Shown in pieces: positions 1 through 64,000 of a stretch of 64,000 nt of DNA. The notes beneath the pieces are model-generated. The model was given only the letters and a program-made list of their open reading frames with translations, was not told where the DNA came from and ran no database searches. Source of the stretch: Phoronis australis (Eukaryota > Animalia > Phoronida). The position numbers and the translations under genes are program-made. Position 1 is the stretch's first letter; the number at the start of each line of letters is the position of its first letter. Location: the NCBI GenBank assembly GCA_002633005.1, contig NMRA01000272.1:1-64000 (forward strand), given 5' to 3'.

Positions 1-383
1 TTAGAGCCTAGTATAGGTTTGTGGAATGGCTGGGTGTATTCCGTAAAGTTCTAGAATGTGCTTTAGGTGGTGAAAACGTCTAGAACATTATACAAGAATA
101 TAAATAGTCAGGCACGGGTTTGTAACAGTTCATTAAAGATAGTTGAAAATCACTTGAAATTAAAGAGAATTACAAAACAGCTACAGCTGAGTTGTTGAAA
201 GTATCTTAAAAGTTCGTCACAAGTCAAAGCTGGAGCATGAAACAGACATTAGGTCGGACATTTTGTTTGAGTAGGCTTTTGAACGTACGTTCAAGGTTAA
301 TAAAGTGATAAACTCAAACCATTCTACTATCGCACCGGTCAGTAACCACCTCCGCCAACCCACACACGAGGAGAAATGCGATA
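1..383 (+). repeat. 5' LTR (left-truncated by window edge) of Gypsy/Gmr1-like element
   Basis: Aligns by eye with 4300-4461 plus 8904-9137 (shared 'gatagttgaaaatca', 'aaagagaattaca', 'aacagacatt', 'ttaataaagtgat', 'accggtc.gtaaccacct'). Followed by a TGG PBS-like motif at ~385. Confidence 0.7.
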
Positions 384-483
384 ATTGGAGAGCAAGCCAG
401 GACTGACGGTAATAAGGTGTGATAATGCGGACTATTAGAATTAGCGACTTATTATGGAGACAAGATCTCAACTAAGAGATCTC

Positions 484-1650
484 ATGGCTTCTTGACAAAA
501 AATGTGTTGGCAGGGAGACGACCTCAGACAGGTTGTTGAGAAACAAGAATCTGAGGCCTTTGCTGAGGCCGAGGTGAGAAAACAAGCCCGTGAGGCCTAT
601 AACAGAAGGCAAGACTGCGATCCCGAACAACAGATGAAGAGAGAAAGAACGAGACACGAGAGGGTGCAAGCAGCACTAGAAGCTGAGAGTAACCGTTTGA
701 GGACAACTGGTAGCATGAAACTGAAGCTACCCAAGTTTGACACAAAGCAGGATGATATGGACAACTTTATGGAAAGGTTTGGAAGATACATGTACGCCGA
801 AAGCCAAGGTTGGGCACAGAGTGAATGGGCAATCAATATATGTCCCCTGTTAACGTTTAAGGGCCTGAAGGTTTTCATTAGCTTCCTGGTGGCTGATGCA
901 CTACACTATTCTACACTCAAAAGATCGTTGCTGAAGCGGTTTGAACTCTCTGGGAAGCGGTGACTGAGAGGGGCGAGGCTGCTAAACAGTTTGTGGCCTG
1001 CATATAACGATACGTAAACAGGTGGTTTGACATTTCCGACTGTGGCAAAGATTTTGCGGAGTTGAGAGACCTATAAGTAAGTGAGCAGTACGTGACCACC
1101 TGTGATTGAGACTTGGCCTTGATAATGCTAGAGTGTGCATCCAAGTCTGTTCCCGAAAATGGTTGGCTTGGCAGAGAGATATATTGAGGTTCATGGAGTA
1201 ACAACAAGCACTCAGTCGTCAATGAAAAAGTCCCAAGAACCAAAAGTCAAGTCAGACACCCATAGAGACTTTCGGAAACAGACTCATATGAAGCACCACC
1301 GAAACTCAGCGGCAGTCAACCGCCAAAGTTCCCAGAGTGGAGAGAGGGAGTCAGTGAAGCATGCTAACCCTGAACACACCTTCAAATGAAAGCTGCGTCT
1401 GAAGGAAGGGTATGTGGGCACGACGAAAGTCTCATTGTTGAGAGACACAAGCTGCACAGCTGTTACAGTTCGATGCAGTGTAGTCAAACCATGTGATCCG
1501 ACTAGCCGGAGGTGGTCATGCGAGTTGGCGGATTCAACCAAGAGATGGCTGCCTGTCAGCAAGATCAACATAAAAACACCGTACTACACAGTGTTTGCGA
1601 TGTGTGTGAAGTGGCCAATGGCCAGCTGATTATCGGGGTCGTACATGGAG
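484..1650 (+). pseudogene. gag (SCAN-like capsid) and aspartic protease remnants
   Basis: ORFs 502-963, 1135-1389 and 1414-1629 with gag-like motifs and the 'LLRDTSC' protease motif. Confidence 0.75.
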
Positions 1651-2039
1651 CCTGGGGACCCAGGGGATGTTGAGCGACAGCAGACGGCAGCTAGAGTCAA
1701 CAAAGTTGGTTCAGGCAATAGCTTGGAGGAGGGTCCGAAAGATGGCTCACAAGTGGGTTCTACTACTCAAGAGAAAAAAAAACAGTGACCACAGCTCCAG
1801 AGGGAGAGAAGATGATCGACATGTCTTTCATGCTGATAAATCCAACAACGGAGTGGTAGCAGTAACTACCAGGGCGTAGGCACAGCGACAAAAAAGCGAA
1901 CAATAAGCCGTTAGCTACATGTTCGACCATAGAGAAGGAGGGACCAAAGCAGTTCCAGGATGAAGATTCATCAGCGAAAAAGCCGTGGGAGGAAGCTGAA
2001 GTCAAATTTCAACGACAAACCACAGGTAAGGGATCGTAC

Positions 2040-2710
2040 GTGATGGAAGGCCAGCAAGGAGTACTCTATCAATTATATCGGTTGTTTAAGAATAAGGATG
2101 GTGTAGAGGTGAATCAAGTTGTCGTGCCAAGCAGCTTACTGAAGTCCATGATGGGGCACCCCAATGAGCCCATACTTGGTGGACACCTGGGCGTTAGGAA
2201 GACAACTGACCGCATCACTAGCAAATTCCATTGGCCACGAATGACATAATAGATGACCTGATTCAGCAGATCATGTCACATTTGCGAGAAGACAATCCCG
2301 AAAAGTCGAGTTACCAAAGTACCGCTAGGAGAGAAACGCTTGACGGTGGAGCCTTTCAAAACGATCGCTATTGATCTGATTGGCCCTATAGCTCCAGCTT
2401 CCACTAAGGGAATATGTATATTCGCACGCTGGTAGATTTTACAACCAGGCACCCGGAAGCAGTGCCGCTACAGAAGATGGGGACAGACCGTGTAACTGAG
2501 GCATTGTTAGAGGTCTTCAGTAGAGTATGGCTCCCACGAGAGATCCTGAATAATCGTGCAACGCAGTTCACGCCGGAAGTGATGAAGGAGACCAGCAGGC
2601 TTGTGAGTGCATATAAGGTGTATACAACCCCTTGCAATCCACGCTGTAACGGGCTCTGTGAAAGAATCAAATGTGTACTAAATGCCCAGATGAAATCGGC
2701 GCAGGGTTAA
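2040..2710 (+). pseudogene. Integrase remnant (HHCC zinc-binding region plus catalytic core)
   Basis: 'VVVPSSLLKSMMGHPNEPILGGHLGVRKT', 'PFKTIAIDLIGP', 'VDFTTRHPEAVPL', 'NGLCER'. Confidence 0.85.
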
Positions 2711-2899
2711 TAAAGATTTGTGAGACTACCGATACGACCCTTCTTGATGAAGGCGATTTAGAGCGTCAGCCGGAGGTTCACAACGAAACCTTCAAGGACA
2801 TTAAGCTGATAGATTTGTTGTGGCCAAGATAGCGTGAACAGGCATTACGACTCCTATATGACTACCGCGGTATCTTCACCAATCATACTGGAGAGTCCG

Positions 2900-4010
2900 A
2901 TTTGGCCAGTCACCGAGTTGACGACAGAAGAACCAATAAGAGTGAGAACTCGTCAGATGCCGTATACTACTCAGGTCCAAGTGAAGAACGAAGTACAGGA
3001 GATGTTAAAGATGAACACTACTGAACCTTCCCCTTCGCCTTACAGCTGTCATGTAGTGTTGGTGGCTAAAACGGACGGTACCACAAGACTCTGTGTTGAT
3101 TACCGGTGGCTGAATGCAGTGACCAAACGTTTCTTCTCGAAGTTCGACTTCAAGAAGGGCTACTCCCACGGATGATGCGCGTAAAGAGAAAACAGCATTC
3201 GTGATGCCAGGAGACTGTTACCATTTCCGCATGTGAACTCATCGGCCACGTTCAACAGGATGATGACGAGGATGTTAACAGGCTCAGGAAATATCGAGCA
3301 ATATGTCGACGATGCGTTACTCTACACTGTCCCCTTGGAAGAATATCTTCATACACCGAGAGACTTGTTTCAGAACGTAAAACAAGCAGGTTTCACACAA
3401 AAATCGTGCAGCATTGGTTATCTGGAGATGGAGTTTCTTCGACACAAGGTTGGAATGAGCTAGAGGTCCTTGGACGATCAAGTGCTTATGGGAATCCAGA
3501 ACTCATCAACGCCTTATACCAAGATTGAAGTACAGTAATTCATAGGGCTCACAAGGTACTATAAGAAGTCTGTACCTAACTATGCACAGGTAGCTACAGT
3601 GTTGATAGATTAACTGCAGAATGGCCAGCCGGAGAAAGTCGTGTGTACCGATAGGCATGACCAAGCATTCAAGAAGCGAACGCAAGCGCTTGGAAATAGT
3701 CCGAACCTAATAGTACCAGACTTCACCCAGAGATTCATCGTCAGGACGGATCCATCAAATGATGGTTCAGGGTCAGTCTTACTGTAGGAGTTTGACGATA
3801 GGACATTCTCTATTGTGCACGAGAGCCGGAAGCTTATAGAAAGCAAGCGACATTATTTCACAGAAGAGAAGGAGTGTTTGGTCTGAATTCGTTTGTAAAT
3901 ATTCAGCGTTGTAAGATTGAAAGCCCCAATAGCGTGGCAGAATTATAAATTCCACGTGGGGAATATCCCGGGTAAATCTAAAGTCGATGCAGACTACTGA
4001 AGTCTACTAG
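2900..4010 (+). pseudogene. Reverse transcriptase-RNase H remnant
   Basis: 'PIRVRTRQMPY', 'RLCVDYRWLNAVT', 'KFDFKKGY', 'NSSATFNRMM', 'YVDD', then 'PDFTQRFIVRTD' RNase H-like motif. Confidence 0.85.
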
Positions 4011-4120
4011 CAGAACCAAGTCATTGAGCACTGAAGACAACGAGACAGAAGCAGAACACAATATATGTGTGCCAGATGTTGAACTAGAAAATTAAAGAGT
4101 AATTTTCTCTTTGACAGGGG

Positions 4121-4461
4121 TGTACTAACAGCAATCTTAATTTAATTATTTTGTTCTGTTGTCCTGTGTGTGTTCTAGAAGATCATAATTGATTAGCATG
4201 ATCTCAGAGATCAGCGATGAAGTAATTTCTTTACAATAGAATAGTGTGGAACATTCTAGTGATTAATGTTTTCTAGAACATTTTACATCCTGGAATTGGT
4301 TTGTACAATGATTGGGTAGATTGCGGAAGGTTGGTTCTAGAATGTACATGGTGAAAAGTTGCAGAAAATGATATGAGACTACAAACATGCTGTCACGGAT
4401 GGGTAACAGTTAGAGATAGTTGAAAATCAGTTGATGTTAAAGAGAATTACACGACAGTTAC
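4121..4461 (+). repeat. 3' LTR, left part
   Basis: Starts TG immediately after the purine tract; 4300-4461 resembles 17-184. Confidence 0.65.
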
Positions 4462-7400
4462 GAAAAATTCCATATAAAAACCAGATGGTGGGCTATATAT
4501 GCAAAATCACCAATTTTTTTGAAACTTAGCACATCAGCTGGCCTTGTCAAAAGAAACCTGAGCCTGAATTTTTAAAAGTTTCCGAGTTTTTTTTAATCCT
4601 TTTTACGACCACTTTGTACTTTTTCCGAAAAATAGCAAAAAATAGTACTTGGAAGTAGGTAACTTTTTGTCAGCAACAACACATCATCGCTTCACGCTAT
4701 AGAAAAAAATAACTGTATAGCAGAAAGAAGAAAGAATAACGTACAAGAAAAACTAGTTCGGGTGGATTTTTGATTTTTTATGTCCTCCCATTTTAGCCTA
4801 CAAAAATATCATTTTCACTGCTTATTATTAAGGCCATTTTTACGCATTTTTATCACTCTCCCAAATCTATATCGGATTCTTTTGGAACATGAGTTAACTT
4901 CCATCTGTTACTGCTGTCTTTGTTCAGCCCAAAGCAAGAATAAAAAATCTTGTCTCTTTCATAGTTTTTGTGCTGTCAGTTTTTTACATAACTCACTTAC
5001 ACACTTTTCTGCCAATCTGTGACTGTCAGTTTGTTTAAAAGACTCCAGGAGGCGCTACTCGATTGTGCAATTATATATCGACCAAGCAACGGTCTCAGGA
5101 CCAAGATGCCAAATAGAACAAATACCATTCGTTTTGCTACATTAGTGACGAAGGAGATCATGGGAAGCTGTATGAGAGATTTTTTCTTCGCGGATTTTCA
5201 GTTTTGCTGGTGCAAAAATAAAAATTTGTTATAGGATTACAGAAATCAAAAAAGTCAATTTTAATGTACTTAAGTTAATAATACAACCACATCACCATCT
5301 CATACTTAAGAGAAGCACTTTTTATTCTTAATAAGGGTGCCCATTACCCATTGCTTGGCCAGTTTTCAAACACCGTAACTGACTAAGAATCCCACGCACT
5401 GCCTGCAGTGCATGCTGGTCCATTTTCAGACCTCCTGGACAAATCCCTGTATATGCGCATGAAAAAGTACTCTAAAACTAATAGCAAAGTTCATACTAAA
5501 ACTAATCAAGACCTTCGAGAACACACGTGAAAAGAGGACGGTGGATACCAGGAGAAGTGTCGTGTTATTGGACATACAAAGTGTCACGCAATGCTTCTTT
5601 TACTACACAAAAGCGGCCGAGCATGGTGGCAGTGCACCAGTGCAATTTCAGAAAAATAACAGGTACGGATATTTACGATTGAAAGCATAATACTTTCAGT
5701 GATATCCACGATACCGGCTTTCCAAACCAGTATTTAAGCAATTGGGTGTTGTTGCGACTTACCAGCTAAAAGTTTCACAATATGTAAATTCCGGTCATGC
5801 GGCGGACTCAAAACCACAGTTTCTTGAAGGTATGCTAGGTTTAGTGTATGATGCATTTCTACACAAAACTTGAAAAAACTGCATTCTGTTTGAAGAAAAC
5901 AAGAGCTACTGAAACACAAAGACTTTTTATTTTGCTGAGTACACATGTCTAAGATAGACGTTTCTCAAAATTAGATACAGTGTAATCACTCCTATAAAAA
6001 TCTCAGTAGTTTCAAGAGAATAAATCATGTAAAAAGTATGCTTTACGAGTCTCAAACTGAACATAAAACAAAAACGCTAGTAAAAAGTGACAGAAGATTT
6101 CAATGTTGACCATCAGTGGCTTGGATTATTTTCCCCAAACAGCCACCAGTCAAATCTCTCCCCCATGGAAGCCCCTAATTTGCGTCATCTTCCATTTTTT
6201 TCCAATTTCGCTCAGGGTGGACGCCAGTCCCCTAGCTAAGATAATGATGACCACAACAATATCGTAAGAATAGACAACAAATAAAACATTTTCATAATTT
6301 CCTACAGTTTATGATGATAACTCATTCATGATCGACTTCAAGCTCCAACTCATTCATTGAGGCAAACTCGTGGGGAGCAGCAGCATCAGCATCTTCAATA
6401 TTCTGAATATTTCCGATTCGAGACGCGGGAACCATACGGGAAAAATTCCAGCAATCTGCTACTCCGACAGCCATTCTTCAAAGGAGAAAACTTTTCTTTG
6501 CTTATTCCTGGCTTCTCGCATCATCTTTACAACCTCAGCTGGCTGTTGTTTTCTGCCTGACTGTTCACCTTCAGAAAATATATCACTGGGTTAAGTCTTT
6601 ACCTTCTCAGAGAAGCAGACCACTTTTCTAGTACTTTTCAGGGCCCAGTCCTGCGGCGACTTGATCAACAACGTAAACGGCAGACAACTCAGGTGATGAT
6701 ACAGCTGTGGTAGTAGATAAAATCTCAGCTTGTCTTGAAATATGGTCGAACTGAGTCTCGTTCTGGAGGGATGATGAATGAGCACCAACATCCAAATGCT
6801 CATTTAGCTCAGCATCTGTAGGAAAGGATTTCGAGCATCCATAGTGTGTGCATGTGAACTTCGTATGACGTTCACGGGATACACGCCCCGACTCAACCCT
6901 TGGAGCTGTAAAACACTCGACTGTTGCAAGGTCAAGACTTTTCAGAGGCAATAGTTTACATGACTTGTTGATGACAAGTTTTCCCTCCCCTACTCTATGG
7001 GCCTTCCATGCTCGAATGCCATCTGCGGAATACTCAAAGTTTGTCAGCAAACTTATCCCTGGGATACTGTGCTTGGGAAGGACCTTTGGGGCATTCACAC
7101 TACAGGACGACACCTAACAGCCTTTGACACCTCCTCTAGACTCTAGTGCATGTTTCAGGTCGACTGCTTTTTGAACGTTGTTGCCTTCATTGACGAAGTA
7201 CTTGGCATGGGACTTCAAGGGTGCGATTTTCCTGTCACAGATGTCTTTTCCCTTCTGACTTTCACTGAANAACCTGTTTCGTCTCAACACGGTTATTATA
7301 TCAGTAGCTCCTTCAAAACATTTCTAGGGAGGGGGAAAATTTCCCCTTCACAAAGATAATGAAAATCATCCATAAGTACAAAATGGCTTCATTCAAAATG

Positions 7401-8903
7401 AAGGCTTGTGTGCAAAATCTACTAAGAGAAAAATAATGCATCACTGTCAAGCTTTTGTTGGGAAATGACAAGAAAAAGCCCATATATTAAGTGCACACTC
7501 CCTGTATCTTGTACTGTTACAGTAAATCAATATACTAAAAAGAGGTAAAGGCAACAACATTGTTCATCACTGGCTTTCTGTTATATTAGGCACATCTGAG
7601 AATTACTTTGTAACACCTTGAATACTAATTGAGGATTTATTTTTACCTGATGGCTTTCACCTTTCTTTGTGATACAAGCCACCACGTGCCGTGAGATCCT
7701 TTTTACCAAACCAGTCGGACTGTGCTTCACAGAAACTGATGGGTATGAACTTCATTGCAAAATCCATTACAACCAAAACTTGGTGTGGGGTGACAGATGA
7801 CATCAGATCCTGTTTTGCTTGTTCCTGGTTTATCCATCTGACAATATTCTGTGTGTTCGTGATAACAGCACATCAATTTTTGGTCTAAAACCAAGTCCAA
7901 ACTCATGCCGATTTGTAAAATATATAACGGCGCATTTCCATTGGGTTGCCAGTCCAACCTCCCATCTCCAGCTCTGGCAAGAATCAGCTGTAATTCCGAT
8001 ATACTTTCAAACTTCTGTAGCACTTTACACGACCTCAGATGACTTCTGACGTCTTTTACACTGCTAGCGAAGGCCACATTTACTCCGCAATCACACGTAT
8101 GTAACGAAAATTGACCAAATGTACAAGAAGAAAACTCCTCCATATTCTTTGCAGTGACAGGAAGTGCATGTAATCTCGAACCCTAAAGTACTATTGGTAA
8201 AGTTAAACAAAGAATGGAGTAATTTAGAAAATTGGGGTCTAAAAAGTTAAATTTAATTTTTTTGTGATATTGCATTGTTGATATTAGATTTTATATTTTA
8301 GGTGATATCTCTAAACTAAAAGAGTAGCCTCAACTCTCTTGTCAGTCAGAGTAAGGCCACATCACAAAAATGCCCAAATTCGAGGTCCACGTTTAGAACT
8401 AAATATGTAAGAGACAAGTTTTTTTAAAAGCAATTATCAAAGTTCAATCTTAGAAGTGTCTACAAAGAGAATTTCAACTTCAAATATATTCCGATATAGC
8501 AGGCAGGTTACGCAACATCTTGCCACTTGTGACTGGCCTGAAAAGTGGTCTCGGAGTTTTCTCCCCTGCTGGAAACTTAATTGTACCTATGAGTTGCAAA
8601 TTTCATTTTCTTACTAACCTTACATGAGTATTTATGACCATTAATGTCAAACTTTGTCACCAGTTTTCCAAGTCTGATTCTTTGCCGTTCAAAAAATGCA
8701 GTTTTACTGACATGAAAAAATGCAAAATATGACTTTATAGCCAAATAGGTCATATCTCGGTAACCAAAGGTCATTGACTGCAAATATTCCAGCAGTGTAC
8801 TTTGGGCCAGCATCCCAACACATGCACAAAGTATTAGTTCTGTATGAATTTTTGAGTATATAGTGATTTTTCATTTTCATATGGTTTTTATATGGAATCA
8901 TTC
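4462..8903 (-). mobile_element. Degenerate Sola3-like DNA transposon inserted in the 3' LTR
   Basis: ~26-bp TIRs (gaaaaattccatataaaaaccagatg / catatggtttttatatggaatcattc) with flanks ttac/ttaa. Minus-strand motifs: 'MDFAMKFIPISFCEAQSDWFGKK', 'FSESQKGKDICDRKIAPLKSH', 'GISLLTNFEYSADGIRAWKA', C2H2 finger 'CTHYGCSKSF...EHLDVGAH', 'WALK'. Confidence 0.75.
6310..8143 (-). pseudogene. Sola3-like DDD transposase with C2H2 zinc finger, fragmented
   Basis: ORFs 7727-8143 and 6628-7113 plus intervening motifs; stops, frameshifts and an N at 7270. Confidence 0.72.
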
Positions 8904-9137
8904 TTAAGTAGCTGAAAGTGGCTCATAAGTTCAGCACAAGTCAAGACTTCGTAGCACTAGATGGAGTGTGAACAGACATTATGTAGGATGTTCGTTTGAG
9001 TAACCTTGCGAAAGTACGGTCGAGATTAATAAAGTGATTAACACGAACCCGTCTTCAGTGCATCTTTGCACGGATAGCTATTTGGACCGGTCGGTAACCA
9101 CCTACGCCCACCCATACGCGGGGTAAAACGTGAGACA
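8904..9137 (+). repeat. 3' LTR, right part
   Basis: Resumes similarity to 188-383; contains AATAAA and ends '...tgagaca'. Confidence 0.65.
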
Positions 9138-10290
9138 TCAATGAAGAAAAGTGTCGACAAATCGCCGACCTCTTTGTGGTCGGCCCATCCTAAAATTCGA
9201 AATTAGCTGCCATGGTCTTCCGCTCAAATTCTAAGTCAGTCACGTGATACAACAACGATCATTTCCCATGAGTACATTGCAAACAAATTCCTGATTTTGT
9301 TTCTGCGGCAAACACCTCGCCATCCGTTTGAAGTGACAGTTACAGAGGTAAAAACAAAACGTCAAAAAAAAACACATCACATGAGAAAGTCCACATGGCG
9401 AATTTCTGTTGGAGTGTAGTACAATAGGTGTGTTCGCTTGTGAGTTCGCCGCTCTCGCTAGTACTAGACCTGTCAAGTAGCGAAGAAAGCAGCGGTCAAG
9501 TACGAAGCGCAAGAACAATTGCGAAGGACGGTTGTTGCACAAATTCATCCACAAAAACACCAGACCTGTCATTTTTATATGTTTCGTAAGGATCCAGAAA
9601 GGTAAGGAGTATTTGTTATTCAATAACGTGATACATTGCCTTCCATTTTGTATGTTGTGTTCACGGTTAGAAGACAAGTAGATTGCAATCCCGGTGCCAC
9701 TGTCGCCTGCAGTGTAGGCCTGGGATACTGCACAGCCGGGATGCCGGCGGAAGGACTATGATTAACAATGTAATCGTCATGTTTTTTTGGTTATTTGCAG
9801 TCACCCGAACGATCACAGAGACAATTTTTGAAAAAACACACCCATGACCATGGATCAACATGACCGGTGAAACGGCAGCAGACACAGCCACGAGTCTCCG
9901 TAAGAAAATGTTCATTATTTTAATGTGCCAGTTGGCCCAAAGTTAAGCAACGCCAGAGCGTTCATGAAAAAAAGCTAATTGTATGGGCCAATGATGCATA
10001 GCACGGTCCTAAAAGTATCCCTCGATAAACATTTGAGTCTTAATTTTTAGTTGACTTTGTCTCTATCACAGGCACAGTACGACTTGACTAGGTCTACTAT
10101 AGTGCAATGTAGTGTAGTGTATAGGCTACCAGTCTTCTATGAGCCTGGTGAGTGTGAGATTTGTGCCTGCGTCTCTTAAAGGCGAAGGCAACCTTTTTCC
10201 ATGTCATTTTGAGCTAAAATAAGGTTGGTTGTTCTACTTCGGTTGTGTTGAGTTCCGTCGTCGTTTGCTTTCATTTACTAGTCAGTCAAC

Positions 10291-11298
10291 ATGCCACACT
10301 GATGCTGCGTACCAGAATGTACTAATTATCGGCTCACGCGCGCTTTGGGAGTACCTTTGCATCGCTTTGCGATGGATGACAAACTTCGCCGTACTTGGCT
10401 CGTTCGTGTGAAGAACGCAGCATTACCCGTCCACGCAACGTACAAAGCAGTGGAGAATTACCGTGTGTGTGACAAGCACTTTCTGCCGTCCGATTACGAA
10501 AGGGATTTGAACGCTGAACTGATGAAGGTCCCTGCGAAACAACGTCTGAAGAAGGATGCCATTCTGTCTGTGTTGATTCCCGGCAGTGCCCTGTCGCCAC
10601 CCCCGAGAAGTGCGTTTTTGAAGCGAGAAGCCTCGCGAGCTGTGGCCAGTACAGTGACTGGAGCCAGTGGAGGCACTTCATCTGCTGTCACCCCGGCCTC
10701 CGAACGTACCCCAGAGCGTGCAATTCCTAGAACCGGTAGTGATTCGCCCTGTGCTGTTTTCTCCAGCCTAGAGCCTCTAAGCAGCCCTGCAGCGGTATTG
10801 AGTAGTGGGAGTTATTACAGGCTCAGTTCGACACCCAGTGAAGAGGACAGTTCGTCGTCCATTGAACAGATCGGTGAGCCAAACTTTGATAAGTTTATTG
10901 TGGACTTGTCTAAAGTGTTGGAGCTATTTAGAAGGTGCCAGGTGTGTGGCGAGGGAGTCACACGACATGGTGTAAGCAGTTTGGGTGCTCAGGTCACCAT
11001 CCAGTGGGAGTGTGTCGCGGGACACTCTGGCAAGTGGGACAGTTGTTCCTCTGTCCGTGGTATGCCGGAGGTCCACTTAACCATGTCCAGTAGTGGCTTG
11101 GCCTCGTCGAACTCTGAACAGCACAAGCATTCCATTGAGGTAGGCATAACAACGCACACAGTGCATTTGCACCAAGATGTGTCACCACGTCTGTCCTCAG
11201 TAGCCGCCTCGTTTCTCTCAACAGCTGCCTGTGCCTGTGCGTACTCTGCCACGTTATACTCGGGCTCAAACATGTACCCACCCACTGAATGTCCGTGA
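10291..11298 (+). pseudogene. THAP-domain Kolobok transposase, N-terminal part only
   Basis: MPH*CCVPEC (TGA at codon 4), 'LHRF..D.KLRRTW', 'RVCDKHF...DYE', 'RLKKDAILSV', then 'KFIVDLSKVLELFRRCQVC..ECVAGH..KWDS'. No DDE core; after ~11085 it reads antisense to the other ORF. Confidence 0.8.
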
Positions 11299-11384
11299 AA
11301 AAATTCCTCGTCACCACTGCTGTGAACAAGGTCTCCGTCACTCACACTACTGTCACTGTGATACGGGTCACCGACTCCAGCCAT
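10989..11384 (-). pseudogene. KolX-like accessory protein N-terminus (P2X7 C-terminal 'ballast'-like Cys-rich domain)
   Basis: 'GYMFEPEY...RRGDTSWCKCTVCVVMPTSMECLCCSE' matches the WC-x-C-xx-C...ECLCC pattern; truncated at the deletion junction ~11085. Confidence 0.7.
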
Positions 11385-12059
11385 TTTCAGCTTATAACAC
11401 TCTAAACAATCCCTAAATCCAACGTAGTTGAGTTCTCTACTAACCTATCTTGCCGCAGAATACTCGCCGATGGAAAGTGGTGGCGACAATTGTTGAAAAA
11501 CAGCACAAAACAGAAGTAGAATAGAACAGATTCGCACGTAAAGTCAACGCAAAACCAAGTGGCGGGAAACGCTTGCCTCCTAAAACGTCACTTCCGGAGC
11601 AGCGGACGAGTAATTTATAAAATCACGCAAAGCTGTAATTAAGTGGAAAATATGTCTAGAATAACCAACCAACCTTATTTTAGCTCAAAATGAAGTGGAA
11701 AAGGGTTGCCTTCGCCTTTAATTGATTTCTGTTACTTGCAAGCGCTGGGAGCCTACCTTATGAATAGAGTCGCAAACTACTTTTCCAAGAACTGCTTGTC
11801 CAAGTTATGCTCTCGTCATTTTCAGGAATGCATGTTCATGAATTCTCGTATGAAGAACAAGCTGGTATGGAATGCAATGCCAACAATATTTGATTCCTGA
11901 ATCCACCATAATGAAGATGTCATAAAGTTCTCGAAAATTATGTTTATTATGAATGTGGAATAAACTTGATTGCATGTTTGATTATCGCTTCACAAAGTAA
12001 GTATTTTACTGGGATCTCACGTGTAGAAAGGACAATTGGTCAAAACCTTTATTTCATTT

Positions 12060-12450
12060 TTTTTGCAAAGGCGGGTCAGACTGAAACATTTTATTAAAGT
12101 TTGGACTGTGATTTGGAAAGAGCCCAGGCGAAACTGGTGAATCTTTCAGAGTCTGAATGGAGGGCTGAACTTTTCACAAAACCCAAGCTAAATTATTTGA
12201 AACAAACTACCAGACTTTTGTGTAAAAGTTTACATTTCTAGAGAAAAAATCCTCATTTCTCAATTTAGATGTGGAGTGTTGCCGCGGAAAGTGTAAAGTG
12301 GACATTTTGATATTTTAACTTGTATTTTTTAACTCGTGTTTTTTGTAATGTCCCAGGTATAGAGGATGTAGTAAATTTTATCTGCTCATATGTTCTCTAT
12401 ATTATTCCCAGAACAGCCTTATTTGCAGAGGTCATGTTGGTTTGTCCCAC
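12060..12450 (+). mobile_element. Highly decayed LINE ORF2 3' fragment (CR1/L2 group)
   Basis: 'W..EL..KPKL' and 'ISQFRCGVLP' motifs in broken frames. Confidence 0.4.
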
Positions 12451-14150
12451 CTCTCCTGATCTAAGGATTCAAAATCTGTTTGCATCTAGATGACAAACTC
12501 CTGTTTGAGTAAATTACTTTTCACCGTGGTTTATAACGCATTTCTATGGCGAAAAGAGGTATTGTTACTAGTGAATAACTAGAGGGTGAGAAGGTTGGCC
12601 AGATTTTCTTGTTCTCTTGGTATATCTGTTGCTTACTTGTACGTTTTGGAGATTGTGATTAATATAAGCGCCAATTGTGGCCAGGAAACAGATATGATCT
12701 CGTGCTCAGGTTACAACTTACCGTTATTGATCACAGGAACAATGAGTATACATGTATGAAATTACATTTTGGTTTAGCCATCCAAGTCTTCTAGCTTAGT
12801 TTTTTATGCTGTTGTGTGAATAGTGAATATTTTGATTGCTGTTCAGTACCACTTAAAATACTTTGTCATGACATTTTGCAACTTTGACTAGTTACATGTA
12901 TGAGTGATGATATATTCAATCTTAATATGTTTTGTAAGTTGTGAGTTATTCTGTAGATTAGCAACTGACTTGTAACTACACGTGATTATAGTTGGAGGGT
13001 GGACAGTTTACCCTGTACTGGCAAGTCACTAAGAAATAATGGAATGTTATAAAAATATATGTGAGAGTCCATCAGAACGGATTACAATGTTGTGTTACTG
13101 ATGAATTGCCTTGGTTTCTTCTTCTTAATTGTGACACACTAACTGCACAAAACAGGTGTCTGCATTGCAAGTAGCTCGGTGCATTGAATAACGAACACAT
13201 GGGGCATTATTAGATGGAGGTGAAACCAGCAATAAGCTGGAAGCACCATGTAATGGAAAGTTGGAAAATACCTTGGATGGTACTGAAATTACCACAGAGC
13301 CATGGACACCAATCATTGCAAAATGTCTATGGGTGGGAGGGGCTTGCACACAACGAGAATCATATTTTACCACCACCTCAGAACATGTTGCCATTTGGAG
13401 ACCACCTGGTTTTTACCCGGTTTGCATTCCTCTCTTGTACCCCTTTGCTGGCACTAGTGGGCAACTCCCCTTGAACATCCAGGAGCAATCACTACAGTCA
13501 TGTAATCCATGGGAGGTATGAAATGTTTTAAGGAACGACAATTTGCCTTATAAACATTAAACAAAACCGTAATGGCTTTTGAGGGGATAATGAAAGTGGA
13601 TACACTTTAATATTAATTAAAACACACATTTTCATTCTCTTTCACCACTAAGTTAGTGTTCTTTATTCGCCGCGTGGGGCGCTAGTTTTTCGACCGATAA
13701 CCACTGCAGCGAATGGCAAGAAGGCGGAGAGAACACTCCTATCGCACTACACTCCTTGGTTATACCAGAACCCCTTCTCAAATTGGCAGAAGGTTGCATT
13801 TACTCAACACGCATCTTCAATTCAAAGGTCTCAAGCACGCCCACAACTTAACGCAAGTACCAAATCAATGTTCACTGGAATAGCTTAGATCGAATTTTGT
13901 TTGTGAAGTTGCCAAAAAGCATAGTATGCAATTTCCACACCATTAGAAACTATTGTGGGTCATTTGAGTAAACAGAATCCATCCGTCCCCACTACGATTG
14001 GTTGCCAGCCCCACAAAACCCTTATGATCAAGTAACCGCTGTTGAAATTTGGCATAATGCCAGTAAACACCACTTGCTTTCAAAAGATAGCGACCATAGC
14101 ATCATTTTGAAGCATTTGATCAACAATTTATTTATGAACTAAACCTTTTA

Positions 14151-14578
14151 CCGGGATTTTCCTTTGATAAGCCCATGGCTTGTATTCGGAAATGAAAAAT
14201 TTCAGGCGTTTTAGTAACGCTTAATACACGCCCGGGTGTTTATTCGGAATAGAGGGACGTGTAAACAAAAAGTCCCATTTTTACTGACTTTGCCATTTTC
14301 ACTTGAAACTGTTTTAGGTTAATAAAGGCATAGTTCGACAACATCTTGTTCGTTTTTTATAATTAATAAGATGCTCCACAAAATTGAATTTGTGACAAAA
14401 AGTTGACGCTTAACGTGCTTTAAGAGGAAATTTTCCGAATAAATGCTCCACTATCTGGACATTTGACACAAGAAGTTGTAACACCAATTAAACGCTCATG
14501 GGCTTTTGTTCGGTCTAATTTTCCGAATAAACTCACATGCGCGTTTCATCGGATGGGCTTATCTACGGAAAATCCCGG
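14151..14578. mobile_element. Tc1/mariner-pogo-type MITE
   Basis: TA flanks; TIRs ccgggattttcctttgataagcccat / atgggcttatctacggaaaatcccgg. Confidence 0.7.
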
Positions 14579-15399
14579 TAAAAATGAAGTACATATACTT
14601 GTCAAGCATTCGGTTATTAGGAAACAACACACATTGTACCTCCATTTAGGTCTTTATAGTTTGAACACGTCAGGTGACGTTGAGGGAATCAAAGCGTAGA
14701 TGCAAGAAAATTAGTACTGTAACAGTATGCAGCCAGTGTGGATGACGAAGACGGAGCGCTTTCAAAGCCAAATGTCTGTTATTTCATTCAAGTGCCCAGT
14801 TGCATAAAAATTACCAAATAAGGACTCAACTAACTTCCCTAAATCTTCTGTGTCTTTGTGGACATTTAAAAACACCGATGTATGTACTTCTTATACTGTC
14901 ATAGTTGCAATACTAAGACATGTTTTGGCTTTGGTACGAACTGAGACAGAAATCTACGTCGATTTTTATCAAAATTAAATAGGAATTCTTTCATGCAACG
15001 CCTCTAACTTAAGAACTAGCTTCCTCTTTGTTTTTACTGAACTCAAGGCTCAGTTTTAGTTACAATATTGTCTAAAGATAAAGAGGAGTTTACAATCAAA
15101 ATGAAACGATGCAAAAGGATTACATCACTAAAGAAAGACACAAATGCGCTCACGATTTAGGGATCTTATTTGAGTCCATATTTGGGACTGTTTCGCAACA
15201 ATATAACTTCTAGCGGGAAGGGAATTGATAAAAATCAAGCACTTTGTGACATGTTTTTGCAATCTGGTGCAATGTTAGGTGTAGATTAACATTTCTAAAG
15301 AACAACGCAAACAAACTATTCTAACCCCCTAGTGGCCACCATGCACAAAATCCAATATGGCTGCTGCTAAAAATAAACATTGGCATATCTCGGCCATTT

Positions 15400-16815
15400 T
15401 CATCGCTAGAACATATTTTAATAATATGTTTTCAATAAATTTTGGGGGTAAGGAGTTCACATCTGATGCTAGCTTTATTCCTTGAAATCATTTAAATCTT
15501 TGTACACTGTCTCCGGATTGAAAATGTCAAACACTTGCCAAGTTCTAGTCATAGATGGTGGATCACGCACAGGGTGAAGACAAAGCAGCAACGTTAAAAT
15601 TGAAACTTGTTTAATTGACATCAAACATCTCACAGTTTAGAGTACAAATCAAGAACTTCAATCTGGAAAAAACAAAATGCCCATATATACAAGAAGTGAT
15701 AATCCCTGCATGATACAGTAAGTAAACCATGTCCAGAGTTAAATATCCCAACATTGTCATGTGAACCTAAAGTACAACTCATAAACTCAAATTGCAAAGT
15801 TACAAACCCGCTAATCGAAAACCGGTTGTAAGCAATCAAACTACAGACGGTGAGCATCAATGAGCATATTGTCAAGAGAGCCAACTGGCGGAAGAAATCC
15901 AAACTACAGCACTGCATGAAAACACGTGTTTCTGAAGCGAGGTCCTTCGCTGCTAAAACTAACCCTATTCAAAGATAAGTCAAGCTAGAAATTGCAATAT
16001 TACGTACACAACAAACAGAACTAATAAACCAGCAAAATCTTCCTTGAACGCTATGTGAGAGGCAACGCGAATGCATCCAGCCTCTACAGAAATCATGGTG
16101 GAAACAGGACAAGTTGACAGTAAAATGCGTCCCGGCTCAGACACGGGTTACACCAAAACAATAAATGTGGCATAGCAATACTGAAACATCAAATAGCCAA
16201 CAGAGGGCAGAATCAGAGACTCAAAATAATACAAACTCAACGAAACAGATGATGACTGCCATCTCTACTCTCAACAGAAAACATGTCAATTAGGATACCC
16301 TGATGATGTCATCGATTCAAAAATGGTGGACTTTGTGATCATGCTCCACATCTCAATAGTGTGGAGATAAACTATTGGATGGATCTGGACATGACCACAT
16401 GTCATCCCTAGCAATGTTTTCACTTCTTGTGTTGCTTTAAAAGTACATGATACAAACTAGCAGTCAGCAATAGTTGGTAGAAAATGCTGTTCATTCAGTA
16501 AAGCATCGATGTTTCTATAGGTTTGTCTAGAAGTATTGACACAGTCAGTTGGAGAAGTCACGTTTTGTGCAAATTTGCTTCTGGAAAATAGTAACTTTAG
16601 ACTTTTGTGCAGCAAATCACATCGACATACCCGTTAAATAAACAAAGTAACTTTGATGAGGAGAAACATTTAAGTTGAGTCATTTGTGAATGAAAATTGC
16701 ATTGAAATTACCATTTTGAATTAGAATTGGTTTCAAAACATGAAACTAACATCAGAATTGAACTCCTCACCCCCAAAGATATTGAAAACGTGATATTACA
16801 AAGTGTTCTATATCC
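15400..16815. repeat. Inverted-repeat pair, probable old DNA transposon
   Basis: 15405-15478 ('tttgggggtaaggagttcacatctgatgctag') is the approximate reverse complement of 16741-16812 ('ctaacatcagaattgaactcctcacccccaaa'). Confidence 0.45.
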
Positions 16816-17085
16816 GAATGTCAGAAAAAATTGAATGAGTAGCTAATACAGATAATTCTATTTAAGTTTCCCAAAATGTGTGCATTTGTACTTTTAAACC
16901 ATGGGGTAAAACGTGTTTACATGTATTTCGACGTCAATATCTATTCTGGGTTATGTTTATCACTTTGGTTTTAGGGTCAATGCGCGATAAAGATTCTAGA
17001 CATTTCTGAGATCAAATCGTAATATCCAATGATGTGATTGGATAAGATCATGTGATGTTATTACCCATTCGTTAAGTAGGTATAT

Positions 17086-17451
17086 TGTTATAATTTGGAC
17101 AGAAGTTAGGAAAATCCTCAGATGGAATGAAGTAGTTGAAGCCAGAACACTGGCTAGAGTGTGCAGAAGAAATTGTACAACAGAGCCATCTCGCGAAAGA
17201 TCCTAAAAGGAATTTTGGCAAGGGCACTGAAGAATTAGCGAACAGGAAGTAAACTAAGAGCTTGTCACTCGCCTCCAAGTGTTGCAACACGAGAGACAGA
17301 CCAGCTAGAGGAAAAGTGGGTATATAGCAAGATCCAGTCTTCAAGTTTGCGTCGCGAAGGACTGTGACCAGCACGTACACTGACGCAGTATAATATAATA
17401 TTCACCACCAGTATTGCCATCCAACGATCGAGTCCTACAGCTGGTATAACA
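17086..17451. mobile_element. Possible solo LTR
   Basis: Bounded by TGTTATA...TATAACA with an internal TATA-like 'gggtatatagc'; no clear TSD. Confidence 0.3.
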
Positions 17452-17943
17452 AATAAAACGGTTGTTTAGATATTGATTGAAGTAATCCTTAAAAAAGGCT
17501 AGCGTAGTTACTTTTCTTCATTGTTGAGGCAAGCGTAGTAGCACTTTGTTCTACTTGATTAACAACAGGCTTCGTTTGTTTTAATTAGTGGGTACCATAT
17601 AATAAATTAATTACTTGATTTAACCCTTCTCTCTCCGTCTACGAGCAATCTCAAAGCATAGCTATCTTTTAGTCATACCCACAGTGAACTTCTGACTCCG
17701 AGATGTGTCAATTTCCATTTTCAGCAGCGGGCATACTGGATTTTGTGCATATTGGCCACCAATTTGTTTGTGGCATTTTAAAATTTTCTTTGGCTACAGC
17801 TAACATTGTACCAAATTGCAAAAAAATTGTCATAAAGTGCTCAATTTTTGCAAAACTGCATGTTTGCCCTTGTGCTATTGCATTAACGGCTTATTAACGC
17901 ACATGATCTTGACAAAACTTATTTGTTCATTTGCTCTCCCTAG

Positions 17944-18282
17944 ATGGGCCGACTGCAGTCACCATTGACAGTGAAAATCATCGGAACAAAATATTTAATC
18001 ACTCAACCGGAGTACTGACAGTACATGAAGGACAAGACTACGTGCTCAGATGCCAAACAAGCGTGACCTCGCCAAGTGCCACAATGATGTGGTCGGTCAA
18101 CGGGACGGTTAAAAATGTGTCGAGCACAATGAATAGGTCGTCTAGTGACGGTTACGTGTTCATCCGAAGTTTGACTTTAACTCCAAAAGGTCTCCATAAC
18201 GGTCTCTATGTAACATGTAGTGCTTACAACAATGGAGACCGAAGAATCAGTTGTTTGCGAAAGTATCGATTGTATGTTATCT
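17944..18282 (+). CDS. Ig-domain exon 1 (339 nt)
   Basis: tag|AT GGG CCG ... ATC T|gtaagt; GPTAVTI..YVLRC..MMW..YVTCSAYN. Confidence 0.9.
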
Positions 18283-18521
18283 GTAAGTATTTGTTATTTG
18301 GCTTCACTTCTATCTGGTTCTCGGAGAGAAATACATGTAGATGACAATTTCAATCGGGGAATATGTAAACAATCATGGTAATAGGGCATCGTTGCGTGCT
18401 TTTTCGCCTGGTAACTTATAGCCTTTAGAACTTTCAAATGTTCTTTTCCAAGTGTAGGAAGTGCTTCTGACATGGTCACTTTTGCCTTGTCAACAGTCTT
18501 AACACAATTGGCTTCAAGTCG

Positions 18522-18549
18522 CGAGAGAGAGAGAGAGAGAGAGAGAGAG
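18522..18549. repeat. (GA)n microsatellite, probable (CT)n tail of the adjacent LINE
   Basis: Direct read; next to the N at 18555. Confidence 0.9.
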
Positions 18550-18555
18550 GGGGAN

Positions 18556-21224
18556 TTCTGATATAAATAAATCAATGTTACCGGGTCCACTTATCCATAC
18601 CTCCCCAAACCCGTATCTGAATAAAATATCTTTAACTGCACTGGCCCAATTTGCTCGTCCTTTTTCACAGTCTTCCCGCAGCATCCTGTATCTTTTCTTT
18701 GGGTATCTGGGGTTATTCATCTGTAGAATTTAGTCCAGTAGATTATTGGTCTGCCCAAGTATTTCACAGATAATAAATGCCGTCCGCATTCTCCTCTGGC
18801 CATAACGTTACTTGTTTTCTTTGGGACACCAGCAACCCATTTACAGAAATCATTGTGAACACTTTCTATGTCTTTCGAATATACTGTACCCCATATCTCA
18901 GCACCATATAACAATATAGGAACTACCATACTATCAAACAATTTAAAACATACATGCGGGGATCTACACTTCACTTTGGTTAAACATGCTTTTAACATGT
19001 TCATTGCTTTTCTAGCTTGTAAAGCTGGTATTCTACAATTTTCATTCCATTTTAATCTGCAAGAAAATGTCACACCAAGATACTTGTAATAAGATTTCGT
19101 TTCTACCGATTTCTTATTGTAGAACCACCGTTCTTGTGCCGACAGAGTTCCACCTCGCCTGAAGACAACAACATTTGTCTTATCAAGATTAACACAAAGA
19201 CTCCAATCCACACAGTAGATGTGCAATACATTTAATTTCCTCTGGAGACCAGGCACTGTGTCCGACACAAGCACCAAATCGTCCGCAAACAATAACGAAC
19301 TTAATTCACAATCATCACACTTGATACCTCGTCCTCCATTTTCTTTGACCTCTGACACCAGTCCGCTAACAAAAACACACAATAACCAAGGACTCAGTAT
19401 ACACCCTTGTTTCACACCTCTCGTACAATCAAAATAGGGTGTGATTTGACTCTGTATTCTCACGCACGATTTCACTTCAGCATAAATATTCCTCAGGAGA
19501 TTGAAAATTTTCCCGTGGAGATTATTTTTTAACAAACAATAAAATAGACGTGTAGTTTCTAGACTGTCAAACGCCTTGCTAAAGTCTACAAAGGCACAGT
19601 ACATTTTTCCACCTCTTTTTGATAAATTTATGTGGGCCAAAGCTTGTAGAACAAAAATGTTATCCACGGTCGAATAATCCGCCCTAAATCCGCTTGTTCC
19701 TCAGGGATACATTGCATTGCATCCGACCACTTAATCAGCCTTCTGTTTAATATTGATGTAAACAGCTTGCTTATGCTATCAATTAAAGAAACTCCCCTGT
19801 AATTATTTGGGTTATTTGTGTCTCCTTTCTTGTAGATTGGGACGATTATACTCTTTCTCCAGTTCTCCGGGAATTTTCCTGTCGCCAGTACCTTGTTGAA
19901 TAGTTTGCATAATACTTCAAGGATGTCACCAGTCAGTGCTTTGAAGATTTCGTTTGGAATACCATCTTCTCCAGGGGTTTTGTTGCTTTTAAGTTTATCT
20001 ATTTCCTGCTGGATTTCGGACATGTCAATTTCTTTATTAAGTTGTACCAGGATTTCATCACCAGGTGTGTTGGCACAGTCATTGCAGGTTTCGTCGTGCT
20101 CTCGCATTTCGTCCAGCAAATTATTAAGGAATTCCATGTTTTCCCGTACAGGCTCAGTGTTCAAGAGTTTTTCAAAATAGTTATACCATTCGTTCGACGA
20201 AATATCTGCTTGTTGAATATTGTTCGGATTTATGATTGACTTCACGTTTGCCCAGAATATTCTTGGATCTCTCACTGAATCACATAATTTCCTTTCCATT
20301 TGTTCGTTATAATTCTTCTTTTTTCACGACAGGTTTCCTTAAATTGACTTTTCGTATCAATATAATTACGTAGTGTATCCACACACTTTGTGGATCTGAA
20401 AAGTTTCAATAAATTATGTTTTTCTATTTTCCTTTGCTCGCAAACGTTGTCGAACCACCTTGGCTGCTGCCTGTTCACTGCGAGTTTATTGCTTATTTTC
20501 ATGTCAGCGCCGCAAGCGTGGAATAATTCATTTATTAATTTAACTGCTTTGTTAATATCCATATCGATGTCTGAAGATATTTGGGATAATTTCTCGGTGG
20601 TGTCAACGCTTCCCAGTCTATCCTTAAAACTTGAAGATTTATGTGGCTGCCACTTGAGTCGGTGCAATGGGGTTGTTCTGACACTAGTGTTCGATCCGTC
20701 TGTATCAGCTTCCGTATGTTCTAGATAACGTAGAGTACACATGATAGGGAAATGGTCTGACTGGTCGTAGTTTAATACTTCAAAGTCATTAATTTTTTCG
20801 AACAGAGATGCCTCGGCAATAATATAGAAATGTCGTGGCTGTAGTATGCTGACCCTTCGGGAGGGAGATAAATTAAACCTATTATTACATGTGGCTTGTC
20901 TGAGCCAGCAAACAAATCTTTGAGATGCAAATATACTCTGTCTTCCAAATTCTCACAGATGCGAGTTATTTTGGTTCCTAAATTGTTCTTTACCATTACT
21001 GTCACTCCACCAGATGCTTTGCCGTTATGTATGTTTCGTACTGATGTGAACGTGGAATAATTTTCTAAGAGATCGCCAAATTCATGCTCTGCTCTTGCGT
21101 GTGATTCAATGAATCCTATGAGGTCGTAGTTTCTAATTATTTTTTTAATTTCTCCTTTGTTTTGTCGTAGCTTACTTTCTAGCCCCCCTATGTTCCATGA
21201 TCCTATTTTCATTTCTCTTGTCAT
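18556..21224 (-). pseudogene. LINE ORF2 (AP endonuclease plus reverse transcriptase), frameshifted
   Basis: 'IGSWNIGGL', 'GFIESH', 'SDHFPI', 'PGEDGIP', 'NYRGVSL', 'FVDFSKAFD', 'GVKQGCILSP', 'LFADD', 'YKYLG'. Confidence 0.92.
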
Positions 21225-21230
21225 TGTTTG

Positions 21231-21986
21231 CTATTGACTGTCGTCCTCTTCATTTGTATCCGTTCTATCTCTGAAGATGTATCTATCCTCGTTGCAGACA
21301 ACTTTGTCTATATGATCGTCATACAGGTACATTTTCCTGTTGTGATAAAGCTTATCGAATTTTATTGTGGCTTCTATAAAATTATTGTCTCTTGAGAACT
21401 GCCATAACTTTGATCTAGCGATACGAACCTTCTTGCTGAAGTCTTCAGCCACCGAGTATTGAGTTTCACTCCTTAATTTTCTTTTGCCTTTTAAGATCTG
21501 CATCTTGTCCTTGAACGAACTCAACTTTGCGATGATTGGTCGAGGTTTGCTAGGGTTCTTGCGACCAATCCTATGGGCCCGCTCAATCTTTACCTCTGAT
21601 ATGTCGAGGTGGTTATTGACTAGTTCCTTTACTGCAGTTTCCGCTTCTTCCCATGTTTCCGAATTCCCCTCGGGAATGCCGTGAAATATTAGGTTGTCCC
21701 GTCTAGACCTATTCTCTAAATCATCCACCTTGCTTTCCAAGTGCGCCACCTGTTGTCTCAAACCGACATTTTCCTGCTTCATTTCCTTGCATTGACGACT
21801 TAAGGATTCGAATTTACCAGACAAATCTTCTCTCATTTTCTCAAATTTTGCATTCATTTGTTCTAGTAGTTCTCTATTCGATATGTCAGGTGGGTTACTT
21901 TCAGGTTGAGTCATATATGAAGGTAAGGTCCGGTTGCGCAATCCGGTCGCAGGTCCTGCATTAGGTGTGCCTTTACCTCCTGGCAT
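21231..21986 (-). CDS. LINE ORF1 (coiled coil plus L1-type RRM), intact 251 aa
   Basis: 'LENRSRRDNLIFHGIPE', 'IERAHRIG..PRPIIAKL', 'VAEDFSKKVR'. Confidence 0.88.
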   Translation of the reverse strand: MPGGKGTPNAGPATGLRNRTLPSYMTQPESNPPDISNRELLEQMNAKFEKMREDLSGKFESLSRQCKEMKQENVGLRQQVAHLESKVDDLENRSRRDNLIFHGIPEGNSETWEEAETAVKELVNNHLDISEVKIERAHRIGRKNPSKPRPIIAKLSSFKDKMQILKGKRKLRSETQYSVAEDFSKKVRIARSKLWQFSRDNNFIEATIKFDKLYHNRKMYLYDDHIDKVVCNEDRYIFRDRTDTNEEDDSQ

Positions 21987-23274
21987 GATTTGCTATTGTT
22001 ACGTAACCTGTATATACACTGTAAACTGAAACAGAGCTCTGCCACCTCAGTGTAGGTAACCCTATAGCAGGTTATGGAACTGTCTCAAAGTCGGTTTTCA
22101 CTCAGTCTAATGAAATTTGACGAACCTTCAAGCGTTCTTTAGATGTTGAATATCACTTTCTCCTGACTGAAGTCCACACTTTTGCGTATAACCGTAGTAA
22201 TTTCTGGTTTTAGTATGAGCGATGTAGATATGCGTTCACAAAAATAGCGCCACCTATCAGAAGAAATCATGTTCTTTACAAAGTGAAAGAAGTGCTTCTG
22301 ACTTCGTTGAAAGTCCTGTTGCCTTATCAGCAGTCTTTACACAATTGGCTTTAAGTCGCGAAGTGCAGAAATATGATGGAACGGATTATCTACGACATGA
22401 CCTGAAACTATTGCCTATTGCCTTTGACCGCCATGTTGCCTTCTGATGATGTTAATTAAACAAGCGTGTCTCTGTTTTTCATGCAATGTTTCAGCCATTT
22501 AGCGAATGGGTAATCAAGTTATGCGTGTACAGTAGATGGTCTATGTTTATGTGGGACTGATTCACTATTAGTACGATAGTTTCAATACGGCGTTGATAAA
22601 CAAATTGCTTCTTTTCGATGATGTTTCATAGCCAGCAGGTGAAGTACTCTTTTCTCGCAGAGTACTTGGCTTTATTGATAAGCATTTGTCAGCTGTTGTT
22701 TACCCCGTAGGTGTGCTTGCTTATCGCATACAAAAAATATTCTTGTAAAAGATGCAGAACAACATGGACGGTTACGAGAATACAATAGTGCCATGACTTA
22801 GCAGATGGCTTATCTTGAATATTTCGACTCCAAGACCTGTTTGCATCATATGAAAGGGTTTAGGTGCGAGGTGTTACACAGGACTCTCTACGAAGTCCTG
22901 TGTTATTAGTATACGTGTGTCATAGATAACTGCATTGAACCTTAAGCATGGTGCTTCTTTTAATATTGCTCTTGTTATGCAGATTTATGATACGGACCCT
23001 GAGCCTGGGACTGTGTTCCGTAGGTCAGGCTTAGACAGAAGACCTATAAGACGCATATTACTTCATAATAGTTTTCACGACTCGGGACAACCAGGGCCGC
23101 AATTCATAACCATTAAGTAACGCATACATTGAAATCATTTCAAAACAACGGCAATGATCTGTCAAGAGAACTCACAGCATAACGCTTCAACTCAAGAGAT
23201 ATAAATCACAGTATGGTTACAGATCAGATATAGTATTTTGGTGTTGCCAAGTGGTATCTTTGCTTTCCACGCAG

Positions 23275-23607
23275 TCGGTCCTACCGTAATTGCGATAACA
23301 GATCAAAGTACTGTGCCTGGCATTCTCTCATCAAGTGGCGTCAAGGTCTTGAACGGCGGAACGTACAACTTCAGTTGTGAAACTGGCCTCGTTAATCCGG
23401 TCGCAAAACTCTTTTGGACTTTCTTAGGAATCTCAGCTAAAGAGTCTGCAACGAGAACCAAGGCCGCTGGCCATGGAAGACGCTTCAGCAAAAATCTGGA
23501 GTTCACTGCGATGCCTTCCTACAATAACCTAAAGATACTATGCACGGCCGTAAACGAGCTCGATTCGAAAAGAAACGTATCCGTAGCGCATAACCTGGAC
23601 GTTATCT
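23275..23607 (+). CDS. Ig-domain exon 2 (333 nt, type A)
   Basis: cag|TC GGT CCT ... ATC T|gtgagt; YNFSC..LFW..ILCTAVN. Confidence 0.9.
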
Positions 23608-23738
23608 GTGAGTATTCAAATGACGTCTGTTTACTCTGTAGTTATGATCATCAGCACTTCGGTTTCATTGAAAGCCATGTAGGCCCTACCTTTTTGGAAA
23701 ATACTCTGCTTTGTTAATTACTACCTTCTTATTCACAG

Positions 23739-24059
23739 TTGGACCCACAAATCTCACAATTCGCGACGGAAAAAATGACAAAGTCATCTATAGAACTTTA
23801 ACGGTGACAGAGTTCATGGTATACACGTTAACATGTGAAACAAGTGGAACGAATCCTGTACCAAACATAACCTGGACGTCAGAGGTTGCAAAGGGAACCC
23901 AGTCCAATGCAGTGATAGAAATGGACGACGGTGATCGATACGGGCGGAACTACACATTTACTGCTGATTCCTCATACGACAAAACGCACTTGAATTGCAA
24001 TGCAACGAACCCAGACAGCGAGATGTCTACAGACGTAAATATCCTGTTAGATGTGCATT
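23739..24059 (+). CDS. Ig-domain exon 3 (321 nt, type B)
   Basis: cag|TT GGA CCC ... CAT T|gtgagt; YTLTC..NITW..LNCNATN. Confidence 0.9.
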
Positions 24060-24279
24060 GTGAGTTGGTCTTGTTTTACATGCACGCGTACTCAAAGGTG
24101 ATAAAAAGTTTTTACAAATCTTATGTTTTTATAATTCGCCAATAGTCCATTTGCTGAATGCCTGTTCACTGTATTCGGAATACGTTCAAACGCACTGATT
24201 TTGCTTTGTGTTTACTATAGAATGTTTGTAGGGACAAAACGTTTATGTTTCATAAGAATCGTATCCGTTAAAATTACAG

Positions 24280-24582
24280 ACGGGCCTCATGCTATTAAGA
24301 TAAGCACCTCTTCAGGTGACGGCGTTAATGGTGAGCTTTCTGTCTTCGAAAGCGAGGTTTTCACTTTAACGTGTTCGGCCGAAGACGTGAAACCAAGGGT
24401 TAACATCACGTGGTCTATGGGAACCTCTGGTAGCATGATCAAGAGGAATCTGTCTTATAAAAAGAACACTACGTTGACCGCTGCCCCGTCGATGAACCAG
24501 GAAAACATGTATTGTTACGTGATAAGAGTGCCGTTTGATGACACGCGTTGGAGAAATGTCTCTGTTTCGTTAAATGTTAGCT
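24280..24582 (+). CDS. Ig-domain exon 4 (303 nt, type C)
   Basis: cag|AC GGG CCT ... AGC T|gtaagt; FTLTC..VNITW..MYCYVIRVP. Confidence 0.9.
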
Positions 24583-24865
24583 GTAAGTAACTAAAGTTGA
24601 AATCAGCACGAACGATTTCTTACGTGCTAAAATAGTCCTTTTTATTGGCATTTTGGTTACCGTGTTTTGCGGAATGCCGATTGAAGGCTATTATGAGCCT
24701 TATAAACGCTATACCTTATACCTCAAAGTGCGTCACATGAAATGGACTAAAAGGGTTAATATTTTGTAATTTTCCTTTGAATGATGATCAATATGTCAAA
24801 ATTAACCAAAGCATTGCTTACATTTCTTTCAGCGCAGGATTTCTCTCCAGATAACACCGTTTTGT

Positions 24866-25003
24866 CCCATGGGCGACACACCACAGTGGGCTAGCCTCTC
24901 AGTGTGTTCAGTGTTGCGCCGCCCACGGTCTATAGGCAGTGCATCAAAGTTGGAGCTGGAGGCTTTAGCCCTCCAGTTTTTTCAGTGCTGCGCCGCCCAT
25001 GGG
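24866..25003. mobile_element. Short TIR element (hAT-like MITE)
   Basis: cccatgggcgac...gcgccgcccatggg inverted ends. Confidence 0.45.
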
Positions 25004-25161
25004 AATCGGTTTCAGTTGAAGTCAGTTACGTTGCAAACATTTAATGGACACCTTTAGGCCTTTTGACTGTCGACAGTATCTTTTTTAGTGATACAGCTTG
25101 GAAGTATTTTGATCTCTTAAAACTTCTAGAAAGCACCTTTATTGTCGTTCTGCATGTTTAG

Positions 25162-25482
25162 ATGGTCCACGCCAGCTGCACCTGTATGGACAGAGCGCCG
25201 ACCTGTTGTCAGAGAATGTTAGTGTGGTAATTGGTGAGAAGTACACACTAGTATGCAAAACGGATCATGTTTGGCCAGGCGGGCATATGCGTTGGCTGGA
25301 GGCTTGGGGAAACCAGACGAAGACAACTATATCATCACAAACTACTAAATCGAAAAATTTTCAACGAAAATTTATGTTTATGCCACGTCCGGAACTGAAC
25401 AAACAAAATGCCTCGTGTGTCTTTCGGAATACTGGGCGAGGGAATTTCAGTGCAGAGCGATCAGTTTTAATTTTGGTCATTT
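25162..25482 (+). CDS. Ig-domain exon 5 (321 nt, type D)
   Basis: tag|AT GGT CCA ... ATT T|gtaagt; YTLVCKTDHVWP..MRW..ASCVFRN. Confidence 0.9.
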
Positions 25483-26376
25483 GTAAGTAAAGTATATTTG
25501 CTTCCATCTCTTGATTACGTATTTCCTTTCTTGAGGCCTTCTAAAGAAATAACATTCTTTCCTTTGTTCATTATCTAAAAAGCATCCGCTTGTGAAGTCT
25601 TCATTTTTTTATCAAAGCATGTCCAGTTTGGTGTACCCATTTACACCACGTACTTTATGTTGTTGAGTTTTCAGAATCAGACATTTGCCAAAGCTCTCTG
25701 CTATGTGCGTGTCTCACTTTTCTCATATTTGACGTGCTTCTGTGACTTCGAGTTTGTTTCGTGATCTTGCAACAAGCAGGCGATCGTGCAGATTGCTGTT
25801 TAATGGTGATTCAGATACAAAAAATGAAAACTGAAATAATACATGTACGTGGAAGCGTTAAACTTTTCAAATTCTCATCTTGATGATATATTTTCTCGGT
25901 TTTAAAATTGTAGATTGCATATAATGTCGCAAATTATGTTTTGTACATAAATCGAGTTTTGACAATGTCCGAAAAAGTAAAGGCCAAAAATTTTCAAGTT
26001 TGAGCTTAAAGAAATCCATATCAGTACATTCCTGAGAAGTAAGCGGTCATTATTGTATCCATAATGGTGAACATAACATGGAGATAATGCTGGCTACCAC
26101 ACCTTATGTGAAACCTGAAGTGCTACAAAAATCAACTGTTTGTACAAAATTTGGCTCTTAATCGCTGCAGTTTACCTTTACCTCATGGACTTTTTCAATG
26201 ATCAAGCACGATGACCATGTATACTGTAGAGATAGTGAAAATTCAGCACTTAGTTGAAATAACTCGTACATCATGTAAGAATGTCAGATTTTTACATTAT
26301 TGTTTCATGTTTCGTAATTTATACATTGGCTTTCATCTTGATCACCGATTTACTAAAACACGTTTCCCCGTTTTAG

Positions 26377-26715
26377 TTGGACCGCAACGTGTGGTTATTA
26401 CTGACGCAAGTACGGTCCCTGGTCAGTTTGACCCATGGTCACGGGAACTTACCGTGGTGGACAACCTTAGCTACACCATGTCGTGTGCAACAAGCAGCGT
26501 ATACCCATCGGCGCGCCTCTGGTGGTCCCTCTCCCATGTAACCGGACGTCTGTCGACCATCACTAAAGTGGTGGACGGTCACGGGTTTAATTACACGCAG
26601 TTGTTGACTTTCAAGGTTCAGCCATCATATAATGACGAGCATGTGGTCTGTAAAGCGCAAAACGATGCAAGCGAAATGTTCAACCGATCCGAATCGTTCA
26701 CTCTGTCTGTCTTAT
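26377..26715 (+). CDS. Ig-domain exon 6 (339 nt, type A)
   Basis: tag|TT GGA CCG ... TTA T|gtaagt; YTMSC..LWW..VVCKAQN. Confidence 0.9.
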
Positions 26716-28039
26716 GTAAGTACAAAACTCGAATACTTGGTAATTGTGGTAAGTCGACAAGTAATCTTTGAACCTACAAGTAATATTTGCGTTGGCTCAT
26801 ATTCGCATACCCTTTTAGGTGAATATCGATTAGTAAAATGCACCGATATTGTTGCCTCGCACAGATTGTAGGAAAGAGATGGTGTACACTGTAATCAATT
26901 GGATTGATGTTCACTAAATTTCAATACACCCATGTGCGCGGAATTTAGCGGCACTTTTTGAGCTATGTTGAACCTTCCTTGTAATAGAAACGTCGAAAAA
27001 AAATTGAAGCGGGAATTTTTACCGATGCGCCAACTTTTTCACCAACTTAAGATTTTACTTATATATTTAAGGGAAGTTTCAAGTTTCTTTGAAGTAACCG
27101 AATAACGAAAATTCCAAGATTTAAGGAAACTTAACTTTTTTTCATACGAAATAACTTAGGGAAATGGTGAAAAGATAAGGAAAACGGTTTAACAGAAATC
27201 TTAATTTATCTTAAGGAGGTTTCACTCAGCTTTGAATTATCGTTTTGATGTTTTTAATTTTTCTAAGACTAAGTCATCTCTGACAAAAATGAGATATTTA
27301 CATATGTTTCAGTAAAGTAGATCTAAAATGTCGTGACGATATTTACAGGTTTTATGGACTGTTTTAGTTATGTCGGCGTAATTAAACTTTCTACACAAAC
27401 GAATTAACCTTTTATAGCTTCTTTCAAATGGTAATCCAAAATAAAGGGGTTACCAATTATAAGTAAGTTTCCATTTCAGTGTCAAGATGACACTTTTATT
27501 CTTGAAACCTGATTTCACTTATAATGTTTGTTGGTTTTGTGTATCTTGAAACAGATTGTCGGACACGTGGTATTTTGATTCGAAGTAGACCGAAATCTGA
27601 CTTGGTCTTCTCTGAAATTTCGTCTACTGGTCTCATCTTTGAGTCGTTTTTCATGAAACTGGCCATTGCGTTCACGAGTTCGTTTACCCACAGAGGGTCA
27701 AACTCTTCAACCATAAAGTGTCTAGCTTCAGATGGAACATGTCACGATCTGTATCATACGTCATGTCCCCTGTACCATATAGACTAGTCTAGTTACTGAA
27801 AAACTTACCCTGCATTGTTGTTTTCTATAAAGTTTTCCTTTGGAAATTTCTAATATGTGGTTAAGAGAACAAAATTAATTTTGTACAACGTCGATCACTT
27901 TTTATAATTCAAGATGGCAGCATTCGCCATGATGCTCCTGAATTTCACCCAATTTCCATCTTCTGAACGTGATGGCTTGTAGAATCATGTAATGTATCGT
28001 TTCTGGGACGGAGATTTAAAAAAAACAGTGCAGGTGGTC

Positions 28040-29366
28040 TGATGTTATTTGCGGTGCATCAGACGTGCGCAGGCCTCATGGTTGGGCCCATTGCAAAAAC
28101 ACCTGAGCAAAGGCACGAGACCCCAATTATGGCTCCTCGTGAAGAAAGTTTTCAAGTCTGCCAGTCTCCTTTAGGAAAACGGACAGACGTTTCCATTTGT
28201 TGCCATGCACTATATGTTGTAGGCGTGTAACAATGCCATCCAGTAGGTTGCTCCTTAGCTTATAAAAACCTGGGCAAGACGGCTCTACCAGGTGTTTAGG
28301 AGATTCTACGCCAGTACCACACTCGGGACACACAGGGCTCACCATATGCCCACTAATGTGTCTGTGTCGGGCTAGGTTGCAGTGGCCCGTCAAAACTTGA
28401 ATGACGTGTCTTATACCCAATCTATCTAGACTCAGAGGCTTATTGAACCTTTTGGTTCGATCACGTTGGGAAAATTCTCCTTGGTCTCTCTGCAGGAGTT
28501 AAGTGATGCCCACTGGGCTGCTGACTGGGTATGTACTCAGTTGCGTATACTCATCCTGCAGCATCCGTAAGATACCGGGATAGCAGGTTCAGGCACAAAA
28601 TGCAGAACGCTTGCTCCTATCTTTGCGAGTCTGTCTGCATTCTCATTGCCATCAATTCCCACATGGGCCCTGACCCAGCGTATATTGACGGTTCTTTCAA
28701 TTGCAAGCTTGTTAAGCTCATTGATACAAGCATTAACACAACGAGAGTTGACCCTTAGTTTCTTTAGGGCTTTTATTGCTGCCTGGCAATCTGAAAAGAT
28801 GGTAATAGGCCGATTGCCAAGTTCAGTGTTATATTGTTGTGCCAGTTGAACAGCTCTATTAATTGCAGTGATCTCAGCCTGAAACACCGTGGCAAGATTG
28901 CCCAACGATACCCAGTTTTCTGCATTTGCAACAGGAAGGCTTGGAAAGTAGACACCAGCACCTGTCTGGCCATTTTCCAGAAATTGTTTGTATGATTTAA
29001 AGTTGTGACCTGGACATCACTAGGCATGTTCCATTGTTGCCCAGTCTTGGCCATTAGCTATTACAAACATTCCTGTGGCTTCTGTGTGCAACGGAGTCAG
29101 GGATGTTAGTTTTCACCCACTGACCATTGTATTTGAGACGAAGTGCAGCACATGCAGCTTCACCCTCAAGGTATATGTTCAGCGGTGGTAGACCGATTAG
29201 CATTTCTAGGGCTGCAGAAGGCGTTCCTGGAAAAGCAGAGGTTATGCACTAACAAGCTAGACGTTGCAGCTGCCTAAGTTTGTTGATAATTGTAATCTGT
29301 TTTAATGCCGTTGCCCATATCGACGAAGCATAGGACATTATAGGTCGGATAACAGCAGTATAAACG
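28040..29366 (-). mobile_element. 5'-truncated non-LTR retrotransposon with RNase H and C-terminal CCHC (LOA/R1/I group)
   Basis: 'TVFQAEITAI', 'IFSDCQAAIKAL', 'IRWVRAHVGIDGNENADRLAK', 'LTGHC..CPECG..ESPKHLV..CP'; upstream 'LQRLACLCITSAF..TPSAALEMLIGLPPL'. Confidence 0.85.
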
Positions 29367-29794
29367 GAGAGTTCATCTCTGGTATTATTTTATGGATGAT
29401 GCATGAGATATTGTAATTAACTTCAAATCATATTCGATTTCAATATTAAACCATGGACATGTAGGAAGATTAAGGCAGTTGCTTTAATTTGGATTTATAT
29501 ATTTGTAATTTTAATGTACAAGTATAGCCGACAGGTTCATACCTAGTCGTCATTTACGTGTTCATATCTTTCACCGCCTTCAGTGCCTACCGTTGGCTCC
29601 ACCCCATTGCCTCTTCCTTATAATATTCTGCGCAGGAGAGGCTAGCAATGTCTACCTTTCTAAACTGCAGCTGAAACTATATACGTCAAGCAAAGCTTTG
29701 TATTGTTGAAGTAGGCAGGAATACTACAGAGTTGGTGACTTTCCATCCAAAGTTGGCATAACGTGTGTTTTGGCGTCATATGTAGGTAATCAGC

Positions 29795-29965
29795 GGCCTT
29801 CCACAGCAACACCTGAAAGTACGATCAGAGCACGTGCAAGTGGGCGTTGGTGGTACCGATATTCCACCTGAAGCTGACATTATGTTTATTTTACGGCGTA
29901 TGTTGGATATCGCCTGCGTTCCACAACAACACCTGATAGTATCCTCAGAGCACAGGCAAGTGCAC
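29795..29965. repeat. Two-copy direct repeat (~45-bp core, ~120-bp spacing)
   Basis: ttccacagcaacacctgaaagtacgatcagagcacgtgcaagtg vs ttccacaacaacacctgatagtatcctcagagcacaggcaagtg. Confidence 0.7.
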
Positions 29966-32338
29966 TTTTGTTCATGTTTGACAACTCTTCTACCGACACA
30001 GAGGTAATTTAAGAAGAATGTACACGGAGTGTCAGGAAGCTCACCGTGGGTACCACCAGACTCTCTCAATACCAGCCTCAACTCGGGAATGTTCGTTTCT
30101 AAGAGTATGAATGCAGTCAGGTTTCTCTTGTCAAATTGGTTAAACAACCTGCCGTTGCATGGATTTCTAGAAATTGGTCGCACTTTCTGGGTTCTAATCT
30201 CTAAACTGTTTTGTTATGTCTGAAGTATTACCGTCCCACGTATCCACTTGAATATGACATCTGTGGTGTCCTATGAACCAAATTCATCAGTGGTGTAACT
30301 GACAATTCTGTCTGATGGTTTCCTTCTTTCACCGCGTGCACGAGCTTCCTATTCAGCGTGACGTCTACCTCAACATGGGCAACTACACACTGGCTCTTGA
30401 ACCGCTCTATGTTGCGCAGAAGGGGATAGATGCAGGTTGTTAAACATAGGGTTGTTTAGAATAATTTCTTGGAAAGGGCTGGAGTTAGCAGGGTTTCTTT
30501 AGCTTTTTCTTCTCTTATCCTCTCATGGTCCTTTGTGTAGGGATTTTTGTGGTCGTAACTTTAGCAGCATAATTTTCTTACCAGCGGGATGACAGGTGGC
30601 CAGTCACATACTGAGACTTGCAGACAAATCTCCTGCAGAGATAGCCCAGACAAAATTATAACCGAAGATGGTCAACATATCACTCAACACTACATCCGGA
30701 GCAGAATGATTCGTGACAGAGACATTGAGCGATTGGACAAAAATGACTTTGTCACCCTTTTTTAGGCTGACAAATTCGTGAATCAAAGCCATAGGGAATG
30801 GACTTCACAAGCCCATACTGAAAGATATCACCTAAGACAATGTTTAATTGCTGTTCTACTATTAACAGGCAATCGAACGGCGTCTCAACACCATAGAGTG
30901 CCTTTCCCTTGACAGCCTTCTTCAACAACTTCGTTGTTTTGATTTTTTATTGATTGTTTGTAACATTTACCCCTTACCGAAACAAAAAAGTGGCAACTGT
31001 GCTCCATCCTTATGACCAGTTCGTTAAGAGCAATTATGATTCAAGGAACTACGCATTCGTTGCTGGTAATATGTAGACATGGCTGTTCTACGGTTAATGT
31101 ACATGTATGCCTGTTCTACTCTAGCTCGTCCTCTTTCTCTCTTTCCCGCCTTCTTGTGTTTAGCATTTCCCCTGTCTGCTCCACTTTGTCCCTTCTGCTC
31201 TTCACCACCTTAATTTTACATGTGTTCCATGTCGGTATCAAGGTGGGTTCACCCACCGCAACTACTCACCCACACCGGCTCTTGTTAAAACACGCTTTAT
31301 AACCTCAGAACCTTTTACTCGTTTAATATGTGTTTATTCTTCGAATTGATTAACTGGTACTGCGGTTTGTCATCCGAATGTCGGCAAACGTGTGAAACCA
31401 TGAGTATTCGGATTTAAGAAATAATTTGTTGAAATTACGGCAACTTGTATGGCGAGACGTTGTTGGATTCTGGTTGAGAAGGCAAGCGACGTTGTCCGGC
31501 TTATGTTGAAAGCTGTTACACCAGCGCAGGTAACGTGCACAATGGTGGTGACTTGCTGCGAAGAAATATGCAGACATCTCATTGAAACAGGGTTGTAAAA
31601 GGAAGAAAGCAAATACATGAGAAAAAGCAGTGTTGGCTAAAAAGGCAATCTATCCTTACTTTACCGTCTGATGGTTATTAACCATTTCCAAGAAAACCGT
31701 GAGTTCCTCATCAGTTATGACCCCCATTTGAGTAGAAATTGAGTAGCAACACCGCTGTATGCATCCATAAAGAATTGGTCCAGGTCTTTCAGTTGACTGT
31801 ACTGGAGACTCTAGGAAATGCTAAACTAACAAGCATTTCCATGCGAAATTCTCTCTTTAGTGGCGATACAACCCTAGAAACTCATGAATAAAATAGTTGA
31901 CACTCTATATTTTCCTACAATCAGCGTTTTATAAAATATCTTAATGGGATTAGTGAGGAAAATGAAATGCAAATGAGAGGAAAACTGAATATCACAACGA
32001 TGTTAGTCAGGTAATTTTGACATTTTACCTCTGGTTTGACCTTGAGAAGATCCTGCATCAATAACATAGCATTAAAATGGACTCCGCATCACAGATAATG
32101 ACCTAGTTAGTCCATCAACATGAAAAAAACAAAGTCATCCGAAATTAAAAATGACAACATCCACCATAATGAATTGCAAAGATTTGAACCAACCACGCTA
32201 ATTTTGTTCTGATCATATTTAATAAGTTTCATCAAAAATCATTACAATGATCAACATTGCCAGGGTTCACTATGTGGGCTACATGGCCGGCAACTAGACT
32301 TGACTGTCAAGTGCGAGAATAGACGACATATTTTTCAG

Positions 32339-32668
32339 TTGGTCCTACCTCGCTTTCCGTTACTGACGTCAGTAGGGAGAAAGGGACACGCGGAGGCCAC
32401 ATGTTCACCGTCATTGACACGTGGAAGTACACACTACAGTGTAAAACTGACGCAGTGAGAACGTCGGCGAACGTGACGTGGATATCTATACTGCCTGGTG
32501 GTCGGTCGCCGTTGAGTATCGAAACTGTTTCCAATGGAGCTCACCGTTATGCTAGAAACATTACCTTTACTGCAACGCCAGTTTATGACGGTGTGCTGTT
32601 GAGCTGCAATGCATCAAATTCTCGCGCCCCTTTTTCCGTAGATGACTATTATTTTCTAGATGTTTACT
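32339..32668 (+). CDS. Ig-domain exon 7 (330 nt, type B)
   Basis: cag|TT GGT CCT ... TAC T|gtaagt; YTLQC..NVTW..LSCNASN. Confidence 0.9.
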
Positions 32669-32754
32669 GTAAGTAATTCTATTCATTTTTCTAAGCGAGA
32701 TTATATCCCCGGTCTTGATAACCTAAGCCAGAAAGCAAATTTCCCCAACACTGA

Positions 32755-34138
32755 CAGCCGATTTTATAAAAGTAGTTGAACAGAACCAAGTTTAAGACTT
32801 AAACCTGGTCTTCCTAATTTAGACCTAACTTGCATTTTACCAACGTGGTTTGAAAGTCTGAAAGCCTGGTTTTGTTAAACAAGGCAGCTATATTTAGGAA
32901 AAATAGGTATAAAGTATCCAAGCCACCCTACTGTGTCGATCTCAATTAACCCAACAAAGGAACTATTGAATTGTTTCAATGAAACCTTGATCTTGTGAGT
33001 ATACAATGGCACACAGTAGAAGAATAAGTGCAGATATTTGCAAAAGAGGTTTAAGAGGTTTCCTCTTGAGGAAAAATGTTCCCTCCCGGATCTGATCAGA
33101 GGAAAGGCCAGGTGTATAGAACAAGAAAACTGGTGCCAAATCAAGTGAACGAAAGCAGCAGACGTGAAAGGATTTTAGTCCAGACTGGCTGCACAATTCC
33201 GACAACCGGAGAAATACAACAAACAGTTATGGGGTATCACTAAAATGAAGGTCAGAAAGAAAACTTTACTTGTAAATAAAATGCAGAGAAAAAAGGTGAG
33301 GGACCCATTGGAGGATCTAAGATCTCATGAGGCGACATTTTGTAATGTCTGTGCACAACACACGTACACATTAAGTACATGCTAACGGAATAGTTGCAGC
33401 ATAATAAATATCCAAATTTACTTCCGTGTCATTTTACTGTTTTTATTCTGTAGACAAAGGGAGCAGGACCCCTGTCCCCGGCAACCTTAAATAGAGGACC
33501 AATGGAGGCAGAACTGTCATAAGAATCAGAAGATGCACTCTTTAGTCAAACCCGTAGCGCTTACGACGATGGCGCTCTGCTCGACTGGCCTACTCATGGG
33601 CGGATCTAGGGAGTCGGAAGGGGTCCGAACTCGTTTTTCATTGATTTTTGTGGCATCAAATCTGTAATTTCCAAATTGTTGACCTGGACCCCCTTTTTAA
33701 AAATCTTAATCTGACCTCTTCCCCCTTTTAAAATCCTAGATCCACCCCCTGCTTCATTTGACCTTTTGTCGTTCTTAAAGTGAAATTTGAAAATAGTCCG
33801 TTCTCGCTGTAAAACTGCGTCGTACGGGCAAGCTGTGGCATTATTCAGTTTCACTTACATCGTGCAGGTATGTCATAGTTAGCAGTATTGAGCCTGGATC
33901 TGACTAAGTCTAAAGTTAAACCTAGTTGAAGACCTTAGTACAAGTCTATGGGATATAGACCTTGTTGGTGAAATGAACACTGAGTTAGACCAGGTCTAAA
34001 CTGGAGTTAAATCGGGTTTTATTTGACCGCAGGTCCAGAAATTTTAAACCACCTTGATGAAATGAAGGTTATCTTTAAAGCTGGTCTAAGTTTAGTTTAA
34101 ACCAGGTTTAACTTGAAACCTCTTTACGTAAACAGCTG
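32755..34138 (+). mobile_element. Decayed PIF/Harbinger-like element with Myb/SANT-like remnant and a nested MITE (33595-33751)
   Basis: Subterminal 'aaacctggt/accaggtt' repeats at both ends; 'EEKCSLPDLI..KTGAKSSERKQQT*' remnant at 33070-33170. Confidence 0.4.
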
Positions 34139-34312
34139 CTATTGTTTCCCAGATACCAATTCGGAATTACTAGTATTGTAGGTGCAAAAATATCGGCAAT
34201 TTTGTCATTTGTAAGTGCACCTGTTTATTGTTTACTTCTCGTGGAAATAGTCACTTTGATGTTTACTGACTTCACAAAGCGTATGCGTGTACATTAACTG
34301 CGCGGATTGCAG

Positions 34313-34615
34313 ATGGACCCTATGTCCTTAACATTACGACGGTGTCCGGCGCAAATATCGGCCAAGTGTTCAGTGCTGACGAAGGTAAACCGCTAGAACT
34401 AAGGTGCTCTTCGGGTGATGTGAAACCGGGCGTCAACATGACATGGTCACACGGTTCTAGTGGAAGTATCGTAAAAAGGTCTCTGTCCTACCGCTTCGAC
34501 ACCCAAATAAATGTGACGCCGCTGCTCAATCAGCAAGAAGTATCGTGCACCGCTATCCGTGTTCCAGTCAAAGGGTCTTCAATTATCAAAGTTTCGGTGA
34601 CAATTCATGTTAATT
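34313..34615 (+). CDS. Ig-domain exon 8 (303 nt, type C)
   Basis: cag|AT GGA CCC ... AAT T|gttagt; LELRC..VNMTW..VSCTAIRVP. Confidence 0.9.
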
Positions 34616-35101
34616 GTTAGTACTTTTCACAAATATAATCGACTCTATTAAAAAAGAACATATATAGCAAAGTTTAAGCTATTTGATTCTATTTGTAAAA
34701 AGGTTCAACTTGAACAAATGCAACAGGGATATCATGGCTATCAGTACATTTAAAAAGTTTTTCAAACAACACCACGTTAAAGCTCATGTAGTTGTTTAAT
34801 GTTTCGTATCCTCAAAATTGACAAATGAGGAAGTAATTAGTTGTGCCATTTATCATTAAGTTTGAGGAGGCGTTTTCATCGCCTACCGTTTCAGAACGTA
34901 GACACGCTCTCATTACGTATAACAGTGGGAGAGTTTGACCACAAACTTCCCCATATGTAGCTTTGCGAAATAAGTCTGGAGATAGATATACTGGTTTAAG
35001 AGGATGCATTGTGTTTTTGCTCGTGATTCAAAAGGATTACAAGAATAGAACACATCCTGGAGTTAAGGTAAATTAAAAAAAATGTTTTGTTATGTTTCCA
35101 G

Positions 35102-35437
35102 TTGGACCCAAGAACCTGAAAGTCGTGGAGTTAGGTGAAAATCGGGATTTCGTCTACTTCCCCGAGGGAAGACTTGTGGTTATCGAATCATTTATCTACA
35201 AATTACAATGCATAACTGATAGCGTTAATCCCAGCGCGTCGGTACGTTGGGTGTCGCCCATGGGCGGTCATCAATCGACACAGGTGAAGTACCCCAGCGC
35301 TCACGGTGGCGACGATTACGAACGCAACTTCACCTTCAACGCCTCCAGGAAGTGGGACAATTCGAATTTAACTTGCACTGCTGTGAATTCTATTACTCTA
35401 GTAACAATGAGCAAGGGATATACCATACGGGTTTACT
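35102..35437 (+). CDS. Ig-domain exon 9 (336 nt, type B)
   Basis: cag|TT GGA CCC ... TAC T|gtgagt; YKLQC..VRW..LTCTAVN. Confidence 0.9.
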
Positions 35438-36610
35438 GTGAGTACAATCTTCTGTTGGAAAATTGAGGACTTTTCTACGAGTCACTCACGGTCTTTTCCA
35501 TTACAAATCATTGGTAGCAACACTTTGAAAAATGGAGTGTTTATCTTCACCAAGCAGATCTTCCCTGAGAACAGTGACCACTAAAACAACAAATTAATTA
35601 TAAACAATTCGCAAAAAGGTACTTAAGTCAGTTTTGGCATAAGGATAAATGTTGACGATCAGTAGAAGTTATACATGTAAACGCTCAAAAAATAAAGGGC
35701 ATTTGATACGAACTTGCTCATTTTTAGTCCTCAATCGTTTGGAAGAAATTTGAACATTCCTTATGTGTTTTCCTAAATCGGCGTCGCTTGACAATATAGG
35801 GCTGTAAAGGAGAGGCAATGGCGAAACACTGTTATTATTCTTTTGACGTCTTAACGAGGAGTACAGTTCGAAATGCAATAGGAAGTGACAACATCAGTTT
35901 TCGTGAAGACAAAAAGAACTTTAGCACTCGTTAAGCATCAGAATTCTGACAGTATGCAGACTTTGTAGTTTGCGCGAAAGCGAGCTCGAGAATACATTTC
36001 ACATTTACGGGTCCCTTTTTCTCTCATACGCGTTGAATCTGTGGAGGGAAATACGGCCATGTAATAATTTTCCGTATTCATCTCTCGCACTACTTTAACA
36101 GTGACCTCTGACATGGAAAGTTCAGAAGGTAGGGCAATTTCGACGTCGTTAGCTGATTAGATCATCAAACTTTCCGAGTACAGTTTAAAGTGTTACAATT
36201 GTTGCAGTGTAAATAACACTGAGCATGCAATCACGTCTCAGTTGTAACATCTGGAACAGGACTGTTGATTATATGACAGTTCTGCCTCAGATTTCATTTG
36301 CTAAACATTATATCTTCTGCTACTCAGGCGCCGATTCCTCGGCAACTATAATATCAAATATTGTTGTTATTTAACTATTTTCAGGAGATGTTACAATTTC
36401 AGTGCAAAGTTACCGTTGTTTTTATCTTTATTATCTCTTTTCAAGTAATAAATCGTTACATTTAAAACTGTTTCTTTTACTAGAGAAAATTTGTAACCTA
36501 ACGCGCAAGTACAGTACATACAAATGTGATCTGTCACGTGAACAGTCTGAGTGAAGTATTTAAAAAGTCTGCGGGAATTGAAAAATACTTAGGAATTCGA
36601 AGCGAATGGG

Positions 36611-36771
36611 ATAAACACAAAACGTACCTCGATTGGCGTACATAAAGTAATATCCCACGAGACATTATTCCGTGTATGGACCTCGACCTTCGGTCTCGGT
36701 CGATACGCGGAATAATGTCTCGTGAGATATTACTTCATGTACGCCACTCTCGGTACGTCTTTTGTATTTAT
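36611..36771. repeat. ~160-bp near-perfect palindrome (hairpin MITE)
   Basis: Arms 'gtaatatcccacgagacattattccg' / 'cggaataatgtctcgtgagatattac' around a CCTTCGG loop. Confidence 0.85.
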
Positions 36772-38195
36772 ACAAATTTCAGATAATTCTCTATTATTCT
36801 CTGTTTAATTAGGCTATAGTTCTGATTACGCAAACCACTGTGTTGTTCAACTTCGCGCTTGATTACCATTAGATTCTAACTACAAACTTGAGTAAAAACT
36901 TGAGATTTCGAATAAAAACTTGAGAGTCCGAGTTTAGACACGAAGTTATGGCGTCAATCCTGGAGCCATCAAGTGCAAAATAAGACTACACGCTTAAATT
37001 TTCAGATAAGGGCAAATTCATCTTTACGACAAGGCCACGAGCAGTCACTGACTCGTTTACGACGGTTAAAACAAAGATAAAATCTGTACGGTTTCCATTT
37101 CGCACTTTGGTTATAAGGTTAAAATAAGTCTCTCAGGTGAAGCTTCCTCAAACTTGGGTCCAGCACAATTCATCTCGGTCCCAGGGCCTATCCGCTACAA
37201 CTTACTGACATCAGGCAATTACTTTGTCGCAAAGTTGAAACCTATTTTAGAGCCAAATAGTGTTGATGAAACAGTCACCAAATTGGAATACTTCTACAAA
37301 CAATGTTGACGTAAATGACAATGCCATGGTTATATTGGCTATGGCTGAAGATATAAATGAGAGAACTATGAATAGAGGATGGCAGTTATCAGAGAGGGCC
37401 TTCCAAGGTATGCTGGAACTCATTACGTAAAGCAATAAATGCAGTAACAAACGATGGGTGGGGGCACTAATTAGTACACTTTGAGTACATAACTCATACA
37501 ATATCCTTCGTTTATTAGCAATTATTGTGTTCCCTAGAAGCCGCGCAATCGTGAAATACTAGCGGCATAAAGTGTTCGCTTATGAAATGGAAACACTGAA
37601 TTTTGTCCCATAATTACCCGCCAATCATTCCCTTTGCTCAGGGCCGTATTCTAAACAAATTTCTCTTTCACAGGCGTGATTTGGTGTAGTCTTCACTAGT
37701 GATCTTGATTTTGGCAAATTTTACTTTAATATTAATTTGTAATTCAACTCAATTTTAATGTAACATTGTAGATACTATTTTGATTTTCACATTTGGTATT
37801 TTGGTCTTTACGTACTACACATCTGGAAATACAGAATAATTTAAAAACCTCAGGCATATTCCCCCTGCGAAATAACAGGTCAACACCATGACGCATGCTT
37901 GAAGCCATGAGTGAAAAGCACCCCGAGGGAAACCAAGTTTGCCTCAGTCGTACAAGGAATCTGCGACGTACACAGCTGATGATTTGAGGAGTGTAAAATT
38001 GGCGGTTAGCGGATGGATAGAGAAAAAACAAAAGGTCCGCTAGCTACAACCTCGCACTTGCCCGTTGGCTATGGGCATGTGACTGCAATGGAAGTGGAAC
38101 AAAAATCCACCTTTAGAATATTTCTCAGAATCTATGTTTACATCCTGCTTGTGTATCATAAAAATGACCGCTGAGCTAGAACTGGTGTTTTCTAG

Positions 38196-38498
38196 ATGGC
38201 CCGAATACTGTTGAGTTGAAAACATCAACAGGTCAAGATATTGGATCGAGTTATAGCAACAAAGAAAACGTTACGGTCACCCTAAACTGTCTAACGGATG
38301 ACGTCGCCCCGTATGTTAACATTACCTGGACACATGGCGAAATGGGAGAGGTTCGCGCCATTGGCAACGCTTTCCAACGAAACACATCTATCAATGTCAC
38401 TTCATCGTTGAATCAAAATGAGATCACGTGCAGGGCTAAAAGGTATCCAGTAAAGGAGGCTCGAGGGATCGCGCGTTCTATGATTCTGACTGTGTACT
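38196..38498 (+). CDS. Ig-domain exon 10 (303 nt, type C)
   Basis: tag|AT GGC CCG ... TAC T|gtaagt; VTLNC..VNITW..ITCRAKRYP. Confidence 0.9.
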
Positions 38499-38732
38499 GT
38501 AAGTTGTTTCATGTCTTTGCCTGACTGTAGTTAAGAGTGTTAACAAAGTAGGTCGGCTCTATTGTTTTGATTTTATTTTAAAAAGTAACTATAATTTCAT
38601 AGATTCTTTCAAGAGTGACATTAACTACTGTCATCTAAGTTTTCAAATGAAATTTTAACTGTTTAGTTGTGATCCATCACAGTGCTAACTGTCTGATCAA
38701 TTTATAGAGAATCATTGTTTGCTTATTATCAG

Positions 38733-39056
38733 ATGGTCCAAAACGTACAACTATTGATCTGAAGGGAAATGTTTATCGACTTGGAAATGAGGTAGCACTG
38801 TTTTTCGGACACCGGTACGAAGCAGATTGCTTAACTGACGCAGTATGGCCAGACGCAGGCATTGAGTGGTCAATTCCGTCAGAACAGCTTGATCTAAAAA
38901 TCTTGAATCAAACTCGCAGTGAACGGTGGCTGGTTAGAACATTGGCGATTGCTCATGGTCAACACACCACTGACGGTGATAGTCTCATATGCACGGCTGA
39001 GAACGCAAAACATCCGGAGTTCAACGCTAGGTCTCTCCTCCTCGTTAGAACAATAG
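38733..39056 (+). CDS. Ig-domain exon 11 (324 nt, type D)
   Basis: cag|AT GGT CCA ... ATA G|gtaaac; YEADCLTDAVWP..IEW..LICTAEN. Confidence 0.88.
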
Positions 39057-39699
39057 GTAAACAACTTGTCACACATTGGGCTCAAAATAATGTGTATACT
39101 GCGATGTATTTGATGTGACCATGTGATATATTCACAATAAATAATCAAATAATGTCGCACTGACATACATTGTCGCACGGGTGACAGTAAAGTGTGTGTA
39201 TGTCGAGTGCGACAATATATGGCATAACAGGGCCACCGCATAATCACAGTTACTAATAATGGATGTACATCACCCGGGGTTAACATCGCAGATAATGGTC
39301 TATCGTTTCAATCAACTGATGACTGCACCTGTCAATTTTGCAGTAGCGAAAATACGTCTGATCTGAAATTTGCAGTAGTGTACCTCTTAAAACTTATCCA
39401 TGTAAGCATGAATCTGAGCAGGAATGTTATCAGATTCGGAGTTAAAATCAAGCCCGTTGGCCAGGGTCGTGTCGATAAGTAAACAAAAAATGCATTCACA
39501 ACAAAACAATTGTACCAATAACATGACCGACTTTCGGATTATACAAATGTTAGGACAAAATTTCAAAAATGCCGTGTTAAATTTCTAAGCAATCATTACG
39601 CAACGGTAAACACACACGTCTTGCATCTAACTGTGGTCGCGAATGCTCAATTATTGAAGTTTTCAAGATAGCCAACTTTAATGTTGGTAAATTTTTTAG

Positions 39700-40023
39700 C
39701 TGGACCAACAAAGGTTACTATTTCAAGTCGAACCCTGCACCAAGGCATGTTGGGCGTGATGGACCGTGAAGAGGTTACAATAACGTGCAAGACAGATGCA
39801 GTTTACAGACAAGCGATTGTAACGTGGTTCACCGCTATTAGGAATCAAACTGAAGGTCGAGTCAGCCAAGAAATTCGCGGAAACCCACCGAAGACTTATT
39901 ACACGAAATCTCTTGTGATTTTCCCAGCTCTTGATGAAAACAAGGCTCACATCACGTGCTTCTCATCTAACAAATACTCTTCCAACATGAACGCAAGCGA
40001 AACAATCGTCGTTATTGTGAGCC
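39700..40023 (+). CDS. Ig-domain exon 12 (324 nt)
   Basis: tag|CT GGA CCA ... AGC C|gtacgt; VTITC..VTW..ITCFSSN. Confidence 0.87.
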
Positions 40024-40944
40024 GTACGTAAAAATTATTTGCCTTGTTGTAAATACAGTTAGATAACACAAATCTGAAAAAATGACAATATGTAACTCTA
40101 GAAAATTTGGAGAATAGTTTGAAAATAGTTTGAATATTCCTTGTAAATTTACGAACACGACTCAGGCACTGACACAGTTAATCGATAGCAATAGGACAGG
40201 TCGACAGTCGTGAACTACAAGCTCCCTCTTGCTAGGAAATATTTTGACTGAAATAATGTTTTATGCATCTACATATACTTACGTGGGTGCACATCGCAGT
40301 CATTCCTGTACGTCCAACCGCGCGGCTTCAAACTCAAACTTTTCTGTTCCCCAGGCCGAGGACGGATGCTACTACTGTTCCCCTAACGCACATCTGTGTA
40401 CTGTACGCAAAACTGCGGATTCAGTCGTACGCAAAGTAGGCTTGTACTACGCAAGGCCAGGCAAAAATACACAAATTTGAAGCAGATTATTTACCGAGTT
40501 GTTACTGTTATGTGTTAATAATAGAAATGAAAGGATATTTTTAAATTAGCAGTTAAACATATATGTTCATATTATATCTAAAAATGTGAGCTCCGAAGTC
40601 GAAAGTTTTCTCCGTTTCATTCTAAATATAGCATAATAATCGACGAAAGGCAAGGCTTCTTCTATCGATGTTCATCATCACTTGCCTAAACAATAAGCAA
40701 GTACTTCTGGGAATTGTGCGTTGTTTACTTCATTTAATTACGGCAAAATAGGTCTACGCAATGTTATCAAAATGGCAAAGCGTGACAGTCTGTAAAGAAA
40801 ATGGCTTCTGTAAGAAGGAAACATGCTGTGTTTGCTAAGTTATTCCGAAGAATGTCAGTATCTTATGAAAGGGACCGTCAAATTTATATTGCAAGTTGCG
40901 TGGCGCGCTGTTTTCATGTGGGACCACACTGACTTCGGACTTCT

Positions 40945-41090
40945 AACAGTGTGGCTCAGTGGTTTGAGCTCCGGGCTCAAGTTTCGGAGACCCTGGTTCC
41001 AATCCTGACTTTAAAGGCAGATAATCGAATCATAGCACAAATGTGTCGCCTACTCATGGTCTTGCTAATGAGTATGCAAGGGAGAGAGCG
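40945..41090 (+). mobile_element. tRNA-derived SINE head (decayed)
   Basis: Box A-like 'tggctcagtgg' (40952) and box B-like 'ggttccaatcc' (~40996). Confidence 0.45.
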
Positions 41091-41181
41091 AGAGTCTTGG
41101 CAGTGCTCATTTAAAAAAAGAAACACTGATTTTGCTGCACGTCGAGCCGTCGGCAGCAGTCGAGCTTTTTGACAGGTAGTA

Positions 41182-42656
41182 CGGTGGTAGGGGAAAGTGA
41201 CTGGTTTCGTACCACTTAAGGATGCGCCTCTCTGTACGTCAGCCTGATCTAGCCACGGAATCAGAAGCTATGTCATAGCCCTCAGTGGCTTGACAGGTAC
41301 AATCACACATGTGATGTAGAAGAACAATAATAATGCTTTAGCTGCAAAGCACGGTTGCAGAAAAGTCAATAAAAGTACCATTCACGTGACCGGTGTTATA
41401 ATTCGAGCCTTTCAGACATCAGAATCCTGCAGTGATACCATACTAATAATTGTGCATATTTTACCAATCAAACCTTCGAGTGGGCAGCATAAAAACATAT
41501 GAGAACAAACAACGTTTCCGTACGACTAGAATACGAACCTCTGTCTTCTTAAATCTGTGCTAAAAAAACCACAAACATAATAAACCAGCACGAAAATAAC
41601 TTAATGAATCAGTCAACTATACCAATAAGCTACATAACAGTTATAGCTCATTGACTATACTTACAAATTTAAACTGCCTGGTTTATGTAGGTTGATCAGT
41701 GTCTCCGTTGTAATCACAATTATGCAAACATAAAACAACCCCTGCTGGTTCTCAGTGCAATCCGTGTGGGTTCCATCGTTTACAACAAACACATACGCCA
41801 GATTTGATCGTTTTGTCCAAACATACTAGACAAAACGTGTCGCCAGCTTTGCTATCTGACGAACTGACATCTTAGCGGTCATTTCTTTCCCTGGCTTTGG
41901 GTTTTTCTGAATTTTCTTCACCTTTTTACTAAGGTGTCATTGCTTGCGCACCAGCTGTTCTTTCCAGTTTGCTTTTATACGGGCTACTGGTTAGTATTCG
42001 TAACTGAGTCGCCGAATGACACGAGCGACGCATTGTATTTAATGCATTTGGTAGTGGAGAAAGGTCGGACTCTCGTTTATTTTTTCGAGGAGCAACTGCG
42101 TTCTTTAAAGCTTCGTAGTGGCCAACATCACCGTTTCTGGTAAACTGAGGTCTAGATGTCGTCTTATAAAGCTGTAGTACCAGGTTTTATTGGCAGAGTG
42201 TTTGGTTTCGCTAAATTTATGGATGTCATGGGATTTTGCCAATTGATATGTAAGTTCCATAAGATCTTTTGGTGTGATACCAAAGAAAAAAGTGTCAAAA
42301 CTTTTATGTGTGTCACCAAATCGTCTTTTACTTCTATAGGCAAAACTCTGGATCTCCGCGTGACTTGGTATCATGTTTTGAGTACTTATTCAGACCCATG
42401 CGGTAACGGCGATAGTTGGCTGTGGGATACCCAATAGATCAGAAACAGTGTTAAATCCCAATCCTCTATCCATAGCTTTGGGACAGCTGTGCATATCTTC
42501 CGATGATTACTACGACGTCGGTGGCATTTTCTTGAAAAAACAATGGCATGAATACTAAAAAGCAAGAAAAGCAACACATTAGCCTATACAGTAGGCCTAC
42601 CTGTTTGTATCACGCTTTGTTTATCGAACCTCTTGGTCACATGTACCGTACCCCGG
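41182..42656 (-). mobile_element. Internally deleted pogo/Tigger (CENP-B HTH) DNA transposon
   Basis: 'FFGITPKDLMELTYQLAK...ANKTWYYSFIRRHLDLSL' (42105-42374); Cys-rich PHD-like remnant ~41710-41830; degenerate CGG...CCG termini. Confidence 0.7.
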
Positions 42657-42662
42657 TTACCA

Positions 42663-44654
42663 TAGACTCTATTCACGCGGCGGACATAAAAATCCAAAGC
42701 GAGGCTCAAGGCGATAAACAAAGCGGAAATTTACATTGCGCGAGTTAAATGGCCGGTCTTATATCTTAAAAAATGTGTCAATAATTAACCCCAGAGACGT
42801 AGAAAATACAGTTAAAGAACAAGTCAATGCACCAAAGAGTTTTCTGACGAAAGAATATAGGGTTTTTCCGGAAAACTAGGTTCGAAACATGAAAAGTAAA
42901 CATGACCAAATTGCAGCGATCGTAGTGTTACAGATTAGGTATAATGCTGAATGCAGGGTTACGTTTCTTCTAATAAATTCATGATAAAAATGCTTTCTAC
43001 ACGAACCAGGTCATCTGGTCGCATTGTTGACGAGTATAAGATATATTCGACAGTGGTGGCTCATAGCATTTTGCTGTCATGTGCAATTAGTTTCATCTGG
43101 TTTAATTTGTTGATCAAGAGTAGGCCCATTAGCTTCAAGCATAGCCTAGGTCCTGGTGAGGTAGGCACTACCGGAACTAACAGTTGATTTGTCATTGATC
43201 TGAAATAATACTTGATGTTATTAAATATATATTTTGATTACGATAAAAAATTAGGCTCGCAATTGAAAATAAAAATTATATGGCCATCAATTCTGCTTTC
43301 TTGGTTTTAATAATTACGTCTATTTCACGTGATATATTTTTCAAATATCAATCTCGACCAAGTTGAATTTTAAAATTAAAACACCCAATTCTTTCGTCCA
43401 AAGCATATCCTCGTTTTAGAGCTCAATTTCAGTTAACTGGACAGAACACAGTGGCGGATTTAGAGGGGAGCCAAGGGGCTATGCCACAGCCCCCCTAAAA
43501 TTCTTCCAGATTCCATTTGGCAGTTCATGAGCGCGAATTTCTTACTTGCAAAATCCTGGCTAATACTCTGCCTTGCCTCCCCCCTAACTCAAAGTCCTGG
43601 ATCCCCCCTGGAACAAGCATAGTTATCATGTTTTTTCAGAGGCCTCGTTCATATCCGAGGGGAAAGGTGCCTCATGTGTGTGCGGCCTTCTGAGAGGGGA
43701 ACGTTTCGCCGAGTGACGGGTCACTGAAAACTCTACTGACCTCCCGATCACCATCAATAGCACCCCGCCCTTTTGCAAGCTCTCATAGCTCTGTCTCAAG
43801 TAGCATTTTCAGTGGCTGATCTAGGATACCATATAGGCCTAGTGAGGGGGCCCGACATCCTCGGAGAAGCGGGCTAAGCGCGATTGTATGCACGCAGGCG
43901 GCCCGGAAGTTGCGGGCGCCGAGGATGTATACCTTCTGCTCAGGAAATCTGTCGTTGGACTAAAAAAAAATAAAACGGAACGTGTTTCCCCCCCTCGTCC
44001 GCTACCGGTCCTAGCTCGAACTCAGTACAAGTTTCCTCCCGCTTCACGTTTTGCTGGTTTATTTTGCTTGCGGGAGTCAAGTGGGGGGCGGGCCCCTGCC
44101 CCCCCCCACTTAAATCCGCCTATGATTTTGTACTTTTTCAAATTGTCACCTCTGTGGTCACAGGTGATTTGAACCGTTGGAGAGAAATTTTCAATCACAA
44201 AGGGGATTTTTAGGCATCGTGGCCGAGAATTTCGCGTGATTTTTCAATACTTTTGAGAGGGGAATAGGGCCGATATTTGGCCCCAAAATTGAGGGATTGA
44301 GGGCCCTGTCCTTTTTGTAAAGAAAAATGCATCGCGCTTCAACCCGTAGTCCTGAAAACACAGCCTGGCTGGGCCCTCGTTGCTATAGCGGCATCCAGTC
44401 CGGGATGCGACAAATTATGATTCGAAAACAGTTATTAATTAATTTTACACGGAATTTTTTCCTTCGTCGCGGCGTATGGCAAGGACCCAACGCTTTCGAA
44501 TCCCAACGTCCTAAGGGATTGTAAAACAGAGTGTCCGTATTTTTTCTAGCTGTTCGAGCAACGCGGAGTACATCAACTACGCGGATCAGCCACCAGAGCT
44601 ATCGTAGCGAGCCTCGTTTTGGAACGCGCCTCCTGTCGGCGTGAATAGGGTCTA
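42663..44654. mobile_element. TIR element (TAGA...TCTA) carrying two nested hAT-like MITEs (43449-43610, 43810-44124)
   Basis: tagactctattcacgc / gcgtgaatagggtcta; nested cagtggcggattt...ggatcccccctg and cagtggctgatct...aaatccgcctatg. Confidence 0.5.
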
Positions 44655-46966
44655 TACCCGTGAACTGTTGTTTTAGTGTCGTACGACACTCGTGACACTG
44701 ACCTAGTTTCAAACACGAGGGCTGAAAATATCTGGCAGTTGTTACATTTTACAAACTTGCTAAATTTTACCGGGTATCAGAACATTTTTGGAAACAATTG
44801 GGCCATCGTCCCAGCAAATCCGAGGCAACTTTTGGGGGGCAACGGGAACTTTGCATTAAATCCATCTACAGATGTTCAAAAGTCAATTTCGAAACAGTTC
44901 CCAAGAATACACTTGCACGTTTAGTAATAATTTTAATTTAAGTTGGAAAAATTTAGCCTAAACTAATATGTTAGCCACCAGGGGTCAGTGCAAAATGATC
45001 AGAACAGAAAATCAAATGCCAGGAAAATATTGTGTCCGTGTCTTGACCATTCCCAAGTTGTCTGCTTCATGAAAGCATTCATCAGAGGACAGCCAACAGA
45101 TGATATCTTGTTGGCTTGGCTAACTTGTTTACAGCTACTGTCTACATTGAAAAGTGTTAATTCTTGGATGGGTGTGCAAGTAAGTGGCAATTACCAAGGG
45201 TCAAGACCCATTCACCAGCAGGCAGTAGATTGGAATTGAGGAAAGCCAAGTCAAGTGGCAAGTGTCATCATACTGACATACATACAATTCTTGGCATGTT
45301 CCTGAATCATTCTGTGTGACCGCGAACAGCAGTTTTGGACCAGCTAGGACACTGCTGAAACCATGAATTATTGAATGATTTTGCAAGTTCGTGGATGTCA
45401 GGACTGAATGGTGTGTTGCTTCCTGTGACAGTTGACTAGGAACTGCAATGGGGATAATGATAATTAATTATGACAATGAATTTATTGCACAAACGTTAGA
45501 AATGTATGTTGTTCATATGTAGGTTGTGATATCAAGTCTTTATCAAGTTCCAAATGGTTTACACTAGTATTGTTCTTCTGGTAGTTCAGAACATAGTAGT
45601 GTTTTCTGGCCAACAGGAGGCACTGCTAAACATTTTTTATTTGTCTTTTTTGAGCAATTTTCCACCTAATTTCATAGTATTTATCACTTTTCTTGCCCAG
45701 TAACTTCAAATAAACAAAAAACCCAATCAAATTATCATTCAAATTGGGTCTAATGTTGTTGTTTTTTGAAAACTGGTTTTCTGTGTCAAATTTTGCAAAA
45801 GGTCAGAATTTTTAGGTCAAATTTATCGAAAACGTGCGAGTCAAACCTTGTTTTTAGATTCTGAAAGTATAGTAATTAATGAGCCTAAAAACACCAAAAT
45901 TACCTTGCCCCCATAAAGAAGCCACGGAAGTGATTTTCTAAGCTTCCGAGAGTCGAATAGACTATGGCCTAAATATTTTTAGTTTAACAAACGAGCAACA
46001 CATTTGACGCAAGGAACTTTTGTTGTGTCCCCAATTTCGCGGTATGTATTGCTATTCCGGCATGTATTTGCATAAATATTTAATTCCAGCAAGGAAACTT
46101 ACTATTGATTAGGTGGATATTTTTACTACTGCGTCAATCCTAAACTACAATTGTGTCAGAAACCAGTATCCCAGAGAAGGTGACGATTCGGGAATACATG
46201 TAAATGTGACTTCTACAGTAGCATTCCGCTTCCAGTTTTATTTTTGTTTGGAGTGTCACATTGTCAACCAATTTTCTGATTGAATATTCTTAGAATTTGT
46301 CAGGAGTGTTTCTATTTTTATTTGCAGTTATTGAATCTGTCTGAATTTTAATGCAAATAAAGGAGATCAAATAGCGAATCATTACCTTTGGACAATGCGA
46401 TAAGTACATTTAGGACAGCGAAAAAAATAATTACAAGATAACAAAGCCATAGACCCAAAACTTTTCGTCACAACGAGGACTTGACGAGTTCTGGAGGGGC
46501 TTCGGTTAGTTTGACCTGCCCAGGTGACAAGTTTGGTATTGTTGTTCGTTTTTAAAATTTGCCTTTTTATTTGCCAAACCGCTCAGCGAATCATAGTCGT
46601 GAAATCGGCAGATGTACTCGTTTGAGGAGTACGCGGTTTATGGTGCTTTATTAGACAGGTTTATGTATCACTAGGCTCCCTAAGATATTAGTGATCAGCC
46701 GCGCATTTTTGCTGTTTGACATGCACAGGGAATATATACCCTGGAGCGTATCGAAAGTTCTCATTATCATTTTTAGCAAGTGCTAATGGCGCAAAAGCAG
46801 AAAAGTAAAATCATTTGAAAAATGTGACTAAATGTATTCATGCGAAAGTTTTACGGGTGTCTACTGTCCACACGTTGCCCAGTGTTTGTGTTACATATCT
46901 CACTTTCTTAATTGTTAAGTTGCTCAATGCTTTAATGTTGAAAATTTGCAATTCCTTTCCGAGCAG

Positions 46967-47230
46967 CGCGTGTCCAACTGCAAGATGATTCAGCGATACT
47001 TGGGTCGACTTACAGGACGCGGTTAGCGCGTACTTATGTTATCCATTGCCAATGGCTTAGGGCTGCTACAACCAAGGAGCTCAATCAAAAGTTGACAAAT
47101 GCTAAAAATTCGGGTCAGGGTGAACGCCGGACTGTAACCTTCACACCAAGTGCAGAAGACCATAACAAAGTCATTCAATGTTACAGTTGCTGTCCTATCT
47201 ACGCTGTCAACACCTCGTTAGAAGTCATAC
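46967..47230 (+). CDS. Atypical short Ig-like exon 13 (264 nt; alternative acceptor gives start 46964)
   Basis: ttccgagcag| NAGNAG acceptor; ATA C|gtatgt donor; open frame RVQLQDDSAILGSTYRTRLARTYVIHCQW...VTFTPSAEDHNKVIQCYSCCP..LEVI. Confidence 0.65.
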
Positions 47231-47909
47231 GTATGTACTACAACAGTTTAATAAAAAACATCTTAACTGTTGAGTTCTTTGTGCTACAACTCGAACAATT
47301 ACAACATTCCTTTGTTACAGCCGAGAATTATGTGTGGCTCATCAAAGTTTATCACACAGTTCCCCAAAGGAATGATTGTTTTCAAATTTGCTTCACACAC
47401 CACGCGTGTAAACGCCTTTTAGGACCTCGCGTTCGTCAGAAGCGACACCCATCATTGCTTTATGGGCTGGGTTGCATAAAATTTCAAATTTATCGGCTGA
47501 ATAAGTTCGATTGTTGCATGACGTCAGGTGTATTGTTCAACAATAACAGCGTGGGGCGTGATGATGCGACGTCATTGTAGCTATATGGCGTATATACTTT
47601 TATGCAACTGGGCCCTGGTGGATATGTATGTTAGTGTTATATGCAAGAATGTCAGTTGCACATTTTTCATGGAGGCAACTGGCATGATCCTGGTTTAGCA
47701 AAATAATGCTATCTCTCAGTTTTGTCGATTGAAGTACTGAAGGACTCACTTCCTCTTGGCGCCATGGACAAAGATTGCAGGTCACAACTATAACCAATTC
47801 GTGCCCTGTGTGCACCAAACTACACCCGATGGCAGTATTGCTTTGTTTGCCTCTACGATTACAACATTCTGAGCGGATGTACAAATTGTTGCTTTAATGG
47901 GTTTCACAG

Positions 47910-48230
47910 ATGGACCGACAAAAGTCAGCATTAGTGGTGCCGTTCTTTCGGCGGGAAAAATTGAACTCCCAATCAACGTGCCTCTGACAATAACATGTAC
48001 GACCGATGCCGTGTTTCCAACCACCACGGTAGAGTGGGTCACTCCAATAGGTGGGCGTCGTCTGTCAGCTAAGTCGCATGAGATTAGAAAGAAGGTCTTC
48101 ATCGTGTCCAGGCAGTTTACATTCACTCCACGGAAATCGCACCAGGGCAAGTCCATTCAATGTAAGGCAGTGGATGACCGGGGCGTGACGAAAGCCGCTA
48201 CTAAAGTAACGGCAAAGTTGACCACTGCAT
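47910..48230 (+). CDS. Ig-domain exon 14 (321 nt)
   Basis: cag|AT GGA CCG ... GCA T|gtaagc; LTITC..VEW..IQCKA. Confidence 0.9.
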
Positions 48231-48980
48231 GTAAGCGTTTCACCAAATAATAATGATTGTAAAGCGATACACGATGTGTCCTCAATGAGGAGGCATTGGT
48301 AAGTACTTGATTCAATGTTGAGAAACAACAGTATGCTGCAGACATGTTTAAAAGATTTTGGTATTTGTCTTTAGGCTGGTACTGCAAGAGTTAAACCTTT
48401 CATTCACAATACATGAATGCGCTATGAAGTTCTTGTAACACATGGTGTATGAAGGCAAAAACATCCACAATTGAGAAGACGATAATATATATATATATAT
48501 ACTGAGCTAATCAGAGGGTGGAATCAGGCCTCGAGTAACTGCTCTTTCTCCGCCAGTCTCTCTCCCCTCCCTCCCTTCACCCTCTGCAGTATCCGCTGTT
48601 ATTGTAGTTCACATATGTACCAATAGATGCCGTTGACGGAGGTTCAAGGTCAAGGAATATAAGTATGCAAAATGGCCGTCAGTTTATTTGAAGACCCACT
48701 CCGATAAATCCCTGTCATCGAGAGTTACAACACTGCACCCTTCCCCCCCTCTCTCTCTCTCCTCCCTCCCTTCTCTCTCCCTGAGTCTACATGAACTGAT
48801 AAAACCTAGCAACCAGTATTCATTATATTTTCGCAATCAAGAAGTTAAACGGTGAGCATGCAATCCTTTAGCACCTCTGCTTGGTGGCAGATGGAGCGAT
48901 ATATTGCCTGTATTAAAAGGATACTGAATCATTTAAGATTGTCAGTCATTTCATATCCGTTCTCCGAAGACACAAAAAAT

Positions 48981-50030
48981 CGTATCTCAGTTGCCGAATA
49001 AGGCGCAGATTTAAAGCGTTTATCACGCTTGCCGATCTAATGACAGCAATTGTCACAGGGTTTAAAACCAGGCTTAGTGTCCCTTTTAAATGCAGATACC
49101 AAGCTTAAAAGCGTGTAGTTACAGAGGTGTTAACAGCGTTTGAAAGCGAGTGTTTTTTTTTTCGTTTAGTCGGTCCGACAGATGTCACCTTAGTTAACAC
49201 GATGACTAAAGTGGAACTTAGGCGTCCTTACGCGGTTATTGAACACCAAGAAGTGTCAATTACGTGCAAGACGAGCAAGGTGAATCCAAAAGCAAACGTC
49301 ACCTGGATGGTTACCTCTTCCACTAATTTTAGCAGCGCCTATAACATCGAGGATACAGTTTGCACTACATCTCGCGAGTTTCCAGTGTGCAGCCGGGATA
49401 TTGTCTTCACGGGACATAGACGATTGCTGAAGAACCAGTTAACATGTTTTGCGAAAAACGTGGACGCCAGCCAGATAAACGCCAACGACAAAATAGTGAT
49501 TANCGTATCTCAGTTGCCGAATAAGGCGCAAATTTAAAGCGTTTATCACGCCTGCCGATCTAATGACAGCAATTGTATCTGTCACAGGGTTTAAAACCAG
49601 GCTTAGTGTCCCTTTTAAATGCAGTTACCAAGCTTAAAAGCGTGTAGTTACAGAGGTGTTAACAGCGTTTGAAAGCGAGTGTTTTTTTTTCGTTTAGTCG
49701 GTCCGACAGATGTCACCTTAGTTAACACGATGACTAAAGTGGAACTTAGGCGACCTTACGCGGTTATTGAACACCAAGAAGTGTCAATTACGTGCAAGAC
49801 GAGCAAGGTGAATCCAAAAGCAAACGTCACCTGGATAGTTACCTCTTCCACTAATTTTAGCAGCGCCTATAACATCGAGGATACAGTTTGCACTACATCT
49901 CGCGAGTTTCCAGTGTGCAGCCGGGATATTGTCTTCACGGGACATAGACGATTGCTGAAGAACCAGTTAACATGTTTTGCGAAAAACGTGGACGCCAGCC
50001 AGATAAACGCCAACGACAAAATAGTGATTA
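48981..50030 (+). repeat. Near-identical tandem duplication (48981-49502 / 49504-50030) joined at a single N
   Basis: Same sequence restarts right after the N at 49503; about 5 substitutions and small indels. Confidence 0.95.
49170..49502 (+). other. Truncated duplicate of Ig exon 15 (probable assembly or haplotype copy)
   Basis: Identical to 49698-50030 apart from one silent change and one M/I change; ends at N with no donor. Confidence 0.75.
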
Positions 50031-50039
50031 ACGTGTGGT
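49698..50039 (+). CDS. Ig-domain exon 15 (342 nt)
   Basis: tag|TC GGT CCG ... TGG T|gtaagt; VSITC..NVTW..LTCFAKN, plus an extra Cys pair. Confidence 0.9.
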
Positions 50040-52669
50040 GTAAGTTGCATGATACGTTATTGTCATTATTATGGTAGTGACGTGTTCTTCCATGTAACCA
50101 ATAGTGCTAGGTTATGGAAATCATGGAATTTGGCAATGAAGCTAGATGACAAAAATTTACGAGACAAACGTTCATCTTCAACCATGTCGTGGATGAAGAT
50201 TTAAGGTTACTTGGGAACATATCGACAAGACTAAGTATTAAGCGAAATATCTACAAAACAGTAGATTTTAACTTATTGAAAGCACATCAAAAAGCAGAAA
50301 GCGAGTATAATTTGATTATTGTTTTTATACGAAAATGCCATTACATGTAGATGTATCACGTGACATTACTTGTTCATGAAATTTTACCGAAACAGAAAGT
50401 CACATGACAACAAAACAGCGGTATCAGTAACATCATCACCTTAATTTGACATCAATTCTCAATGAGACCTCAAAAATCATATTGCGTTTTTCCAAAATAA
50501 ACATTGTTTTGGTTTCTTTGCATGGAAGGTTAGATTTTCCATCACAAAATCCAGTTTTAGTAACCTTCGTGAAGAGTGGAAGATGTTAAAGATATCTTCT
50601 AGCAGTGTTTTGGAGACAGTGTATAAAGGATTTATATTTGAAAGTTTTATTTCAATCCCATCAACAATTTGTGAGATAGAATGATTCCAAATCAGCCAAA
50701 TTAAATTCTTTATGACCCTCCGAAACCTTAACGTAACAAAGATTTTACAGTACTTTAAAATGCCTTGATATAGTCATATTAACTGGTGTGAAGCTATCGT
50801 ATAGTGGGCTGTTTGAGCGACTGACGTAAACAACACTTCCACTATGGTTGGATGAAAGAACTTCCAAATTACCCACTGAAAAATCGGTTCCAAACTCGGT
50901 GGATAGACACATTGAAATGTAAATAACTTGTTCCTGATCTATGAAGGTGCCGGATATCTGTCTCTGCTATCCCACGCATTTTCAATGTTACTAATACTGA
51001 AACAACATAAGTCCTCTAAAATGTTTCAAGTTAAAGTGGCTGCAAGTCTGCCTTCCATCACAAAAATGTGATTTAAGACACCCATAATTGGCCTCAAATT
51101 GTTTTATATTCAAATTGTAGTTGATTTAAAGGCTTCAGAAGAACATACAGTCCGTTTTTACTTGATAAGAGAGACTAGAATTTGTTTTTTGCGTCGTTTC
51201 ATTCTTTTACGCCGAGCATAGTCTCAAAGAATGTCAAACTGTGTTTTTCGAGCCCAGAAACCACTTATTATCTGACTATGGTTAAAAACGTTTGTAAGAG
51301 TCTAAGTCAAAATTTCGCTCATTTGACAGAATTCGGGTTTATACCCACTTCAGTGTCTGGAAAAAACGAATTGTTTGGAGCATAAAATGTCACGAAAATC
51401 AATTTTTCGACAGTCTATTCGTTTTTTAAACTCTTAATTTCATCGTTTTCTATCGAGCTAGAATTGCTGGGAAATTCAAATGTCCTCGAGTTTAATTGAA
51501 GTTTCAGTGGCTCATTTTTTCGTAAAGTAACAGCAGTGCTCGTGTCGCATAGAAAATGGTAATTTTTCAGAAAATCGAAAGACGGAAGTTTCTCGCTAAC
51601 CAGACGAGCATGCAAATATTTGTATCCATTCAGTATTTGTATTTGTACACTGTTAAAGAGTAAAGAATCTGAGAATTGTGCAGCTAAACAAAGGCTATTT
51701 ATCTCTAATCACATTTTTGTGGACAGCCCACTTATTACATGTACCTCATAACAAACTTGATACAGAAGGAGGCACAGTTCTCACCAGGGTTTTCCTATCT
51801 GAACACACGCCAATAGACTCCACAACCTTTCATCACTCTGTTTAAAACTTTATACAAAAAATGAAAAATTTTGAGTCATTTCACATCACAAACCCAACAG
51901 ATGAGCGCAGCAACTTTATTCTCACTTGTATTTTGGTCCCCTCATTGCTAATGAAAAGCAAGGTAGCTAAACAAAACACTGGTAAAAAACACAAAATTGG
52001 CACTGTGCATCCCAAGACCACCACCACCTCCCTACCAATGCGTGACATACATGTAAGCCAGGCTTAAATTCTGAAAGCAAATTTTCTATCAATTCCAAAA
52101 ATGTGGTCTAAAAGTAATGTGAAAAACTAGTTTTTGCAATTCCGGCTCCTTTAAAGGCTACCTGAAATTTCATCTGATCTCTCAGTCGCTAGCCAGCCAT
52201 ACACAACTGCAACACTGGTCCGACATCTGGAAGAAAAGTGCAGCTAAAGCCGAGCAAATGGTTTCTCATTACCATCATATTCACAAGTACCAACACACTG
52301 CATTCACTGAGCCTAAATGCAACGCCTACCTCTTACATAAACCCAAATCTGGCCATATTTTGAACTAATGTAATATTTAAGTTATTCCACCAAACTTCGA
52401 GAATATGGTGGATAGTCACTGTCATCTTTGGTACTCGTCTCCATCGCATCATCGGTATATTAGTTTCCAAAATACGTCTTAACTGTACATGTAAATAGTC
52501 AAGTTTGGCTACTTCGAACTAAGAACTAGTTCCCTTAGCAATTCGCTGATTGGCTAGTTTTTTTCAGTTGAGCTAGAAATGAAATCGCGTATTTGGTCAA
52601 GATGAGGTATGCGTGAATCCGCACCAATTAGATAATGAATCATAATGAACACTTCAGCCACTTTTCCAG

Positions 52670-52987
52670 TTGGTCCTGACAAGGTTTCACTAGTCGCTGA
52701 CAACAACAACCCACTTGAAGGGGAAATCGTAACACTGACCTGTTCCACTGATATTGTTTACCCAAACGCAACTATTTCTTGGAGTCACTCTTTGAAAGAA
52801 GTTAATGAAGTCGCTCAAGAAAAGCATAAGTTTGTCAATGACCAAGGCCTGCAGACATTTGCATCCAATTCAGCGCTGGTTTTCAAAGCAGATCGAACAG
52901 ACGACGGCAAATCTGTTGTGTGTAAAGGCCAAAACGAAGTCTTGGGTGATGTGCAGAACGCAGCAAGGACTGGAATTCGTGTGGCAT
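52670..52987 (+). CDS. Ig-domain exon 16 (318 nt)
   Basis: cag|TT GGT CCT ... GCA T|gtaaga; EGEIVTLTC..YPNATISW..DDGKSVVCKGQN (most canonical C2-set-like domain). Confidence 0.92.
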
Positions 52988-53173
52988 GTAAGAAAAGTTA
53001 ATAGCTCGGAGACAGTAGTTATTAGTTGCAATGACGATTGCATAGAAAACACAATTATGGCACTGACTTTAGGTTACGTACGACCCTACCGAATGTTCTT
53101 TCTGTTTAACCAATAATCTACAAAAAGATGCACTTTAACTGACTGAAGGTATATATGCATACATAGCCATGCA

Positions 53174-53204
53174 TGTGTGTGTGTGTTTGTGTGTGTGAGT
53201 GTGT
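53174..53204. repeat. (GT)n microsatellite
   Basis: Direct read. Confidence 0.8.
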
Positions 53205-53519
53205 ACGCGAGTGAGCGTCCGTGCGTGTCTGCACTGTTCGTATCGACTTCTATCAATTGTGAAGCCCTTTTTGTCAAATTTAGGAAACCAGACCAAATAT
53301 TCAAATTAACATAAACGAAAAAAATTCGAACTTTCGACATTTGTCAAAGCCCTGCATATCCTAAAGGCAATGGATCTCATTAGCTCTCGAGGAGTAACTT
53401 GGCCATAGACATTAGTCACCCAAACTACAGGTGTATAGTATATGTTTGGTCAAAGGTTTTCTCATTCAACATGCATTTTACTGCCTCAAACGTAGTTAAA
53501 GCAAAGGGTCATTTTGTAG

Positions 53520-53846
53520 ACGGTCCATACTCACTCAGATACAGATACACTGGCATCTACAAGTGTTTCCAGTTGACGTGTGTCGTCCCCAACGGCACAT
53601 TGTTCACCTTGCAATGTTTAACGGACGAAGCATCACCTGCAGTAAGGATGAAGTACACGATAAGGGCCCCTCAGACAGTTTGGACGGTAGAACCAAGAGT
53701 CAAACCATACAGTGACTACAAGTATGAAGCAAGTTTTGAATTCTCAATCGCACCCAAATATGACGAAGCAGTTATTGAGTGTACTGCGCAAAATGGACGT
53801 AGACCCGATCATCGCCGTCAGATTTATGTTACATTGAACATTCCAG
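53520..53846 (+). CDS. Ig-domain exon 17 (327 nt)
   Basis: tag|AC GGT CCA ... CCA G|gtacaa; FTLQC..IECTAQN. Confidence 0.87.
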
Positions 53847-56642
53847 GTACAAACTCCTTGCATGAAGTAAAAGAGTGGTCAACGTAGTTGATTTTTTATG
53901 TTTGAATATACTTGGGTGTAATCAAACTTTAGTTAGTTGTTCAATCGCAACTCTGAAAAGAGCCTTTAAAATGACTGACGGTGAACTGCTTAAAAGCAGG
54001 AAACGAGTGACTGCAAAAGTTATTAGTCTATTATACCAGACCCGTAAGAAGTTTAAAACTATTTGGAGGGCATAAATCAATTGAACTTCGTTAAAATTAT
54101 GCTCTCCACCGTTTTATTGCCGACACCTCTGCTCCATTTCCGTGATATCCGACTCTACGCTCGTCACAGTTGGGGAGACAAAGACAGGGGAATCGCCAGT
54201 CTGAACTTGAGTTACCATGCTTTAACAAAATTTCACGGAGAGTGAGAACTAAGGGCAAGCCTAAGCAGGGTAGGTGGGAGCTGAGTTGGCTGCCTCAAGT
54301 GAACTGTAATTGTGAGCTGATCGCTCACACCAACTGAAGGTATAAAATACGAATTGGATAAAATACGCTAGCTATGATTTACTTGAGACGGGCAATTCAC
54401 CTTTTACCTACCTGCCCTATCAGTCTGCTTTGAAGATAAAGATTCATTTTATTACAGTTCAGTTTTGGGGAAATATAATTTTATTAGGTACAGTTTTAAA
54501 GAGTGAAGTTGCAGGGTCCGTTACACACTACTTTTCAAACCCCTTGTGAAAACACGGGTAGCTCCCTATTTGGTGGCGGGTAACAAATGACACACAGGGT
54601 GTCCAAAAACGAAGTCAAATTTCAGTACAACGCCTGCTATTTAAATTCAGTTGCCGAGGATCAGATCCAGCAGATCTGTATGACAAGCAAGTAACGCAGT
54701 TTTGGAAAAGGAAATTTTAGTGCGCATAGACTGGAAAATAAAGTTATCATGGAGGTGCAAATATAATTTATCTCTTCAAATTGATGATCAATGAGTTTAT
54801 TTCCTTTTAATAACTATTTGATCTCCTGTTAGTGAAGTACTAATATTGTTTCTATGTCAATAAACAATGCATTTATAGTCATTTACATTGTGAGCGCAGT
54901 CCAATTCTCAATATACAGTACATGGGGATTATTGGAAATATGCAAAAAATGGCCGAATGTATTTCGGTATTAGGTGTTCAGATGATCATCAATTTCAAAA
55001 AGCTATGAAGCAATCGATTTTCGTAATGTATAAACGTTTAAACCAGAATCCCAAAATTTGCTGATTATAGAAACGGAATAGTACTAGCAATTCTGGAAGA
55101 CATGGTAGCAGAATCTTGATGGACATCCGGGGGAGCATGGATACGGGGCATCACACGGGGCTTGAGGGTCTCCCCAAGAAATTGTATTTGCGTTAATGCG
55201 TATTCCAGAGTTAGCTATTATTTTAATGAGTCGACCTTCAAAAATCGTTGAACTTGTCAAGACGTCTACATTACTTTAAGTACCTCAGCCCCTTGATCAT
55301 GTATTATGTGCAAATGGAAAGCAACAGCCCAAGTAGCCTATCTGACGTGTGCCAAACATAGTAATGATCTTCAAAAATTGCTATTCTTATGATACTATAA
55401 GAAAACTATCAACAATTTACATTTGATGAACCATGCGAACGATTCTTGTTGTGAAATTTACAAATTTTGATATTCCCGAATTCAAACTTGCATCCTTTTG
55501 ATGGCGGTCTATTCTATTGTATTGTTATTCTATTATATTTTTATTAAAATCGCTTTTGGTTGATTTCGTTGTTGCTGCCTAAATAATTGATACTGCTTTG
55601 CTTTGCACGAATTTGTTTTTTTTTCCAGTGAATTTGGAATTTTATCGCTTTCCCTGGTGAATAGTTGACAGTGCAAGATTTGTAGAGGGCTAATGAAAAA
55701 TCGCCCAACGCCGCCCTTCGGATAAAAGACGTCATCTGAAAGAGGAACCCTATAAACATGAAAAGTTAAATACCATTCAAAATTGGAAAAGAGTGACAGT
55801 TAATTCCCTTATACGGAGACCCTCCAATACCTGATCTTTTTACATATAAAATCCTGTATGCTTTCGCAAAAAACAGTAAAAGAAAGGCAATGGGTTTTAT
55901 TGCTTGCTCTTCTCTCAATGAGAAACACGAAACGGTGAGTGCTTACATGTCATCATCGGATCCCGTCGAAGGACTTTGACCCTAATTGTTAAAGCATACA
56001 CAATTTCAAAGAAAAACACAAAATGACTAGCAAGTGATGCTGTGTGATTTTCATTTTCTATCAAGTCTACAATTTCGAGAAAAAACGGAAATAAAAGCAA
56101 AAATGACTTCATTATCCCTTGCCTCGAAGCTGGCCATAGACAATAGTTTTGTAATCCTTAAAATAGTGTCTTTATATTTAAAAACCCAATTAATTACTAT
56201 GCACTTTAACCGATTTTCTCGATTTTTTCGAAGTCGGTGTGAATGATTCCCACTTGCCTTTCTAAGACGATCTATTAGCAATGCTGCAAAAAATGGACTT
56301 CCTAACAACAATGTCTAGGCCAGGGACCTGAGAGAGTAAATCAAGTAAAGGCAGTTGACGAATATTCTCTTAATTTTTCTGTCTTCGTGTTTCACGGTCT
56401 TTCTTTTCTCGACAGTTCTCGGCCCCACACCTATGCCGGCTTAACTTATACATTTGCATACTATTGGAGGGCGGTATGTGCTCCCCTCACATTCTACGGC
56501 CTTTTTCACTCCGAACAGTGACAATATCACAACAGTTTACATGCGTTTTTGTTAATATTTGATTTTGTAGTCCAGCTGCGTTGGCTTCAGATACATGTAC
56601 CCCCGGGGCACACCTTAAGACTTTTCTGTAATTCTGTTTTAG

Positions 56643-56981
56643 TTGGACCATCGCAGGTTTCCATTAAGCAATCCGGTGGGCGTTGGAGTGAGGGAAACGC
56701 CATTGTTCTCAAAGGAGACACATTCGTGGTCTTATCGTGTCAGACCGATTACGTAAAAGATGGTGTTATTATGAAGATGCACATGTTCAGAAAAGGCTCA
56801 TCTCAGAAATACCCTCTTCCTCGGGCAAGCGTTCAAGAGATCGGTGACACCAAAACATTCAAAACGGAAATTTCAATGTTTATAGCAACGGAAGACCACG
56901 GCATCAAAATATTCTGCACTGCAACGAACCTGAAAACTGACTATCTGTCTGCGTCCGCTTGGGTTATCGTAGATATAACAG
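56643..56981 (+). CDS. Ig-domain exon 18 (339 nt)
   Basis: tag|TT GGA CCA ... ACA G|gtgact; VVLSC..EDHGIKIFCTATN. Confidence 0.87.
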
Positions 56982-57019
56982 GTGACTTATGGGAAGTCAA
57001 ACCAGTGTTACCGGTCCTG

Positions 57020-57258
57020 GGGCCCGTTCCAAGTAGCTGTTCATTTTTTACTTAAGTTTAAGATATGTCTCAACTTCCAAACTTTGAAACCTCTACAGTC
57101 GGCAAGTTAATCAAATTAAGACAAAACTTATGTCAAACACTTAATTCATACTTAAGATCTCTTTCTTGAAAGGTTTTTGAGACAAATTTAACTTTTATTT
57201 TAAATTTACTAAAATTTAGGATTTGTCTTAGCCAAGTCAGTTTTGTTGGAACGGGTCC
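57020..57258. mobile_element. PIF/Harbinger-type MITE
   Basis: TIR gggcccgttccaa / ttggaacgggtcc; CTG target duplication at 57017-19 and 57259-61. Confidence 0.75.
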
Positions 57259-57991
57259 CTGTTCATTGAGTCACACGTTTTGGTACCTGGTGTTTGCAAA
57301 ACAAGCTTATATAATACCTACACTGATACATGACTGGTCTTAAAGTTTACCTTACTCAGAATAAAAACAAAAGAGAGTTCTCGAAGTACAAAATGACCGC
57401 GGGACAGACTAACTTGCTGCGTTTGTGAAAGTTGGAATTAAAGCAATGTTCATTCTGCTTTTAAGACACAAATACAGCAACACGCGGGAAAATTGCTTCT
57501 TTTTGAAATTCACGAGATCGTCATGCCTTCAGATTGTTCAACTTTTGATTCTTGACATTGTTGACTAGTTTAGTAAAAACTTGTCGTGGTATTTTTTAAA
57601 AAAATGTAAAAAGAAAAAAGGCTGCTGTGTTTTACGACATGTTGTTGATAACGAGCGAACGCTTTGTTGCCTGCTCAGCTCACCCGCGTCCGTTGAATTA
57701 GTGCTATTTCATGTCAAGAACGTTGCACGACTTGTTCTTGTCTTGTCTTTTATTGCAATTTATCTTATCAACATCACAGTTCAGTAGCAATGTATTCTTC
57801 ATGCACTGCTTGTCATGTTGAATGTGAATATCATTACCGTGCTTGAAAGGTTGAATATCAGTTGCGTTCTAAGCAAGCTGAGTAATTGTGTGTTCCAGTA
57901 TGGTGAATAACGGAACAACAAAAAAGACTCACGAGGTACCAAAACTAGCAGACTGAGCCAAGCCCTGATCAAAAGTATCCCAGAGAAAGGC

Positions 57992-58880
57992 GTGGCTCCA
58001 AACTAGTTCAAGCGCGATATTTCCCAACACCAAACTAAAATGAAATAAAAGTATTTCATCGTCAAAACGGTGGAAAGTTTTAGAAATCATCTGTAAAATG
58101 ACACCAAATAGGTCCCATTTTGCATTTCTATGAAGCTCTCGTGCACCGGAGGTAAAATTCAACGAAACAAGAAGAGTCTGTCGTTCTCGTCTGTCATAAA
58201 CAGTAATTTTTACGAAATCTGGCTTACTTAATGGACGGATACTTGGTGTTTATTTCATAATTACCACAATTATGTTAAATCATTGTATTTTTTGCGTAGA
58301 ACAGCCTGTTTTTTATAAAATAGCACCAGGCAGTTTTGAATTGAGACCGGCTTCGCGATCATTCACGGGCTAATGCCGTGATTCACATATCTATCGCCAT
58401 ATGTTATGGACGTAACAAAAGCCGGTCAAGATGATGTTTTGATACTGGCTGTTTTGGAGTAGTGTTTCTCATAACACTCGGCTTAAGGTTACTCGACCAG
58501 GAAGTCGAGTCTGCCGGGGCATGTTAATGATCGCTAATTAAAAATGCCTGGTGATATTTTATAGACAACAAGAAAATTCAATATAATAATGTAACATAAT
58601 TTTGCAGATTATTAAATAAAAACCAGGTATCCGTACATAAATAGATCCAAACTTCGAAGAAAATCGCTGTATATCACAGAAGCGAACAAAGTTTTGTTTA
58701 GGTGAGCTCTGCAATTTTACCTCCAGTGTGGAAGACCTTTATAGAGTTGGCAATATAATACGTATTTGGTGACATTTCAAAGAAATTTTCTAAGGCCTCC
58801 CACATTTTTGACGATGAAATATGTGTTTTCGTCTTCACATGGTGTAGGGAAATTCGAGACTCGAAATAGTTTGGAACCAC
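57992..58880. repeat. ~890-bp foldback element with long degenerate inverted arms
   Basis: gtggctccaaacta/tagtttggaaccac, tatttcatcgtcaaaa/tttgacgatgaaata, ggaggtaaaatt/aattttacctcc, acggatacttgg/ccaggtatccgt, caccaggca/tgcctggtg. Confidence 0.75.
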
Positions 58881-59411
58881 TTTTAGTAAAAGCCTTTTGA
58901 ACTGACTTGATAGGAATACATAGATAGATGTGCTGAAATTCATTACAAAAACATTTTAAGGACTATTCCTTTATTATTTTCTTTATTATTTCATATCCTT
59001 AGTAAAACCATATTGTCAAAATTTATGAATTTAAACTTTCCCCCGCCACCACTTTGTGATTTTGCAGGTTTTCTCAGATAATGCCTCTTGACATCGCGCA
59101 TCCACGGATATTTGTCAACTTTATCATCTAATTTTCTGTCGTTGGAGTTGCGGTCACAGCAAAGAAGTAACATTTTGCTGTAAAAACGAATACAGTAACG
59201 TAACTTTAACGAATGGGCTAATAACAAAAACCTGCGGAATTCCTAGGGCGCGAAAACGAGACCGGAATGTGTTGAGCGGATAACGCGGCTTTTTAGGTAA
59301 ATGCAGCAGGATTCGATTGTCGTTGTGTATTTCAGAACAACCCTATTGTCCCATTTACACCTTAAGTAAATGTGGAAACGTTTTCCATTGAACTGTGTTT
59401 TTGGATTTTAG

Positions 59412-59744
59412 TTGGTCCGGAGAAGATTACTTTTCTGCAGTGTGTGGGCGGCAGGCGGCGCCGAGTTAGTGAATGCCTGACAACAGTGGCTGCAAGAATC
59501 GTGTTTATGTGTGTCACGGATAAGGCACTCCAAGCTGTCAACTTTGAGTTCACCTTGCACTTAAAAAGTGGTCAAGTTATCACTCTACCAAAACAAGTGG
59601 ACAAAACGGCATATGACAGTTACGTAGGAAAGGCAGTTTTGGAAATGAAAAAAGATTACGACCTGAGCACTATCTGGTGTCGGACACACAACAGCAGAGA
59701 AGCAACTCTGAAGGCGTCTCGCTCTCTGCGTGTTCATGTCAAAC
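59412..59744 (+). CDS. Ig-domain exon 19 (333 nt)
   Basis: tag|TT GGT CCG ... AAA C|gtaaaa; VFMC..YDLSTIWCRTHN. Confidence 0.85.
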
Positions 59745-60299
59745 GTAAAACTTTTCTTAACAGTTATCTTTTTATGTATGCTAGACTTATTTTATGAGCA
59801 TTGTATTCAATCAGAAACCTAACATTGAAGCTTATTGTATTAACAATCTAACTAAGGAGTCCAGTTTTCGTGTGCCGCGATAAAAATGCATCTGTTGCTT
59901 TAGATTTTTCGAATTTTTATATCTAATGCTTTGTTGGATTTATTTCAATCCTGAAAGTAATAAGGCTGATAAATGTAACCCGGGTGCTCTTCCGAATACA
60001 AATCATTTTATTGTACGTTTATTTGAAACGCCCTCGTGTGAGTAGTGTGCGTGCTGCAAATGCCAACACCATGACGCCAGGAATTGCTGGAGCTGACACG
60101 GTGTATTTACCATTTCTACCAATAAGCGAAATGACACCTGTGTTAAAAATTATAAACGCCCATAGAGTGTTTATAGCTGACAGGGAGAATATATTACCCA
60201 ACAATTACTTGATCCGGTTGACGAAATGTAATTGAACTTGGCTACAACTTGCAACTGCAGAAGGTCACTCAACAGTGTACTTGGGTTGCGTATTCGTCA

Positions 60300-61970
60300 A
60301 ACACTTTGGTGTAAGCTAGGAGGGAAAGTGTGGAGGTTTCAGCTTAACACAAGCAACGCAAGCCCCCTCCGAGGCCAATAAGCCTACCAATGGGAACAAC
60401 AGGACACAAACGACAGCGTTCACGAACCTAATAGCTACCACCAATTGTCCTCCGGCAGTGCAAAAAGGGTAACTAAAATACAGAATGACCCCTGCTGGAC
60501 CGAGACCTTTCACGAATTCTGTCAACAAGTCTGAAGGCTGAGGCCAGAACTGTCGGAGTTTCGGAGCAACAACCAAATAGGCGACAGGTTTGCGACGGAC
60601 AGCGTTCTGAAAAGGTAATTAGTGTGAGCTACTGTACAGGAAAAAATCCAGGTTTAGTAGACGACATCCGGAATAACATAATTGTCATCTCTAGAGCAGA
60701 ACACCAGTGGATACGACGGAGTAGGAAAGGCAAAGCCGACGTTTCCTTTGACAAAAATTTCTTTGCTTTTCCCAAGCAGCTCTTCCACAATACCAAGAGT
60801 GGAAACCTAAGTGTGCCGAGGATCGACCTGCAAGGCTATTTACATAAGGTGTATTCAAAACGAAACAAAGCTGACTTTTTTATAGACCGACACGGCTTCC
60901 ACGACCACTGAAACCAGAGTTTCCATTTGACATGTCTCCCTTTGACTGAGGTTCGGTAGTTTGTACGGAAAGACAGCTCTAAACGTTTCCCGGACTGAAC
61001 AGGATTTCCTATAAGCTATATACGAACTGTCCTACAGTGCTCCATCAGGTGACCTGGAGAGAAGGATTGGTTCCCCAGCATTTGGATTACAAAGGAACTG
61101 AACTCGATTTCTTGCTCAGCAACGTTGCTCTTTGTTGTGCCACTTGAGCTGGTGCTCTTTGGGGCGCAGGATATTACAAAAGTTCTGGAAACTAAGTCTG
61201 ACTTGGTTCTTCCGCCTGCCAAAGCCTTAATGAACAACAGCCATGTTTTAGTCAAAGAATGGCACCGAGAGATTATTGGAACACTTCATCGAGTTGTTCA
61301 CATGGGCTAGAATGAAAGCTAAACCAGCCACACAGCCGCAATCTGGTGGCAGACAAAGGTAAACAGATCCACTTCTTATTTGAGGGGTGAGGACATTCCT
61401 ACGGTGGCTGATAAACCAGTCAAAGTTTTGGGACGCCTTCACACTCTCCCCTTAGTGACACGCAACGCGGCAAGGGCGTTCAGATTCTTATTGAGGATGA
61501 TCTCAAGGCCGTCGATTACAGCCTGCAACCTGGGGGCTTAAAATGGGGAGCTTTCAGTATGGTCCCTGCAAATATATGAAGTCCTATTATTAATGAAAGG
61601 CAGTATGGAATAGCACATCAGTAAGTCCCTATGTATTTGGTTAGGGATCCCTCTGTCGGAGTTTACAGCAGAACTGGAATTCTGCAGCTACCAATTTCAT
61701 CTATCGTGGTGAAATATAAGGCCAGCAAAGTCAGACTGTGACAGACCCAGTTGCCCGTTCAGTGTTGCCCAAAATGTGCTGTGTTCGTGAATAGTCAGCG
61801 GCAAAAACGGCAAAACATGTCGAGGCAAGGCCTGGAAACAAGAATGTAATAGGAGCCATTCAAACAGGGCGTGTTGAACTCGACTGTTCATCCCACAAGG
61901 GGTCCTCGACCGCAGGTACCAAAGTCCGTCACCAGATGACTGACGAAGAGTTCAGCTCGCTTGAGTAAGA
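60300..61970 (+). mobile_element. Heavily decayed R2-group (HERO/NeSL-like) non-LTR retrotransposon fragment
   Basis: 'FFAFPKQLF...SGNLSV..L.GYLHKVYS', 'KPVKVLGR', 'YSRTGILQLPI..KYKASKVR' in broken frames. Confidence 0.55.
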
Positions 61971-62421
61971 GAGCATAACTCTTAAGTACTTTGACAAAAT
62001 AAATTAGTTCACTTTGAAGGGCAAAGTTTTGGGTAATCCGGAACTGGGTACATTTTAAAATTAAAGTTGTAAGGAAGTCTGAAATATTTAAACTGTTTCA
62101 TGAAAGTCAAAGAACGAGAACATGTGACATTGTGTTACATTTAAGACCGCGATAGTTATACATACATGTAGTTCTCATGAGGTACAATTGGATAATTTAA
62201 CCTTGCTTCCGTAAGACAGCTCTTTGTTGATTGGACCCTTTCGCAAATTCCCTGAAGAAAAGGTCCCCGGAAGCGAGATAGATATGTGTCAAGTGCGGTA
62301 TATGTTGTAAAGCTGTGGCACATACGTTCCACTAACAGGGTTAGAATGTGTTCCAATTTAGTACCGTGTTTTGTCTTCCTATGCATTGGTCGTGTCTGAT
62401 TAATTCTCCTGGTGTATTTAG

Positions 62422-62772
62422 CTGGTCCCCCTCTTGGCCCCCATAGCGTCAAAGTTCATTTGATTGGGCAGTACACACTGGAGACGGGGGAAAGTACGGT
62501 GATTGTCACAAATGGCACGGCACTGGACGTCGTCTGCACATCCGGAATTGCCTACGTGGGATCCAACATCAACATAAGGATTATCACGAGACATGGAGTC
62601 GCCACTGATCTGAAAACGCGCAATATACGCGCGTTCAAGAACTCATCCACCCAAGCCACTGCATCTTCAATTATCACTTATCGTCATCACGGAGGTACAT
62701 TAGAATGCACTGCAACCAACACGCGAGCCAAACGACTACGAGCACTTAAACAGTTTCTCATTGATGTGACAG
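62422..62772 (+). CDS. Ig-domain exon 20 (351 nt)
   Basis: tag|CT GGT CCC ... ACA G|gtaggt; LDVVC..HHGGTLECTATN. Confidence 0.87.
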
Positions 62773-63394
62773 GTAGGTCTACAGAAATTAAAAAATGTCC
62801 AGTTTTGTTCGCTATCTTGCATAATTAAGCAAATAGTGCCACCAAGCCGAAGTAGGACTTGTGCTCATTAGATGTGTTTCAAGAAGCTTAACGTTCAGCT
62901 TACGTGCAGGGTTTTTGAACCGCAACTAGCCCCATATTGATATGATTATTTCTGAAATGCTACAACCGTCAGCTTTACTGCTATACACCTTATTCACGCA
63001 GTCGCCATTATAAAAATGAGCCTATTTGTAAGGTTTAGAAATCACACATTCCGCGGTTAATCACTGTGCGGAGCGGGATTTTTTAGCATGCCTCGTTAAT
63101 ATCTATGTCTCAAATGGATTGTTTTTTAAATTTAAAAAGAGGCTTGCTTTTAAAATGGCGACTGCCTGTAATTTTACAGCAAAAATGATGGTGGACAATT
63201 CCCATTGTGATAATTAATACAGGGCAACAAATTAACCTCACTTTTCAGATCTGGCTCTTTTGAGCTTCCGTTGTTACGCTAGTGTCCGTTTCATGTAACT
63301 TATCCCAAAATCCATGACTGGCACTCAGTACAACAAAGTTTAAATGAGTAAATTTTTGCAATAGTGCAAATAATATTAATATGAATTTTCTCAG

Positions 63395-63718
63395 TTGGAC
63401 CATACAACACGGCTATTGAAAGTGCAGACGCCACAACAAAAGTTGTTAATGGTGAGGTAATCGTTGGAAACGGGACACTGGCACAAATTCGTTGCGTTGC
63501 GACGGTTAATCCACTAGCTCTGATGAACTTTTCTTCAAACCTCATCAGCTCCGCATTGCCCATTAAATCCAAAACCCGTGACATATTTACTCGGATTGCG
63601 AAGCAACTATCTTTCACCAGATTCATGGATCATGAAAAGGAGACGTTCGTTTGTTCTGCAACCAATACACGCAATCCATCGCTGGTACAATCCGTCTCTG
63701 CCAACTTGAGAACTGTAG
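63395..63718 (+). CDS. Ig-domain exon 21 (324 nt)
   Basis: cag|TT GGA CCA ... GTA G|gtaaga; AQIRC..ETFVCSATN. Confidence 0.88.
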
Positions 63719-64000
63719 GTAAGAAATCAGCGTTTAACTTAGATAGAAAGGAAGAACAGGGGCCACCTCTGCAGACGCGACCAAATTCAACAAAACAGCA
63801 TCGTCAGAGTTTGGTCATCTTTTATTTAAATCTGTGTTTGTCCTCCCTTACGACCTTCTAGATCCGTCAGTGCACTCATCATGCAAAGGGTAGCAAAGAC
63901 CACTGATTTCCGAAAAAATACAACACAAAGAGCATGGCTTCATATGTTGAGTAGTTGCTGAGAAGTACATCATGCCAATAACAGGAGCAATAAATTTAGA

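What the first reader, a model, noticed from the sequence alone, without database searches (positions are those of the whole stretch)
17944..63718. Giant array of 21 divergent one-exon Ig domains: candidate undescribed invertebrate recognition or adhesion receptor
Seen: 21 stop-free exons over 46 kb, each encoding one whole Ig-fold domain (xGP...C...W...C...V), at least 2,265 aa in series, running to the window edge. Neighbouring domains share little beyond framework residues, yet all frames are intact among heavily decayed transposons, which implies purifying selection. Known: nephrin/KIRREL, siglec and CD80-like C2 domains have similar 'V-x-Y-G/P-P' linkers. An uninterrupted run of 21 such domains with no FN3, TM or other exon matches no family I can name, and the hemicentin/titin 'D-x-G-x-Y-x-C' motif is absent. 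Inference: a lineage-specific, fast-evolving surface or secreted protein, possibly in immunity, allorecognition or gamete recognition.
Basis: partly seen in the sequence, partly recalled or inferred. Interest (0 to 1): 0.85.

Follow-up and report, generated by a model that had tools for sequence, protein, structure and literature searches.

The report
Giant spliced Ig-rod plus thrombospondin gene
This animal gene has 21 one-exon, nephrin-type immunoglobulin domains, most of them shown to be spliced in order, followed by a likely thrombospondin repeat; it likely makes a long extracellular adhesion rod, one more of the poorly studied 'hemicentin-like' giants of invertebrates, and nothing yet ties it to immunity.

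Summary
There are 21 distinct phase 1-1 exons (6,795 nt, 2,265 codons, no stop), plus a near-identical 22nd copy at a scaffold N that is probably an assembly duplicate. RNA reads from 2 of 3 raw-read runs join 15 of the 16 junctions examined, all GT-AG; 4 of the 20 junctions were not examined. The domains are SYG-2/nephrin-type C2-set Ig folds at about 20% mutual identity, without the DxGxYxC motif. Reads show the next exon, outside the window, begins VHGKWAAWLG, a thrombospondin type-1 start, so the array is not Ig-only. No orthologue was found among 1.84 billion representatives. Hemicentin fails on domain type and collinearity, nephrin on domain count. Long C2-type arrays labelled 'hemicentin-like' already occur in molluscs, echinoderms, hemichordates and fish, so the scale is not unique; C2 array followed by TSP1 was not seen in the fetched hits. 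Splicing looks constitutive, not Dscam-like, and polymorphism is modest (13 sites, pN/pS about 0.5, not significant). Best reading: a lineage-specific extracellular adhesion or spacer rod of about 90 nm. Both gene ends are unseen.

The parts
17944..18282 (+). Exon 1 in window, Ig domain 1 (internal exon; upstream exons not found)
   Evidence: AG/GT phase 1-1; Pfam C2-set_2 29 bits; joined to exon 2 by 8 reads
23275..23607 (+). Exon 2, Ig domain
   Evidence: joints 1-2 and 2-3
23739..24059 (+). Exon 3, Ig domain
   Evidence: C2-set_2 24 bits; joints 2-3 and 3-4
24280..24582 (+). Exon 4, Ig domain (short type, kin of exons 8 and 10)
   Evidence: joint 3-4 seen, joint 4-5 not listed
25162..25482 (+). 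Exon 5, Ig domain
   Evidence: joint 5-6
26377..26715 (+). Exon 6, Ig domain (kin of exon 2)
   Evidence: C2-set_2 26.6 bits; joints 5-6 and 6-7
32339..32668 (+). Exon 7, Ig domain (kin of exons 3 and 9)
   Evidence: joints 6-7 and 7-8; no Pfam hit
34313..34615 (+). Exon 8, Ig domain
   Evidence: joints 7-8 and 8-9
35102..35437 (+). Exon 9, Ig domain
   Evidence: joint 8-9; joint 9-10 not examined
38196..38498 (+). Exon 10, Ig domain
   Evidence: splice sites and frame; C2-set_2 21.3 bits; no reads laid
38733..39056 (+). Exon 11, Ig domain
   Evidence: splice sites and frame; no Pfam hit; no reads laid
39700..40023 (+). Exon 12, Ig domain
   Evidence: no reads laid
46967..47230 (+). Exon 13, short Ig domain without GP (5' end inferred)
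   Evidence: joined to exon 14 by 12 reads; both Cys and Trp align; model pLDDT 75, Ig-domain matches Z up to 7.9
47910..48230 (+). Exon 14, Ig domain, net charge +11
   Evidence: C2-set_2 26.2 bits; joints; charge
48981..49502 (+). Near-identical copy of exon 15 and its upstream intron, cut off at the N at 49503; likely an assembly (haplotype overlap) duplicate
   Evidence: 97.6% over about 530 bp; no donor site; summed read depth of both copies equals one exon
49698..50039 (+). Exon 15, Ig domain
   Evidence: joint 15-16, 13 reads; the 14-15 joint (4 reads) was placed on the duplicate at 49170
52670..52987 (+). Exon 16, Ig domain; holds 6 of the 13 exonic SNP sites
   Evidence: C2-set_2 35.3 bits; AlphaFold pLDDT 96.4; Foldseek Necl-4, Rst, SYG-1; SNPs
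53520..53846 (+). Exon 17, Ig domain without the C-strand Trp
   Evidence: joints 16-17 and 17-18
56643..56981 (+). Exon 18, Ig domain without the C-strand Trp
   Evidence: joints; ESM Atlas C2-set_2 clusters at 0.95
59412..59744 (+). Exon 19, Ig domain without the C-strand Trp, net charge +9
   Evidence: joints; ESM Atlas Ig clusters 0.91-0.94
59745..62421 (+). Intron 19, with sense-strand reads in X1 and X2 only (retention or an alternative last exon; stop 17 codons in)
   Evidence: depth 0.8-2.3 across the intron, near 0 in introns 15 and 17; poly(A)-type hexamers at 61998 and 62060
62422..62772 (+). Exon 20, Ig domain
   Evidence: joints 19-20 and 20-21
63395..63718 (+). Exon 21, last Ig domain; its donor is spliced to a TSP1-like exon beyond the window
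   Evidence: 17 reads at joint 20-21; 6 reads with a loose end after 63718, agreement 1.0
63621..63718 (+). Alternative internal acceptor in exon 21; shifts the frame and stops inside the exon
   Evidence: 6 reads against 17 for the main acceptor; frame and stop

Best explanation
The 21 exons are parts of a spliced, expressed gene (likely a single gene) for nephrin/SYG-2-type Ig domains followed by a likely thrombospondin type-1 repeat, and the product likely works as a long extracellular adhesion or spacer rod. Shown: exon order, 15 splice junctions, Ig fold type and no orthologue among the proteins searched. Inferred: the array grew by duplication of symmetric phase-1 exons, including a block (exons 2-3-4, 6-7-8, 9-10). 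Short V-x-x-G-P linkers would stack the domains into a rod of about 90 nm. The first ten domains carry most N-glycosylation sequons (35 of 47) and would form a glycosylated stalk. The several basic C-terminal domains and the TSP1 repeat would bind glycosaminoglycan or matrix, while an unseen N-terminal domain would engage a partner at the tip, as in Kirrel/nephrin. Membrane anchoring or secretion cannot be told from the window. Two minor RNA forms would cut the protein before the TSP1 repeat, or are decay substrates.
For: Junction reads, GT-AG, at the predicted bases, with strand consistent with the + gene. Best solved relative of the profile is SYG-2 (4ofy_D, E 2.4e-18, domains 2-4). Exon 16 folds at pLDDT 96.4 and matches Necl-4, Rst and SYG-1. 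Pfam gives Ig hits for 15 of 20 exons scanned, 6 above the C2-set_2 cut-off. The loose end reads VHGKWAAWLG in frame (translated by hand), against hemicentin TSR starts PVHGKWSSW and PVDGKWATW; chance of G.W..W at fixed places is about 8e-6. No hydrophobic 19-mer above 1.36 in any exon. Internal kinship from BLAST and tree. A five-Ig Kirrel3 monomer has Dmax 21 nm and Kirrels bind tip to tip (10.1101/2021.03.09.434456, passages), scaling to 88 nm.
Against: Neither end of the gene is seen: no signal peptide, transmembrane or cytoplasmic exon was found. The TSP1 call rests on a 30-nt consensus of 6 reads from one run. Four junctions (9-10 to 12-13) were not examined and junction 4-5 was not listed. 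The same Kirrel paper reports flexibility between domains, so 'rod' means elongated, not rigid. No binding or tissue data. The tree is mostly unresolved (0 of 18 branches starred). Glycosaminoglycan binding is an inference from charge and from what is known of TSP1 repeats.
Confidence: 0.6

Rival explanations
1. It is the ectodomain of a signalling receptor, such as an adhesion GPCR or a receptor kinase or phosphatase, in which the Ig array and TSP1 repeats sit ahead of a GAIN-7TM or an enzymatic tail.
For: Ig followed by TSP1 occurs in receptors: UNC5 has 2 Ig and 2 TSP1 (PMC10084454, passages); TSP1 in adhesion GPCRs of the BAI type is recalled. Many long Ig arrays fetched end in a hydrophobic segment.
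Against: No downstream exon can be seen. None of the 13 long hits scanned with Pfam carried GAIN, 7TM, kinase or phosphatase domains.
Confidence: 0.15
2. It is a strongly diverged hemicentin or hemicentin paralogue that works in basement-membrane linkage.
For: Long Ig run directly followed by a VHG-starting TSP1 repeat, as in the fetched bird and lancelet hemicentins.
Against: 0 DxGxYxC motifs in 21 domains, against 35 in P0023 and 22 in P0046. Best chain alignments are 21-27% and out of register. Domain-order correlation is -0.22 to -0.02 against 4 hemicentin entries. Domains score as C2-set/SYG-2 type.
Confidence: 0.1
3. It is a polymorphic immune, allorecognition or gamete-recognition receptor.
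For: No orthologue found. Junction reads in 2 of 3 runs and none in X3. 8 of 13 exonic SNP sites are non-synonymous, 6 of 13 in exon 16. The unseen N-terminal domain could be the variable part.
Against: No exon-skipping joint was listed. Only 13 sites in about 2.9 kb; pN/pS 0.50, p=0.20 against neutrality. Hydractinia Alr proteins are highly polymorphic V-set plus I-set receptors (PMC9546547, abstract), a different build. Caveat: reads under 97% identity were excluded and the SNP table for exons 1-9 was truncated.
Confidence: 0.1
4. The array is two tandem paralogous genes that break somewhere between exons 9 and 13.
For: Those four junctions were not examined; the two halves differ in sequon density (35 against 12) and in internal kinship.
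Against: All these exons have phase-1 acceptors and donors; no well-scoring transmembrane or terminal exon candidate in the gaps; read depth is of the same order in both halves and in the same two runs.
Confidence: 0.05

Closest known systems
Nephrin / SYG-2 (and Kirrel / SYG-1 / Rst)
   Same: Domain type: best PDB sequence match of the profile is SYG-2 D2-D4; fold matches Rst, SYG-1 and Necl-4; best per-domain database scores are Saccoglossus 'syg-2-like' and Ptychodera 'nephrin-like' entries.
   Different: Nephrins have nine Ig domains then FN3, Kirrels five (PMC10084454). This gene has at least 21, then TSP1; identity is only about 25-35% per domain and not collinear.
Hemicentin-1
   Same: Very long tandem Ig run directly followed by a TSP1 repeat starting VHG.
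   Different: Hemicentin Ig domains carry DxGxYxC (35 in P0023), here none; no collinearity; VWA, G2F, EGF and fibulin-C (10.1101/2021.11.24.469833, passages) lie outside what can be seen.
Auto-annotated 'hemicentin-like' / 'syg-2-like' long Ig proteins (Mizuhopecten XP_021370007, Patiria XP_038064817, Amphiura XP_072029069, Glandiceps XP_077980081, Saccoglossus XP_006819856)
   Same: 11-32 profile-matching domains, many of C2-set_2 type with few or no DxGxYxC; the scallop and brittle-star arrays are as divergent internally (33-35% nearest identity) as this one (35%).
   Different: None is an orthologue (best domain 33-36 bits, order correlation -0.17 to 0.16 for the three tested). None has a TSP1 motif. 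The scallop and Glandiceps proteins mix two Ig types; this array shows one type throughout.
Sialoadhesin (Siglec-1)
   Same: Works-like analogy: a long Ig stalk, 17 extracellular domains (PMC8155805, passage).
   Different: Vertebrate lectin with an N-terminal V-set domain (recalled); no V-set domain seen here and the N-terminus is outside the window.
Hydractinia Alr and arthropod Dscam
   Same: Invertebrate Ig-superfamily genes with divergent domains.
   Different: Alr has V-set plus I-set domains and is highly polymorphic; Dscam uses mutually exclusive exons (recalled), whereas the exons here are joined in series.

Membership tests
Ig superfamily, C2-set_2 / SYG-2-type domain | Beta-sandwich with B- and F-strand Cys pair | tested here: met
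   Both Cys in 21 of 21; seven-strand model, pLDDT 96.4, Foldseek TM 0.76 to Necl-4; 6 of 20 exons above the Pfam cut-off
Ig superfamily, C2-set_2 / SYG-2-type domain | C-strand Trp | tested here: inconclusive
   Present in 16 of 21, absent in exons 17-21; exons 18 and 19 still map to Ig clusters
Hemicentin | Ig domains with the DxGxYxC motif, as in the fetched hemicentins | tested here: not met
   0 of 21 against 35 in P0023 and 22 in P0046
Hemicentin | Collinear similarity to known hemicentins | tested here: not met
   rho -0.22 to -0.02, best domain 30-32 bits, 4 entries
Hemicentin | TSP1 repeat after the Ig run | tested here: met
   Loose end VHGKWAAWLG against TSR starts; only the first 10 codons are seen
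Hemicentin | N-terminal VWA, more than 40 Ig, G2F, EGF, fibulin-C | not testable with these tools
   Outside the window; no genome held; definition
Nephrin / SYG-2 | Nine Ig domains followed by FN3 | tested here: not met
   21 Ig exons (at least 9 in series in the 3' half alone), then a TSP1-like exon; definition
Dscam-type hypervariable receptor | Mutually exclusive exon arrays | tested here: not met
   15 consecutive joints and no skipping joint listed at the 3-read threshold; exons 10-12 not examined
Alr-type allorecognition receptor | High allelic polymorphism | tested here: inconclusive
   13 sites in 2.9 kb, two runs, 97% identity filter
Alr-type allorecognition receptor | V-set domain 1, I-set domains 2-3, transmembrane segment and tail | not testable with these tools
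   Termini outside the window; the visible domains are not V-set
Adhesion GPCR / UNC5-type receptor | GAIN-7TM, or TM-ZU5-death domain | not testable with these tools
   Downstream exons outside the window
Siglec | N-terminal V-set sialic-acid-binding domain | not testable with these tools
   N-terminus unseen

The most novel reading that the evidence does not exclude
A hemicentin-like architecture (giant Ig array, then TSP1) built independently from nephrin-type C2 domains by exon shuffling, acting as a membrane receptor with a roughly 90-nm recognition stalk, and switched to soluble Ig-only forms by read-through of intron 19 and an internal acceptor in exon 21, in a tissue- or state-specific recognition role.
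Probability: 0.15. Interest if true: 0.65.

Novelty: new variant of a known kind. Interest (0 to 1): 0.38.

Why it matters
Giant multi-Ig genes are common in invertebrate genomes, are labelled 'hemicentin-like' by automatic pipelines and have no known function (PMC13093298). This one is a clean, read-supported example with an order not seen in the fetched hits (only nephrin-type domains, then TSP1) and no database orthologue. If the downstream part proves to be a receptor or a hemicentin-like tail, it would show the same architecture reached twice with different Ig modules. If the truncated RNA forms are regulated, it would be a membrane/soluble switch in an invertebrate Ig protein. As it stands it is a well-evidenced uncharacterised gene, not a new system.

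Tried and rejected
No genome is held for this window, so the ends could not be extended. The run search listed no RNA holder by index; four runs came by species label, and X4 (contigs) showed no exon joints. Word-index protein searches with the 20-exon alignment gave 4 weak hits among 7,996 longer candidates and none among 322 near-length candidates; both are weak evidence of absence. The exhaustive profile search listed 150 of 2,604 hits; the best single-domain score among the 161 proteins then held was 48.8 bits, against 72-107 for the window's own exons in a profile built from them. Exon 21 found no relative in metagenome contigs (396 pattern matches, none confirmed), and the alignment was too divergent for that tool. 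A LINE RT search for a phylum-level hint gave 37-59% hits, mostly unnamed, one oyster: the organism stays 'animal, likely a marine invertebrate'. A scan for upstream, signal-peptide or transmembrane exons found no convincing candidate; Pfam on 105 non-exon ORFs gave only transposon-type, weak coiled-coil and P2RX7_C hits. The domain tree was mostly unresolved. Eight literature searches listed no description of this architecture; the library is open-access only, the SYG-2 structure paper was not held, and no supplements were read. Three look-ups of earlier findings returned nothing. No complex prediction was sent, as no partner is known.
Full report
Observation. A six-frame scan finds 21 open frames with GP..C..C on the + strand between 17,944 and 63,718, each opened by AG two bases before the Gly codon. 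Twenty end in a phase-1 GT donor and have lengths divisible by three. The other (49170-49502) runs into the N at 49503 and is part of a 528-bp duplicate, 97.6% identical to the stretch holding exon 15. A further exon without GP ends at 47230 and most likely starts at 46967. The motif count is 21 on +, 0 on -, and 0.08 on average (maximum 2) in 100 shuffles.

Transcription. Three raw-read RNA runs and one contig set with the same species label were listed. About 18-19% of each raw run was read. The chain has 20 junctions; 16 lay inside the two stretches laid. Fifteen were listed, all GT-AG at the predicted bases, with X1+X2 read counts: 1-2 8, 2-3 3, 3-4 6, 5-6 7, 6-7 6, 7-8 7, 8-9 9; 13-14 12, 14-15 4 (placed on the duplicate), 15-16 13, 16-17 20, 17-18 17, 18-19 11, 19-20 9, 20-21 17. 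Junction 4-5 was not listed (threshold 3 reads); 9-10, 10-11, 11-12 and 12-13 were not examined. No joint skipping a whole exon was listed. X3 gave no junction reads, and its tissue is unknown. The two copies of exon 15 together carry the depth of one exon (X1 4.7 against 4.6 for exon 14; X2 12.1 against 10.1), which favours an assembly duplicate.

What follows the array. Six X1 reads leave exon 21 at 63718 with a unanimous 30-nt loose end. In the phase-1 frame (one search shows the donor) I translate it by hand as VHGKWAAWLG. TSP1 repeats in the fetched hemicentins start PVHGKWSSW, PVDGKWATW and QVHGGFSDW. The chance of G.W..W at those places is about 8e-6, and none of the three G.W..W matches in the window's six frames is this sequence. 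A WxxW motif in TSP1 domains is also described in PMC7663992 (passages). So the next exon is very likely a TSP1 repeat, on ten codons of evidence.

Minor RNA forms. Six reads against 17 use an acceptor at 63621, which shifts the frame and stops inside exon 21. Intron 19 has sense-strand depth of 0.8-2.3 in X1 and X2 and none in X3, about a third of exon 19 depth in X1 and a tenth in X2. Read-through stops after 17 codons, and two poly(A)-type hexamers lie at 61998 and 62060. Both forms would end the protein before the TSP1 repeat. They may equally be decay substrates or unfinished transcripts.

Domain type. Pfam was run on 20 of 21 exons (not exon 13): 15 have an Ig-family hit at E up to 1, 6 pass the C2-set_2 cut-off, 5 have none. 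Two of those five map to C2-set_2 or other Ig clusters in the ESM Atlas at 0.94-0.95. The profile's best solved relative is SYG-2 (E 2.4e-18). Exon 16 folds as a seven-strand sandwich at pLDDT 96.4 and matches Necl-4, Rst and SYG-1. Exon 13 folds less well (pLDDT 75), with Ig-domain matches at Z up to 7.9, a level the tool flags as middling. Both Cys are invariant; the C-strand Trp is lost in exons 17-21. DxGxYxC is absent. Top internal pairs are 4-8, 8-10, 2-6, 3-7, 4-10, 7-9 and 3-9, which fits an old block duplication (2-3-4, 6-7-8, 9-10); the tree groups 4/8/10 (94/88) and 1/2/6 (89/95) but has no starred branch. Exons 1-10 hold 35 of 47 sequons; exons 14, 19 and 20 have net charge +11, +9 and +7; no exon has a transmembrane-like stretch.

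Relatives. The profile search of 1.84 billion representatives gave 2,604 hits, 150 listed. The top ranks are long repeat proteins that score by domain number. Among the 161 proteins then held, the best single-domain score was 48.8 bits (Saccoglossus 'syg-2-like') and the top 30 chain alignments were 21-26%. Per-exon best hits scatter over many proteins, and domain order does not correlate with any of 8 targets tested, 4 of them hemicentin entries. Four of the 161 carry a TSP1 motif, all with 17 or more DxGxYxC motifs. Long arrays poor in that motif exist in scallop (22 domains), sea star (12), brittle star (11), acorn worms (20 and 32) and fish; most are recent repeats, but the scallop and brittle-star ones are as divergent as this array. 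PMC13093298 (passages) notes that multi-Ig 'hemicentin-like' genes are abundant in bivalves and of unknown function. I named 30 of the 150 hits by cluster look-up, chosen for length, score or motif.

Variation. One search lists 14 exonic rows, 13 sites once the duplicated one is merged: 8 non-synonymous and 5 synonymous over 2,207 and 685 sites, pN/pS 0.50, p=0.20 against neutrality. Six are in exon 16. Reads under 97% identity were excluded and the table for exons 1-9 was truncated, so deep alleles could be missed. This neither shows positive selection nor proves constraint; the 21 intact frames beside broken LINE and other elements remain the argument for constraint.

How it likely works. 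Symmetric phase-1 exons let domains be added without changing frame. A five-domain Kirrel3 monomer spans 21 nm and Kirrels bind tip to tip (10.1101/2021.03.09.434456, passages), so 21 domains would reach about 88 nm, with some flexibility. I infer a glycosylated stalk that holds an unseen N-terminal binding domain away from a TSP1-containing base, which binds matrix or leads to a membrane anchor (0.6). Rivals are a signalling receptor ectodomain (0.15), a diverged hemicentin (0.1), a recognition receptor (0.1) and two tandem genes (0.05).

Comparison and verdict. It works like nephrin or sialoadhesin in having a long Ig stalk, and is ordered like hemicentin. It fails membership of nephrin (nine Ig plus FN3; PMC10084454, passages), of hemicentin on Ig type and collinearity (definition in 10.1101/2021.11.24.469833, passages), and of Dscam on splicing. 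Alr-type membership cannot be settled (PMC9546547, abstract and start of text). A review of invertebrate IgSF proteins had no occurrence of 'hemicentin', 'nephrin' or 'thrombospondin' (PMC11999971, term search). Eight searches of the open-access library listed no description of this architecture; no supplements were read. Verdict: a real, expressed, apparently lineage-specific giant Ig gene, a new variant of a known but unstudied kind; interest 0.38.

Noticed in passing
window:18720-21992 (-): Nearly full-length LINE in intron 1 with ORF1-like, endonuclease and RT parts split over several frames; reads from other copies cover it in X1 and X2.
   Followed up: partly
window:496-3525 (+): Decayed LTR-type retrotransposon: integrase zinc finger, rve and RT fragments, with the integrase pieces ahead of the RT piece.
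   Followed up: no
window:10303-11444: THAP-domain ORF on + overlapping a P2RX7_C-like ORF on -, with a 56-bp inverted repeat at 10176-10231 / 11666-11721: likely a DNA transposon with terminal inverted repeats.
   Followed up: no
window:36611-36771: Self-complementary 160-bp element (83% palindrome) in intron 9, with reads on both strands and strand-switching joints; MITE-like.
   Followed up: no
window:57992-58880: 350-bp inverted repeat at 70% identity in intron 18.
   Followed up: no
window:33636-34299: Sense-strand depth of 2.9-3.7 in X1 and X2 just upstream of exon 8; may be partial intron retention, a cryptic exon or repeat reads.
   Followed up: no
window:7270, 18555, 49503: Three single N letters mark scaffold joins of unknown size; reads join exon 1 straight to exon 2 across the one at 18555.
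   Followed up: partly
window:28018-29364 (-): RNase H-bearing retroelement fragment in intron 6, abundantly covered by reads from other copies in all four runs.
   Followed up: no
P0005, P0011, P0013 (database proteins): Bivalve single-pass membrane proteins with 33-62 tandem Ig repeats and many annotated isoforms, labelled hemicentin-like or adhesin-like; longer arrays than the one here, of DxGxYxC type.
   Followed up: no
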